Part shown: piece by piece, positions 1-39,520 of the stretch | Position numbering within the stretch: the first letter of the stretch is position 1 | How the letters are laid out: every line of letters starts with the position of its first letter | The notes under the pieces: generated by a model | Databases searched by the model: none | Seen by the model: the letters and a program-made list of their open reading frames with translations, nothing else | What the model was told of the DNA's origin: nothing | Made by a program: the position numbers and the translations under genes | Source: Bacteroidales bacterium | GTDB lineage: Bacteria > Bacteroidota > Bacteroidia > Bacteroidales > UBA3824 | DNA: 39,520 bases | Assembly: GCA_045640025.1 (NCBI GenBank) | Contig: JAZUEG010000270.1 | Span: 1-39,520, forward strand | Direction: 5' to 3'

Positions 1-14
1 GATTTTTTGGCACT

Positions 15-1880
15 TTACCTAACAATAAGGAGTTTTTTTGTAATCTTGTGGCCAGTATCGGGATTCACTACAAAGATAAGGTATACTCCGGTGGCGCACT
101 TGTGTCCGTTGAGGTTTAGCCCGTCCCACGTTATGCGTCCGCCCTCCGATACAAAACTGTGCACAAGATGGCCCGCCGCATCGGCTATGCGCACGCTGCA
201 TCCGTCCTCCAGGCCCGATACGCAGATATCGCCGCTGTAACCGGGGCGCACGGGATTGGGATACACCAATACATTAGAGAGGTCAGCTGATGGCTCCTGC
301 ACATCCGACATATACGACGCGAGGCCGTTCCTCGTGCCGAAAAACACATCGCCCGTCATCTGCACAATACTCAGGCTGTATACAGTATCGCTGGGCAGAG
401 GCGAGTTGCGCTCGTTGTAGTGGGCTATCTCCTTGTCTGTATCAGCTGATACCAAAAACACACCGGCGCCCATTGTGGAGATCCATTTCCTGTTGGCAGC
501 GTCGACATCTATGGCCGTAATGTGCTTGCCGTGCAGCAGATGCTGTGCATACTGATCGCTTGTGCCGAGAGGCTCCACTACCACTGGATTTGCAAATACG
601 GCATTGCCCTCCATTATCCGCCCGGTATTGGAGCAGGCCACCACACCCTTGTCGGTGCCCACCAGGAGCATTCCGTACATATCCAATGCCATGCACGTAA
701 CCATGTCTCCGGCCTTGGCCCCGCCCACCATCGGATAGAACGAGACGTATCTGTCGTCGGAAAAATCGAGCGGACTTCCGCCCAGATCCACGGCAAAGAT
801 TCCGGCCTTGCCCATATTTACCAGAAACACATAATCGGACAGCCGAAGCAATCCAAGAGGCGATGCACAATTCATTGACTGAAAAGACGATGCGCTATGC
901 CAGTTGCCGTTGTGGTCGAATATGGTTACGGGATTGGCGCGGTCGGCAGATAATATAAGGAGGTCGCCCTCGGGAGTGCAGTCCATATCCACAATGCGCC
1001 CCCTCGCACGGCCGGCATAGCGCGCCTTTAGATTGTGGCCTATGTATTCGAAAACAGTTCCATTTTCATCGCCCAGAAATACGTGCTGGGGATTGTATGG
1101 ATTATGAAACACGGCTGTAAAATCCACGCTGTCAGGATTTTCTGTATAGAAGATTCCGCTCCTCTGTACCTCAGTATAGTATCGCGAGGCCATGGCCAGC
1201 ACACCTGATGCCTGCGCCATCTGATGGGCATAGTCGCACGGCACCGACCTCGGCACGGGACCGCCGTATGCAGTTTTTTCCGCCATCAGCTGATACAATC
1301 CATCATAGCTCCACTGCCCGGGATCCTGAAGGTTTGGGCAGCTGATGGCGGCAGAGTAGGCACCATGAGCGGTAACGGCAAATATCTCGCCATTAGCTAC
1401 AAGACACATTTCCACACCCGGCAGAGGACACGAGGCCAGCACCTCGCCCCTGTACGAATCCACCACCGAGACTCCGAAATCTCCGCTGGCAAGTATTAAA
1501 GAATTGCTGAAAGTGATATGGCGTATGCAGCTAATGTCGTGAGAATTGCCGAGTGTGATATCCGGCAGGTAAGTTCTGTGCCCTCCGCTTATGATATCGA
1601 GCGAGCCATCCTCGTAGCCCACAGCTATCACCTGGCCCGAAGCCGCACCGGCCGACACATACGAGCTGGACAGACCGGTGGATTTGGCGAGCGTGGTAAT
1701 CTCGCCCGAGCGGTCCACCACAAAAACTCCGTTGCGGCACACGCAGAGAGTACCGCCATCGTATTCGCAATACGAGAGCACATCGCTGAAACTCGGGCGC
1801 GGTGTCCACTGTCCGTATGCGGCCATGGCAGCTAACAGCGTGAAAATGAGAGCTGATATGTATCTAAGACTTCTTGACAC
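15..1880 (-). CDS. porZ: T9SS accessory protein PorZ-like (beta-propeller repeats + C-terminal type A sorting domain)
   Basis: Signal peptide (YISALIFTLLAAMAAYGQW), propeller motifs (ITAIDVDAANRKWISTMGAGVF, NSPLPSDTV, FFGTRNGL) and a C-terminal VYPNPVRP...WDGLNLNG...GVYL...KLLIVR tail. GTG start at 1880 chosen because the longer ORF (to 2012) overlaps ruvC. Confidence 0.85.
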   Translation of the reverse strand: MSRSLRYISALIFTLLAAMAAYGQWTPRPSFSDVLSYCEYDGGTLCVCRNGVFVVDRSGEITTLAKSTGLSSSYVSAGAASGQVIAVGYEDGSLDIISGGHRTYLPDITLGNSHDISCIRHITFSNSLILASGDFGVSVVDSYRGEVLASCPLPGVEMCLVANGEIFAVTAHGAYSAAISCPNLQDPGQWSYDGLYQLMAEKTAYGGPVPRSVPCDYAHQMAQASGVLAMASRYYTEVQRSGIFYTENPDSVDFTAVFHNPYNPQHVFLGDENGTVFEYIGHNLKARYAGRARGRIVDMDCTPEGDLLILSADRANPVTIFDHNGNWHSASSFQSMNCASPLGLLRLSDYVFLVNMGKAGIFAVDLGGSPLDFSDDRYVSFYPMVGGAKAGDMVTCMALDMYGMLLVGTDKGVVACSNTGRIMEGNAVFANPVVVEPLGTSDQYAQHLLHGKHITAIDVDAANRKWISTMGAGVFLVSADTDKEIAHYNERNSPLPSDTVYSLSIVQMTGDVFFGTRNGLASYMSDVQEPSADLSNVLVYPNPVRPGYSGDICVSGLEDGCSVRIADAAGHLVHSFVSEGGRITWDGLNLNGHKCATGVYLIFVVNPDTGHKITKKLLIVR

Positions 1881-2412
1881 GGTCGGGATTGTTGGCAATA
1901 AAGGCGGCCCAGCTGTTTGAGCCTTTGCTGGCCACAGGCATACGTTTCTGATAATGATGGCATACCGCGGCGGCCAGGGCGTCGGTGGCGTCCAGCTTGT
2001 CGGGAGCCTCATCTATCTTCAGGGTCATGGCAAGCATACGCGCCACCTGCTCCTTGGTGGCCGATCCGTTGCCGGCCACGGCGAGCTTTATCTTCCTTGG
2101 CTCATACTCGAAAATCTGAAGTCCGGCGTTTACGGCGGCCGAGATAGCCACGCCCTGCGCACGGCCAAGCTTCAGCATGGATTGGGCGTTCTTCTCGTAG
2201 AACTGCGCCTCGATGCTCAGTTCGGTGGGATTGTAGCCCTTGATGAGACCGCTCACACGGTCGTATATCATCTTCAGCTTCAGGTAAGGATCCTTAACAT
2301 TATGAATATCAAGAATACCGATAGCGAGGCACTCTATCTTGGAGCCCTCGCTGCTGATGATGCCGTAACCCATGAAATTGGTGCCCGGGTCGATGCCTAA
2401 TATTACTGCCAT
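1864..2412 (-). CDS. ruvC: Crossover junction endodeoxyribonuclease RuvC
   Basis: ILGIDPG, IEAQF, LKLGRAQG, G.A.KEQV and DATDALA motifs; 182 aa. Confidence 0.97.
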   Translation of the reverse strand: MAVILGIDPGTNFMGYGIISSEGSKIECLAIGILDIHNVKDPYLKLKMIYDRVSGLIKGYNPTELSIEAQFYEKNAQSMLKLGRAQGVAISAAVNAGLQIFEYEPRKIKLAVAGNGSATKEQVARMLAMTLKIDEAPDKLDATDALAAAVCHHYQKRMPVASKGSNSWAAFIANNPDRVKKS

Positions 2413-3383
2413 TAGCTGATACGGACTCTAAGTTTCTCGAGGAATGATTTCAGCACATCGGCCTTGCCGGCAGGAGCGGCTTTCTCCAGGAGTGCGAACG
2501 ACTCGCTGTAATATTCGTCCACCATCTGCTGAACCTGCTTATCCACGCCAAACTCTGCGAAATACTCGCGGGCCCTGGCGAGCTTGGCCTCGAATGTGTA
2601 ATCGTGGCTGGAGTAGAATGTGCGCCACTCCTCTACCCTATCAGCTGGCATCAGCTCTATGATCTTGTGGTAGAAAACTGTCTTCTTGCACTCATTGACA
2701 TCGCCGCCGACGGGCTTGCCGAGAACCTCGGGAGTCGAGTACATATCGAGGAAGTCGTCCTGAATCTGGAACGCTATGCCGAATTTGATGCCGGCGTCGT
2801 ATAGCATCTGGGCCTGATTCTCGCTGGCCCCGCCGATGAGTGCGCCTATCTTGAGGCAGGCGGCTGGGAGCACGGCTGTCTTCAGGGTTATCATCTTCAG
2901 ATAGTCCTGAAGGGAGACATCGTTGCTGGTCTCGAAATCCATATCGTACTGCTGACCTTCGCAGACCTCGATGGCGGTTTTCAGGTAGAGATCCATGCAC
3001 TGGAGACGAACCTTCTCGGGAGCCGTCATCACGTACTTGGTGGCAATGTATGTCATTCCGTCGCCGGAGAGTATGGCCACGTTGTCGCCCCACTTGGCGT
3101 TTACGGTAGGCTTCTTGCGGCGGAGTTTGGAGTTGTCCATGATGTCGTCGTGCAGAAGAGTGAAGTTGTGGAAAATCTCCATTCCCACAGATGGTTTCAC
3201 GGCCTCAGCTACACTATCGCTGTACATATTGCAGGCCATGAGTCCGAATACGGGACGCAGCCTCTTGCCGCCCAATGATAGGATATACTTTACAGGTTCG
3301 TAAAAATTCTTTGGCTCGGCAGGATACTGGATGTCAGCAATCTCCTGCTCCACTATGGATAGAAGTTCTTTGAATTCTTTCAT
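2412..3383 (-). CDS. ispA: Short-chain polyprenyl diphosphate synthase (IspA/GGPPS type)
   Basis: GGKRLRP, FARM HNFTLLHDDIMD (Phe at -5 indicates a short chain), GQQYD, FQIQDDFLD. Start at MKEFKELL; the stop overlaps the ruvC ATG (TAATG). Confidence 0.88.
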   Translation of the reverse strand: MKEFKELLSIVEQEIADIQYPAEPKNFYEPVKYILSLGGKRLRPVFGLMACNMYSDSVAEAVKPSVGMEIFHNFTLLHDDIMDNSKLRRKKPTVNAKWGDNVAILSGDGMTYIATKYVMTAPEKVRLQCMDLYLKTAIEVCEGQQYDMDFETSNDVSLQDYLKMITLKTAVLPAACLKIGALIGGASENQAQMLYDAGIKFGIAFQIQDDFLDMYSTPEVLGKPVGGDVNECKKTVFYHKIIELMPADRVEEWRTFYSSHDYTFEAKLARAREYFAEFGVDKQVQQMVDEYYSESFALLEKAAPAGKADVLKSFLEKLRVRIS

Positions 3384-3465
3384 GATGTTTCGGTATGTTT
3401 GTTTATCTGACGCAAAATTAATAAAAAAAGCCAAGCCCACATATTACAATCCCCAAAAAAATCCT

Positions 3466-3473
3466 TATATTTG
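3466..3473 (+). promoter_or_regulatory. Bacteroidota sigma-A -7 element (TATATTTG) for the ATPase gene; a divergent element (TAATTTTG, minus strand 3413-3420) serves ispA
   Basis: Matches the TAnnTTTG consensus in an AT-rich divergent intergenic region. Confidence 0.6.
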
Positions 3474-3479
3474 CAACAG

Positions 3480-3510
3480 CGAAACAGCGGTTTCGGAAAC
3501 AGCGGTTTCG
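3480..3510. repeat. Tandem 15-bp repeat (GAAACAGCGGTTTCG x2), each unit self-complementary
   Basis: c-gaaacagcggtttcg-gaaacagcggtttcg lies between the promoter and the ATPase start codon. Confidence 0.9.
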
Positions 3511-3531
3511 GAAGTAAAAAAAATTGATACT

Positions 3532-4851
3532 ATGAAATTTTTCGACAGGAAAGAAGAGATAGCCAAACTCAGGGAGATTCAGCAAATGTCGCTGAGCAAC
3601 GCCCAGTTTACAATAATAACAGGCCGACGCCGCATCGGCAAGACAAGCATGGTGCTGAAGGCGTTTGAGGATCAGCCACTTGTATATTTTTTTGTAAGCA
3701 GGAAGGCTGAGGCCGCACTGTGCGCGGATTTTCAGCAGGAACTAGAAAACAAGCTCAACATCGTAACCATGGGCAAGGCCACAAATTTTGCCACCATATT
3801 CGAGCAGCTGATGATAATATCAGAGAAACAGAACCTGACTTTGTTCATAGATGAGTTTCAGGAGTTTATCAACGTAAACAAATCCATCTACAGCGACATG
3901 CAGAGAATCTGGGACCTCCACAAAAACAACAGCAGGCTAAACTTAATAGTATGCGGCTCGGTATATTCGCTGATGGGCAAGATTTTCAAGAACGAGAAAG
4001 AGCCTCTGTTTGGAAGAGAGACCGCGCAGATAAACCTGAAGCCATTCAGGCCATCCACATTAAAGGAGATAATGCAGGAATACAATCCCGGATACAGCAA
4101 CGAGGACTTGCTGGCTCTATACACATTTACCGGCGGAGTGGCCAAATACGTAGAGATACTTGTGAACAGCAACACCCTTACGCTGAACAAAATCCTAAAC
4201 AAAATCTGCGAGAAGGATTCCATTTTCATCAGCGACGGCAAATCCACCCTGATAGAAGAATTCGGGCGAGACTATGGAATATATTTCTCGATATTATCAG
4301 CCATTGCCAACGGACACAACTCAAGAAGCAAAATTGAGGAAATCATCGGGAAGGAAGTAAGCGGATATCTTACAAAATTAGATTCGGAATACGGCCTCAT
4401 CAGCAAGCATCAGCCAATGTTTGAGAAAAGCGCAGGCACAAACCTCCGCTACAAGCTCGATGACAACTTCTTCATCTTCTGGTTCAGGTTCGTATACAAA
4501 TACAATTACATGCTCGAGATTGGCGCATACGAGAAACTGCTTCAGATAATACAGCGCGACTACAATGTATTCAGCGGATTGGCTCTGGAGAAATATTTCA
4601 AGGAGGTGATGATGGAATCCAAGAAATACACAAGAATCGGCAACTGGTGGAACCGCAGGGGCGATGTGGAGATAGACATAATATCCGCCGACGAGCTGGA
4701 AAACACAGCGGAATTCTATGAGGTGAAGCGCAAGAAGGAAAACTTCTCGCCAAAACTTCTTGAAGAAAGGAAAGACGCTTTCCTAAACGCCACACATCAA
4801 TTCAAGAACTATAAAATAAAATGTAAGGGATTGTCGATAGAGGATATGTAA
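3532..4851 (+). CDS. ATP-binding protein (ATPase_2 archaeal-type ATPase, probable wHTH, DUF234 PD-(D/E)xK-like C-terminus)
   Basis: MKFFDRKEE start, Walker A GRRRIGKT, Walker B FIDEFQ, CGS, TGGVAKY, DNFFIFWFRF, C-terminal EIDII...EVK. Confidence 0.9.
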   Translation: MKFFDRKEEIAKLREIQQMSLSNAQFTIITGRRRIGKTSMVLKAFEDQPLVYFFVSRKAEAALCADFQQELENKLNIVTMGKATNFATIFEQLMIISEKQNLTLFIDEFQEFINVNKSIYSDMQRIWDLHKNNSRLNLIVCGSVYSLMGKIFKNEKEPLFGRETAQINLKPFRPSTLKEIMQEYNPGYSNEDLLALYTFTGGVAKYVEILVNSNTLTLNKILNKICEKDSIFISDGKSTLIEEFGRDYGIYFSILSAIANGHNSRSKIEEIIGKEVSGYLTKLDSEYGLISKHQPMFEKSAGTNLRYKLDDNFFIFWFRFVYKYNYMLEIGAYEKLLQIIQRDYNVFSGLALEKYFKEVMMESKKYTRIGNWWNRRGDVEIDIISADELENTAEFYEVKRKKENFSPKLLEERKDAFLNATHQFKNYKIKCKGLSIEDM

Positions 4852-4862
4852 AAAATAAACAC

Positions 4863-4899
4863 CGCTGCAACCGACATCACGTCGATTGCAGCGATTTTT
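4863..4899. terminator. Probable bidirectional intrinsic terminator
   Basis: Stem CGCTGCAA-c-CGAC / GTCG-a-TTGCAGCG with flanking A/T tracts, between convergent genes. Confidence 0.75.
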
Positions 4900-4931
4900 A
4901 TTATGCATAGTTTTTGGGGAATCTTTAATGC

Positions 4932-7274
4932 TTACTTCTCCTCTATTGCCTCATCTTTCTTGTCCTTATTGAACTTGAGCTTGAATGTGAGCAGAAGCGA
5001 TGGCAAGAAGAGGAGGTTGGTGAACATGGCCACAAACAATGTTATGGATATCAGCAGGCCAAGGGCTATGGTGCCGCCAAACTGCGATCCGCAGAACATG
5101 AGGAAGCCGCAGAGGAGTATCAGAGCCGAATAGATGATGGAAACGCCGGTCTCGCGGAGCGACTCTATCACCGACTTGCGTACATCGCCGAGGTTGTGGT
5201 CGATGGCCTGGCGGAACTTGGTGAAGAGGTGGATGGCGTTGTCCACAGAGATTCCGAACGCGATATTGAACACAAGGATTGTGGAGCTCTTGAGTCGTAT
5301 ATCAAAGAATCCCATTATGGCGGCGGTTACTATCAGCGGAATAAAGTTTGGAATCACTGATATGATAACCATTCTCCAGTTGCTGAAGAGAGCCATCATA
5401 CAGAGCGATATCAGGATGATGGCCAAAACCAAAGACTGAACGAGATTGTCGATGAGCTTGAGCGAGCCCTTGGCAAAGATTACCGATGTTCCTGTAATAT
5501 CCACAACGTTACCCTTATCAGCTGGGAAATACTTATCGATGATGGCGGCTATGCTGTCGGTAACATCAATCATGCGGATGGTGCCCACATCAGCTATACG
5601 CATCTGAATGCGCGCGCGTGAGAATGTGGTATCCACCATGGCGGTCATCACATTGTTGGCGCCCTTCTGCGAACGGTTGTTGTTCAGGTATTCCTGGAAG
5701 AAGAGAAGCTCGGCCTCGCTGTTGGGCAGACAGAAGAAATCGTTGTTGCCGTTGTAATAAGCGCGGTTGATGAGCTTGATGGCATCGGCGAAGGATGTGC
5801 CGTGGCTCAGACAGTTGAAGCTGGCCAGCGAATCCTCAATGGCCTCTATGTTGCGGATGGTCTTCATCTTCAGCAGGCCTTTCTTCTTCTTGGTATCGAT
5901 GGAAATCTCCATAGGAAGAATACCCTTGAGCTCCTTCTCAAAATACTTGAGGTCGCTGTAGATAACATTGTGCTCCGGGAGGTCGTCCACCTGGAAACTC
6001 TCGTTGCGCATGAGTGTGAGGCCGTATATTGCCACTGCCACTACCACGATGGTGGCGGTGAAGATAAGCTTGCGCTTGCGCTCCACAAGGTACACGAACT
6101 TTTCAACGATATTGGTCACAAACTTGGTATCGAGATGCTTGAGCTCCTTCTCGGTAGGCGGAGCCACGTAGCTGAATATCGACGGCACCATAAGCACAGA
6201 GAGTACAAACATTGTGATAATGCCGAGAGTGGCCACCAGGCCAAACTCCATGAGCATTGCATTGCCGGTGATGAGGAATGTGGCGAAACCTGCGGCGGTG
6301 GTAAGGTTGGTTAGGAATGTGGCCTTGCCCACCTTGGTGATTACCTCGAAGAGTGATTTCTCCTTGTCGCGGGTCTCACGGTATACCACATGATACTTGT
6401 TGAGCAGATATATTGTATTAGGAATACCTATCACTATGAGAAGCGGAGGCAGCATTCCCGACATCATGGTGAGCTCGTATCCGAACAGGGCCATGAAGGC
6501 CATGGTCCAGATAACGCCCACAAATACTATAAGCACACTCCAGAGAGTGGTCTTGATGCTGCGGAAGAATATCATGAAAATGATGGACACGATAATGAGC
6601 GAGAGCACGGCGAAGAATATCAGCTCGTCCTTAATCATCTTCATGGAGCTGCTGCGGATGTATGGAAGTCCGCTGCAGTGAACCTTTACATTATGACGCT
6701 CGCCGTATCCGTATACAGCGCCCTTGATGCCGGCCACCAGCTGATCGAGGTCCTTGCAGACTATGGTCTGCGGATCGCAGGTAATGGCCATTACATAGCA
6801 GTTGTTGGGCGTGTAGAGCAGCTGATCGTAGAATTTGAAATCCTTTACGAGCTGAAACATTGAATCGAGCTCGGCCTGTGTGGTGGGCGCGGGATCAAAA
6901 ATCTTGTTTATCACAAACTTTCTTTCCACGGTATCCTTTACCAGCGATACTGCATTGGTGTACGAGAGAATGCTCTTGACGCCGATGATGCTCTTCATGC
7001 TGTCCTGAAGGCGCACGAGGTCGTTGTATTTATCGAGCGAGATGAAATTCTCGTCCTCGAAAGCCACGGCTATCATGGAAGCATCCTCACCGAAAGTTTT
7101 CTTGAAATCCATGAAACGCAGAAACGCGCTGTCGGACTCGTTGAGCAGCTGCGCGGCTGAATACTTCATGCGCAGGTTCTTCATATTGAAGCCCATGAAC
7201 ACGGTGATAATACCTATTGCTATAAGTATCATCCGCTTGTTCTTCAGTATGAAATTAGCTATACTATTCCACAT
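4932..7274 (-). CDS. MMPL/RND-superfamily transporter
   Basis: 780 aa with two repeats of (1 TM + periplasmic domain + TM bundle); TNLTTAAGF and AFGISVDNAIH motifs. Confidence 0.9.
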   Translation of the reverse strand: MWNSIANFILKNKRMILIAIGIITVFMGFNMKNLRMKYSAAQLLNESDSAFLRFMDFKKTFGEDASMIAVAFEDENFISLDKYNDLVRLQDSMKSIIGVKSILSYTNAVSLVKDTVERKFVINKIFDPAPTTQAELDSMFQLVKDFKFYDQLLYTPNNCYVMAITCDPQTIVCKDLDQLVAGIKGAVYGYGERHNVKVHCSGLPYIRSSSMKMIKDELIFFAVLSLIIVSIIFMIFFRSIKTTLWSVLIVFVGVIWTMAFMALFGYELTMMSGMLPPLLIVIGIPNTIYLLNKYHVVYRETRDKEKSLFEVITKVGKATFLTNLTTAAGFATFLITGNAMLMEFGLVATLGIITMFVLSVLMVPSIFSYVAPPTEKELKHLDTKFVTNIVEKFVYLVERKRKLIFTATIVVVAVAIYGLTLMRNESFQVDDLPEHNVIYSDLKYFEKELKGILPMEISIDTKKKKGLLKMKTIRNIEAIEDSLASFNCLSHGTSFADAIKLINRAYYNGNNDFFCLPNSEAELLFFQEYLNNNRSQKGANNVMTAMVDTTFSRARIQMRIADVGTIRMIDVTDSIAAIIDKYFPADKGNVVDITGTSVIFAKGSLKLIDNLVQSLVLAIILISLCMMALFSNWRMVIISVIPNFIPLIVTAAIMGFFDIRLKSSTILVFNIAFGISVDNAIHLFTKFRQAIDHNLGDVRKSVIESLRETGVSIIYSALILLCGFLMFCGSQFGGTIALGLLISITLFVAMFTNLLFLPSLLLTFKLKFNKDKKDEAIEEK

Positions 7275-7302
7275 AATCAGATATAAATATTTAAAAGTGT
7301 TA

Positions 7303-8205
7303 CTAATCGAGTTTTACGGTTACAGAGCCTATGTTCTTGCCCTCGCAGAACACATCGGCCTGATATATGCCAGCTGATAGCACCTCGCGTGATATGGCGT
7401 ATATTGTGGTGTTCTGAGCACTGCCATCGTAGCTGATAGCCTTGCGCGCCGAATACGAAATCTCCTTGCCCTGATACTTGAAGAGGCCCGAGTTCTCGTT
7501 GATGAGGATGGCTCCGTCGGGTTTCACGATGCGCACGTACAGGTCCTTGCTGCCAGTCTGTGTCATGCTGTTTTCGTTGATTACAAATGTAACCTTAAAC
7601 TTGTGGGTCTTCACGATTCTGGAAGTCTCGTTGTCGCGCTCGTTGAGTGCCACGAGTTTCATCTGCACGGCCTTGAGAGCCTCGGCCTCCTTCACACGGC
7701 CCTGGAGCGAATCCTTTACGTTGCTCAGCTTGCGGTTCTGGCGGTTGGCGTCGCTCAGCTGGTCGGTAAGGCGGGTATTCTCCTCGGTGAGCTCAATGTT
7801 CTTGGTATTCAGGCTGTCGATCTGCACCACGAAACTGCGCATAATGGCGCGCAGGGTCTCCACCTCGGCATGGTATTTCTTGAGCGAGTCGCGGTTCTGG
7901 GCCTTCACCTTCTGGAGGTTTTCCATCAGCTCCGTAACCCTGGCCTTCTGCTCCTCGAGCTGGGCGTTTATAGTATCGTTGGTGGTCTGCAGCTGATTGT
8001 AGCTGTCCATTATGAAGGTCATCTCGCGGCTCAGTGAGTCTTTCTCCAATGTACCTTTCTCTATCTGCGAGATCAGCAATTCAGATTCGCGCTTGTTGTT
8101 GCCCATCATTACGAGCAGGGTGATGATAGCCACGGCCTCGAGTATAGCCGCTATCATCAGAAACTTGTTGACACCCGATGATTTGTTTTCCATTGTATCT
8201 TCCAT
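7303..8205 (-). CDS. Membrane-anchored coiled-coil protein with C-terminal beta-sandwich, function unknown
   Basis: N-terminal TM (FLMIAAILEAVAIITLLVMM), long heptad-rich region, C-terminal LYVRIVKPDG...GIYQADVF. A TAACTTTG promoter element lies at 8250-8257 on the minus strand. Confidence 0.75.
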   Translation of the reverse strand: MEDTMENKSSGVNKFLMIAAILEAVAIITLLVMMGNNKRESELLISQIEKGTLEKDSLSREMTFIMDSYNQLQTTNDTINAQLEEQKARVTELMENLQKVKAQNRDSLKKYHAEVETLRAIMRSFVVQIDSLNTKNIELTEENTRLTDQLSDANRQNRKLSNVKDSLQGRVKEAEALKAVQMKLVALNERDNETSRIVKTHKFKVTFVINENSMTQTGSKDLYVRIVKPDGAILINENSGLFKYQGKEISYSARKAISYDGSAQNTTIYAISREVLSAGIYQADVFCEGKNIGSVTVKLD

Positions 8206-8285
8206 AATGTTTAGCTGTAAAACTTTTGTAGCCAATAATAAACTGGATACAAAGTTAACAATTAAATTTCAAATAGTAAAATATG

Positions 8286-8864
8286 TTAGTTTTTGTAATT
8301 GCTCAAAAATTCTGCCATCTTGCCAAGGGCCATGCCGCGGTGCGAGATTGCGTTTTTCTGCTCGGCGGTCATCTCTGCCATTGTGATATCGAATCCATCG
8401 GGCAGAAAAACCGGATCGTAGCCAAAACCGCCCTGTCCGCGCCTGTCCAATGTGATAGCGCCATTCACGTATCCCTCAAAATGGATGGGATTTCCATCCA
8501 TTACCAATACCATCTCGGTATGGAATCTTGCCCTGCGGTCGCTGATGCCTTCCAAGTTCTTGAGCAGAAGGTCCATATTGTCGTCGGAATTTCTCTGAGG
8601 GCCGGCGTATCGTGCCGAATATACTCCGGGCGCATTGTTGAGCGCTGTAACCTCCAGGCCGGTATCATCCGAGAAACAGGGCTGATGATACTTGTTCCAA
8701 AGGTACATGGCTTTTTCCTCGGCGTTTTCGTAGATGGTCTCGTGAGTTTCGGGAATGTCGTCGTGACAATCTATCTCATTGAGCGATACCACCTTGAAAG
8801 TCTTTATTATCTGCTGAGCCTCAGCCAATTTCTTTGCGTTGTTGGTTGCGAAAATAATGTCCAT
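8286..8864 (-). CDS. rdgB: Non-canonical purine NTP pyrophosphatase (RdgB/HAM1)
   Basis: IFATNNAKK, DDTGLEV.AL..APGVYSARYAG, GFGYDPVF, KNAISHRG. Confidence 0.97.
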   Translation of the reverse strand: MDIIFATNNAKKLAEAQQIIKTFKVVSLNEIDCHDDIPETHETIYENAEEKAMYLWNKYHQPCFSDDTGLEVTALNNAPGVYSARYAGPQRNSDDNMDLLLKNLEGISDRRARFHTEMVLVMDGNPIHFEGYVNGAITLDRRGQGGFGYDPVFLPDGFDITMAEMTAEQKNAISHRGMALGKMAEFLSNYKN

Positions 8865-8888
8865 TTTATCTAGTCTTTGTTAGTTTAT

Positions 8889-8934
8889 TTCAATTCAATC
8901 ACTTCAATTACTTCAACACTTCAATCACTTCAAC
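8889..8934. repeat. Intergenic 8/9-bp tandem repeat (nnnCTTCAA), copy 1
   Basis: ttcaa ttcaa tcacttcaa ttacttcaa cacttcaa tcacttcaa c. Confidence 0.9.
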
Positions 8935-8937
8935 CTC

Positions 8938-10875
8938 TTAGTCATCAGCTCCCTGCTCCGATATTATTACGGTCTCTATTACGGCGCATCCGTTTTTGTC
9001 GACAAGCTTCACCGAATAGCTGCCCGGTTTCAGGCGCTCTATTATCGGAGTCTTCTCCTTGCCGTTCAGGGTTATGGTGTATGGGGCCACACCGCCGTTG
9101 GGCACCACGTTTATCTTGCCATTGCCGGCGCCGTGAGCTGATACATGGCTTACATCGCACCTCATGGTAAGTTCTATAGTGGGAGCTGATACAGTAAACG
9201 TATTAGCTGCCATACACTGACTGCGGTCCTTTACGGTAACCTTGTATGTTCCGCTGGATAGGTGCGATATGTCGCGCGAATCCTGGTCGGTATTCCATGA
9301 ATAAGTGTATCCGGGATTTCCGCCCGATACTTTCAGTGAAATCTGTCCGTCGTTGCCGCCGGTACAGGTCACGTTTTTCACCTCGCCCTCCACCAAGAGA
9401 GGCTTTTCGGGCTGGTGGACCTCGGCCGACCTCACTATCTCGCATCCCCAGCTGTCCACGGCCTTCATGGTATATGTGCCGGCCATTACATTATCCACCT
9501 CCTGCCCCACCAGCGAATCGTTGAGCCAGAACTTGTAAGGCTTGTCGCCGCCCGATACTGCGAATGTGAGCGCGCCGCGGGGCTGTCCGTGGCATGGCGA
9601 GTGGTAGACCTCGGGGCTGAATGTGAACGGAATCTTGGGCGCGGTAATCTCCACCGAATCCCAAGTGTAGCACCTGTTGGCATCGCGCACTACACATCCG
9701 TAAACACCTGTTCCCTGGTTCACGATTTCGGGAGCCTCGGTCTCATCGCTCCATATTATATAATAAGGTGCTGTGCCGCCTGTAACATTGGCCTTTAGGT
9801 ATGCGTCGTGTTCGGCATAGCAGCGGATGTTCCTGTAATCGATCTTGAGGCTCAGCTCGCTCTCGGGCTCGCTGATAGTAACACTCTGTGTCATAGAGTT
9901 TCCCTTGCAGTCGGTTACAGTTACGGTGTATTGGCCAGCTGATAGGTTGTCTATCTTGGCGGTCTTCTTGCCGTTGCTCCATAGATACTTGTAGTCGGGA
10001 GTGCCGCCGGTAACTACGGCCTTGGCTGTACCGGTGCTCTTGCCGTGGCATTTCACGTCTTCCTTCTCGATGGCCAGTTCCATGGGAGCGCGGTACTGAT
10101 ACCTGATGTAGCGCACATTGTCGTAGATATCGGCCTCGGCTTCCAGCACGGCTATTCCGCCACCCTTGGCAAACCAGCGGTAATATACGGCATTGGTCTT
10201 GCTGCCGAACTCCGGGGCGGGCCTCCAGCCCATCATGTGCGAATTCTTGTATGCCACCATCCTCTTATTCACGGTATTGCGCTCGCGCAGGGCCATGTAT
10301 GTCTCCTGTGGTGTCTTGATGGTCATGCAGGTATCGAAATACGACTCGCTGCTCATATCGAGGTCTATCCTCACCGAATCGGCAAACTGTGTGAGGCCGT
10401 AGCTCGATACGAATTTCTTGCTGATGCTGTCGCTGATGTAGCGGCCCTGCTTGAGCGGAAACTTGTAGAGCACCAGGTCGGTAGGGAATACTATCACCAC
10501 CGCGGCCTTGAGCCCCAGGTAATCGTTGATGAGTCCCTGCATCCTCACCTTCGACGAATCCATGGATATGAACTCCATGTTTTTCTTGGTCTGAAACTTC
10601 ACCAGCTCCGAATTAGGGAACAGATTGCCGTATTTGCTCCTTCGCTTGGAGTAATACCTTACCGTATCGTACGTATCAGGCTTTATATCAGATACATCCC
10701 AACCTCGGCGATTGAGCTCCTGAAGATTGAGCTCGCCCACCCGGTACGTCTTTACGGCATATATGAAACCATCGCCGTCTTTGGCCATATCCGAATAATC
10801 GATCTCTATCTGGGCCGATACATCAGATACTGCCATCAGCAGAAACACAAGCCACAATATATATTTACTACGCAT
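8938..10875 (-). CDS. Secreted SprB-repeat-containing protein
   Basis: Signal peptide; five repeats of the form C.G...G....V.GG..PY...W......L..G.Y.V.V.D..GC in the C-terminal half. Confidence 0.85.
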   Translation of the reverse strand: MRSKYILWLVFLLMAVSDVSAQIEIDYSDMAKDGDGFIYAVKTYRVGELNLQELNRRGWDVSDIKPDTYDTVRYYSKRRSKYGNLFPNSELVKFQTKKNMEFISMDSSKVRMQGLINDYLGLKAAVVIVFPTDLVLYKFPLKQGRYISDSISKKFVSSYGLTQFADSVRIDLDMSSESYFDTCMTIKTPQETYMALRERNTVNKRMVAYKNSHMMGWRPAPEFGSKTNAVYYRWFAKGGGIAVLEAEADIYDNVRYIRYQYRAPMELAIEKEDVKCHGKSTGTAKAVVTGGTPDYKYLWSNGKKTAKIDNLSAGQYTVTVTDCKGNSMTQSVTISEPESELSLKIDYRNIRCYAEHDAYLKANVTGGTAPYYIIWSDETEAPEIVNQGTGVYGCVVRDANRCYTWDSVEITAPKIPFTFSPEVYHSPCHGQPRGALTFAVSGGDKPYKFWLNDSLVGQEVDNVMAGTYTMKAVDSWGCEIVRSAEVHQPEKPLLVEGEVKNVTCTGGNDGQISLKVSGGNPGYTYSWNTDQDSRDISHLSSGTYKVTVKDRSQCMAANTFTVSAPTIELTMRCDVSHVSAHGAGNGKINVVPNGGVAPYTITLNGKEKTPIIERLKPGSYSVKLVDKNGCAVIETVIISEQGADD

Positions 10876-11068
10876 ATATCCCTATTAAAAAGTAATTGAA
10901 TAATCTAAAAAGTTTTTGATATGCGAAATAAACAAAAAAAATCCTAAATTTGCCACTAATTTTCAACAAATGTAAAAAAAACGAAAAAAAATTTCTCCGA
11001 TAGGAAAAAATGAATAATATTTGTATTCAATTGAAAACAAAATACGAATAAAAAAAAGGATATAAAAA

Positions 11069-13069
11069 ATGCGCAGTTTACTCATAGCCACGGCTATTGC
11101 CGCAGCATCATTGGCTGCAAGTCCGGCACTGGCCCAGAACAAGAAAGTCGACAAGGCTCTCACATACTACAACAGTGGGGAGTACACCAAATGCCGCGAC
11201 ATGCTCGTAAAGTATTTCCCAAAAGTGAAAGACCGCCCCACCAAGGGACAGGTATCATTCTACATAGGAGAATGCAGCCGCAACCTAAGCGACTCGCGCA
11301 ATGCGGCGCAGTGGTACCGCAAGGCCGTGCAAAACAAATACTCGAATCCGCTGGCTACTCTCTACCTGGCCGACGCGCTGAAGATGAGGGGCAACTACGA
11401 GGACGCCTCGGTGCAATACAGCGCATATCAGGACCTGATGCCCCAGGACGTAAGGGGCGAGCAGGGAGTAAACGACTGTGAGCAAGCCCTCCAGTGGATG
11501 AAGAATCCCACAAGACACATAGTATTCCCGGCCAGATGGCTCAACGACAAGGAATCGGACTTTGCGCCGTGTTTCGGCACCGACAGCACCACGATATATT
11601 TCACATCGGCGCGCGAGGCCGCTACCGGCAACGTGAAAAACACAAGCTCCGATATGCACTACACCGACATTTTCTATGCCGAGAAAGACAAGAAAGGCAA
11701 ATGGAGCGTGCCGGTGCCAATACAGGGCTCGGTAAACTCATCGTATGACGAGGGTTCGCCGTTTGTAACTCCCAACGGAAACACGATGTACTACACATCG
11801 TGCAAGAACTTCAAGAACCAGTCGCTGGGATGCAGAATATATGTTGCCAGCCTGGAGGACGGCCAGTGGACCAATCCCGAAGAGGTGGTACTGTTCAAGG
11901 ACAGCACCGTATCGGTGGGGCATCCGTGCCTGAGCCCCGACGGCAAGACCCTCTACTTCTCATCAGACTACAAGGAGGGAGGAATGGGCGGCCGCGACAT
12001 CTGGAAATCCACCCGCACCGGCAAGAACTCATGGAGCGATCCTGTAAACATGGGCGCAGATGTAAACACCGCAGCTGATGAGGTTTATCCTTTTGCAGCT
12101 GATGACGGCAGTTTCTACTTCTCATCCAACGGACGCGGAGGCATGGGCGGTCTCGACATTTTCAGGAACTACAAGAAAGACGGACAGACCAAGACCGAAA
12201 ACCTGAAGTATCCGCTCAACTCGGCCGGCGACGATTTCGGCTTCCATCAGTTCAAGAACTATCAGCGAGGCTTCCTGTCGTCAAACAGAGAGGGATCGCG
12301 CGGCGACGATATCTACGGATTCTTCCTCCCTCCTATAGAGGTAAGCATAGAGGGAGTATGCAAAAACGAGGAGACCACCGTGGTGATACCAGATGCGAAT
12401 GTTCAGCTCACAGGATCCGACGGCAATCAGCTGGACACCAAGACCGACAAGAATGGCCAGTTCAGATTCAAGCTCAACGAGAACATCGACTACATGTTTG
12501 TGGCATCCAAGAGCGGATACCTGAAGGGCATCGGCAAGGAGACCACCAAGGGCCTCACCGAGAATACGGTGCTGCATATCGAGATTCTCCTTACTCCTAT
12601 AGCCCAGGTAGTTGAGATAGAGAACATCGAGTACGACTTCAACAAGGCCAACCTCCGCGAGGAATCCAAGGTGAGCCTCGATCAGCTGGTGGAGCTGCTG
12701 AATGTAAACAACAACATCACCATAGAGCTGAGGGCAAACACCGACTTCCGCGGCAGCGACGAGGACAACATGAAACTATCGGAGGCGCGCGCGGCTTCGG
12801 TAGTGGAATACCTCGTAAGCAAGGGCATCAACCCCGACCGCCTCTCGTCACGAGGCATGGGCGAGACCAACCCCGTAAAGGTAACCAAGAAGATATCCAA
12901 CAAGTATCCATTCCTGAAGGAGGGCGACGTGCTGAGCGAGGAGTTCATCAACAACCTCTCTACCAATCAGGACAAGGAGATTTGCCATCAGCTGAACCGC
13001 CGCTCCGAATTTGCAGTACTCCGCACCGACTTCCGCGAGCATGGCATCAAGTTTGGCGAGGAGGAATAA
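11069..13069 (+). CDS. porE: PorE-like peptidoglycan-binding protein (TPR + PD40 propeller + carboxypeptidase-regulatory-like + OmpA C-terminal domain)
   Basis: N-terminal TPR helices, PD40 repeats (SPDGKTLYFSSD, YFSSNGRGGMGGLDI), OmpA motifs (IELRANTD.RGS...N..LSEARA.SVVEYL, LNRRSEF). Confidence 0.85.
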   Translation: MRSLLIATAIAAASLAASPALAQNKKVDKALTYYNSGEYTKCRDMLVKYFPKVKDRPTKGQVSFYIGECSRNLSDSRNAAQWYRKAVQNKYSNPLATLYLADALKMRGNYEDASVQYSAYQDLMPQDVRGEQGVNDCEQALQWMKNPTRHIVFPARWLNDKESDFAPCFGTDSTTIYFTSAREAATGNVKNTSSDMHYTDIFYAEKDKKGKWSVPVPIQGSVNSSYDEGSPFVTPNGNTMYYTSCKNFKNQSLGCRIYVASLEDGQWTNPEEVVLFKDSTVSVGHPCLSPDGKTLYFSSDYKEGGMGGRDIWKSTRTGKNSWSDPVNMGADVNTAADEVYPFAADDGSFYFSSNGRGGMGGLDIFRNYKKDGQTKTENLKYPLNSAGDDFGFHQFKNYQRGFLSSNREGSRGDDIYGFFLPPIEVSIEGVCKNEETTVVIPDANVQLTGSDGNQLDTKTDKNGQFRFKLNENIDYMFVASKSGYLKGIGKETTKGLTENTVLHIEILLTPIAQVVEIENIEYDFNKANLREESKVSLDQLVELLNVNNNITIELRANTDFRGSDEDNMKLSEARAASVVEYLVSKGINPDRLSSRGMGETNPVKVTKKISNKYPFLKEGDVLSEEFINNLSTNQDKEICHQLNRRSEFAVLRTDFREHGIKFGEEE

Positions 13070-13114
13070 TTGCCATTAGCTGATACAAAATAAATTTGCC
13101 ATTAGCTGATACAA
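13070..13114 (+). repeat. Direct repeat TTGCCATTAGCTGATACAA x2 (26-bp period), two copies of the iterated motif
   Basis: Identical 19-mers at 13070-13088 and 13096-13114. Confidence 0.95.
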
Positions 13115-13129
13115 TAAAAAAAACAACAA

Positions 13130-13564
13130 ATGATAGACGAAAAGCTAATACGTTTTATCCGCGAGCACCACGTGCTTACACTGGCCACATGCGCCAACGG
13201 ACAGCCGTACTGCTGCAGCTGTTTCTACGCCTACAACGAGGAACTGAACATCTTTGTGGTGAAGACCAACGACAACACCCGGCACAATGCCGAGATAGAA
13301 GCAAACCCTCAGATAGGCGCATCGATAGTGCTGGAGACCAAGGAGATAGGCAAGATACAGGGACTGCAGCTGACAGGCAGGGCCGTATACTACCAAGGCG
13401 ACGAGCTGGCCCCGGCACGAAAGACATACCTGAAACAGTACCCATACGCCATAGCATCGCCGGGAGAATACCTGGCCATAGAGCCCGACTTCATGAAACT
13501 CACCGACAACAGATTCGGGTTCGGCAAAAAGCTGATATGGCGCAGCGGCGAAAACGGGGAATAA
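13130..13564 (+). CDS. Pyridoxamine 5'-phosphate oxidase-like (YhbP/UPF0306) protein
   Basis: FIREHHVLTLAT, PYCCSCFYAY, TRH, IGKIQGLQLTG, KLTDNRFGFGKKLIW. Confidence 0.85.
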   Translation: MIDEKLIRFIREHHVLTLATCANGQPYCCSCFYAYNEELNIFVVKTNDNTRHNAEIEANPQIGASIVLETKEIGKIQGLQLTGRAVYYQGDELAPARKTYLKQYPYAIASPGEYLAIEPDFMKLTDNRFGFGKKLIWRSGENGE

Positions 13565-13594
13565 ATTAAAAATTGCCGGATACAAAATAAAATG

Positions 13595-13602
13595 TATCTT
13601 TG
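13595..13602 (+). promoter_or_regulatory. -7 promoter element TATCTTTG
   Basis: Consensus TAnnTTTG with TTG about 23 bp upstream; precedes the lipoprotein gene. Confidence 0.65.
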
Positions 13603-13678
13603 CAACGTATTCAGCTAATGGGGCCGGCAAGGCTCCAAGATACAGAAACAGAATTATTACACAATAAAACCACACCAA

Positions 13679-14584
13679 ATGAAACTGATATCAAAATCAA
13701 TCGCAACAGCTATCTCGATAGCCGCATTTGCCGCCCTGCAAGCCTGCTCAGGCAACGGTGGCAACAATCAGAACATCACCAACGACCAATTGGACGAAAT
13801 GCAGGAATCGGACGAAATGGAGCAGAGCACATTCTACATGCTGCCATCGCCAGAGGACATATTCGCTTTCTCGGCCGAGAAGATGAAATACTCGTCGGCA
13901 CTGCTCAACCCTACCGACAAGGCAGACTCCTACATGGACATCAAGGCTCAGGAGATCAACTTCGGCGTATACACAGCCGACATGGCCTACGCGGCAGCTT
14001 TCGGCGAATACAACGACGCCGGCAAGTACCTGAAGACCATAAAGGGCGTAAGCTCCAAGCTCGGCCTTGAGTCGATATTCACACAGGCCCTCGCCACAAG
14101 AGTAGACCAGTTCCTATCCAACAAGGACTCGCTGAAGTCGATAGCCAACGACACATACTACGACATCAAGAAATCGCTGGAGAGCCACAACCGCAACTCC
14201 ACAATCGCGCAGATCTCGGCCGGCGGATGGGTAGAGTGCATGTACATAATCACCAACTCGATAGAGAAATTCTCGGAGACCGACCCCAACATCCAGCACA
14301 TAGCCGGCGAGAAACAGGTATTCACCAGCCTGATGCAGAACCTCGAGCAGCTGAAGGACAAGCCCGGCATAAGCGCCACCATCAACGACCTGAAGCCTAT
14401 AGAGGAGGCATACGCACAGCTCGCGTATGAGGACGTGGCTCCTGCAGCCAAGCCTGCCGACGACAACGAGGACGCTCCTATAAAAATTGGCGGCAGCAAG
14501 AAACTGAAAATCACCGAGGACAACTTCAATTTCCTGAAGGAGAAAATAGCCGGTGTACGTCAGGTGCTCACCAACAACAAGTAA
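13679..14584 (+). CDS. Hypothetical lipoprotein (alpha-helical)
   Basis: Lipobox LQAC followed by an acidic linker; host-like codon usage; motifs YMLPSP and INFGVYTADMAYA. Confidence 0.8.
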   Translation: MKLISKSIATAISIAAFAALQACSGNGGNNQNITNDQLDEMQESDEMEQSTFYMLPSPEDIFAFSAEKMKYSSALLNPTDKADSYMDIKAQEINFGVYTADMAYAAAFGEYNDAGKYLKTIKGVSSKLGLESIFTQALATRVDQFLSNKDSLKSIANDTYYDIKKSLESHNRNSTIAQISAGGWVECMYIITNSIEKFSETDPNIQHIAGEKQVFTSLMQNLEQLKDKPGISATINDLKPIEEAYAQLAYEDVAPAAKPADDNEDAPIKIGGSKKLKITEDNFNFLKEKIAGVRQVLTNNK

Positions 14585-14674
14585 TCCGGACAAGCACCAT
14601 AAAAATTGAACCGAAAAAAAATAATCTGAGAGAAACAACGTTTCTAAATACAGAAAGCATAAGATTATTGGAAT

Positions 14675-15268
14675 ATGAAAACACTCAAGAAAATAATATT
14701 AGGACTCGCGATGGCGGCCATGCTGCCCATTGCATCGGAGGCTCAGAACTGCGCAAACTTCTTCAACAACAGGAAGCCAGAGGCCCCATACCGATACAAC
14801 ACCGCTTCCAAGAGCGCCACAGTATGGTCGGGCAAGAAATATGAGTTTGTACTCCCTCTATCGGCCGACAGCGAATACCGTATAAGATTCTACGCCGCAT
14901 CGGTTTTCAACAACGACCTCCAGATAAAGATCGTGGACCTGAACTCCGGCGAGACAGTGGTAGACCTGCCAGGCGCTGTAGAGGAGCCCAAGAAGGGCAA
15001 CACATGCCTCCAGGACTATATGGACACAAAAACCAACAAACTCATCCACCCATACTTCGACTTTGCCCCACAGCAGGCCACATCCATCAAGATAATGATA
15101 GATGTAAAAGACCACATGGAATACGTGGAGGAGCCAATACTCGATGAGGACGGCTACCCAACAGGCGAGATGAAGAAAACCGCCGTTATTCCAGAGGGCG
15201 GCATAGAGCAGGTGAAAGGTTGTTTTACAGTATACGTAGCCGACAAGCCGGGTGAGGCCGCTTGGTAA
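14675..15268 (+). CDS. Hypothetical secreted protein
   Basis: Signal peptide ending ASEA-Q, followed by a terminator. Confidence 0.75.
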   Translation: MKTLKKIILGLAMAAMLPIASEAQNCANFFNNRKPEAPYRYNTASKSATVWSGKKYEFVLPLSADSEYRIRFYAASVFNNDLQIKIVDLNSGETVVDLPGAVEEPKKGNTCLQDYMDTKTNKLIHPYFDFAPQQATSIKIMIDVKDHMEYVEEPILDEDGYPTGEMKKTAVIPEGGIEQVKGCFTVYVADKPGEAAW

Positions 15269-15304
15269 CAGAGCCATTATCACACAATCAACAAAAAAAA
15301 CAAG

Positions 15305-15341
15305 AAGGCGAATCCCAGTCACAAAATGGAATTCGCCTTTT
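15305..15341 (+). terminator. Intrinsic terminator
   Basis: AAGGCGAAT-CCCA ... TGG-AATTCGCCTT followed by T residues. Confidence 0.7.
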
Positions 15342-15351
15342 ATTATTTCAC

Positions 15352-15401
15352 GCCATTAGCTGACAAGGAAAAAAGTATTTTTTATCATATCAGCTAATGG
15401 C
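15352..15401. repeat. Inverted pair of the iterated motif (GCCATTAGCTGA ... TCAGCTAATGGC, 26-bp spacer)
   Basis: Perfect 12-bp arms at 15352-15363 and 15390-15401. Confidence 0.9.
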
Positions 15402-15420
15402 AAAAAAACTGAAAAAACCG

Positions 15421-15690
15421 ATGAAAATATTTCTTCTATACATGCTTGCAATAGGAATAATCGGCGTGATATTCCTGAGGATAGACAAATACAAGGCCAC
15501 CCACGAGAAATGGCGCATCAAGGAGCGCACACTCCACATACTGGAATTCATGGGCGGAATATTCCTGATGCTGCCCGCAATGTACATAATCCGCCACAAA
15601 AACCGCAAGACTTCCTACAACTGGATTTCGTATGCGGCGCTGGTGCTGTGGGTGGCCGGCATAATCTATTTCCTTAAAAATGGTTTTTAG
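15421..15690 (+). CDS. DUF1294 family small membrane protein
   Basis: IDKYKA....WRIKERTLH....GG.......IIRHKNRK. An alternative ATG at 15397 lies inside the iterated motif. Confidence 0.85.
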   Translation: MKIFLLYMLAIGIIGVIFLRIDKYKATHEKWRIKERTLHILEFMGGIFLMLPAMYIIRHKNRKTSYNWISYAALVLWVAGIIYFLKNGF

Positions 15691-15777
15691 AATTATTTAA
15701 AACTTGAAAAACCTTCATTTGCCAAAATTTGTGTATCTTTGCAATCTGAAACCACACACACGCAGGGATACACAAAA

Positions 15778-18700
15778 ATGGATTACAAACAGGAAACATA
15801 CCAACTTGGAATCGACATAGGATCCACAACGGCCAAGATTGTTGTATTCAACAGTCAGGGAGAGATTGTGTACCATCAGTACGGCAAGCATAATACCTAC
15901 ATATACCAGGCACTTACACAGGCGCTCGAAAACGCAAGAAAGAGCCTGGGCAACATTTCTGTATCCTGCGCCATTACCGGAACTGCCGGAATGGGCGTGA
16001 GCGAAAGAAACGGCATCAAGTTCATACAGGAGGTGATAGCGGCCACAAATGTTGTGGAGCTAAAATTCCCTGAGGTTCACACATTGGTGGACATAGGCGG
16101 AGAGGATACCAAAATGATCTTCTTTGAAAAAGGCAAGAGTCCCGACATCCGTATGAACGGCAACTGCGCCGGAGGCACGGGCGCTTTCATAGAGCAGATG
16201 GCGCAACTCCTCAACGTGAGAATAGAGGATATGAACGCGCTGGCCGCCGAGAGCAAGAACCACTACCCTATCGCATCGCGCTGCGGAGTTTTCGCAAAGA
16301 CAGATATTCAGAACCTTTTAGCGAGGAAAGTGGAGAAGGCTGATATCGCCGCATCGATTTTCCACGCCGTGGGAATCCAGACCCTCAACACATTATCGCG
16401 CGGATACGAGGTTTTGCCAAAGGTAATGTTCATAGGCGGACCTCTCACCTTTATGCCCGAACTCCGAGGCAAAATGCTCAAGGCTATGCACCTGACCGAG
16501 CAGGATATGATAATTCCGCCATATTCGGAGTATTTTCCTGCGCAGGGAGCCGCCTACGAGGCCGAGGGTGAGCCTTCGCACTCGCTCGATGAGCTTATAG
16601 AGCAGTTTCAGAAATCACAGAACATCGTAATAGAGCCCAAGGACCGCCTCACTCCCCTCTTCAAAGACGAGGCGGAATATCAGACCTGGCTCAAAGAAAG
16701 AAATATCATCAATCCTCAACGCATTGAGTTGAAGGATTATAACGGCCGTAACCTCTACCTTGGCATCGACTCGGGAAGCACCACGAGCAAGGTGATAATT
16801 ATGGGCGACAATCACGAGATTATCTATTCGCACTACGTGAACAACGGCGGAAACACTCTCGAGAAAATCCACGCCGCGATTAAGGAATTTTTTGTGCAAA
16901 ACAGGACTGTTTTGCAACAAAAAAATCTTGCCATATCCGCATCGGCCGTTACTGGCTACGGCGAGGACCTCGTGAAGGCCGCTCTCGGCATCGACTACGG
17001 CATCGTGGAGACGTTGGCACATTTCAGCGCCGCGCAGTTCCTGAACCCCAAGGTGGATTTCATTATGGATATCGGCGGTCAGGATATGAAGGCAATCTTC
17101 ATCCAGAACGGCGTTATCAACAGAATAGAATTGAACGAGAGTTGCTCGGCAGGTTGCGGAAGTTTCATCGAGACGTTCGCTAAGACGCTTGGCCTCAGCA
17201 CTCCCGATTTCGCGCAGATAGCCTGCACTTCAAACGCGCCCTGCGACCTCGGCACACGTTGCACCGTGTTTATGAACAGCAAGGTGAAGCAGAGCCTCAG
17301 GGAGAACGCCTCGGTGGGCGACATCTCGGCAGGATTGGCCTATTCGGTGATAAAGAATGCCTTGTTCAAGGTGCTGAAACTGAAGAACTTCAACGAACTG
17401 GGCGAGACAATCGTGGTTCAGGGCGGAACATTCAAGAATCCAGCCGTTTACCGTGCATTAGAATTATTGACCGACAAGAAACTTACCTCCACCGAGATCC
17501 CCGAGATGATGGGCGCATTCGGCGCGGCTATCTATGCCAAGACCAAACTCGAACAAGACGGCAAGAACTCTGGAAACTTTGTGGGATTAGACAACATCGA
17601 CAAGGCCCTGGAATACACCAACAAGCAAATACTCTGCAAGGGTTGCGAGAACAACTGCCTTGTTACCTCCTTCAAATTCAACAACAAGCAGACCTACTAC
17701 TCGGGCAACAAGTGTCAGAAGGTTTTCAACAGCAAGGGCGAGAAAGTGGAGAAGGGTGAGAATCTCTTCGCCGTCCGCTACAAAATGCTCTTCGATAGAG
17801 AACAGGCATTGTCTGATACTCCAAGAATGACGATAGCGATTCCCCGTGTGCTCAATCAATACAGCAATTATCCATTCTGGCACGCGCTCTTCACGGCCTG
17901 CAACATCAAGGTATTGCTGACACCGCCCACCACAATGGGAATGTACGAGACCGGAGCGGGAACCATTATGAGCGACAACATCTGTTTCCCGGCCAAGATA
18001 GTGCACGGCCACATAATGTGGGCATTGGAGCAGAAACCCGACAGAATATTCTATCCGATAGTCACTTACGAGAAAAACGAGTTCAAGAACACCGAGAACT
18101 GTTTCAACTGTCCGATAGTATCAGGATACAGCGACGTCATAAAATCGTCGATAGACCCGCAGGAGAAATACGGAATCCCGTTCGACAATCCCGTGGTAAA
18201 CTTCAACGATGAAGAATTGCTATTCAAGACCTGCAAGAAGTACCTGAAATCACTGGAAGTTGAATCGTCTGTGATAAAGAAAGCCTTCAAGTCAGCGGTG
18301 CTCGCCCAAACCGAATACAGATCGCAGATAGCGGTGAAGGCAATGGAGATAATCGAGAACGCCAAAAACAACAACAAACTCCTCGTTGTATTGGCAGGAC
18401 GACCATATCACGCCGATCCGCTCATCAATCAGAAGACTCCCGACATCATAGCCGACCTGGGCGCAAACGTAATCAGCGAGGACTCATTGGCCACTTACCT
18501 CGACGCTATGGAGTTGCAGGTGATTCCGCAATGGGCATATCCAAACCGAATCCTGAACGCCGCGCAATGGGTGGCCCAGCAGGACCAGAACATCACATTC
18601 GTGCAGTTGAACTCGTTCGGCTGTGGACCCGACGCAGTTCTCGTGGACGAGGTTACAGATATTCTGCGAGCATCAGGAAAAAGCAACACAGTAATCCGCA

Positions 18701-20040
18701 TCGACGAGATAAACTCCACGGGAAGCATTCTCCTGCGCATCCGCTCGCTAATGGAATCATACAAGGTAATGGACCTGAAAAACCGCCCAGCACGCCGTGA
18801 GAGGGAGAAAGTAAGGCCTTTCGAGAGCGAAGACAGGAAGAGGACAATCCTTGCGCCCCACTTCGCCGACGGATACAGCGAGGTATTGGAGGTTTTGTTC
18901 CAGATGAGCGGATACAACTACAAGACCCTGCCAATGCCCGACAAGCGTAGCGTGGAATGGGGACTCAGATACGCCAACAACGAGATATGCTATCCTGCCA
19001 CAATCGTAATCGGCGATATGATAAAGGCGATAAAGGAAGGCCAGTACGACCGCCACAAGATAGCGTTCGCAATCACTCAGACGGGCGGACAGTGCAGGGC
19101 CTCATCGTACCTGGCGCTTATGAAGAAAGCCCTGATATCGGCAGGCTACCCCGACATTCCGATAGTATCTATCGGCACGGCGGGCAAGACGATAAACGAA
19201 CAGCCTGGTTTCGAGATCAACTGGATGAAACTTCTGCCCACGGTATTGCCGTCGGCCATTTTCACTGATACGCTTCTCAGGTTCTACTACATACTCGTTG
19301 TCAGGGAAAAGAACAAGGGAGAAACCCTCAGATTCAAAGAGAAATATATGGCCCTACTTAAAGCAGAAATGCCATACCGTCAGCCCAAGAAGATTTATGA
19401 GCTGATGGCGCAGATGGTGGACGAGGCCAACAAGATAGAGACCATAGAGAAAGACATCCCGAAGATAGGAATCGTGGGCGAGATTTACGTGAAATACAAC
19501 AAGTTCGGCCACAGATTTATCTCCGACAAGTTGGTGGAGGAAGGCGTGGAAGTTGTCTTCCCCCCTATCCTGGAGTTCTTCACACAGGAAATAGTGAACG
19601 TGAAGAAGAACTGGGAGATGAACCTCAGCCACAGGAAGTTCTCTGTTTGGGTATTGCTGGAATTCTTCAAGCACTACATCAACAACGCAATCTCCAAATC
19701 GCAGAAGATACTCGCAAAATCGAAGTATCCATTTGTGTTTGAGAACATTAAGCACATAGCGGAGGACGCCGAGCAGACCCTGAGCCTCAGCAACCAATTC
19801 GGCGAAGGCTGGCTGATAAGCGCCGAGATATCATCATTCGCCAAGCAAGGCATCAAAAACGTGATATCCGTACAGCCATTCGGTTGCATAGCCAACCAAA
19901 TCATCAGCAAGGGAATCGAGAAAAACCTCAGGAAGAAATATCCCGACCTCAATCTCCTTTTCCTGGATTACGACGACGGCGCATCGGACGTAAACATTAC
20001 AAACAGATTGTATTTTATGATTAAGAATTTAGATAAATAG
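15778..20040 (+). CDS. Acyl-CoA dehydratase activase-related fusion (two BadF/BadG/BcrA/BcrD ATPase domains + DUF2229 + dehydratase-like region)
   Basis: Twice LGID.GSTT.K and DIGG(E/Q)D.K; MNGNCAGGTG, SRCGVFAK, CSAGCGSF, CTVF, CKGCENNC, SFGCGPDA, ICYPA, GGQCRA, QPFGC. Promoter TATCTTTG at 15734-15741. Confidence 0.9.
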   Translation: MDYKQETYQLGIDIGSTTAKIVVFNSQGEIVYHQYGKHNTYIYQALTQALENARKSLGNISVSCAITGTAGMGVSERNGIKFIQEVIAATNVVELKFPEVHTLVDIGGEDTKMIFFEKGKSPDIRMNGNCAGGTGAFIEQMAQLLNVRIEDMNALAAESKNHYPIASRCGVFAKTDIQNLLARKVEKADIAASIFHAVGIQTLNTLSRGYEVLPKVMFIGGPLTFMPELRGKMLKAMHLTEQDMIIPPYSEYFPAQGAAYEAEGEPSHSLDELIEQFQKSQNIVIEPKDRLTPLFKDEAEYQTWLKERNIINPQRIELKDYNGRNLYLGIDSGSTTSKVIIMGDNHEIIYSHYVNNGGNTLEKIHAAIKEFFVQNRTVLQQKNLAISASAVTGYGEDLVKAALGIDYGIVETLAHFSAAQFLNPKVDFIMDIGGQDMKAIFIQNGVINRIELNESCSAGCGSFIETFAKTLGLSTPDFAQIACTSNAPCDLGTRCTVFMNSKVKQSLRENASVGDISAGLAYSVIKNALFKVLKLKNFNELGETIVVQGGTFKNPAVYRALELLTDKKLTSTEIPEMMGAFGAAIYAKTKLEQDGKNSGNFVGLDNIDKALEYTNKQILCKGCENNCLVTSFKFNNKQTYYSGNKCQKVFNSKGEKVEKGENLFAVRYKMLFDREQALSDTPRMTIAIPRVLNQYSNYPFWHALFTACNIKVLLTPPTTMGMYETGAGTIMSDNICFPAKIVHGHIMWALEQKPDRIFYPIVTYEKNEFKNTENCFNCPIVSGYSDVIKSSIDPQEKYGIPFDNPVVNFNDEELLFKTCKKYLKSLEVESSVIKKAFKSAVLAQTEYRSQIAVKAMEIIENAKNNNKLLVVLAGRPYHADPLINQKTPDIIADLGANVISEDSLATYLDAMELQVIPQWAYPNRILNAAQWVAQQDQNITFVQLNSFGCGPDAVLVDEVTDILRASGKSNTVIRIDEINSTGSILLRIRSLMESYKVMDLKNRPARREREKVRPFESEDRKRTILAPHFADGYSEVLEVLFQMSGYNYKTLPMPDKRSVEWGLRYANNEICYPATIVIGDMIKAIKEGQYDRHKIAFAITQTGGQCRASSYLALMKKALISAGYPDIPIVSIGTAGKTINEQPGFEINWMKLLPTVLPSAIFTDTLLRFYYILVVREKNKGETLRFKEKYMALLKAEMPYRQPKKIYELMAQMVDEANKIETIEKDIPKIGIVGEIYVKYNKFGHRFISDKLVEEGVEVVFPPILEFFTQEIVNVKKNWEMNLSHRKFSVWVLLEFFKHYINNAISKSQKILAKSKYPFVFENIKHIAEDAEQTLSLSNQFGEGWLISAEISSFAKQGIKNVISVQPFGCIANQIISKGIEKNLRKKYPDLNLLFLDYDDGASDVNITNRLYFMIKNLDK

Positions 20041-20121
20041 AACACGGATGACGCAGATCAGGCGGATAGGCGCGGATTTTTTTATCTGCGAAAATCCGCT
20101 CAATCAGCGTAATCCGCGTTC
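20040..20121. repeat. REP-like palindromic element built from ~9-bp GCGGAT-type units (four forward, four inverted)
   Basis: gaacacggat gacgcagat caggcggat aggcgcggat tttttt atctgcg aaa atccgc tca atcagcg ta atccgcgttc. Confidence 0.8.
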
Positions 20122-20142
20122 AATACAAAACACGATAAAACA

Positions 20143-21375
20143 ATGTTTTTTTACACCTTAGGCATCAGAGCATACAATGCCGTTGCAAAAATGATTTCGC
20201 CTTTCAACGAGAAGGCCAAAGACTACACACAAGGAAGAAAGAATCTTTTCGAGAATCTTGCCAAGGGAGTAAATCCCAACGACAAGAACGTATGGTTTCA
20301 CGTAAGTTCGCTCGGCGAGTTTGAGCAGGCGCGTCCCGTAATGGAGAAAATGCGCACTCTCTACCCCGACCACAAGATAATCCTGACATTCTTCTCGCCC
20401 TCGGGCTACAACGTGCGCCACAACTACCAGGGCGCCGACTACGTTTGCTATATGCCGGCTGACACCCCGGCCAACGCCAAGAAGTTCCTCGACATAGTGA
20501 ACCCGAAGGTGATTTTCTTCGTGAAATACGACTTCTGGTACAATTTCCTGAGCGAAGTGCACCGCCGAGCCATTCCGCTGTATATCTTCTCAACGATTTT
20601 CCGCAAAGAGCAGGTATTCTTCAAGTGGTACGGCAAGAAATACAAGGAGGTGCTGAGTTTCTTCACCCACTTCTTCGTGCAGGACGAGAACAGCGTGAAA
20701 CTCCTTGCCGAGAACGGTATCACCAACGTTACCATAGCCGGCGACACCCGTTTCGACCGCGTTTGCCAGATTACCCAAAACGCAAAGAACATTCCTCTCG
20801 TGGATAAGTTTGTGGGCGACAGCAGGGTAATAGTGGCTGGCTCAAGTTGGCCACCAGACGAGAAACTCATCTTTGAGGCTATCGACCGTCTGAAATCCAA
20901 GCACAACATAAAACTGATAATCGCTCCCCACGAGATCCACGAGGGCCACCTCTCTGCCATAGAGAAAATGCTCTCGGTAAAGAACGTCCGCTTCAGCAAG
21001 GCCGACGAGAGCACCGTATCAGAAAACCAAGTTCTCATCATCGACAATTTCGGAATGTTGTCGTCGCTCTACAAGTACGCCGAGATAGCATACGTGGGCG
21101 GAGGCTTCGGCGTAGGAATCCACAACATCCTTGAAGCCGTAAGTTACTCAATCCCCGTGGCCTTCGGAACCAACTACAAAAAATTCAAGGAAGCCGTAGA
21201 TCTCGTATCCCTCGGCAGTGCCTGCACAGTCCGCGACGCCGAGGAACTCTACTCGGTATTCGACCGCTACTTGTCGGATTCTGCACTTCTCGAACGTGCC
21301 GGCAAGATCTCCCTGGAATACGTCCAGAAGAATTTAGGTGCGGCGGATACGATATTGAAGGAAGCGAAGTGGTAA
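20143..21375 (+). CDS. waaA: 3-deoxy-D-manno-octulosonic acid (Kdo) transferase
   Basis: WFHVSSLGEFEQ, LTFFSPSGY, GDTRFDRV, AGSSW, YVGGGFG.GIHNILEA. Confidence 0.95.
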   Translation: MFFYTLGIRAYNAVAKMISPFNEKAKDYTQGRKNLFENLAKGVNPNDKNVWFHVSSLGEFEQARPVMEKMRTLYPDHKIILTFFSPSGYNVRHNYQGADYVCYMPADTPANAKKFLDIVNPKVIFFVKYDFWYNFLSEVHRRAIPLYIFSTIFRKEQVFFKWYGKKYKEVLSFFTHFFVQDENSVKLLAENGITNVTIAGDTRFDRVCQITQNAKNIPLVDKFVGDSRVIVAGSSWPPDEKLIFEAIDRLKSKHNIKLIIAPHEIHEGHLSAIEKMLSVKNVRFSKADESTVSENQVLIIDNFGMLSSLYKYAEIAYVGGGFGVGIHNILEAVSYSIPVAFGTNYKKFKEAVDLVSLGSACTVRDAEELYSVFDRYLSDSALLERAGKISLEYVQKNLGAADTILKEAKW

Positions 21376-21386
21376 ATTGGGGAAGG

Positions 21387-21427
21387 ATTTTAAGTGGAAA
21401 ATTTTTGCAAAGTTTTCCACTTAAAAT
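21387..21427. promoter_or_regulatory. Perfect 15-bp inverted repeat with 11-bp spacer upstream of the AbiE promoter (candidate operator)
   Basis: ATTTTAAGTGGAAAA-tttttgcaaag-TTTTCCACTTAAAAT; -7 element TAGTTTTG at 21464-21471. Confidence 0.65.
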
Positions 21428-21497
21428 TCGTTAAAATATTACCAAGATACGGAAAAGAATTAGTAGTTTTGCATTGGAAAACTCAAAGCAACCTCCA

Positions 21498-22085
21498 ATG
21501 AACAAAATTATAGAACATATAGAACATCAGGCAAAAGGCAAAATATTATTTGTCTCGGACTTCTTGGATATCATAGACAACGAGAAGGCCATAAGCAGGA
21601 TTCTATCCACAGAAGAAAAGCGAGGCAATCTCACAAGGCTTGCCAACGGAATATATGTGCGCCACGAGAATACAAGATTCGGCAAGGTAATCCCTCCCAT
21701 TGAAAAAATAGTAGAAGCGATAGCCATACGCGACAATGTGAAGATATTGCCCTGTGGAGCCACAGCACTCAACATTTTGGGATTATCAACGCAAGTGCCT
21801 ACCAAATACTGTTTCATAACATCGGGAAGCGGACGATCAATCACTATAAACGGCGACAAGGTGGAGTTTTTGAGAAGCGTTCCTAAGAATTTCGCCTATA
21901 AGACCAAGATAGTCGCGCTGTTGGTTCAGGCTCTCAAAACCATTGGAGAAGAAAGCATCAGCCCCGACGATATCAACATCATAAACTCATTGATAAAGCA
22001 AGAACCCTGTAAGGAGGATATGAGGCAAGACATTCTCCATACACCAATATGGATGAGAAAAATCCTAACACCTTTGGCAATATGA
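21498..22085 (+). CDS. DUF6088/AbiEi-like antitoxin (type IV TA system)
   Basis: LTRLANGIY, ALNILGLSTQVP, TSG..R.I, LVQALK; ATGA overlap with the downstream toxin gene. Confidence 0.85.
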   Translation: MNKIIEHIEHQAKGKILFVSDFLDIIDNEKAISRILSTEEKRGNLTRLANGIYVRHENTRFGKVIPPIEKIVEAIAIRDNVKILPCGATALNILGLSTQVPTKYCFITSGSGRSITINGDKVEFLRSVPKNFAYKTKIVALLVQALKTIGEESISPDDINIINSLIKQEPCKEDMRQDILHTPIWMRKILTPLAI

Positions 22086-23101
22086 GAAAGTGGACCGACA
22101 ACAGCAAACTGGAGCGAATGGCAATGCTCCAACAAACAAGGGAAAAGTTTGGAATAAACATAAACGCAATCGAGAAAGACTGGTGGGTATCAGTAATCCT
22201 AAAAGCGCTTTTCTCTTGCGAATGTAGAGAGCATTTAAGTTTCAAGGGAGGTACTAGCCTGAGCAAAGGCTAGAATCTGATAGAGCGTTTCAGTGAGGAC
22301 ATTGACCTATCCATAAGCCACGAGTATTTCGGAGTTTCACAAACATCAAAAAATCAGAAAGAAAAACTCCGCAAAACCGCAAGGAAATATATCTTGGAAA
22401 CATTGGTCAAGGAACTTTACCTGAAACTGAGAGAAATGGGTATAGACGGATACTCCATTAAGCCAATCACAACTGTACAGAAAGCGTCAGGCGAAATCAC
22501 AAAAATAGACAGCGACAAGGATCCGTCAGTAATAATGGTGGAATACAACAGCATTGTTTCTGACAGCATTATGTACATCCCTACAACCGTAAAGATCGAG
22601 ATCAGTTGTCTGTCAATGAACGAGCCCACAGAGAACAGGCTATTATCGTCCCTTATGGAACAAAAATTTCCAGGAGAGGACGACTTGACAAAGACATCTA
22701 TCAGGACAGTTGTTCCCACCAGGACATTCCTTGAAAAAGCATTTCTACTTTGCGAGGAGTTTCAGAAAAACAATCCAAGACACGTAAGAATGTCAAGACA
22801 CTTGTATGACTTGGAAAAAATTATGGATACAGAATTTGGCACAAAGGCATTGCAGGACCCAGCATTATACAATGAGATAATAAAACACAGAGAGACCTAT
22901 TACTCATTGAATTATGTTGACTACTGCAAACTGAAACCAGAATCAATATCCTTCGTACCACCGCAAAATGTAATATCAAATTGGGAAACCGACTACCAAG
23001 AAATGCAACGCCATTTCATATATGGCCGAAGTCTTGGATTCAAGGAACTGATAAATCGAATAGAAGAATTGCAGGAAAGGTTTAGGGAAATTCCAAAATA
23101 A
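22082..23101 (+). pseudogene. AbiEii/AbiGii nucleotidyltransferase toxin interrupted by an in-frame TAG (22271-22273)
   Basis: One continuous frame: IEKDWWV...FKGGTSLSKG*NLIERFSEDID...RTFLEKAFLL.EEF...RMSRHLYD. The two ORFs 22049-22273 and 22394-23101 are in the same frame. Confidence 0.88.
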
Positions 23102-23122
23102 AATCGATAGATTCGCAATTCC

Positions 23123-23197
23123 GTCCCCGGAGGGGACAAGCAAAGCCTCCGTTAACCCATAGTGCGACGACGCCTTGGCGTCGGGAGTACTATGGGG
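23123..23197. repeat. GC-rich multi-hairpin REP-like element
   Basis: GTCCCC-gga-GGGGAC (23123-23137), then CCCATAGTGC...GTACTATGGG (23156-23196) enclosing CGACGCC-tt-GGCGTCG. Confidence 0.7.
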
Positions 23198-23202
23198 ATT
23201 CA

Positions 23203-23670
23203 CGAAACAGGCGGAAATCTATCTAAAAAACATACATTTCCGCCCATTTCAAGCAAAAACCAAGTCGAAACGGGCGGAAATGTGGTAAAATTTGACACAT
23301 TTCCGCCCATTTCGTGAAAATGAATAAAGTTTCCAATAAAAGATTGCGCCAAAATATAACGCTATAAGTTGGCGCAATCTCATAAAAAAGTCGAGATTGC
23401 GCCAAGTAATAATCCACTATTTCCCCACGAAACGCAAAAATCCTGTTTCGTGGGGAAATAAGGACTCCTTAAAAACCCCACGAAAAGGAAAAAACACGAG
23501 ATTGCGACAGAAAATGACATCAAAATCTGTCGTAATGTGATATAAAAAGTCGAGATTGCGCCAAATAATAATCCACAAAAGCCCCACAAAACTCAAAAAT
23601 TAAGTTTCGTGGGGAAATAAGGATATACTATTTCCCCACGAAATAAGAAAAATATGTTTCGTGGGGAATT
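23203..23670. repeat. Array of about 17 mostly alternating inverted half-sites from three sequence families
   Basis: Family A CGAAAYRGGCGGAAAT (23203, 23236 rev, 23266, 23299 rev); family B GAGATTGCGCCAA (23341, 23369 rev, 23393, 23498 variant, 23527 rev variant, 23552); family C TATTTCCCCACGAAA (23418, 23446 rev, 23476 partial, 23582 partial, 23605 rev, 23629, 23657 rev). Confidence 0.9.
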
Positions 23671-23746
23671 AATAATGCAAATAATTTGGAATTGTGAATC
23701 AAAAGTATTTTATTTGCAGTGATTTAAAAATAAAAGAACTCCAGTT

Positions 23747-25186
23747 ATGGCAAAAATCATTGGCAGAAAAAAAGAAATAGAAGAACTCCAAAGAATAAGC
23801 AACAGAGAAGAGGCTCAGTTTGTAGCAGTTTTTGGACGCAGACGAATTGGAAAGACTTTTTTGATAAGAGAGGTCTTCAAGGATAAATTTGCCTTCTATC
23901 ATACTGGAATATCCCCATTGGAACTGGAAGGTAAAAATCTGATAGAAAAGCAATTGTCAGCATTCAATTCAACACTTGCAAGATATGGACAAGAAGCCTT
24001 GGAATCTCCCAAAGACTGGTTTGAGGCTTTTGATCGCCTTATAGATCTACTCTCAGCAAAGAAAACAGAGGAAAAACTAATTGTCTTCATCGACGAAATG
24101 CCTTGGCTCGATACGCCGAGAAGTTGTTTCATATCAGCATTCGAACATTTCTGGAACGGCTGGGGAGCAAGTCAGGACAACTTAATGCTTATCGTATGCG
24201 GAAGCGCCTCATCGTGGATACAGAACAATCTTATAAACTCTCACGGAGGACTCTACAACAGAGTTACTTGCGAGATACAACTTCAGCCATTCACATTGTA
24301 TGAGGCGGAACAACTCTTGAAAAACAATGGAATCAACTACAGCCAATACAGCATTGCCGAGGCATATATGGCTGTGGGTGGAGTTCCATTCTACCTAAAC
24401 TACCTGAACCCGTCGATGAGTGTGGCTCAAAATATCGACTCGCTGTTTTTTGCCCCAAAAGCAAAACTCAAGGAAGAATTCAACCGCTTGTTCCAAAGTA
24501 TTTTCAGCAAGCCTGAGCAATACGAGAAAATCATAAGATTGCTTGCGGAAAACCACTCAGGATATACACGCCAATACATATCAGAGAAAATCGGTGTGGA
24601 AGGCAAAAGCCTCACGCAATATCTCAGAGCATTGGAAATGAGCGACTTTATACAAAAATACATACCATTCGGAAATTCCAAGAGAGAGGTTCTTTACAGA
24701 CTATCAGATCCATTCTGCATTTTTTACCTAAAATTTGTGGACGGACAAAACAATGGAACTAACTTTTGGCAGATAAACCAAAACAAATCACCCCTCAACA
24801 GTTGGCGAGGAATCGCTTTCGAGGAACTCTGTATGCTCCATATCCCACAGATAAAACAAGCATTGGGAGTTTCGGGTGTGGTCTCCAACAATACTCCGTG
24901 GACTCTCCGTGGCGACAAGGAAAACACAGGCGCTCAGATAGACCTTATCATTGACCGTCAGGACCGAATAGTAAGTATCTGCGAGATGAAATTTGTGATA
25001 TCAGAATTCTCTATCACAAAGGAATACGAGGCAAAACTAAGACGCAGACTTCAACTCGTAACCGACAGAATCAACAACAGAATACAAAACGCCCAACTTG
25101 TAATCATCACCACATTCGGCCTCGAAAACGGAATGTACAATTCCTTAATCTCTAATGTGGTTACATTGGAAGATTTGTTCAAATAA
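23747..25186 (+). CDS. ATP-binding protein (ATPase_2 family, probable wHTH, C-terminal PD-(D/E)xK-like domain)
   Basis: IIGRKKE, Walker A GRRRIGKT, FIDEMPW, CGSASSW, GGLYNR, GGVPFYL, C-terminal AQIDLIIDR...CEMKF. Confidence 0.9.
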   Translation: MAKIIGRKKEIEELQRISNREEAQFVAVFGRRRIGKTFLIREVFKDKFAFYHTGISPLELEGKNLIEKQLSAFNSTLARYGQEALESPKDWFEAFDRLIDLLSAKKTEEKLIVFIDEMPWLDTPRSCFISAFEHFWNGWGASQDNLMLIVCGSASSWIQNNLINSHGGLYNRVTCEIQLQPFTLYEAEQLLKNNGINYSQYSIAEAYMAVGGVPFYLNYLNPSMSVAQNIDSLFFAPKAKLKEEFNRLFQSIFSKPEQYEKIIRLLAENHSGYTRQYISEKIGVEGKSLTQYLRALEMSDFIQKYIPFGNSKREVLYRLSDPFCIFYLKFVDGQNNGTNFWQINQNKSPLNSWRGIAFEELCMLHIPQIKQALGVSGVVSNNTPWTLRGDKENTGAQIDLIIDRQDRIVSICEMKFVISEFSITKEYEAKLRRRLQLVTDRINNRIQNAQLVIITTFGLENGMYNSLISNVVTLEDLFK

Positions 25187-25246
25187 GAAAGCCACTAAAT
25201 CACTAACAATTAACAAATTAACCAAATTTATCCCCATTCAAAACTT

Positions 25247-25279
25247 CGCCAAATTGAGCAAAAATTCGTCAATTTGGCG
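25247..25279. repeat. 11-bp inverted repeat with 11-bp spacer
   Basis: CGCCAAATTGA-gcaaaaattcg-TCAATTTGGCG. Confidence 0.8.
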
Positions 25280-25515
25280 GACTTTTGCATCAAATTTTTC
25301 CTCCACAAACCCTTGCTTATCCCGAAAGAATAATGCAATTTTGCAGACGCTAATTAATCACGAATATTCAGTTTTCTACCAAGGGAAAGTTTATTGTAAA
25401 CAACTTAACAAACTTTAATATAATAATAAAAGAATTAGGGCAAAACGGAAAAATCAACTTCGGATTTTAACAAAAAAATCCCTATCTTTGCAATCCAAAA
25501 AATAAAAACCGCAAA

Positions 25516-26592
25516 ATGATAAACATAAACACACAAGACCTTATAAAAGTGCTGGATATGACTCCAGCGTCCCAGAATATAATGCTGGTGGGAAAGCACG
25601 GAATCGGAAAATCCGAGATTCTCACCGACTATTTTTCCAAGAAGGGAATGAAGGTAATCGCCCTTTTTCTCGGTCAGATGAGTGACCCTGGCGACCTAAT
25701 CGGTCTTCCAAACAAGGACGAGGAAACGGGCAAGACCACCTTTATGCCTCCCTATTGGTTCCCGATGGACGGCGAGCCTATCGTGCTGTTCCTCGATGAA
25801 TTGAACCGAGCAAGGCCTGAGGTTTTGCAGACCATCATGGACCTCGCGCTCAACAGGAAACTCGCTGGACGATCTCTCCCAGAGGGAAGCCGTATAATAT
25901 CCGCAGTTAACGACGGTCAGGAATACCAGCTCACCGACCTCGACCCTGCGTTGGTTTCCAGATTCAATATCTACGGATTCCGACCAACGAGCGAGGAATG
26001 GCTCTTGTGGGCCGCGCAGAATAAGGTTGACAACCGCGTGATAAACTTCATTCAGGAGAATCCAGAATACCTCGATGGCAGGGTTGAGAAAAATCCCGCA
26101 CAGATCGACAACGGACTTGAGAAGTCTCCCGACCGCCGCGGTTGGAAAAAAGTCTCAGACATTATGCAGAATATCGGAAATATTGAGGAGTTCCATAAGA
26201 AGCTGATATCAGGCGTAGTAGGCGTTCAGGCTTCAAGCAAATTCTGCAACTTCGTGAGCGAGAACAGCATTGTATCCGCCAAGGACGTTTTGCTGAAATT
26301 CAGCAAGGTGGCCCCTACATTGGAGCATTACCACGTTCACCAGTTCGCGCAGGTAAACGAGTCGATTTTCCGCCATTTGGAGACCGCCAAAATCTCGGAG
26401 AAAGACAAGCCCGTAATCGGCAAAAACCTGCCCGAATACATAGACCTGATGCTCGATACCAACAACAAGGAATCGGTTGCGCACTTTGCGACACTCTGGC
26501 AAAACGGCAACTATCCCAAGGCTATCACATTTGTAATGATGAATTGCCCAGCCATTTACGAGAAGATAATCGACTACATACAAAATATTTAG
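25516..26592 (+). CDS. MoxR-like/AAA_5 ATPase
   Basis: Walker A GKHGIGKS, DPGDLIGLP, LFLDELNRA, LDPALVSRF, SPDRRGW; promoter TATCTTTG at 25483-25490. Confidence 0.9.
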   Translation: MININTQDLIKVLDMTPASQNIMLVGKHGIGKSEILTDYFSKKGMKVIALFLGQMSDPGDLIGLPNKDEETGKTTFMPPYWFPMDGEPIVLFLDELNRARPEVLQTIMDLALNRKLAGRSLPEGSRIISAVNDGQEYQLTDLDPALVSRFNIYGFRPTSEEWLLWAAQNKVDNRVINFIQENPEYLDGRVEKNPAQIDNGLEKSPDRRGWKKVSDIMQNIGNIEEFHKKLISGVVGVQASSKFCNFVSENSIVSAKDVLLKFSKVAPTLEHYHVHQFAQVNESIFRHLETAKISEKDKPVIGKNLPEYIDLMLDTNNKESVAHFATLWQNGNYPKAITFVMMNCPAIYEKIIDYIQNI

Positions 26593-26595
26593 CAG

Positions 26596-27882
26596 ATGGC
26601 GAAGAAAAAGGTGGACGAGCAAATCCCGACAAGGGAGCGGATACAGAAGATTGTGGAAGGTTGGTTCCTGAGCGAGCCAGCCCTCTTCGAAATGTATTGC
26701 ACCCACCAGCTGAAGGAGAATCCCAAGATGGCCTGCCACGCGCGCACGGGAAAAGGCATGATAGAATACAATCCCACGCTTTTGGAAAACGCAAAAGACG
26801 ATCTCATAGAGCAAGTTCTCAGGATAGAGGTTATCAGGATAATGCTGAAGCATCCATACGAGCGTCAGCCAGAGAACGTGCCCAACATGGCCAAAACCCT
26901 TGGTAGCGAGTGCACTATCACCAACTATTATCCATCTACGGCCAATATGCTCGAAATGGCCACTCCCGAAAAGTTCGACCTCCCCGAAAACCAGTATTTC
27001 GAATGGTACGCACGGGAGATTTACAAGAAGCTCCAGACCGACAAATCCCAGCAGAAAACCGATGCCGAGGACGACAACAGTCAGGATAGTCAGGAACAGA
27101 ACGACCCTGACTCGCCCTCCAACAACTCCACCAACGAGCAAAGCCAGGGAAACCCGAAAGGCGGTAGCCAATACGACGAGCAGTCGGAGGACCAGAACCA
27201 GGACGACGCAAAATCACAGCAGTCGGGCCTCTGGGAAGAGGACGAGATGAAACAACAGGAGATTAACGAACAGATCTCAAAGATAAGGAATTGGGGCTCG
27301 GTACCTGGAGATATGGTTGAATACATAAAAGCCTCCACCAAGCCCAAGATCGACTACAGGAAAATCCTTCAGGGATTCCGCGCCAGCATAATATCAAGCC
27401 GACGTTCGCTCACACGAATGCGACCCAACCGACGCACGGGATTCCAGAACATGGGAAGCATCTACAAGTTCTCGACCTCGTTGCTTGTGGCGGTTGACGT
27501 TAGCGGATCGGTTACGAGCAAGACCTTGGCCGATTTCTACGGAGTAATCAACAACGCCTTCAAATACGGCATAGAACGCATCGACGTGATGCAGTTCGAC
27601 TGCGAGGCCCACGAGATAGTCCCATTCAGCAAGCGGAAAAACGAGATTGAGATCGTTGGCCGAGGAGGCACGAGCTTCCAATGCGTGATAGACGCCACGG
27701 CCAGCCACGTGCCCATCTACGACGGCCTTGTAATCCTCACCGACGGATACGCTCCCGTGCCTAAAATCCCCGACCACTTCCCCACCAAGATACTCTGGGT
27801 ATTGCAGGACGAGGATTCTTTCAAAAACAAGGGCGAGGGCCTTTCTGCCACGGGCCGAGTCTGCGTGATTAACTTAGGATAA
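26596..27882 (+). CDS. DUF2201 family protein (metallopeptidase-like N-domain + vWA domain)
   Basis: MIDAS DVSGS, GRGGTSF, LTDG; acidic/Gln-rich linker; lies 3 bp after the AAA gene. Confidence 0.88.
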   Translation: MAKKKVDEQIPTRERIQKIVEGWFLSEPALFEMYCTHQLKENPKMACHARTGKGMIEYNPTLLENAKDDLIEQVLRIEVIRIMLKHPYERQPENVPNMAKTLGSECTITNYYPSTANMLEMATPEKFDLPENQYFEWYAREIYKKLQTDKSQQKTDAEDDNSQDSQEQNDPDSPSNNSTNEQSQGNPKGGSQYDEQSEDQNQDDAKSQQSGLWEEDEMKQQEINEQISKIRNWGSVPGDMVEYIKASTKPKIDYRKILQGFRASIISSRRSLTRMRPNRRTGFQNMGSIYKFSTSLLVAVDVSGSVTSKTLADFYGVINNAFKYGIERIDVMQFDCEAHEIVPFSKRKNEIEIVGRGGTSFQCVIDATASHVPIYDGLVILTDGYAPVPKIPDHFPTKILWVLQDEDSFKNKGEGLSATGRVCVINLG

Positions 27883-27885
27883 AAA

Positions 27886-27922
27886 AAATGCGCAACCCTG
27901 ATTATTACAGAGTTGCGCATTT
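27886..27922. terminator. Bidirectional intrinsic terminator
   Basis: AAATGCGCAAC-c-CTG / CAG-a-GTTGCGCATTT between convergent genes. Confidence 0.8.
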
Positions 27923-27973
27923 CATTTAGTACGCCATCAGCTAAAATGCCATTAGCTGATATGATGAAAATAA

Positions 27974-28573
27974 TTAGTTCAAATTCGGCATCACTCTATT
28001 GCCGCCGATGGTAATGTAGCCAGGGTAACGGACTACCGAATTGCCGATAGCGAGATAAGGCTTGATGGAGAGCTTTACGCGGCTTTTGGCCTTGTCGTTG
28101 CCGGCCAGACCGCAGGCTGTGCTTACGAGCTTGTCCTTGCCTTTCGACGAGAGAATCTCATAGAGATCGAATGTGAAATTGACAGGCATTACTGTCTTCT
28201 CGTTGGCCGAGAGCTGGATTCTCTTGGTCATAGATCCGGCGGTCATCTTCATATCGTCGATCCAGAGAATGTACTCGAATCCATCGAGACGGGCTATCGA
28301 CTGATTGGGATTCCTGACATCCACATTTACATTGAGCGAAAGCGGAAACTTCTTGGAGGCAAAGGCGTTGGCTATCTTGAGGCCGTCCTGAAGGTTGAAA
28401 TCCTTGAGGCTCTGCTTGTTGCCCACCATAATATTGCAGAGCGACACATCCGACACGCTGTTGTAATCGAAATCGCACTTGGCGAAATTTGTAAGGCCCG
28501 ATATGGCCTTGCAGCCCACAAAGGCAAACATGATAACGGCTGCGAGAGCCAATAGTGTAAGTCTTTTTGTCAT
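27974..28573 (-). CDS. Lipoprotein, LEA_2/WHy-like fold
   Basis: Lipobox FVGC; LNVNVDVRNPN...ARLDGFEYILWIDD pattern. Confidence 0.75.
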   Translation of the reverse strand: MTKRLTLLALAAVIMFAFVGCKAISGLTNFAKCDFDYNSVSDVSLCNIMVGNKQSLKDFNLQDGLKIANAFASKKFPLSLNVNVDVRNPNQSIARLDGFEYILWIDDMKMTAGSMTKRIQLSANEKTVMPVNFTFDLYEILSSKGKDKLVSTACGLAGNDKAKSRVKLSIKPYLAIGNSVVRYPGYITIGGNRVMPNLN

Positions 28574-28609
28574 AATTCTGTCTTGTTTAATATTAATAAT
28601 ACTTGGTTT

Positions 28610-29584
28610 CTATTTGTCGCGGTTTACCACGTATTCGGCCAATTGTATAAGCGCCCTCCTGGCCTCGGTGTCCGGGAATTCCTGAAGGATGGCTACTGCC
28701 TTGTCTTTCAGCTCGTTCATCTTGGTCACCGAATATTCTACTCCACCTGAGTTTTTCACGAAATCCACTATCTTCTTGATATCAGCCGACGACTTGGATT
28801 TTTTCCTGAAAAGCGAGTATATGCTCTTGCGGTCCATAAACTTGGAGTTGTTTACCGAGTATATTACGGGCAGGGTAAGCTTGCGCTCCTGTATGTCGTT
28901 GTATTTCGGCTTGCCTATTATGCCGGTGTGCTGATAGTCGAAGAGGTCGTCCTTTATCTGGAAGGCAATGCCTATAAGAACGCCGAACTCCTTGAATCTG
29001 GCCACAACATCGGCACTTGCGCCGCTGCTGTAAGCGCCGGCCTCGCAGCATGCCGATATCAGCGCGCCGGTCTTCTTGCGGATTATCTCGAAATACGATT
29101 CCTCGTCTATATTCAACTTGTTGGCCTTTTCCAGCTGATCGAGCTCGCCCTCGCTCATATCGCGCACGGCCTCCGATACTATCTTCAGGATATCGGTCTG
29201 ATTGGTCTCCAGGCTCAGCAGCAGACCGCGCGACAGGAAATAATCGCCCGTAAGCACGGCTGTCTTGGCCTTCCACAATGCGAATATCGAGAAAAAGCCA
29301 CGGCGGTAGAAACTCTCATCCACCACATCGTCGTGAATGAGGGTAGCGGTGTGCAGCAGCTCTATGAGCGCGGCGGCCACCATTGTGGAATCGGTGGATC
29401 CTCCGGCCACCTTGGAGCACAGGAATACGAGCATTGGCCTCATCTGCTTGCCTTTGGTCTTCAGCGAATACCTGATGACAAAATTGAGCAGACGGCTCTT
29501 GGAACGCATCACGTTCTCGAAATATGGGACGAATTTTTCCATCTCGTCCTTTATGGGTGCTTTTATCTGGTCTATTGCCGCCAT
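28610..29584 (-). CDS. ispB: Long-chain polyprenyl (octaprenyl-type) diphosphate synthase
   Basis: GKQMRP, FARM HTATLIHDDVVD (Ala at -5 indicates a long chain), FQIKDDLFD. Start at MAAIDQIK; promoter TAACTTTG on the minus strand at 29627-29634. Confidence 0.9.
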   Translation of the reverse strand: MAAIDQIKAPIKDEMEKFVPYFENVMRSKSRLLNFVIRYSLKTKGKQMRPMLVFLCSKVAGGSTDSTMVAAALIELLHTATLIHDDVVDESFYRRGFFSIFALWKAKTAVLTGDYFLSRGLLLSLETNQTDILKIVSEAVRDMSEGELDQLEKANKLNIDEESYFEIIRKKTGALISACCEAGAYSSGASADVVARFKEFGVLIGIAFQIKDDLFDYQHTGIIGKPKYNDIQERKLTLPVIYSVNNSKFMDRKSIYSLFRKKSKSSADIKKIVDFVKNSGGVEYSVTKMNELKDKAVAILQEFPDTEARRALIQLAEYVVNRDK

Positions 29585-29684
29585 CTTATTAGTAATGTAT
29601 GAAAAAAAATATTTGTAATCAGAAAACAAAGTTATAAATTTGTTGCTACCAAAAAAATTAAAACAAGGCAAAAAAAGTTAAGGC

Positions 29685-30293
29685 ATGAAAAAAAAGTTTT
29701 TCAGGCCGTCGTCGGGCAAGATTATCTCCCCCTTGCCGGTAGATGAGGGCGATTTTGCGGATAGAATCCGGGGCAGTCTCGATGCCGACAGCATCAGGAT
29801 TCTGCCCGGCGGCGCCATGAGGATATCGGTGCGCGGCAAGATCCTGCCCATCAGCTACAATGTGGATATCAGGCTCAGGCACAGGCGGACACAATACAGT
29901 TTTGGCACCGAGAACATATTCATGGCCGTAATAGTGGCCGCATTTGCCGGTCTGCTGATATACAAGGGCCGGCTCGACACCTACATATTCTGGGCAGGCG
30001 CGCTGTCGGGCCTCGTGTTCTGGGTCCACAACGTGCTCACCCACGGCAGGATATCGGCCGCCATCAGGTCCATATTGCCCAGTGCAGCTAATGGCGTGGA
30101 CAATGCGGGCCCCTATTCCGGCTGCAGCATTACGTATCAGAAGCGGTGTCCGGCGTGCGGAAGTCCCGTTACGGGTTTCGGGTCGGTGTGCGGCGACTGC
30201 GGGATATCGCTAAGGGCCTCACAGGAAAGCAGTTCACGTTTTCCGGGATACAGGCTCAAGTATTTTTACAAAAAAAATACGGATAATTCTTAG
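29685..30293 (+). CDS. Hypothetical membrane protein with C-terminal zinc ribbon
   Basis: Two TM segments and a CPAC...CGDC motif. Confidence 0.65.
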   Translation: MKKKFFRPSSGKIISPLPVDEGDFADRIRGSLDADSIRILPGGAMRISVRGKILPISYNVDIRLRHRRTQYSFGTENIFMAVIVAAFAGLLIYKGRLDTYIFWAGALSGLVFWVHNVLTHGRISAAIRSILPSAANGVDNAGPYSGCSITYQKRCPACGSPVTGFGSVCGDCGISLRASQESSSRFPGYRLKYFYKKNTDNS

Positions 30294-30363
30294 GGTAAAC
30301 GCTGAGTTGAGTGTTATAGATATAAATCACAGATTTGGCTGACTTACTTAATACCTAATATTG

Positions 30364-30404
30364 AAAAAAGGGAACCCGCAGTGATGCGCGTTCCCTTTAT
30401 TTTT
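30364..30404. terminator. Intrinsic terminator downstream of rnpA (probably bidirectional)
   Basis: AAAGGGAAC-c-CGCA gtga TGCG-c-GTTCCCTTT with A and T tracts. Confidence 0.8.
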
Positions 30405-30406
30405 TG

Positions 30407-30811
30407 CTATGCCTTGGTATTCTTTTTTCTGATGATGCCCTCTATCTGGGCAAGTATATTCTTCATCGAGTTTTCGATAGTGGCAAAATCTATCAGGTTT
30501 CTCGACTTGTATACAAAGCCGATATTGAAATTGAGCCCCGTATCGGCTGCGGCCTGCATTATGGAGTGCTTGTTGATGCGGTAAGCCTCGCGGATAAGCC
30601 TCTTCATCCTGTTGCGGTCCACCGCATGCTTGAAATAGTGCTTGCCTACGGATACAAGAATCTGCGGGGCCGGTATGTCGTCCGGTCCTGCTATGCGGTA
30701 ATATACCGTGCATGGAAACACCCAGAGGCTCTTGCCCTTGGTGAACAGCTTCTCGGTACGTACCACACTCTTGAGCTTCTCCTCGCGTGGGAGTCCGTTA
30801 CGTTTCTGCAA
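30407..30811 (-). CDS. rnpA: Ribonuclease P protein component
   Basis: LPREEKLKS, SVGKHYFKHAVDRNRMKRLIREAYR. Confidence 0.95.
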   Translation of the reverse strand: MQKRNGLPREEKLKSVVRTEKLFTKGKSLWVFPCTVYYRIAGPDDIPAPQILVSVGKHYFKHAVDRNRMKRLIREAYRINKHSIMQAAADTGLNFNIGFVYKSRNLIDFATIENSMKNILAQIEGIIRKKNTKA

Positions 30812-30827
30812 TTCTGGTTATTTATGA

Positions 30828-31586
30828 TTATTTTTTCTTGTTGTTGGCCACGATGTATTTCTCGAGCGCCATGGTCATGCTCTTGCACTCCTCGGTAGGG
30901 GCCTCTATGTCGAGACGGTATCCGAGCTTCTTGACCTCGTCCTGTGTGGATGGGCCGAATGCGGCTATCTTGGTATCGCCCTGCTCCCACTCGGGGAAAT
31001 TCTCGTGGAGGCTTCTGATACCGGCCGGAGTAAAGAATACGAGCACATGAGAGTTCTGGAATGTATCCTTGATGTCGGAGAGGTCGTCGCTTACGGTCTT
31101 GTAGAGTACTATCTCCTGATGCTTTACCTTAAGCTTGTCGAAGAACTTAGGTATCTCGTCGCTCGATACGTCGCCGTGCACTATGAGAGTAGGCGCCTCA
31201 AGATGCTTCTTGATGGTGTCGGTAAGCTCGGTAACATTCTTGGTTCCGTAGAATATCTTACGCTTGCGGAATATGATGTATCTCTGCAGATAGAGCGCTA
31301 TCGACTCTGTGGAGCAGTAATACAGCATATCCTCGGGAACTTGGAACTTGGTTTCCTTGGCAAACTGGAAGTAAGTATCTATGCCGATCTTGCTGGTGAA
31401 TACTACGGCCTTGAAGTCTGAAAGCACAATATGCTGGGCTCTGAACTCCTTGGAGGTAACACCCTCTACCTTGATGAACTTGCGGAACTCAAGGTTCAGT
31501 TTCAACTTTTCTGCCAATGCAACGTAAGGGTTGCCCTTGGGCTCTGCTGGCTTTGGCTGCGACACCAATAGACTTGAAATCTTCAA
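30828..31586 (-). CDS. hemD: Uroporphyrinogen-III synthase-like protein (Bacteroidota HemD family)
   Basis: LLVSQPKP, FIKVEGV, VVFTSK, IALYLQRYI.FRKRKIF, LVFFTPAGI, IAAFG; typical DUF4271-hemD-rnpA gene order. Confidence 0.88.
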   Translation of the reverse strand: MKISSLLVSQPKPAEPKGNPYVALAEKLKLNLEFRKFIKVEGVTSKEFRAQHIVLSDFKAVVFTSKIGIDTYFQFAKETKFQVPEDMLYYCSTESIALYLQRYIIFRKRKIFYGTKNVTELTDTIKKHLEAPTLIVHGDVSSDEIPKFFDKLKVKHQEIVLYKTVSDDLSDIKDTFQNSHVLVFFTPAGIRSLHENFPEWEQGDTKIAAFGPSTQDEVKKLGYRLDIEAPTEECKSMTMALEKYIVANNKKK

Positions 31587-31654
31587 AATTCTGCTTGTTT
31601 AAGTAAATAATTATCTCTCTACCCCACCCTCTGAGAAACTTACCTAACTCATTA

Positions 31655-32860
31655 TCAAAGGGATAGGATTTTGATAGCGAGTAATACCGGCAAAATTTCC
31701 ACGCCGCAAAGGTACAAAAACAAATAAAAATATGAAAAATGTTTGTCAATAATAATTTTAATAAGCCTAAAAATTTTCAAAATCTCGGCTACAGCACATC
31801 CTATTAGGGTTGCGAAGAACACAAAATCGTGGATTCCCTGCTTGTTTATGTAAAAACTCATGATATTAGCTACCAGGAGAAAAACTCCCGTGGCCTGCAT
31901 CAGATACGAGACATTGTGATAATAGCTCGTAAAAACATCCTTGCAGCCGAAGAGCTGGGCCAGGAAAAACGATATCACCGACTTGACGGCGTATACTGCC
32001 AGCACCAGCACTATGAGCGCCACAAAAGCCAGCGGAAAATCCAATGGCAGCTGATAGCCATATCTATACACCGCCACTATCACCAGCAGCGATACGCAAA
32101 GCAGATAATTGATGAACAGGAGGGCACCGCTGCGGTCGGCGTTCATGTTGCGCTCGCGCTGCCGGTTGAGGAACGCGTTGTGGAAAACCGTAACGCTGAA
32201 TATCCTGGATATGTAGCCCTCGTGATTGAACATTCCGAGCAGCCCCAGCACTATGCCCAGCGCTATAGGCACTATCACTCCCCATGGATACTGCTCCTGT
32301 ATAGGGTCGGTATTCAGGTCGATATGGAAATGCGGAGGCAATGGCTTGCGGAGGTCTATGTTCCTGGCCCTGATGCCGAACTGCTTTACGGTGTAGTCGT
32401 CGAGGTTTCGGGTATCGAATGGCAGAAACATCGACAGCGAATCGCGCTTGGATAGCTTATGGAGATCGTCGGCAAGATATACAGGCGATGTGGCGTCGGG
32501 CCTTATCTTTACGTAAAACTCCAGCTTATCGCTCTTAACTACCGGAGGCACAGGGTTCTGCGCATTCAGGTAATTGGCCGGCAATGTAAACAGATGCCTC
32601 TCGGGAGCCTTGGGCAGTCCGGATGGATGGGTTTCAGATATCCCGCCATCAGCTGATACGGTTTCAGATATCTCGCCATTAGCTGATACAATAAAACCGT
32701 AACGCTCCCAGAATGGCTGGCCGGCGGAATGCAGATAGCCGGGGCTGGATGTATAAAAGACAAACGATGTGGAATCGCACGGCACGGGCTGCCAGCTAAT
32801 AGCAAGACCAAGCCTGCTAATGGCCAGTATCAGCAAAATCATTACCGCTAATTTCCTCAT
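31655..32860 (-). CDS. DUF4271 domain membrane protein
   Basis: C-terminal YLFLYLCGVEILP, multiple TMs, position upstream of hemD; promoter TATATTTG on the minus strand at 32893-32900. Confidence 0.8.
   Translation of the reverse strand: MRKLAVMILLILAISRLGLAISWQPVPCDSTSFVFYTSSPGYLHSAGQPFWERYGFIVSANGEISETVSADGGISETHPSGLPKAPERHLFTLPANYLNAQNPVPPVVKSDKLEFYVKIRPDATSPVYLADDLHKLSKRDSLSMFLPFDTRNLDDYTVKQFGIRARNIDLRKPLPPHFHIDLNTDPIQEQYPWGVIVPIALGIVLGLLGMFNHEGYISRIFSVTVFHNAFLNRQRERNMNADRSGALLFINYLLCVSLLVIVAVYRYGYQLPLDFPLAFVALIVLVLAVYAVKSVISFFLAQLFGCKDVFTSYYHNVSYLMQATGVFLLVANIMSFYINKQGIHDFVFFATLIGCAVAEILKIFRLIKIIIDKHFSYFYLFLYLCGVEILPVLLAIKILSL
32630..32689. repeat. In-frame 30-bp tandem duplication, each unit containing the iterated motif
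   Basis: ggtttcagatatcccgccatcagctgatac / ggtttcagatatctcgccattagctgatac, encoding VSANGEISET-VSADGGISET. Confidence 0.9.
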
Positions 32861-32930
32861 CGTTTGACTATTTTATAATAAAAATCAGAGCACAAATATA
32901 TTAATCTATTTTGTATAGTGCAAAATTATT

Positions 32931-34516
32931 TTATTCCGGCTCGTAATAATTGGCCTGAGGCGTCTCCTGAGACTGCTCAGACTCCGGGTAAAACTTCTGG
33001 TAATTGAGCAGGCATACTACAGCCTCCACATCGTCGATACTGCATACTGCGGTATTGCCGTTGTCGTATTTCCGGAATATACAGTTCTGCATGAGATGGC
33101 GCACCTTGTCGGATTCGGGCTCTATGAGCCATGGCCTGGCCAAGTCGTCGGGATTGTCCACGGGGCGGAACACGAGAAATCTCCGGGGCATGATCCTTGG
33201 CGCAAGCGGCACGTACTTTACGCTTACCATCTGGCCATCCACATGGCGGAACTGAACCATGCAGCTCTCGGAACGGCCGCCCTTGCCGGGTTTGTCGTAA
33301 TATTTCTCGGCCACAAAGGCTATGTAGTGTCAACCCGCGCACAGCTCTATGTCGGATTTGGGCTGTGTGGAGCTCTGCTCTATATCGAAATCTCCGTTCA
33401 TCTTGTGGCTGAGTTTTACAAAGAGCCATATCGCAAACGGAAGTACCAGGAGGCCGAGCACCAGAGTGAGCAGCAATACCGACTTGTTGCGTTTCTTGAT
33501 GTCCTTCTGGAAGTTTTCGCCGAAATATATTTCGTTGTCGCTGCCGGCTCCGCCGTTGGCGTATTTGGCAAACTTGGTCTTGAATACGTAATTGCCGGTC
33601 ACAAGGTCCTTCTCGTATAATCCGGCGCGGAGCACGTCCTTATAGCCCGTAACCACGCGGCGCATCTTGTGCTTGCCTATATTGTAGCCTATCTCCTCGG
33701 TAACGGTCTTGTAATAGAGCGGGCGCTTGGGCTGATACTGCGGAAACTCGCGGTATTCCTTCTCGAGCACTCCATCTACATCGCGTTTCATGAATCCGAA
33801 TGCCGACTTGTGGATATCATCGCGGGTGCCGTATGCCACACGGCCGGTCTGTCCGTTGATTACGAGCCACTTGCCATCAGCTCCATCTATCCTCATCACG
33901 TACATGGGCAGGTATACGGTATTTAGGATGAGGTTGGTCTCGGTCTCGTATTGCTGGGAGATGCGGAATCCGCGTTTTGTATTGCCGAAGGTCTCGGCCA
34001 CAAACGGTGAATATACGCTGACGGTCTCCTCCACGGTGCGGTCCATCACCTCATCGAGCGAGATGTCGGGAAGCAGCATTCGCCGGCCGGCCGTAAATGC
34101 GAAATCGAACGGCACTATGTCGGATGTATCGAACGGCTCGGCGGCATCCATCACGAGGTTGTCCATCTTGGCGGTCTGGCTCACGAAAATGCCGTCGAGA
34201 TAGCCTCCGCAGGTGTAATCGGCGCCATCGTGACTGAAATCGAGTCTTATAGGTCCGCGTATCATCTGGTATGGCAGATAATATCCCACCAGCGTATCGG
34301 CTATTGACTTGGCTGTCTGCTCTACGCCGTCGATACGGCTGTTTTTCTCGGCCCACTTATTGCATCAAACTCGGCGTTGCGCTTATTGTCCGACTTGGTG
34401 ACCTCCGATGCCAGAGTATCGCTGCCGCACGATGCGCAATGGTAATTCTGCGATATTATATCGTACTCCAGCGGATATCCGCACTTGGAACAGTGTAATG
34501 AGAAAAAGTCGTTCAT
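32931..34516 (-). pseudogene. Third Zn-ribbon membrane-protein paralogue, disrupted
   Basis: N-terminus matches the paralogues (CSKC...CASC). About 70 codons are deleted with a frameshift near 34360, and there is an in-frame TGA at 33330-33332. The remainder (QFRHVDG) resembles the C-terminal domain of copy 1 (KFRDIDG). Confidence 0.8.
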
Positions 34517-34570
34517 ATTTTTATGGTTTTATGTTTATTATATTAGTAGCTGATACATAATTAATTGCCA

Positions 34571-36037
34571 TTAGCTGATACCTCCCATTATCCAGCATAC
34601 CAGCAGCGCAACTATGGCCAGAAACACCACTACCACAATGGAATATGTGACAATCTCGCGCTTGCGTTTCTTCTCGGAATAATAGGTCTCGCTGTCGCCA
34701 TTAGCTCCGCCATATCTGTACTTGGGCACCACCTCCTCGAATTCGGGCTCCTTGATCCAGCCATGTATGGATAGAAGTATTATAAGCGCAAACAGCGATA
34801 CGGCGATAATGATGCCGTGGAGCTCCGACATCAAGACCTCGGTGGGATGCGCAAGTCCGCTGCCGAAAAAATCCTTGAAGAATACGATTGTGTAATACAA
34901 TGCGCCTATCACGAAGCAAGGCTTGGCAAACTTGGAGGCGCGTTTCATGATGTTGGCGCTGTACAGTCCGGCCTTCTCCCTGGGCTTGCCATCCAGCCCC
35001 GTCACCATCTTGTAGAAGAGCGGATGCTGCGGCCTGTACTGTGGAAACTCGTGCAAAACCCTGGCAAGGGCGCCATCATTCCTGCGCTTGAGGAATCCGT
35101 GGGTAGACTTTTGGAAATTATTGTTGCGTCCGCAGGCCACGCGTCCGGTCTGCCCGTTTACCACGCACCAGGTATACTTGTCGATATTGAATATATACAT
35201 GGGCAGATACACGGTATTGGTAATAAGCATCTGGCCCTCCTCCCTGGTATCGCCTGATGAGCTCATAACCATGGGCCGGTCGCCCACATGAAACATCTTG
35301 CTGATATATGGCTGATACTGCTGTGATACCTCCTCCGCTATCCTGCGGTTGAGCTCCTCGGTCTCGATATCGGGCATCAGGGCCTTGTGGCCTGCCATGT
35401 AGCTGAAATCGAAAGGCACAAGATCGGATGTGTTGAAAGGCTCGGCGGCATCGAGCACGAGATTGGGCGCATTGCCCGACTGGCTTATGAATATTCCGTC
35501 GAGGTATCCGCCGCAGGTGTACTTGCGGTCGTAGGCCAGAAAATCAAGACGCAATGGTCCGCTCACCATCTTGAACGGCATGTAATATCCTTCGAGATTG
35601 TCGCGGACTTTTTTTATTTTGACAGCTTTCTGGGGAACATTCCAGTTGCGCTCGGCCCAAGCGGCGAATATATTTACGGCCTCGTCGCGGGTGATATAGA
35701 ACGGTATCACAGCCTGAGGAAACTGCGCATCCGAAAAATGCGACTTGGTGACCGATGTGCCGCAAAAGCTGCAGGTTTTCATAAGCTCGTTGCCGGCCAG
35801 CATCACGCTGGCGCCGCAGCTGCGGCACTTGTACAGCGAGTGGGCGCTGCCCGACCTGGTAAGCCTTATCTTCTGCTCGGCATCAAAAGCCTCGTTGAGC
35901 TTCCTCGCTTTTTCGGTGACCTCGGCGGCCGGCATATCGCATCCGCACGAGGCGCAGTGATAGTTCTGCGTGAGGATGTCGAACCTGAGCGGACTTCCGC
36001 ACTGCGAGCATTTTATCGAAAATATGTTTTGCTGCAT
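34571..36037 (-). CDS. Zn-ribbon membrane protein paralogue 2 (four CxxC, VNGQTG family)
   Basis: CSQC/CASC/CRSC/CSFC, PQAVIPF, GYYMPF, LDAAEPF, VYLP, VNGQTGRV and three TMs; ATG at 36037. Confidence 0.85.
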   Translation of the reverse strand: MQQNIFSIKCSQCGSPLRFDILTQNYHCASCGCDMPAAEVTEKARKLNEAFDAEQKIRLTRSGSAHSLYKCRSCGASVMLAGNELMKTCSFCGTSVTKSHFSDAQFPQAVIPFYITRDEAVNIFAAWAERNWNVPQKAVKIKKVRDNLEGYYMPFKMVSGPLRLDFLAYDRKYTCGGYLDGIFISQSGNAPNLVLDAAEPFNTSDLVPFDFSYMAGHKALMPDIETEELNRRIAEEVSQQYQPYISKMFHVGDRPMVMSSSGDTREEGQMLITNTVYLPMYIFNIDKYTWCVVNGQTGRVACGRNNNFQKSTHGFLKRRNDGALARVLHEFPQYRPQHPLFYKMVTGLDGKPREKAGLYSANIMKRASKFAKPCFVIGALYYTIVFFKDFFGSGLAHPTEVLMSELHGIIIAVSLFALIILLSIHGWIKEPEFEEVVPKYRYGGANGDSETYYSEKKRKREIVTYSIVVVVFLAIVALLVCWIMGGIS

Positions 36038-36051
36038 ATTGTTATATTTTT

Positions 36052-37884
36052 TCAGTCGTTGCAACGCAATTTGTAGTTATGGAGAAAAATTCTGCCCTTT
36101 TCGTCGGAACTGTCGATGGGACTCAGAGTTTTTCCCCGTTTCCTTACGAGCGGATTGCCGGGGTCGAGTTTTAGTCCCGGTGCTATCACCACACGCCAAC
36201 GGGAGTTTCGGTAATCGTCGGTGGCAATATTGCGGCATGCATATACATCGCCATCAGCTGGCACCTCGCCCAATGTCTGATATGTGAGCTCGCGGATACT
36301 GCCGTCGATATCGCGGAATTTGAGAGTAATCACCTTAAGCTCTGTTCCTGAAACCGAAATCTCATCCACCATGAATGCCACGCCGTAATTGAAGTCGGTG
36401 GATTCGGTACGGACCGATGTGGCGTTTCCAGTCCCGGTGCGCCTGGGCTCGGGCTCGCAATCGTAGCCGTTGCGGTAATAGGATATCCACAATCCCACAA
36501 TCAGAATCAGGATGGCGAGCAATACTATTATTATCAGCTCATTTACGGTGCGCACACGTTTCTCGCTGGATTTCTGCAGCCAGTATACCTCGTCGTCGTT
36601 GCCCGATCCGCCGTTCTTGTATTTGGGATACACTTCCCTGAATGTAACTCCGTATTCATGATTGCAGAAAAGGTATACAATTACAAACGCGAGTGTAATT
36701 GTAAATGTAAAGAAGAGCATGGGCAATCCGCTGAGATCCACCGCCACACCCACCAATGCGCTCAACAACCATACCGAAGGACAGAATCCAAAGAGCAAAA
36801 GCTGCAGCTTGACGTCCTGCCTCTCCTCGTATACACCGGGCACCTCCCTGGTTTTTCCGCTGCGGTCGGTCTGGGTCTCGTAGAAGAGCGGTTTCTTGGG
36901 TTTGTATTTCGGGAACTCGTGAAGCTCGCGGATAAGAGTGCCGTCGTGGGCGCGGGCGAGAAATCCGTGTGTAGATTTATGCACATCGAATGGCTTGCCG
37001 TATGCCACGCGGCCGGTCTGCCCATTTACCACCAGCAGCCTCTCTCCCACCCTGAGCAGATAGATTGGCAGATACACTGTATTGGATACGATGTTTTCCA
37101 TAAAGCTTCCGCCCGATGAGCTGAACATCACGCTGGTATCGAACAGGGCCTCGCTTACATCGGCGCGGTACACCTCCGACACCTCGCTCAGGATGCGGAG
37201 TTTCATATCTGCGGAGCTGATATTGGGCAGCATAGCCTTGTGGCCGGCCACAATGGAGAAATCGAACTCCACGAGATCTGTAATGTCGAAAGGCTCGGCG
37301 GCATCGAGCACCTCGTTGCTCAGATTTTGGTTCTGGCTCACAAAAATACCTTCCAGATAGCCTCCGCATTTGTATTGTCCCCTCGACGAGGATACATCGA
37401 GCCTCAGCGGGCCTCTCAGCATCTCGAAAGGGAGATAATATCCCACAAGGCCGTCCACACCGCGCTTTACCGCATCGATATCCGGAAGTGCGGGATTATC
37501 AGCTGACCACTTCCTGACTATATCCACGGCCTCGTGCCTGGTGATGAAGAAGGGAATAATTCCCTGTGGAAATTCGGCGGCATGGAAATCTGACTTGGTA
37601 ATGCTTGTGCCGCAAAAGTCGCATTGCGAAACCAGCTCATTATCAGCCATCATCACATTGGCGCCGCAACTTCTGCATGAATACACCTGCTGGGTGTTTC
37701 GGCTGCGGGTAAGCCTCACAACGTGTTCCTCGTTGAACTTTTCATTAAGCTCCCTGGCAGACTTGGTAACCTCGGCGGCCGGCATATTGCATCCGCACGC
37801 AGAACAGTGATAGTTCTGAGTGAGGATATTGAATCCCACCGGGCTTCCGCACTGCGAGCAGCGGATGGCAAAAACATCGTTCAT
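36052..37884 (-). CDS. Zn-ribbon membrane protein paralogue 1, with an extra C-terminal soluble domain
   Basis: Same motif set as paralogue 2 plus about 140 aa after the last TM. Confidence 0.85.
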   Translation of the reverse strand: MNDVFAIRCSQCGSPVGFNILTQNYHCSACGCNMPAAEVTKSARELNEKFNEEHVVRLTRSRNTQQVYSCRSCGANVMMADNELVSQCDFCGTSITKSDFHAAEFPQGIIPFFITRHEAVDIVRKWSADNPALPDIDAVKRGVDGLVGYYLPFEMLRGPLRLDVSSSRGQYKCGGYLEGIFVSQNQNLSNEVLDAAEPFDITDLVEFDFSIVAGHKAMLPNISSADMKLRILSEVSEVYRADVSEALFDTSVMFSSSGGSFMENIVSNTVYLPIYLLRVGERLLVVNGQTGRVAYGKPFDVHKSTHGFLARAHDGTLIRELHEFPKYKPKKPLFYETQTDRSGKTREVPGVYEERQDVKLQLLLFGFCPSVWLLSALVGVAVDLSGLPMLFFTFTITLAFVIVYLFCNHEYGVTFREVYPKYKNGGSGNDDEVYWLQKSSEKRVRTVNELIIIVLLAILILIVGLWISYYRNGYDCEPEPRRTGTGNATSVRTESTDFNYGVAFMVDEISVSGTELKVITLKFRDIDGSIRELTYQTLGEVPADGDVYACRNIATDDYRNSRWRVVIAPGLKLDPGNPLVRKRGKTLSPIDSSDEKGRIFLHNYKLRCND

Positions 37885-37890
37885 AATAGT

Positions 37891-37939
37891 TCACTTCAAT
37901 TATTTCAACACTTCAATCACTTCAACACTTCAATCACTT
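37891..37939. repeat. Intergenic 8/9-bp tandem repeat (nnnCTTCAA), copy 2
   Basis: tcacttcaa ttatttcaa cacttcaa tcacttcaa cacttcaa tcactt. Confidence 0.9.
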
Positions 37940-39520
37940 AATCCAGACTCATGCTCACCGTAAAGCCGAACTTGATGTGGGATGTGCGGTAGGCGGTGGA
38001 TATCAGCGGATTTGTGATGGCGTGGTTGTAATAGAACCTTACCTTGAACCGCTCCGACACCTGATAGTCGGCGGTGGTTTTCAGGGAGAAGCTCCTCTGT
38101 CCGGCCGATATCTCGTTGTAGAGTTCCTCTATCTCGCGGAGTATGGTCTTGTCGTTGTTGATAACGAAATCGCAGCGGAGGTCGAGGTCGCTCTTGGTGC
38201 GCTTGCTTCCGCTGGCGGTCTTGATGGCAAAGGGCAGCTGTGCAAACTTGTAGCCAAGACCTATCACCCACTCCCTCTTGTATGCCTCGGATATCTGCGA
38301 ATTGGCAAACGACAATGTGATGAGCCTCTGCCGGCGGTATTCCAGCTTGGTGCTCAGCATGTTGATCCACGATACATCCAGGCCGAAGAGAGGATTGAAC
38401 CTCTCCTCGAGGGTTACCGAGCCTATCTCGTATTTCGGGATAAAGAGGTTGCTGGCGTCGTATCGCTCGAAACTGCTGCCGAACTCCCGCTCGTCGTCAA
38501 ACGAGTAGTTGGCGTTGGTCTTGTAGTTGCTCACCGAATATGTGCTTTGGTACTGATGTGTGAGCAATGCCGAGCGCACTGAGCTTTTGAGCATCGGAAT
38601 GTTGGAAAGGCCCTTGTATTTGAGGCTCCAGTTTGGCAACGGCATCTTCGGGAATGGCGATGTTGAGACTTTTTCAGCTGATGTTCCTGCGTATGCGGCC
38701 AGGAATGCCGGCAGCAATACGTCCTGATGCGTGGCCGAATATCCGTCGGGGTAACCGCCGTTCAATGGATTGCCGTCGGCATCCAGACGCGGGGCTCCGG
38801 TGTATCCGCCCTGCCCAATTCTGGGGTCGGCCTGCCGATGTGCCACCACCTCGCGCGCCTTCAGGAAATCGTTGTATGTATCCAGCGAATAGTCGTTGCC
38901 CACCTTGTGGAATGCTGTGCGCAGCATATTGTAGCTCATGCGGAAGTTTCCGCTCTGGATCTTGTTGGTGGACTGGTATCCGTCGCCCATCCAGTAATAG
39001 AAGTCCTCGGTGTTCATGAGCATTGTGCGGTCCAGGCTTACATCCACTCTGAAAGTGTTGATGGGCTCTACCGAAATGCGGACTCCAAAGTTATTGCCCC
39101 GTGTATATTTTACCGGGTCGGCAATGGTGGTGTCCTTAACGAGCCATCCCCTGTCGGATGCCATCTCGTGGAAGTTTTCGCCATTAGCTGCAAAAATATA
39201 ACCAAAACCTGGAGCCCAGTATCCGCCGTTCTGCTCCATGCCCAGGATGCGGCTGTTGGGGTCGAAGCCCGGGAGCGTGTTTGCCCGCTGGTTTTTGTAT
39301 GATACGGATGCGCTGCGGATACTGAGCAATGCCATGGTGAGGTAGTCGGAGGCCACGAGCAGCGGACTGTCGCTCACTTCCTTCTTGCCGGTAATGGTGA
39401 CTATGCATCCCACGATATCTTCGGCGGTGGTGAATTTTATCCTGTTCTTATCCACGATGTCCACATCGCCCTTCACCTCGTTGCCGTCGATATCGGTAAC
39501 TGATACCACTACATCGGATG
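37938..39520 (-). CDS. sprA: T9SS translocon SprA/Sov, 3' part (runs off the window)
   Basis: QDVLLPAFLAAY, PLPNWSLKY.GL, LTHQYQSTYS, FNPLFGLD, SDLDLRCD, TADYQVS, C-terminal FGFTVSMSL beta-strand. Confidence 0.92.
   Translation of the reverse strand, partial: SDVVVSVTDIDGNEVKGDVDIVDKNRIKFTTAEDIVGCIVTITGKKEVSDSPLLVASDYLTMALLSIRSASVSYKNQRANTLPGFDPNSRILGMEQNGGYWAPGFGYIFAANGENFHEMASDRGWLVKDTTIADPVKYTRGNNFGVRISVEPINTFRVDVSLDRTMLMNTEDFYYWMGDGYQSTNKIQSGNFRMSYNMLRTAFHKVGNDYSLDTYNDFLKAREVVAHRQADPRIGQGGYTGAPRLDADGNPLNGGYPDGYSATHQDVLLPAFLAAYAGTSAEKVSTSPFPKMPLPNWSLKYKGLSNIPMLKSSVRSALLTHQYQSTYSVSNYKTNANYSFDDEREFGSSFERYDASNLFIPKYEIGSVTLEERFNPLFGLDVSWINMLSTKLEYRRQRLITLSFANSQISEAYKREWVIGLGYKFAQLPFAIKTASGSKRTKSDLDLRCDFVINNDKTILREIEELYNEISAGQRSFSLKTTADYQVSERFKVRFYYNHAITNPLISTAYRTSHIKFGFTVSMSLD

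Follow-up and report, generated by a model that had tools for sequence, protein, structure and literature searches.

GCCATYAGCTG, one species' dialect of a hyper-abundant motif family in gut Bacteroidales and a possible self-DNA tag

Why does one ten-letter word recur throughout a piece of a Bacteroidales chromosome? The window, the whole stretch of 39,520 nucleotides analysed here, carries GCCATYAGCT 16 times on the plus strand and 5 times on the minus strand, against a mean of 0.17 and a maximum of 2 in dinucleotide-preserving shuffles (n = 100). An initial annotation of this DNA had counted about 21 copies, and all 21 were recovered at their positions, as was its perfect palindrome at 439-452. 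The many partial copies that it mentioned are real: the 8-mer core ATYAGCTG is present 40 times, against 2.99 in shuffles. Four copies, described there as being read differently, lie in the PorZ gene (ORF 18-2012, minus strand, Pfam PorZ_N_b_propeller) and do give four peptides, in two orientations and several frames (Table 1).

Table 1. Word copies, 8-mer cores and related features of the window
Feature	Position	Strand	Remarks
GCCATCAGCT copy	285..294	-	sense in PorZ gene, peptide EPSA
perfect palindrome GTATCAGCTGATAC	439..452	.	second word form (M2) on both strands
GCCATCAGCT(GATAC) copy	1282..1291	+	antisense in PorZ, QLMA; also in G002
GCCATCAGCT copy	1340..1349	-	sense in PorZ, AISC; also in G002
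GCCATTAGCT copy	1389..1398	+	antisense in PorZ, VANG; G002 has GTCATTAGCT
8-mer core ATTAGCTG	1528..1535	-	
GCCATTAGCT(GATAC) copy	2408..2417	+	intergenic; also in G002
8-mer core ATCAGCTG	2640..2647	+	
8-mer core ATCAGCTG	3805..3812	-	
8-mer core ATCAGCTG	5517..5524	+	
8-mer core ATCAGCTG	6738..6745	-	
8-mer core ATCAGCTG	6819..6826	-	
8-mer core ATCAGCTG	7371..7378	-	
8-mer core ATCAGCTG	7990..7997	-	
8-mer core ATTAGCTG	9202..9209	+	
8-mer core ATCAGCTG	9936..9943	-	
8-mer core ATCAGCTG	12072..12079	-	
8-mer core ATCAGCTG	12096..12103	-	
8-mer core ATCAGCTG	12426..12433	+	
8-mer core ATCAGCTG	12681..12688	+	
GCCATCAGCT copy	12984..12993	+	sense, CHQL; G010 and G020 have GCCACCAGCT at the site
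direct pair of GCCATTAGCTGATACA, spacing 26 bp	13072..13112	+	copies 13072, 13098; just past gene end
8-mer core ATTAGCTG	13612..13619	-	
inverted pair GCCATTAGCTGA...TCAGCTAATGGC	15352..15401	.	copies 15352 +, 15392 -; intergenic; also in G002
motif desert	15399..27950	.	zero ATYAGCTG cores in 12.5 kb; about 12 expected at window rate
G000-only copy 19400-19409 in 28-bp patch	19386..19413	-	7 third-codon-position changes; gene elsewhere about 95% identical in G002, G010, G020
direct pair	27933..27958	+	copies 27933, 27948; intergenic; G002 has GTATCAGCTG and GATATCAGCTG
8-mer core ATCAGCTG	29132..29139	-	
GCCATTAGCT copy	30086..30095	-	antisense, AANG; also in G002
8-mer core ATCAGCTG	32048..32055	-	
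30-bp tandem unit GGTTTCAGATATCYCGCCATYAGCTGATAC, two units	32645..32689	+	copies 32645, 32675; near 5' end of ORF 31658-32860 (true start uncertain)
8-mer core ATTAGCTG	32793..32800	-	
GCCATCAGCT copy	33873..33882	+	antisense, GADG; also in G002
GCCATTAGCT(GATAC) copy	34567..34576	+	intergenic; G002 has GTTATCAGCTGATAT
GCCATTAGCT copy	34697..34706	+	antisense, GANG; also in G002
GCCATCAGCT copy	36250..36259	+	antisense, PADG; also in G002
8-mer core ATCAGCTG	37498..37505	+	
8-mer core ATCAGCTG	38675..38682	-	
GCCATTAGCT copy	39180..39189	+	antisense, AANG; also in G002

The initial annotation had tied its reading to enrichment outside the window and after correction for codon usage, and both are found. 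The genome (G000; 3.92 Mb, assembled in 590 contigs) holds 1092 copies, where Markov models of orders 1, 3 and 5 expect 18, 34 and 123. Coding copies number 828, against 76.7 (sd 6.8, maximum 91) in 20 codon-aware shuffles preserving each protein and the codon usage of each gene. One-base variants of the 11-mer GCCATYAGCTG are near chance (GCCAT[A/G]AGCT, for example, occurs 9 times against 1092); in the one-base tolerance profile TYAGCT is strict and the 5' GCC looser. The fuller logo of the 11-mer is YGSYATYAGCTGM, and a second form is TGTATCAGCTGATACA. On the long-resident chromosome there is about one copy per 1.4 kb of the 8-mer core and one per 3.6 kb of the 10-mer.

The proposal of a frame-independent, DNA-level signal of the DUS, USS and HIP class rather than a peptide motif is borne out by the coding excess and by the occupation of five of the six reading frames, in both orientations; the sixth is unused because the word would contain a stop codon there. 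About 76% of copies lie inside genes and about 24% in the non-coding 11% of the genome, a density twice expectation, in agreement with the clustering in intergenic gaps noted earlier. Copies are densest between convergent genes (1.06/kb vs 0.54-0.58/kb), and intergenic ones lie at a median of 29 bp past the stop codon of the preceding gene. Direct arrays and inverted pairs both occur (42 direct pairs at 25-34 bp; about 22 inverted pairs and 8 overlapping palindromes), the intergenic arrays being short with AT-rich flanks. In these arrays and pairs the copies resemble REP, BIME and MITE elements, and A[ND]G, one reading of the word, is a common tripeptide. It is nevertheless highly improbable that we are dealing with MITE, IS or REP ends or footprints, a by-product of codon or peptide usage, or an assembly artefact. 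Genic copies make up three quarters of the total, conservation stops at about 13 bp around the word, and neither an extended conserved element nor any sign of insertion was found. The copies arose through substitution (see below), and the IS or MITE footprint that the initial annotation had held against its own reading is ruled out. Codon-aware shuffles, with 77 coding copies against 828, argue against a by-product; the genome of a sister species (G002), assembled independently, has the word at the same sites, and gut-metagenome runs from three studies contain the window's stretch, which argues against an artefact.

Chi, KOPS and AIMS octamers are likewise short, genic and frequent in the core genome. 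Chi has about 1000 copies per genome in E. coli, close to the number found here, and the 16:5 strand bias of the window taken by itself would fit a polar recombination or segregation signal of this kind. That reading is effectively refuted: such signals are replication-oriented and few-fold enriched, whereas the present word shows no polarity and an enrichment of 10- to 60-fold. Strand totals of the 11-mer across G000 are 399 and 408, strand is unrelated to GC skew (221 against 246; Spearman 0.06, p = 0.57, 91 contigs), and heterogeneity between contigs was not detected (p = 0.23). Nor was polarity seen in the dialect of a related species, G010 (51 vs 60 along 120 kb of one contig). Inside genes, antisense copies outnumber sense copies two to one (541 vs 287), and the bias of the window is explained by this preference together with its many minus-strand genes. 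With 1092 copies dispersed across contigs, the regional parS-, matS- or SlmA-like site suggested initially is not supported, and neither is the polar KOPS- or Chi-like one.

Comparison with 24 other genomes of the genus and 400 of the order revealed that the word is common only to G000 and G002, which are about 92% identical. Copies of the 11-mer number 807 in G000, 700 in G002, 26 in G010 and 11 in G020, 0-5 in each of the remaining 21 genus genomes, and at most 22 in any of the 400. The shorter, related RGYATCAGS is most abundant in G010 (3027) and G020 (2784), followed by G002 (1525) and G000 (1306), with 142-463 copies in the remaining genus genomes. This clade of four species of uncultured gut Bacteroidales thus has dialects on a core YATCAG, and GCCATYAGCTG is this species' dialect of a hyper-abundant motif family. 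The commonest form in G002, TATCAGCTGATA, is a perfect 12-bp palindrome.

The initial annotation had looked to sister genomes for gain at orthologous sites, and gain is seen: the G000-G002 alignment, which covers 637 kb, contains 156 shared, 90 G000-only and 24 G002-only sites. At the Y position of the full word, G000 has T and G002 has C at 32 sites, and the reverse at none; in GCCATY lacking a following AGCT, T/C differences are balanced (23 against 22), and in GTAT context the shift is nearly absent (2/73). Where G002 has GCTATC, GATATC or GCCTTC followed by AGCTG, G000 has GCCATTAGCTG, several bases having changed together. New sites result from changes at every position, transversions included, and from substitution without insertion; unusually similar DNA flanking the sites shared by G000 and G002 was not found. 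The motif is still diverging directionally between the two species, and the word is young enough for its spread to remain traceable. Restriction to sister species, the dialect family and this ongoing change are three things that the initial annotation did not foresee.

Neither the low-GC accessory contigs nor a stretch of about 10 kb in the window that was shared recently contain the word. Thirty-four contigs of at least 8 kb (419 kb, GC 0.429) contain zero copies where 6.9 are expected. Within the motif desert, the aligned parts of bins 17501-22500 show 94-96% identity to G010 and G020; for bin 22501-25000 the compared loci of relatives gave no match. The word has also left its imprint on proteins, raising the frequency of Ala-Asn/Asp-Gly tripeptides: A[ND]G reaches 9.5 per 10,000 residues in G000 and 8.9 in G002, against 5.8 in G010 and 5.7 in the motif-free G001, and 413 of the 1104 such tripeptides in G000 are encoded by the word. 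At 15 of 28 analysable new coding sites the amino acid was changed.

If the copies formed an array bound by an abundant dimeric protein of the nucleoid or of chromosome organisation, with selection on each site, this would agree with the tolerance pattern, which resembles that of a protein recognition site, and with the quasi-palindromic half-sites. Conservation points the same way, 520 ATYAGCTG cores being shared between G000 and G002 and 102 and 151 lineage-specific, and selection and a structural role have been argued for HIP1 (Xu 2018, PMC5861425). Control 8-mers are, however, about equally conserved (74 shared, 34 and 20 lineage-specific). About 1000 sites would have to have been selected singly while sequences diverged by roughly 10-20%, and to have re-tuned together when the preference changed, in many cases with replacement of amino acids. 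No protein emerged as a candidate, and we consider this explanation quite unlikely.

HIP1 (GCGATCGC) resembles the present word in its comparable over-representation (15- to 300-fold for HIP1; PMC5861425), in being both genic and intergenic, and in its palindromic core. The main rival explanation, which follows Elhai's cyanobacterial HIP proposal, is an iterated (quasi-)palindrome whose CAGCTG/AGCT core is marked by an orphan methyltransferase, the word being created and maintained by methylation-aware mismatch or very-short-patch repair; the mark could also serve transformation or recombination. We regard it as possible, if rather improbable. CAGCTG lies within the strict core, and the commonest G002 form is palindromic as a whole. 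A solitary C-5 methyltransferase of 400 aa with no adjoining restriction gene (G000:C56:5130-6329) has a full-length counterpart only in G002 (95% identity). The 23 other genus genomes give partial matches of at most 58% identity, and in G010 and G020 the genes on either side of it are separated from each other and nothing matches the segment with the methyltransferase. The enzyme was thus gained together with the switch from RGYATCAGS to ...ATYAGCTG. Such a match between orphan methyltransferase and word is also known for HIP1, where each alternate HIP of a lineage is accompanied by its methyltransferase (Elhai 2015, PMC4390886), and transformation is raised by methylated HIP1 (Kamoku and Nielsen 2024, bioRxiv, 10.1101/2024.09.10.611283). 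G000, G002, G010 and G020 each carry a solitary Vsr-family endonuclease. On the other hand, HIP1 is a GC-rich 8-bp palindrome, whereas the main form here is an asymmetric 11-mer of moderate GC and very recent origin, longer than usual methyltransferase sites, and its methyltransferase link is putative. The co-occurrence of enzyme and word is a single evolutionary event, homologues of the candidate enzyme carry no specificity names, and at least 20 further methyltransferase hits were obtained in G000. The G010 and G020 dialect exists without palindrome and without this enzyme, and Vsr is found in G001 too. Vsr-type T:G repair cannot make the transversions seen at new sites, and the 32:0 C-to-T shift requires both GCCAT and AGCT.

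The best reading, tentative as it is, is a DUS/USS-like self-DNA tag spread via biased uptake or recombination. We infer both this driver and the existence of a specific receptor protein. A sequence-specific DNA-recognising component of uptake or recombination would favour fragments carrying the word; substitutions improving near matches would be over-transmitted (molecular drive), even where protein sequence suffers to some extent; and the preference of the component may now be shifting between the sister species. The DUS of Neisseriaceae are 10-12 bp long, and the USS of Pasteurellaceae have a 9-bp core plus flanks. Like them, the present word is non-palindromic, of about 11 bp, present about once every 1-4 kb and equally on the two strands, genic in several frames, and enriched as paired copies just past gene ends. 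Dialects, proteome shaping and terminator location are described for uptake sequences (PMC3630211, PMC2817400 and 10.1101/2025.10.24.684340); lineage dialects, absence from foreign DNA and the imprint on tripeptide usage extend the parallel. Unlike DUS and USS, which span whole families, the motif ranges over four species, belongs to the phylum Bacteroidota, has an unrelated sequence and forms direct arrays more commonly than inverted pairs. The search for competence genes and methylases proposed initially was successful in part: ComEC, DprA, a membrane-anchored ComEA-like protein with three HhH motifs and the orphan cytosine methyltransferase are present, but no type IV pilus or T2SS-type ATPase (PF00437) was found above cut-off in 25 genus genomes, so the machinery of Neisseria and Haemophilus is absent. 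ComEC, DprA and the ComEA-like protein also occur in motif-free species, so these uptake genes do not discriminate. With about a thousand copies per chromosome, the word resembles the self-DNA tags of Neisseria, Haemophilus and cyanobacteria.

The word GCCATYAGCT occurs 21 times in the window, 16 times on the plus and five times on the minus strand, at all of the positions read by eye in the initial annotation, whereas 100 dinucleotide-preserving shuffles of the window contained 0.17 copies on average and two at most. Its 8-mer core ATYAGCTG is present in 40 copies (2.99 in shuffles), and the perfect palindrome noticed at the same time was found in its place. In the gene of PorZ (Pfam PorZ_N_b_propeller) four copies are translated in four different ways (EPSA, QLMA, AISC and VANG), much as had been read. 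The source genome, called G000, is an assembly of 3.92 Mb in 590 contigs (longest 40 kb), 77.6% complete and with 47% G+C. Its two strands together contain 1092 copies of the 10-mer, 569 with T and 523 with C; GCCAT[A/G]AGCT has nine copies, and Markov models of order 1, 3 and 5 predict 18, 34 and 123 copies of the 10-mer. Among 12-mers, CGCCATTAGCTG and its relatives are the most frequent in the genome. Codon-aware shuffling (n=20), which preserved every protein sequence and the codon usage of each gene, gave 76.7 copies (sd 6.8, maximum 91) in called genes, where 828 are observed. The enrichment is thus genome-wide and survives correction for codon usage, and an origin of the word in peptide or codon preferences is overturned.

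Extended by one base, the word reads GCCATYAGCTG (461 copies with T and 346 with C). TYAGCT is almost invariant in it, position 2 admits other bases, position 3 admits T (105 and 137 copies) and the final G admits A or C. The logo over all 2852 copies of ATYAGCTG in G000 is YGSYATYAGCTGM, and the density of this core, 730 copies per Mb, compares with about 61 calculated for equal base use. A second enriched form, TGTATYAGCT (573 copies), is the opposite strand of the extension to ...AGCTGATACA described earlier, and the composite GCCATYAGCTGATA occurs 165 times.

Other repeats were encountered as well. An intergenic 9-mer minisatellite, a repeat family separate from the word, gave 67 short BLAST matches over the contigs of G000 and is present in many copies in the sister species G002 and in the further clade members G010 and G020. 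Tandem heptamers are prominent among the most frequent 12-mers of G000: (CTCTAAT)n, in arrays of as many as 10 units (19 arrays with three units or more), and (TAATTCG)n (14 arrays).

Genes were called by a simple and crude longest-ORF rule (3325 ORFs, 88.8% of the genome), by which 541 copies lie antisense within genes, 287 in sense, 246 between genes and 18 across a gene end. Five of the six reading frames are occupied, the sixth being empty because TAA or TGA would fall in it; with both orientations represented and the codon-aware shuffles exceeded, the word is indeed a frame-independent signal at the DNA level. Density within genes is calculated as 0.24 per kb, the 828 genic copies being spread over 3.485 Mb. 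Between genes it amounts to 1.06 per kb in convergent, 0.58 in tandem and 0.54 in divergent spacers, based on the 219 of 264 non-coding copies with genes on both sides; in tandem spacers the copies lie a median of 29 bp past the upstream stop codon. Genic copies lose flank conservation past about 13 bp; between genes the copies run on into tCGCCATTAGCTGa.A and then an A-rich stretch. Clusters, 85 in number, hold 204 of the 1092 copies. Direct pairs have their peak spacing at 25-34 bp (42 pairs) and tail-to-tail inverted pairs at 20-24 bp from start to start (17 pairs); the full palindrome GCCATCAGCTGATGGC occurs at eight sites, and inverted pairs or palindromes number about 30 in all against 42 close direct pairs. 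Intergenic copies of DUS and USS, the uptake sequences of Neisseriaceae and Pasteurellaceae, form inverted pairs in transcription terminators.

Several explanations fail on these data. An origin from MITEs or insertion sequences was rejected, as the logo is at background past about 13 bp and 828 copies are wholly genic and arose by substitution; a MITE or REP footprint would show a longer conserved element, of some tens of bases and bounded by terminal repeats, and none is present. Orientations are nearly equal (399 versus 408 for the 11-mer in G000), homogeneous across contigs (chi-square 71.8, 64 df, p = 0.23) and unrelated to GC skew (221 versus 246; Spearman 0.06, p = 0.57, 91 contigs). 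Strand bias with replication direction was absent in all three ways of testing, which removes the polarised KOPS- or Chi-like site considered in the initial annotation; the 16:5 bias of the window comes from a 2:1 antisense preference combined with many minus-strand genes there. The regional parS-, matS- or SlmA-like site considered with it fares no better: parS, matS, SlmA and Noc sites number from few to some tens and occupy one region, compared with 1092 copies here, and 120 of the 154 contigs of at least 8 kb carry at least one. In effect, polar signals, footprints of mobile elements and artefacts are ruled out.

The distribution of the word is narrow. The 24 other genomes of the genus represent the entire family within this collection, and the only count of GCCATYAGCTG comparable to the 807 of G000 is that of G002 (700). 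G010 has 26 and G020 11 copies, mainly of the C form, and the remaining 21 genomes have 0-5, the control level of the reversed pattern; the maximum among 400 further genomes of the order (231 genera) is 22. G000 and G002 are 91.55% identical across 636,883 aligned columns, identity to G000 is about 80% for G010 and G020, and it is about 64-72%, where alignable, for the motif-free relatives G001 and G003; the base-by-base reading covered 19% of G002 and 10% each of G010 and G001. In k-mer counts of samples of about 400 kb, G001 yielded no enriched word and G010 a looser family around RGYATCAGS. The latter occurs (control in brackets) 3027 (326) times in G010, 2784 (224) in G020, 1525 (319) in G002 and 1306 (282) in G000, with 142-463 in the other genus genomes. 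In the G010 sample it occupies five frames, is unpolarised and likewise exceeds codon-aware shuffles (307 copies in genes versus 63.6).

These counts show that the four-species clade shares a hyper-abundant YATCAG-based family with differing extensions: TATCAGCTGA and GCYATCAGCTG are preferred in G002, GCCATTAGCTG in G000 and RGYATCAGS in G010 and G020. Continuity of sites between the dialects was looked for in G000 and G010 and found absent: among the 151 cores of G000 with an aligned counterpart in G010, 14 remain intact there and ATCAG stands at 27, and 78 of 200 G010 sites have ATCAG in G000, about what 80% identity predicts. The site sets of the dialects are largely independent.

Viral contigs scanned for motif pairs contained six singletons and no motif-rich phage. 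Among the 80 matches listed from a scan of the genome collection, nine lie in one uncultured Bacteroidales record and the others are scattered singly. The window stretch was found in nine gut-metagenome runs of three studies (0.20-0.61 of the sampled words, all in contigs), and alignment of four runs confirmed its presence in other samples. None of the 40 differences listed, from 1461, falls at a motif copy, too few to speak of polymorphism of the word. A 30-bp tandem array of the window, with two word copies, gives way to 107 other letters in a contig of run X5, so motif arrays seem to differ among strains.

The word is still changing, as the proposed comparison of orthologous sites shows for G000 and its sister G002. 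Over 637 kb aligned between the two, 156 sites of the 10-mer are shared, 90 are G000-only and 24 G002-only. Among shared sites, both genomes have C at the Y position in 66 cases and T in 58; in 32, G000 has T where G002 has C, and the opposite was never seen. Y differences are balanced in GCCATY without following AGCT (23 versus 22), the GTAT-CAGCTG context changed in 2 of 73 sites and control hexamers were balanced, so the one-way shift from C to T needs the whole word, and general hypermutation of CAGCTG or CCATC, as deamination of m5C would produce, was rejected. A hypermutability scan of all C contexts was swamped by codon-position effects and gave nothing usable. At many sites orthologous to GCCATTAGCTG of G000, G002 has GCTATC-, GATATC-, GCCTTC- or CCTATC-AGCTG, and the changes toward GCCATTAGCTG involve two or three bases at once, transversions among them. 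Shared, G000-only and G002-only sites number 47, 67 and 8 for GCCATTAGCTG, 44, 18 and 42 for GCCATCAGCTG, 112, 19 and 86 for TATCAGCTGA, and 25, 6 and 35 for GCTATCAGCTG. At lineage-specific sites, 2.45 of the 10 motif positions differ. Divergence within about 25 bp of G000-only sites (n=73) is 0.16-0.22, against 0.10-0.12 beyond, for which an extended word, noisy alignment of arrays or short tracts of conversion may account. The clearest single case lies in the window, where seven third-codon-position changes unique to G000 fall within 28 bp of a gene otherwise about 95% identical across all four species.

Such gains carry a protein cost. At the 28 of 90 G000-only sites usable for this comparison (inside a gene, ungapped over 90 bp on each side), an amino acid differs under the word in 15, which is 0.170 per codon versus 0.073 in the flanks. 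The tripeptide A[ND]G reaches 9.5 per 10,000 residues in G000, 8.9 in G002, 5.8 in G010 and 5.7 in G001, and 413 of its 1104 occurrences in G000 are encoded by the word; LMA behaves alike, unlike control tripeptides. An array of protein-binding sites kept by selection is hard to square with this cost and with the speed of the change, and we regard it as quite improbable.

Not all DNA of the genome bears the word. Copy-free contigs number 34 of the 154 of at least 8 kb (419 kb), versus 6.9 expected; their GC content is 0.429 against 0.474, and alignment to the G002 sample is rarer for them (6.7% against 20%). The assembly is fragmented and foreign contigs are possible in it, and these copy-free, low-GC contigs are either mobile elements or binning contamination. 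One of them, C320 (40 kb), has a GC skew of 0.16 and methyltransferase genes aboard. The core-free stretch of the window includes genes for a BcrAD/BadFG-type activase and a Kdo transferase, whose identity to G010 and G020 suggests recent exchange between species. It also includes a segment with an ATPase_2/AAA gene that has no match in the compared loci of G002, G010 and G020; this is probably an accessory insertion, because a contig from another metagenome run joins position 23440 to 25236. A 7.5-kb stretch of G002 that starts opposite the desert likewise has no core copy. Absent from accessory and recent stretches, the word therefore marks long-resident DNA.

Coordinates of the features discussed (the window is contig C270 of G000)
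Feature	Contig	Positions	Strand	Remark
Perfect palindrome GTATCAGCTGATAC	window	439-452		
9-mer minisatellite CACTTCAAT(C/T)A	window	8890-8940; 37891-37939		
Core-free stretch	window	15399 to 27950		
Activase and Kdo transferase genes	window	17500-21400		94-96% identical to G010/G020
High-identity bins	window	17501-22500		94-96% to G010/G020 where aligned, 72-80% elsewhere
Patch of seven G000-only changes around a G000-only copy	window	19386-19413		
Probable accessory insertion	window	about 22500-25500		unmatched bin 22501-25000
Junction in another metagenome run	window	23440 joined to 25236		
ATPase_2/AAA gene	window	23747-25186		
30-bp tandem array	window	32623-32743		
(CTCTAAT)n arrays (examples)	C12; C62; C123	8409; 1434; 17340		
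(TAATTCG)n arrays (examples)	C24; C35	2365; 19169		
C-5 methyltransferase	C56	5130-6329	-	
Vsr-family endonuclease	C42	3994-4545	-	
ComEA-like protein, G000	C465	541-1695	-	
ComEA-like protein, G002	C152	948-2135		

Cyanobacterial HIP1, an iterated palindrome, recurs along the chromosome with a period of 10-90 kb. The main rival to the explanation that we place first is a HIP1-like word linked to methylation, which we hold to be rather unlikely. The AGCT or CAGCTG methylase envisaged in the initial annotation has a candidate in a solitary C-5 methyltransferase on contig C56, encoded between symporter and ABC-F genes; none of its homologues is named for a specificity. Among the 24 other genomes of the genus, a full-length counterpart of the enzyme (95% identity) is confined to G002; in G010 and G020 the genes that flank it in G000 stand apart and the enzyme segment is unmatched. 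Its gain therefore coincides with the AGCTG extension, whose CAGCTG core is a palindrome, as is the form TATCAGCTGATA. Kin being few, this link rests on one event, and the older dialect of G010 and G020 is present without the enzyme. At its N-terminus the protein carries about 85 additional residues. Homologues sharing 57-69% identity are found widely among uncultured Bacteroidales, and one of 83% identity lies on a 44.6-kb contig of another assembly. Other methyltransferase families in G000 are too many to sort. A solitary Vsr-family endonuclease, with no methyltransferase adjoining, is likewise present in G000, G002, G010 and G020, but also in motif-free G001; the search of G003 gave none. 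Against methylation also speaks the word itself, which is long and asymmetric, as do the base changes toward it, which are of all kinds. Neither GCCATYAGCTG nor RGYATCAGS is a palindrome.

We place first a DUS/USS-like tag of self-DNA, tentatively and at slightly less than an even chance, because a drive that would reward each step toward the word accounts for the convergence of several bases, the price paid in amino acids and the lack of the word in new DNA. The word resembles the published DUS in several respects: a single word of 9-12 bp is repeated hundreds or thousands of times, far above composition and codon models; the two orientations of the G000 word balance, with no replication polarity; and variant words are found in the related lineages G000, G002 and G010/G020. 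One difference concerns type IV pilus machinery, within which the DUS receptor of Neisseria, a ComP-type pilin, resides: a PilB/T2SS-type ATPase (PF00437) above cut-off was found in none of the 25 genus genomes. The expected competence genes ComEC, DprA and a ComEA-like HhH protein were found, but they occur in every genome tested, motif-free ones included, and were rejected as discriminators. The ComEA-like protein of G000 and G002 has an N-terminal membrane anchor and three HHH_3 motifs. At 73% identity between the two species it belongs to the lowest 9% of 505 putative orthologues (median 94%), and it is 25-43% identical to its counterparts in G001, G010 and G020. This divergence is no evidence in itself, since G010 and G020 differ as much (74% identity), and the fast-evolving protein is offered as a lead, a candidate receptor judged from sequence.

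Published accounts describe dialects of uptake sequences (PMC3630211), their co-evolution with proteomes (PMC2817400) and their frame-biased location near terminators (10.1101/2025.10.24.684340). P. gingivalis (PMC3268665) and Riemerella (PMC8459023), both of them Bacteroidota, are reported to be naturally competent; the available text of the paper on P. gingivalis does not contain the terms "uptake sequence" or "uptake signal". The self-DNA tag and the methylation reading may converge, because the model of Elhai combines HIP with a methyltransferase (PMC4390886) and methylated HIP1 boosts transformation (bioRxiv 10.1101/2024.09.10.611283).

Literature on uptake sequences combined with Bacteroidetes, Porphyromonas, Prevotella, Bacteroidales and Tannerella reports no such word, and searches for its sequence strings returned primers only among the matches listed. 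In the available text of the 2025 survey (10.1101/2025.10.24.684340), only Neisseriaceae and Pasteurellaceae are named as holders of uptake sequences. We found no prior report of this word, nor of any other uptake-type or HIP-type word, in Bacteroidota. What sets it apart is the phylum in which it occurs, how very recently it arose and the dialect change that can be seen in it. An undescribed self-DNA recognition of Bacteroidales, a sequence-specific, pilus-independent component of uptake or recombination, maybe with the newly gained methyltransferase, has in our estimate about an even chance. Such a system would have written the word about 1000-3000 times within the lifetime of the four-species clade and would be shifting its specificity between species still 92% identical.

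If so, this would be the youngest known uptake-sequence-like system and the first outside Proteobacteria and cyanobacteria, with the birth and dialect change of an uptake word caught under way. How uptake and HIP words originate has long gone without an answer, since the cases known so far are ancient and extend over families or phyla. In the present genus the entire history can be seen: 21 species have no word, two a loose 9-mer and two a sharp 11-mer, and the last two still differ at between a quarter and a third of their sites, the change having a clear direction. Gain rates, order of changes, protein cost and exclusion of foreign DNA can be measured from genomes alone, and the orphan methyltransferase and the ComEA-like protein are two concrete candidates. 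In practice, the word separates resident from foreign DNA in genome binning. If it governs uptake, there would be sequence-selective transformation in gut Bacteroidales, with bearing on gene flow in the gut and on delivery of DNA to uncultured or hard-to-transform species.

Follow-up and report, generated by a model that had tools for sequence, protein, structure and literature searches.

Gene-associated palindromes in a Bacteroidales bacterium as candidate protein-binding sites at PF01637 ATPase and AbiE loci

Are the long inverted repeats that punctuate the accessory genes of this Bacteroidales locus bound by proteins encoded beside them, or are they structure-recognised boundaries of a gene-shuffling system? 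The original prediction left both answers standing. Having analyzed the window (the whole 39,520-nt stretch of DNA) together with the rest of its genome and genus, we consider it most likely that the palindromes are protein-binding sites rather than integron-like recombination sites. More specifically, sequence comparison suggests, with a probability that we put at about 0.45, that they are double-stranded sites (operators or sites of assembly) that move together with their genes.

A scan of the whole window for hairpins (perfect stems of at least 10 bp, loops of up to 30 nt) returned 16, and a second repeat search was concordant with it. Loops of 11 nt were found in five of the 16, and all five lie inside 21387-25279 (21387-21427, 23272-23308, 23369-23405, 23418-23460, and 25247-25279, with perfect arms of 15, 13, 13, 16, and 11 bp, respectively). 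At any one fixed spacing, 39.5 kb should contain about 0.01 pairs of perfect arms of 11 bp or more (39520/4^11, assuming uniform base composition), against five observed, although three of the five lie within one internally repetitive 300-bp stretch and are not independent. Six elements with a common 11-bp, A/T-rich spacer had been predicted. The A/T-richness was borne out and five are indeed perfect inverted repeats of this kind, but the sixth (23629-23670) has 12-bp perfect arms around a 13-nt loop, which shrinks to 11 nt only by counting T.G as the closing pair. Nor did 11 nt show signs of being the rule across the genome: of about 18 non-trivial hairpins in an unbiased sample of 116 kb from 17 contigs (hairpins among the five longest pairs listed per contig), one had an 11-nt gap. 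The spacer is fixed within an arm family and ranges from 11 to at least 16 nt between families; a single shared spacer was an overstatement. The features of the locus are collected in Table 1.

Table 1. Coordinates of palindromes, repeats, promoter boxes, and genes at the locus (window positions)
Feature	Position	Strand	Details
Palindrome 1	21387..21427		Perfect 15-bp arms, 11-bp spacer
Exact TAnnTTTG (-7-type) box ahead of abiEi	21464..21471	+	Motif match
AbiEi-like antitoxin gene (DUF6088)	21498..22085	+	PF19570, E 1e-43; NCBIfam AbiEi match below cut-off
AbiEii nucleotidyltransferase toxin gene	22085..23101	+	Interrupted by in-frame TAG at 22271-22273
~84-bp repeat element (mobile core ~23123-23196)	23120..23203		Small GTCCCC/GGGGAC hairpin plus longer hairpin
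Family-A palindrome, imperfect copy	23204..23250		19-nt arms, 84% complementary, 9-nt gap
Family-A palindrome	23266..23314		13 perfect bp (23272-23308), 19 with one mismatch; 11-nt spacer
Family-B arms, three copies, alternating orientation	23341..23405		Pairs 23341-23380 (12-bp arms, 16-nt gap) and 23369-23405 (13-bp arms, 11-nt gap)
Family-C palindrome	23418..23460		16-bp arms, 11-nt spacer
Tandem array, 52-bp period	23563..23676		Degenerate family-C unit (23582-23614), everted arms (23605-23643), palindrome (23629-23672)
PF01637 (ATPase_2) gene	23747..25186	+	Profile match and structure model
Palindrome 6	25236..25290		11 perfect bp (25247-25279); 22-nt arms at 86%; 11-nt spacer
Window-specific 183-bp insert	25291..25473		Between palindrome 6 and promoter of next operon
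Exact TAnnTTTG box ahead of AAA_5/DUF2201 operon	25483..25490	+	Motif match
AAA_5/DUF2201 operon	25516-27882	+	Profile matches

The arms had been described as unrelated, with structure conserved and sequence not. The first description was overstated and the second did not hold: the outer bases TTCnCCA are common to the elements at 23418, 23629, and 25247, the arms fall into small families with further members in this genome and across the genus, and they are perfect and invariant in sequence across five species. Each family has 2-8 exact-core loci, in an assembly that is 78% complete, divided into 590 contigs, and possibly under-assembled for repeats. Spacing was identical at six of the eight family-C loci when 9-19 nt were allowed in the search, while gaps were 15 or 17 nt in family A and 14 or 15 nt in the GCTGAAATG family. 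Family C is present in 21 of the 25 genomes of the genus, in arrays of two to six units, and a gene with a GRRR[IV]GK Walker-A motif follows the array by ~150-250 bp in 11 of 26 distinct match regions.

Some of these observations bear on an integron-like system, in which accessory genes would be exchanged between attC sites recognised by structure. Like attC sites, the palindromes can form hairpins, they stand between exchangeable accessory genes, and the gene content between them varies. Typical attC sites have extrahelical bases and a GTTRRRY-type core. The arms found here are perfect, have neither feature, and keep their sequence, beyond their structure, across the five species. The original observation that no recombinase is visible in the window was upheld by a Pfam scan of 29 window ORF translations, which contained no recombinase and in which RuvC was the only DNA-junction enzyme. 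Furthermore, integron cassettes are promoterless, whereas the neighboring genes here have their own -7 boxes, with an exact TAnnTTTG before abiEi, the AAA_5 operon, and several ATPase paralogues. We therefore regard an attC-like system as very improbable.

The palindromes keep close company with one gene family. This 78%-complete genome encodes 33 PF01637 genes, and 24 of the 25 genomes of the genus have the family, at 3-35 copies per genome, versus 0-2 copies in 14 genomes of the order that belong to other families. For 20 of the 30 PF01637 genes considered in this genome (two ambiguous, eight with none), a palindrome with arms of 11 nt or more lies in the 440 bp ahead of the gene. In G012, G005, and G031, which are three other species, the same is true of 12 of 20 genes (seven with none), picked by their rank in the PF01637 list, independently of hairpins. 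Under near-identical settings, four unselected contigs yielded two to three palindromes in 57.9 kb. The association is not universal, and the second PF01637 paralogue of the window (3520-4851) has no palindrome upstream.

The AlphaFold model of the window ATPase (mean pLDDT 84.7) consists of an AAA+ domain (residues 1-220), a winged helix (~257-320), and at its C-terminus an alpha/beta domain in which D399, E413, and K415, in a D...ExK motif, are invariant. Two archaeal AAA+ proteins, 2qen and 2fna, gave its best structural matches, and Orc1/Cdc6 proteins, including DNA-bound forms, came next, a modeled likeness that brings to mind the archaeal initiators and their origin recognition boxes. 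In archaea, ORB elements stand in inverted orientation on either side of an A/T-rich stretch, immediately ahead of the initiator gene. The spacers here (11-16 bp), however, are too short for an unwinding element, and the 33 paralogues per genome and the extra nuclease-like C-terminal domain likewise differ from Orc1/Cdc6; a replication role found no support in our analysis. In the part of PMC3424549 that concerns them, DUF234 (COG1672) and DUF4143 (COG1373) are classed as PD-(D/E)XK folds, with functions given generically or as unknown. A limited literature search found nothing tying the PF01637, DUF234, or DUF4143 families to palindromic sites.

The position of the palindromes relative to promoters also points to protein binding. 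They abut or overlap -7/-33-type promoter elements of the Bacteroidota type: an exact TAnnTTTG directly abuts the last palindrome, sits 14-23 nt past it, or lies inside its spacer, and the same box precedes several PF01637 paralogues. In the window itself, a -7-like box had been predicted after the elements at 21387, 23629, and 25247. Only the first of these is followed by a nearby exact match; the plus strand has none between 23672 and the ATG at 23747, and the first one after the element at 25247 is 204 nt away, ahead of the AAA_5 operon. The palindromes at PF01637 genes often come in arrays, and a period of 52-53 bp recurs across palindromes that differ in length and arm sequence. Across five species, the palindrome nearest the promoter keeps its arms and its spacer unchanged, whereas distal units differ in their spacers.

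Taken as binding sites, the palindromes would be recognised by the winged-helix proteins encoded alongside. Each site pairs two long half-sites of 11-20 bp, separated by an A/T-rich spacer whose length is fixed within the site family; one protomer would bind per arm. Dyads 52-53 bp apart, or about five helical turns, would be occupied on one face of the helix, and since the promoter-proximal dyad overlaps the -33/-7 elements, its occupancy would control transcription. The cluster at 23204-23672, and probably palindrome 6, would belong to a class of sites attached to PF01637/COG1672 genes, whose predicted products combine AAA+, winged-helix, and nuclease-like domains. As part of each gene's control region, the sites would move with the gene. 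Several observations speak against this reading. Three arm families lie ahead of one gene in the intergenic region of the window, and the family-C array also adjoins non-ATPase genes. Moreover, proteins downstream of family-C arms share 49% and 44% identity with the window ATPase versus 46% and 39% for proteins behind other arms, so that, as judged from these sequences, protein identity does not track arm family.

At the AbiE locus, the binding-site reading can be compared with a characterized precedent. AbiEi binds to a pair of 23-bp inverted repeats separated by 3 bp and Rv2827c to tandem pairs in which the gap is 13 bp, in both cases with one winged-helix protomer per repeat and with autoregulation, according to the portion of PMC7319586 that deals with these operators. 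Palindrome 1, which starts 12 nt past the waaA stop codon and ends 71 nt ahead of the abiEi ATG (21498), resembles these type IV AbiE operators in being a long inverted repeat upstream of the antitoxin gene. Five of seven other AbiEi homologues in the genus also have upstream palindromes, in which arms of 10 nt or more flank a gap of 11 or 13 bp. Differences from the operator described in that portion of PMC7319586 are that the antitoxin is of the DUF6088 type, that the arms are 15 bp and perfect rather than 23 bp, and that palindrome 1 stops 37 nt before the -7 box, leaving the box uncovered, whereas the published site overlaps the promoter; no clear -33 element was identified. In the genome, the core of its arms is all but unique (two loci, the other being a terminator-like hairpin). 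By analogy, palindrome 1 is likely the operator of the AbiEi antitoxin. The earlier proposal of operators for winged-helix accessory proteins receives genuine support from the enrichment at PF01637 genes, the palindromes of AbiEi homologues, the contact with -7/-33-type promoters, and the match to AbiEi/Rv2827c architecture.

The place of palindrome 1 just behind waaA would also suit an RNA hairpin, and the palindromes might terminate transcription, insulate against read-through, or stabilise mRNA ends, shielding self-contained accessory genes from neighboring transcription. Similar placements, a feature in common with intrinsic (bidirectional) terminators, occur elsewhere, with palindrome copies 3 and 30 nt past stop codons on contig C13 and an array in G005/G016 that begins ~9 nt past the stop of the upstream gene, and family-C copies between convergent genes bear A- and T-tracts. 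Folding predictions give strong structures (-20 to -29 kcal/mol, z -4.8 to -8.2), and generic A-tract/stem/T-tract hairpins of this genome also have long loops, of 10-15 nt. Two-sided changes keep pairing in 12 of 13 pairs and 96.1% of cells are paired, in an alignment that had been fitted to the model and contains every hairpin twice, once per strand; arms that are perfect over 13-20 bp and covary would be required of an RNA or a DNA hairpin alike. However, no T-run (at least four T) comes after any of the six elements in the window, even if some family-C copies elsewhere are, and a canonical terminator with a 4-nt loop exists in the genus. One three-unit array stands between divergently transcribed genes, where a terminator is needless, which argues that the palindromes are not only terminators. 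The 52-53 bp phasing and the invariant arms with varying distal spacers across species are unexpected for hairpins selected for stability only, and the enrichment at one gene family would be left unexplained. We consider a role at the RNA level unlikely. No Rfam family reached its gathering score; the only match, mir-4659 on palindrome 1 (30.7 bits, where the gathering score is 92), was treated as spurious.

A further alternative is that the palindromes are REP/REPIN-like or junction elements, dispersed, duplicating, and recognised by a nuclease (possibly the flanked AAA+-nuclease), which either drive the insertion, deletion, and exchange of accessory units or serve as markers of them. When related species and strains are aligned, breakpoints do lie beside the repeats. 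Among three species, conserved islands separate swapped content, with breakpoints at 21378, 23203/23204, 25235/25236, and 25290/25291; the islands are the 84-bp element, which itself looks REP-like and also occurs at cassette junctions of G002 and G010, and palindrome 6, which is kept with mismatches in the same two genomes, directly upstream of the AAA_5 operon promoter. Metagenome contigs include some with one A-unit fewer (joint 23230->23297), with a possible tandem copy of palindrome 6, or with new contexts from 23196 and 23598. The same palindrome lies on both flanks of six of 23 PF01637 genes, and one palindrome occupies three successive gene junctions on contig C13, 3-30 nt past stop codons, positions that fit terminators or junction sites as well as operators. 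Extragenic palindrome families in alternating or tandem arrays, one family per gene, beside a gene for a nuclease are also familiar from REP/REPIN-RAYT systems and BIMEs. Here the candidate enzyme would be the ATPase, with its D...ExK motif and the PD-(D/E)XK classification of DUF234 and DUF4143 in the relevant part of PMC3424549.

The genome does contain RAYT-like Y1 genes flanked by REPs of their own (three Y1_Tnp genes well over the cut-off and two more at about the 23-bit cut-off), but the repeats around the three strongest are different and GC-rich. Unlike RAYTs, the gene flanked by our palindromes encodes an AAA+/wHTH/PD-(D/E)XK-like protein rather than a Y1 HUH transposase, and the palindromes differ from REPs in their apparently low copy number (2-8 exact-core copies per family per genome), long A/T-rich loops, and tight promoter linkage. 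The paralogues are divergent (39-49% identity) and not recent copies of an active element, neither target duplications nor circles were seen, and the window has no recombinase. Breakpoints beside promoters are expected anyway if a gene travels with its control region, and the adjacency of gain and loss breakpoints to palindromes would then follow from sites traveling with their own gene. Breakpoints beside repeats and the six bracketed ATPase genes leave room for a role in recombination; nevertheless, we consider REP-like or junction elements unlikely.

Binding sites and junctions could also be one and the same. Each PF01637/COG1672 paralogue and its private palindromes might form a self-recognising unit, comparable to RAYT/REPIN with a different enzyme, in which the paralogue binds, and perhaps cuts or melts, its own dyad sites, and the dyads serve both as operator and as junctions of insertion, duplication, and loss. 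We hold this idea to be unlikely; if true, it would explain the expansion of PF01637 in the genus and would provide a first function for a family that has none on record in the literature searched.

PF01637/DUF234 (COG1672) and DUF4143 (COG1373) ATPases are widespread. Read as protein-binding sites that travel with their genes, the palindromes would account for the coincidence of breakpoints and hairpins without a new recombination system. With their fixed spacing within families, 52-53 bp phasing, and promoter overlap, the paralogue-associated palindromes offer a testable handle on what PF01637 proteins recognise.

The inverted repeats between waaA and the AAA_5 gene pair are real. Scanning the window for perfect stems of at least 10 bp with loops of up to 30 nt gave 16 hairpins, five of them with an 11-nt loop and all five at places named in the original prediction, and a second inverted-repeat listing agrees with the scan. 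About 0.01 such repeats would be expected by chance at one fixed spacing (our own arithmetic, uniform base composition). The five hairpins are non-independent, since three of them share one repetitive 300-bp stretch, and the element at 23629 reaches the 11-nt spacer only by way of a closing T.G pair. Folded as RNA, the six elements gave energies between -20 and -29 kcal/mol (z-scores from -4.8 to -8.2), and the sole Rfam match was a sub-threshold miRNA look-alike that we judged spurious. A CRISPR was ruled out by the lack of unique spacers between the 52-bp units and, by our own reasoning, an invertible promoter by the 11-nt spacer, which leaves too little room for a segment that inverts. In Bacteroidota, TAnnTTTG is the -7 consensus. 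A -7-like box had been noted shortly after the elements at 21387, 23629 and 25247, and the first of these bore this out with an exact TAnnTTTG 37 nt downstream; none lies on the plus strand from 23672 to the ATPase ATG, and the nearest downstream exact box is 204 nt from palindrome 6.

The arms had been taken for unrelated, around a common 11-bp spacer, and the genome searches showed both points to be overstated. When 23100-23750 was compared with the genome by BLAST, further contigs proved to hold related hairpins. The covariance model R1, which was built from five hairpin sequences, mostly of family C, and does not test geometry alone, returned more "CCACGAAA" (family C) copies on at least contigs C514, C265, C580, C41 and C509. 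Its basis is narrow because MAFFT inserts gaps into unrelated hairpins of equal length, and its match counts are lower bounds, with 150 candidates scored of 2,438 in this genome and of about 2,400-5,900 per genome overall. Exact-core pattern searches with the gap left free located each arm type again, and the reversed patterns that served as controls had no match for any family. One common spacing occurs at six of the eight family-C loci, where 9-19 was permitted. Spacing is constant inside each family and differs between families (core-to-core gaps of 13, 14/15 and 15/17), and among about 18 non-trivial hairpins from contigs C1-C17, taken as an unbiased sample (116 kb, five longest per contig), a single one had an 11-nt gap, so that 11 nt is no genome-wide rule in that sample. 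On contig C265, a variable arm base of the family-C palindromes and its partner change together. The same palindromes there (stretch L042, 1-3038) separate an ATPase gene of the COG1373 type, an ORF for a small membrane protein and one more gene.

Positions of genes, palindromes and other repeats (in the window unless another stretch, L, is named) and numbers of exact-core loci in the genome
Feature	Position	Strand	Remark
BcrAD/BadFG-type activase gene	15739-20040		
waaA	20143-21375		
Palindrome 1	21387-21427		arm core at 2 exact-core loci, the second a terminator-like hairpin
AbiEi-like antitoxin gene	21498-22085		DUF6088 type
AbiEii toxin gene			in-frame TAG at 22271-22273, where relatives would read on
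Non-coding stretch	between AbiEii toxin gene and PF01637 gene		645 bp
84-bp element	23120-23203		
Family A	23266-23314		7 exact-core loci
Family B	23341-23405		2-3 exact-core loci
Family C	23418-23460		8 exact-core loci
Array	23563-23676		period 52
GCTGAAATG family			6 exact-core loci
PF01637 "ATPase_2" gene	23747-25186	plus	
Palindrome 6	25236-25290		perfect core 25247-25279; family at 2 exact-core loci
AAA_5 + DUF2201/VWA-like gene pair	25516-27882		
LEA_2 gene	beyond AAA_5 pair	minus	
84-bp element, L002 (contig C190)	about 1500-1575		
84-bp element, L031	1297-1345		
84-bp element, L031	2840-2915		
84-bp element, L032	260-311		
84-bp element, L032	4225-4300		
Long-loop terminator-like hairpin, L063	5774-5816		
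Long-loop terminator-like hairpin, L066	909-952		
Long-loop terminator-like hairpin, L062	4631-4669		
Long-loop terminator-like hairpin, L068	about 238-284		
Long-loop terminator-like hairpin, L071	about 1503-1537		

The palindromes accompany one class of gene in particular. R1 matched family C in 21 of the 25 genus genomes, with tandem arrays in at least 12 of them. Of six such arrays that were read, five immediately precede genes whose beginnings resemble that of the window ATPase, and the sixth stands between two divergently transcribed non-ATPase genes. Of the 26 distinct regions with hits, 11 contained a back-translated GRRR[IV]GK pattern, always about 150-250 bp off and pointing away from the array. 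This genome has 33 PF01637 genes by family search, and 20 of the 30 scanned have, within 440 bp upstream, a palindrome whose arms measure 11 nt or more (one of the 20, with a 17-nt gap, was detected outside that scan, which sees perfect-arm palindromes with spacers up to about 16 among the five longest pairs per region). Two more are ambiguous and eight have no palindrome, including the second paralogue of the window. The arm sequences differ from paralogue to paralogue. The spacer is most commonly 11 and ranges from about 7 to 16-17 (spacers much above 16 lying outside the reach of the search). In three other species, 12 of 20 PF01637 genes picked by rank in the family search have a palindrome, one has a terminator-like hairpin and seven have neither; four unselected contigs (57.9 kb) yielded two to three palindromes at near-identical settings. 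The gene family is greatly expanded in the genus: of its 25 genomes, 24 have at least 3-35 copies each (75 candidates scored per genome), against 0-2 in each of 14 genomes that represent other families of the order. Our searches of a partial library found no publication tying these ATPases to palindromes.

We prefer to regard the palindromes as candidate protein-binding dyads, a reading to which we assign a probability of roughly 0.45. Arm sequence is conserved, spacing is fixed by family and the units are helically phased. Tandem Repeats Finder gave, besides the period of the window array, periods of 53 (G013, 6.2 units) and 52 (G005); on contig C13 a longer palindrome of unrelated sequence occurs twice at a distance of 52 bp, units on contig C149 are 53 bp apart, and in G012 and G031 the centres of paired units with other arms are separated by 53 bp. 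One period despite unequal palindrome lengths suggests a centre-to-centre constraint of about five helical turns. Promoter overlap and the array between divergent genes point the same way. An exact TAnnTTTG abuts the last arm in G005 and G016, follows it by 14-23 nt on contigs C545, C276 and C320, and lies within the palindrome spacer on contig C279. When arrays from five species were aligned, the arms and the entire promoter-proximal palindrome, spacer included, were invariant, and the spacers of the two distal units varied. In an alignment fitted to the model, with related sequences included and every hairpin entered on both strands, two-sided changes kept 12 of 13 pairs, 96.1% of cells were paired and none of 500 shuffles reached the observed value. 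This shows that complementarity has been kept, as dyad protein sites and hairpins would both demand.

The neighbouring proteins are also consistent with dyad binding. Homologues of the window ATPase number more than 7,000 at E <= 1e-20, and in their sources are called only "ATP-binding protein". Its AlphaFold model (31 input sequences, mean pLDDT 84.7) comprises an AAA+ core, a winged helix of three helices and two strands at about residues 257-320, and a C-terminal alpha/beta domain; D399, E413 and K415 are invariant. Foldseek ranked the archaeal AAA+ proteins 2qen and 2fna first, followed by Orc1/Cdc6, DNA-bound complexes among them, and STAND ATPases; wHTH/MarR matches by Pfam and PDB sequence were sub-threshold only. 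AbiEi offers a precedent, since one study describes AbiEi bound to a couple of 23-bp inverted repeats with 3 bp between them and Rv2827c bound to pairs in tandem whose gaps are 13 bp, each repeat taking one monomer (PMC7319586). Five of seven other AbiEi-like genes in the genus have palindromes (arms of at least 10 nt, gaps of 11 or 13 bp) within about 250 bp upstream; of the remaining two, one shows a gap of 7 bp and one a terminator-like hairpin only. By analogy, palindrome 1 would fit the AbiEi-operator kind; it ends 37 nt before the -7 box.

The original prediction of operators for wHTH proteins is thus favoured by enrichment at winged-helix protein genes, phasing, promoter overlap and the AbiEi precedent, but a third or more of the paralogues have no palindrome. 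Moreover, non-ATPase genes also adjoin family-C arrays, three arm families share one intergenic region of the window, and in four pairwise comparisons protein similarity did not track arm family. Another explanation, which we consider unlikely, is that the palindromes act in RNA as terminators or insulators. Stop codons precede many copies, and terminators of this genome are normally long-looped: its ordinary A-tract/stem/T-tract hairpins have unusually long loops, of 10-15 nt, that are often A/T-rich. A canonical terminator with a 4-nt loop was seen in G010 (L031 2689-2734).

The locus itself varies among relatives. The assembly is fragmented (contig C270, the window, is one of 590; 3.92 Mb, 77.6% complete, 46.9% GC), and the relatives are kin rather than independent samples. 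The in-frame TAG of the toxin gene reflects either a pseudogene or an assembly error. An inverted repeat at 20037-20124, between the activase gene and waaA, has 41-nt arms that are 73% complementary, with related stretches on contigs C423 and C87. The window, G002 and G010, the latter two being genus species about 95% identical over waaA, all part 3 bp past the waaA stop and share only three blocks thereafter: the 84-bp element, palindrome 6 with extended arms (two stem mismatches in G010) and the AAA_5 operon from 25474 on. Only the window has the AbiE pair, the cluster of palindromes together with the ATPase gene, and 25291-25473. The last is a 183-bp insert between palindrome 6 and the promoter of the AAA_5/DUF2201 operon, which the palindrome directly precedes in G002 and G010. 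These two carry other genes in the variable region, and at the joints the 84-bp element recurs in additional incomplete copies. DNA contigs from four metagenome runs, in which parts without cover are uninformative, included a form lacking one of the family-A units (joint from 23230 to 23297), what may be palindrome 6 copied in tandem, the 84-bp element elsewhere in new contexts beginning exactly at 23123/23196, and a new context from 23598 that leaves the ATPase gene with proximal palindromes only. Gain and loss breakpoints from waaA onward thus adjoin repeats.

The 84-bp element is the clearest repeated sequence at cassette joints. In it, a GTCCCC-3 nt-GGGGAC hairpin is joined by a linker to a second, longer hairpin. 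It has multiple copies in G000 (the genome of the window), G002 and G010, and occurs at several joints, where one copy shows a compensatory change in the inner stem. Its layout matches the repeats around a Y1-transposase (RAYT-like) gene on contig C329, and the element is probably of REP type. On three contigs a Y1_Tnp (IS200/RAYT-like) gene for about 150 aa lies between inverted GC-rich repeats of 59-69 nt (L052 on contig C287, L053 on C329, L054 on C55); as in classic REPIN-RAYT systems, the C55 repeats start with GTAG-type heads.

It is conceivable, if doubtful, that the palindromes are themselves REP-like or junction sites. The same palindrome lies both down- and upstream of the gene in 6 of 23 PF01637 genes. 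On contig C13 (L074, 87-3323), one with 18-bp arms and a 14-nt gap marks three gene junctions, as a tandem pair before a PF01637 gene and singly at the two others, ahead of a COG1373-type ATPase gene and of two small genes. The second ATPase gene there is also preceded by a distinct direct repeat (GTCAAAAACGTGAAAA-like). The variation in unit number and a nuclease-like domain would agree with such sites. One classification paper (PMC3424549) lists DUF234 and DUF4143 under the PD-(D/E)XK fold; the function it gives is only generic for DUF234, and for DUF4143 it is "unknown". The second window paralogue (3520-4851) combines PF01637 with DUF234, and has an exact TATATTTG box at 3466-3473 and no upstream palindrome. 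Attachment sites of the attC kind had also been proposed as cassette borders; the strict analogy is unsupported, and the 29 window ORF translations scanned contain no recombinase, in keeping with the original prediction, their sole junction enzyme being RuvC. The boldest reading, into which the REP-like or junction sites shade and which we hold to be similarly improbable, is that PF01637 proteins and their own palindromes form self-recognising units. Protein-binding dyads would explain the breakpoints of this locus without a new recombinase, because the control region would travel with each gene.

Follow-up and report, generated by a model that had tools for sequence, protein, structure and literature searches.

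A mosaic array of promoter-phased inverted repeats upstream of a PDC-S27-type ATPase-nuclease gene in a Bacteroidales genome is a candidate operator lattice

Archaeal Orc1/Cdc6 genes lie beside inverted repeats that are specific to each paralog, the origin recognition boxes (ORB). MalT, an ATPase of the STAND type, assembles cooperatively on several boxes that stand in a defined register with the promoter. BrxR/CapW and AbiEi are winged-helix regulators that bind inverted repeats in the promoters of their own defence or toxin-antitoxin systems. The locus described here bears likenesses to all of these. It is a dense array of inverted repeats that precedes an ATPase-nuclease gene in a window of 39,520 nucleotides, by which we mean the whole stretch of DNA analysed, from a Bacteroidales bacterium (contig JAZUEG010000270.1). 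We propose, with a probability of roughly 55%, that the array is a cis-acting operator lattice of a single-gene cassette of the PDC-S27 type, bound by the cassette's own product, and that in this window the lattice is a mosaic. The features of the locus are given below in the coordinates of the window, with the strand where one is assigned.

23123 to 23196: dispersed structured repeat of 74 nt, outside the array, at the left edge of the variable site.
23196 to 23208, plus strand: remnant C-type half-site that ends in CACGAAAC, at the left junction, recognised by alignment.
23203 to 23316: family A, four alternating half-sites with core GGCGGAAAT, direct period 63 bp, off the lattice of B and C.
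23340 to 23411: first block of family B, three alternating half-sites with core GATTGCGCCAA, an orphan array of the putative operator type that belongs to another ATPase clade.
23417 to 23486: distal block of family C, three half-sites of the TATTTCCCCACGAAAC type, homologous, loop included, to a solo hairpin in a sister species (G002:C156).
23499 to 23536: variant B pair with core GCGACAG, both arms changed, a separate word class.
23552 to 23570, plus strand: single B half-site in the second copy of the duplication with a 159-bp offset.
23582 to 23674: promoter-proximal block of family C, four half-sites of which the first is degenerate, the array cognate to the gene.
23685 to 23716, plus strand: Bacteroidetes-type promoter-like boxes, with TTTG starting at 23685 followed by TTTATTTG at 23709, the latter with one mismatch to TAnnTTTG.
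23747 to 25186, plus strand: gene for a 479-aa AAA+, winged-helix and PD-(D/E)xK-like protein, PADLOC class PDC-S27, assigned by profile match and structure model.
25245 to 25281: separate palindrome of the TTCGCCAAATTGAG type, which closes the variable site on the right and is kept at empty sites.

Between 23203 and 23670, reading of the sequence together with a repeat finder gives 17 half-sites of alternating orientation in the order AAAA-BBB-CCC-BBB-CCCC; an earlier note, made from the letters alone, had described about 17 half-sites alternating within each block, and both the number and the positions are borne out. By the outer limits of the half-sites, A covers 23204-23314, the first B block 23341-23411 and the first C block 23418-23486. 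The divergent duplication of about 80 bp that it reported is likewise real: 23385-23464 and 23544-23623 are 80 nt long, 88% identical and offset by 159 bp. To this description we add an 18th half-site, the C-type remnant at 23196-23208, which can be aligned with the window's own C hairpin at 23418-23462 and, in the solo C hairpin on G002:C156, with the left arm. As it is a remnant C half-site, families A and B sit within a C array. We also find that direct copies of B and C are spaced 52-54 bp or 105-106 bp, and that eight dyads, counting B, C and the variant, fall on one lattice with a period of 26.35 bp and residuals of at most 0.46 bp, a fit reached by none of 5000 random sets. A third addition is that family A lies off this lattice. 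The continuity of the lattice was not significant in other mosaic loci, where random sets of four to five points reach R values of 0.88-0.95. The arms of the variant B pair, 23501-23511 and 23526-23536, are complementary at 10 of 11 positions; the pair aligns with the TAGACAG arrays of a locus in another genome (L086), flanks and spacer being common to both, and there the same word class forms an array of four half-sites. The longest open reading frame within the array stretch is at most 69 aa.

The 74-nt repeat at the left edge folds into two hairpins (-38.1 kcal/mol) and has copies, 87-98% identical, on another contig of the same genome (C190) and in the sister genomes G002, G010 and G020; it has neither an Rfam nor a tRNA match, and metagenome contigs show a depth spike and loose ends there. 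Logan contigs from three other gut-metagenome runs, one of which is possibly the source of the window, cover parts of the array (23167-23585 in X2; 22926-23422 and 23472-23817 in X4; 23297-23679 in X1). As far as these contigs can tell, a misassembly is not supported.

The protein encoded downstream matches the PADLOC profile PDLC04984 (PDC-S27) almost from end to end (E = 6.6e-191, residues 1-478 against positions 1-473 of 474), and the Pfam ATPase_2 match is confined to its N-terminal half, residues 7-220. An AlphaFold model built on a 45-sequence alignment reaches a pLDDT of 91.6, as against 35 for the single-sequence prediction, and shows an AAA+ domain, a unit of three helices and a two-stranded wing at residues 256-319, and a C-terminal alpha/beta domain. 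The winged-helix unit has weak, sub-threshold matches to HTH_24 and MarR. The C-terminal domain has no Pfam match; its residues D399, E413 and K415 are invariant in the 45 sequences and, on the model, would fit the PD-(D/E)xK pattern. Fold neighbours are the archaeal ATPase_2 proteins 2qen and 2fna, MalT (8bob), STAND NTPases and DNA-bound Orc1/Cdc6 (2qby, 2v1u). PMC12988326 describes PDC-S27 as a fusion of an ATPase and a PD-(D/E)xK domain that is frequent in both prokaryotic domains, with 4562 bacterial and 3503 archaeal instances, and states that most PDCs are unvalidated. Among 24 sister genomes no orthologue of the window's gene was found at the DNA level, the best match being 64% identical. 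Further upstream, the window holds a DUF6088/AbiEi-like gene and an AbiEii gene; the AbiEi-like gene has a palindrome of its own at 21385-21429.

We find that the array in the window is one case of a family-wide rule. The genome assembly (590 contigs, 3.92 Mb, 77.6% complete) encodes 31 full-length paralogs of the downstream gene, at 38-48% identity. Thirty of these have enough flanking sequence for a count: in the 300 bp upstream, 29 carry one or more inverted repeats and 21 carry two or more, compared with 408 and 108 of 2158 background ORFs of at least 200 aa. At nearly every paralog the half-sites alternate and lie 50-270 bp before the start codon, and the word differs from locus to locus. 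Seen from the side of the repeats, 25 of the 182 multi-dyad arrays in the genome fall within the 0.3% of it that lies upstream of these genes. The rule holds in 80 loci of other Bacteroidales and is also seen in five more distant loci (L099-L103) of the phylum, which belong to other families and classes and have genes of 39-43% identity. Two other expanded families, defined by tblastn with the array-flanking putative ATPase ORFs on contigs C13 and C276 as queries, show a weaker enrichment, with an upstream inverted repeat in 16 of 30 and 6 of 16 members.

The arrays have a common period and a common phase. Of the 308 direct-repeat runs that lie upstream of 119 loci, 170 have a spacing of 52-54 bp, and such a repeat is present at 68 loci; the 26.5-bp spacing of dyads follows automatically from this 53-bp period and adds no evidence. 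TAnnTTTG is the consensus of the Bacteroidetes -7 box (PMC7366714). Of 115 non-redundant loci, 95 have the exact box, with a median distance of 34 nt to the downstream ATG, and 20 lack it. Measured from this box, dyads pile up at +4, +31, +58, +85 and +112, and they form two alternating classes, one with wide unpaired centres at +4.5, +58 and +112 and one with narrow centres at +31.5 and +85. Grouping at 70% identity gives 58 clusters, of which 51 are usable; with one locus from each, 73 of 142 dyads come to within 2 bp of the promoter lattice, about 26.5 being expected, and 20 of the 51 clusters have no dyad on any lattice point. The arms of dyads at +4.5 bracket the -33 and -7 boxes, and the inner arm of dyads at +58 abuts the -33 region. 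In the window, the -7-like box, which is predicted from the consensus, lies 38 nt before the ATG, and the C dyads at 23598, 23624 and 23650 stand at +111, +85 and +59 from it, on the family-wide lattice, so that the proximal dyad, at +59, is away from the core promoter. A sigma-70 scan returned one site where 1.7 were expected, and its model is not applicable to Bacteroidetes promoters. Even numbers of half-sites dominate (125 of 143 arrays), which indicates that the unit is the palindrome and fits a dimer site and a hairpin equally well. The stacked operators that the earlier note had offered as one option thus gain support from a register between array and promoter box that is fixed in many unrelated loci, on the understanding that the sites would be bound by a protein.

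The words follow the clades of the protein. The core of the family C half-site resembles C(A/G)CGAAA, as in most of the window's clade, where half-sites of this type were counted on a FastTree listing in 19 of 29 members, at 50-60% amino acid identity; other clades have different cores set in a comparable TTATT...GAAA frame. Proteins that are more alike tend to have half-sites that are more alike, a correlation matched in a Mantel test by 0 of 500 permutations for the AAA domain. A crude domain-wise test of covariation did not single out the winged helix over the AAA domain, Spearman rho with half-site similarity being 0.116 for the winged helix and 0.25 for the AAA domain, with a partial correlation of about 0 for the former. 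Since the winged helix is no better a predictor than the AAA domain, the correlation may reflect co-inheritance alone and does not point to the part that reads DNA.

The three families of the window differ in what they accompany elsewhere. The suggestion that each normally precedes a specific gene family stands for C, which is cognate to the gene downstream, and for B, which lies upstream of paralogs of a different clade (39-42% identity) in five of five loci from three sister genomes, at most about 60 bp from the gene start in four of them and about 330 bp in one. No gene of the B clade was found in the window's 77.6%-complete assembly, and outside their own clade B arrays occur near just 2 of the 119 loci, so that a general association of B with C is not supported. 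For A the suggestion did not stand: among 25 genomes of the genus its exact pattern occurs in the window only, and 24 sister genomes yielded no gene cognate to it. The 19 loci of the genus that match A with one mismatch look like chance matches, none of them adjoining an ATPase paralog and one being palindromic. A-like words with a period of 63-65 bp precede distant paralogs, one on contig C545 of the same genome and one at locus L103. Nine B-type arrays from six genomes align over their full length, and in 9 of their 21 arm pairs both arms have changed, giving a covariation score of 0.288, compared with 0.112 in shuffles and reached by 0 of 500 of them. The argument that complementarity of the arms is under selection, first made from the variant pair of the window, holds on this larger set.

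All-against-all blastn of the 119 loci delimits a cassette. In many pairs of loci from different genomes, a DNA identity of 80-97% is confined to the segment from the first half-site to 0-25 nt past the stop codon; the homology spans -174 to +18 in L001/L002, -124 to +6 in L086/L088 and -129 to +22 in L054/L055/L067. By these alignments, array, promoter and gene move between genomes as one unit of about 1.6 kb. Cassettes also adjoin one another: at L002 a B array follows directly after a C-clade cassette, and at L086 a B-like array gives way to some 130 bp that read as the 3' end of another paralog, a decayed cassette, after which the next cassette begins. Two sister species carry the window's locus without the ATPase gene and without most of the array (G002:C156 and G010:C35), the orthologous stretch having the 74-nt repeat at its left end, and at its right end the TTCGCCAAATTGAG palindrome followed by the promoter and an AAA_5 gene. 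G002:C156 retains one C hairpin, the loop of which is homologous to that of the window hairpin 23418-23462, and G010:C35 retains a single C half-site. In metagenome data, the X1 contig skips 23231-23296, which is one A unit (63-66 bp), and a form of low depth in X5 joins 22349 to 25464, which is weak evidence. The other option of the earlier note, empty cassette sites left by serial gain and loss of accessory genes, agrees with the empty loci and their C remnants, with B arrays that stand directly before other paralogs elsewhere, with the decayed cassette at L086 and with the metagenome variant that has one A unit fewer. It does not agree in the nature of the genes, which are not diverse, all being clades of a single ATPase-nuclease family. 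Stacked operators and gain and loss are mutually compatible, and together they fit the evidence.

Given a fixed promoter register, clade words that are kept at high divergence, and the inheritance of array with gene, we favour an operator lattice. Each gene would carry its own half-site word of about 16 nt upstream, in palindromes that recur every 53 bp and hold a fixed register with a promoter of the Bacteroidetes type, so that the -33 and -7 boxes lie between the arms of a palindrome, or an arm adjoins the -33 box. The cassette product would use its winged helix to bind these sites, probably as an oligomer and with cooperativity; we take it to be the binder because it is the sole protein that is inherited together with the word. 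Binding would act on the promoter of the gene itself, and the likeliest sign of this control is negative, a potentially harmful nuclease being kept in check by autorepression. In the window, C would be the cognate set beside the promoter, B and variant B would be words of other clades, and A would be a fourth word with a period of 63 bp. The mosaic could then have been built where cassettes come and go, as whole lattice units were duplicated, deleted and exchanged. The single shared lattice, the duplication offset by 159 bp (3 x 53) and the variants that differ by units suggest such whole-unit exchange. Against the operator reading count the mismatch in the window's -7-like box, its proximal dyad at +59, the 20 clusters with no dyad on the lattice, the 20 loci that lack an exact box, and the negative searches for a gene cognate to A in the sister genomes and for a B-clade gene in this assembly.

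The main rival to the operator lattice is a role of the palindromes in the movement of the cassettes, and both may be true. The palindromes would then be recombination or attachment sites for insertion, excision or copying of the cassette, possibly cut by its own PD-(D/E)xK domain in a homing-like manner, with orphan arrays and solo hairpins as landing pads or footprints; an operator role could coexist. We consider this account unlikely. In its favour, cassette homology begins exactly at the first half-site and ends within 25 nt of the stop codon in many independent pairs, the empty sites in G002 and G010 keep one C hairpin and one C half-site at the junction, units have been gained and lost (the 159-bp duplication and the X1 variant), and the B array at L002 stands directly behind a C-clade cassette. 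Moreover, on contigs C482, C303, C13, C276 and C545 a gene is flanked on both sides by the same array, spacers included, and on C13 one array stands before an ATPase_2-type gene and again before a different putative ATPase ORF. An array on both sides of a gene, or before a gene of another family, is not predicted by a private operator. Against a role in cassette movement, a recombination site needs neither a fixed promoter register nor a 53-bp period that is shared by unrelated words. The words are essentially private to their locus, so that a genome would offer no internal targets, the 3' ends of cassettes have no common motif when inspected by eye, and ordinary deletion between repeats would leave the same footprints.

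A more far-reaching form of these ideas joins the two roles: each PDC-S27 paralog would be a sequence-specific ATPase-nuclease with a private word, and the lattice would serve at once as operator, as assembly platform and as a site of in-register, homing-like exchange. We regard this as rather a long shot. If it is true, mosaic arrays would record, and perhaps mediate, traffic and cross-talk between paralogs.

A question remains, could structure alone account for the array, with its sequence irrelevant? The hairpins might be stacked terminators that insulate a toxic gene from read-through, or they might form cruciforms. Folded as single-stranded DNA, the array reaches -97.7 kcal/mol, compared with -38.6 +/- 4.6 for 100 shuffles (z = -12.8), and both the concerted change of arm pairs and the dominance of even half-site numbers are as this explanation would have them. 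Terminator-like sites number three on the minus strand, where shuffles give 1.2 +/- 1.1, yet there is none on the plus strand, the direction in which read-through from the upstream gene would arrive. Nor would structure alone explain why words are kept within protein clades at 50-60% amino acid identity, or why the spacing to the -7 box is constant to about 2 bp and the arms bracket the promoter in many loci. We think it very improbable that structure is the whole explanation.

The same strong folding could be that of a structured non-coding RNA gene or a 5' leader, as the earlier note had also considered; this has little to commend it, as an Rfam scan of 22000-25000 gave no match at E <= 1, the array precedes the promoter-like boxes, and the sequence differs from paralog to paralog, and ARAGORN likewise found no tRNA or tmRNA in 23000-23800. 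A look-up of 22400-25200 found no RNA run that contains the stretch, which weighs neither for nor against a transcript. The array is not a CRISPR array, as had been stated from the start, because successive copies point in opposite directions and belong to three or four interleaved words. Finally, a generic dispersed repeat (REP/BIME or MITE), a set of replication iterons or an assembly artefact can be set aside with hardly a reservation: alternating intergenic palindromic units do resemble BIMEs, but the words are not dispersed (4 of the 6 exact B matches and 6 of the 10 exact C matches in the genome lie inside this array, with 3 of 27 for A), the arrays are tied to one gene family, independent contigs span parts of this one, and 31 such loci per genome do not fit replication origins.

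PDC-S27 is among the commonest candidate defence genes and is still without a tested function. Under the operator reading, the array gives the first concrete prediction of what PDC-S27 proteins recognise and of how they are controlled and exchanged. If the proteins do read their words, one Bacteroidales genome would hold about 30 orthogonal pairs of regulator and operator, a set of interest both to the study of how specificity evolves and as genetic parts. A class of dense hairpin arrays in the intergenic DNA of Bacteroidales is likewise explained, in which a solo hairpin marks a site where such cassettes come and go.

How does the locus compare with described systems? Our search of the literature on PDC-S27, on ATPase paralogs of Bacteroidales and on inverted repeats, supplements aside, found no description of these arrays. 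Arrays of operators as such are already known; what is new is their 53-bp, promoter-phased and paralog-private form, tied to a widespread candidate defence gene and occurring as mosaics at cassette hotspots. The likeness to Orc1/Cdc6 lies in an AAA+ domain with a winged helix, in paralog-specific inverted repeats next to the gene, and in the fold neighbours 2qby and 2v1u. Here, however, a single bacterial genome has 31 loci, the sites keep step with a promoter and do not flank an unwinding element, a PD-(D/E)xK-like domain is added, and there is no sign of a role in replication. MalT shares the STAND-type ATPase, the fold (8bob) and multiple boxes in register with a promoter, whereas it activates other operons, lacks a nuclease domain, and has boxes that are neither 53-bp palindrome units nor private to one gene. 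Integron cassettes and their attC sites resemble the present cassettes as single-gene units with imperfect palindromes whose structure is kept while the sequence varies, which are gained and lost at hotspots and leave cassette-less sites. The position of attC is not matched, since the palindromes described here lie 5' of an ORF that has its own promoter, and they come in promoter-phased units of 53 bp. The REP and BIME elements of enterobacteria are likewise intergenic palindromic units of alternating orientation, yet REPs amount to one word or a few, scattered in hundreds of copies, whereas here each locus has a private word and the arrays accompany one gene family. Like the present arrays, the operators of BrxR/CapW and AbiEi are palindromes that precede defence or toxin genes, and they serve autoregulation. 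There a small, separate protein acts as the regulator at one or two operators, whereas here the presumed binder is the ATPase-nuclease itself, and its sites form long periodic arrays.

The stretch in which the ATPase cassette comes and goes (the variable site) is bordered on its left by a 74-nt dispersed element, present in the window as well as at the two orthologous loci of sister genomes G002 and G010 that are without the ATPase gene and most of the palindromic array. Its right edge is marked by a palindrome with TTCGCCAAATTGAG arms, about 60 bp past the ATPase stop codon. At the same G002 and G010 loci this palindrome is kept, preceding the AAA_5 gene. The features of the window that flank the array and the ATPase-nuclease gene are as follows.

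21385-21429, palindrome with 19-nt arms, directly upstream of the DUF6088/AbiEi-like and AbiEii genes
21474-23101, DUF6088/AbiEi-like gene and AbiEii gene
23123-23196, dispersed element of 74 nt that folds into two strong hairpins at -38.1 kcal/mol
25245-25281, palindrome with TTCGCCAAATTGAG arms
25516-27882, gene pair encoding an AAA_5 (MoxR-like) ATPase and a DUF2201 VWA-like/putative metallopeptidase protein

Copies of the 74-nt element that are 87-98% identical are found on contig C190 of the same assembly and at many positions of sister genomes G002, G010 and G020, and a depth spike lies over it in the metagenome contigs; Rfam and tRNA searches return no match for it. In run X5 we find a low-depth contig form that joins 22349 to 25464; AbiEii, the palindromic array and the gene for the ATPase are all missing from it. 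PADLOC gives no match for the AAA_5/DUF2201 gene pair.

A second, distant relative of the ATPase is encoded on the same contig at 3535-4494 (27% identity over 351 aa). The longest array seen belongs to family locus L090 (contig C68 of genome G013). It spans the region from 412 to 67 bp before the ATPase gene there and consists of 12 dyads, about 13 half-sites, of a single word on a perfect 26.5-bp lattice. In each of two regions of the window's own genome, C13:1-3400 and C276:14000-17500, a single private array stands ahead of an ATPase_2-type gene and is then repeated ahead of a neighbouring ORF for another kind of ATPase. These neighbours, which we take to be AAA_14/DUF4143-like and PF09820-like, yield about 30 and 16 copies in the genome when used as tblastn queries.

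The same genome carries two other kinds of repeat. Dozens of hairpins have arms made of tandem heptamers (ATTACGA, AGTGATTGA-type, GATTAGA and AGTAGTT words) and are a separate, genome-wide hairpin class, and arrays of the palindrome TATCAGCTGATA, one copy per ~31 bp, are a further repeat class. Examples are:

Tandem-heptamer hairpins: C251:11353-11414, C123:13480-13551, C68:2106-2177, C170:1799-1867, C279:5760-5824
TATCAGCTGATA arrays: C583:1827-1967, C487:5607-5717, C496:110-220, C452:3812-3900, C395:2520-2600

At family locus L048, a 110-bp insertion relative to locus L047 lies ~15-125 nt past the ATPase stop codon; with CTTAA on its flanks and inverted ends, it looks MITE-like.
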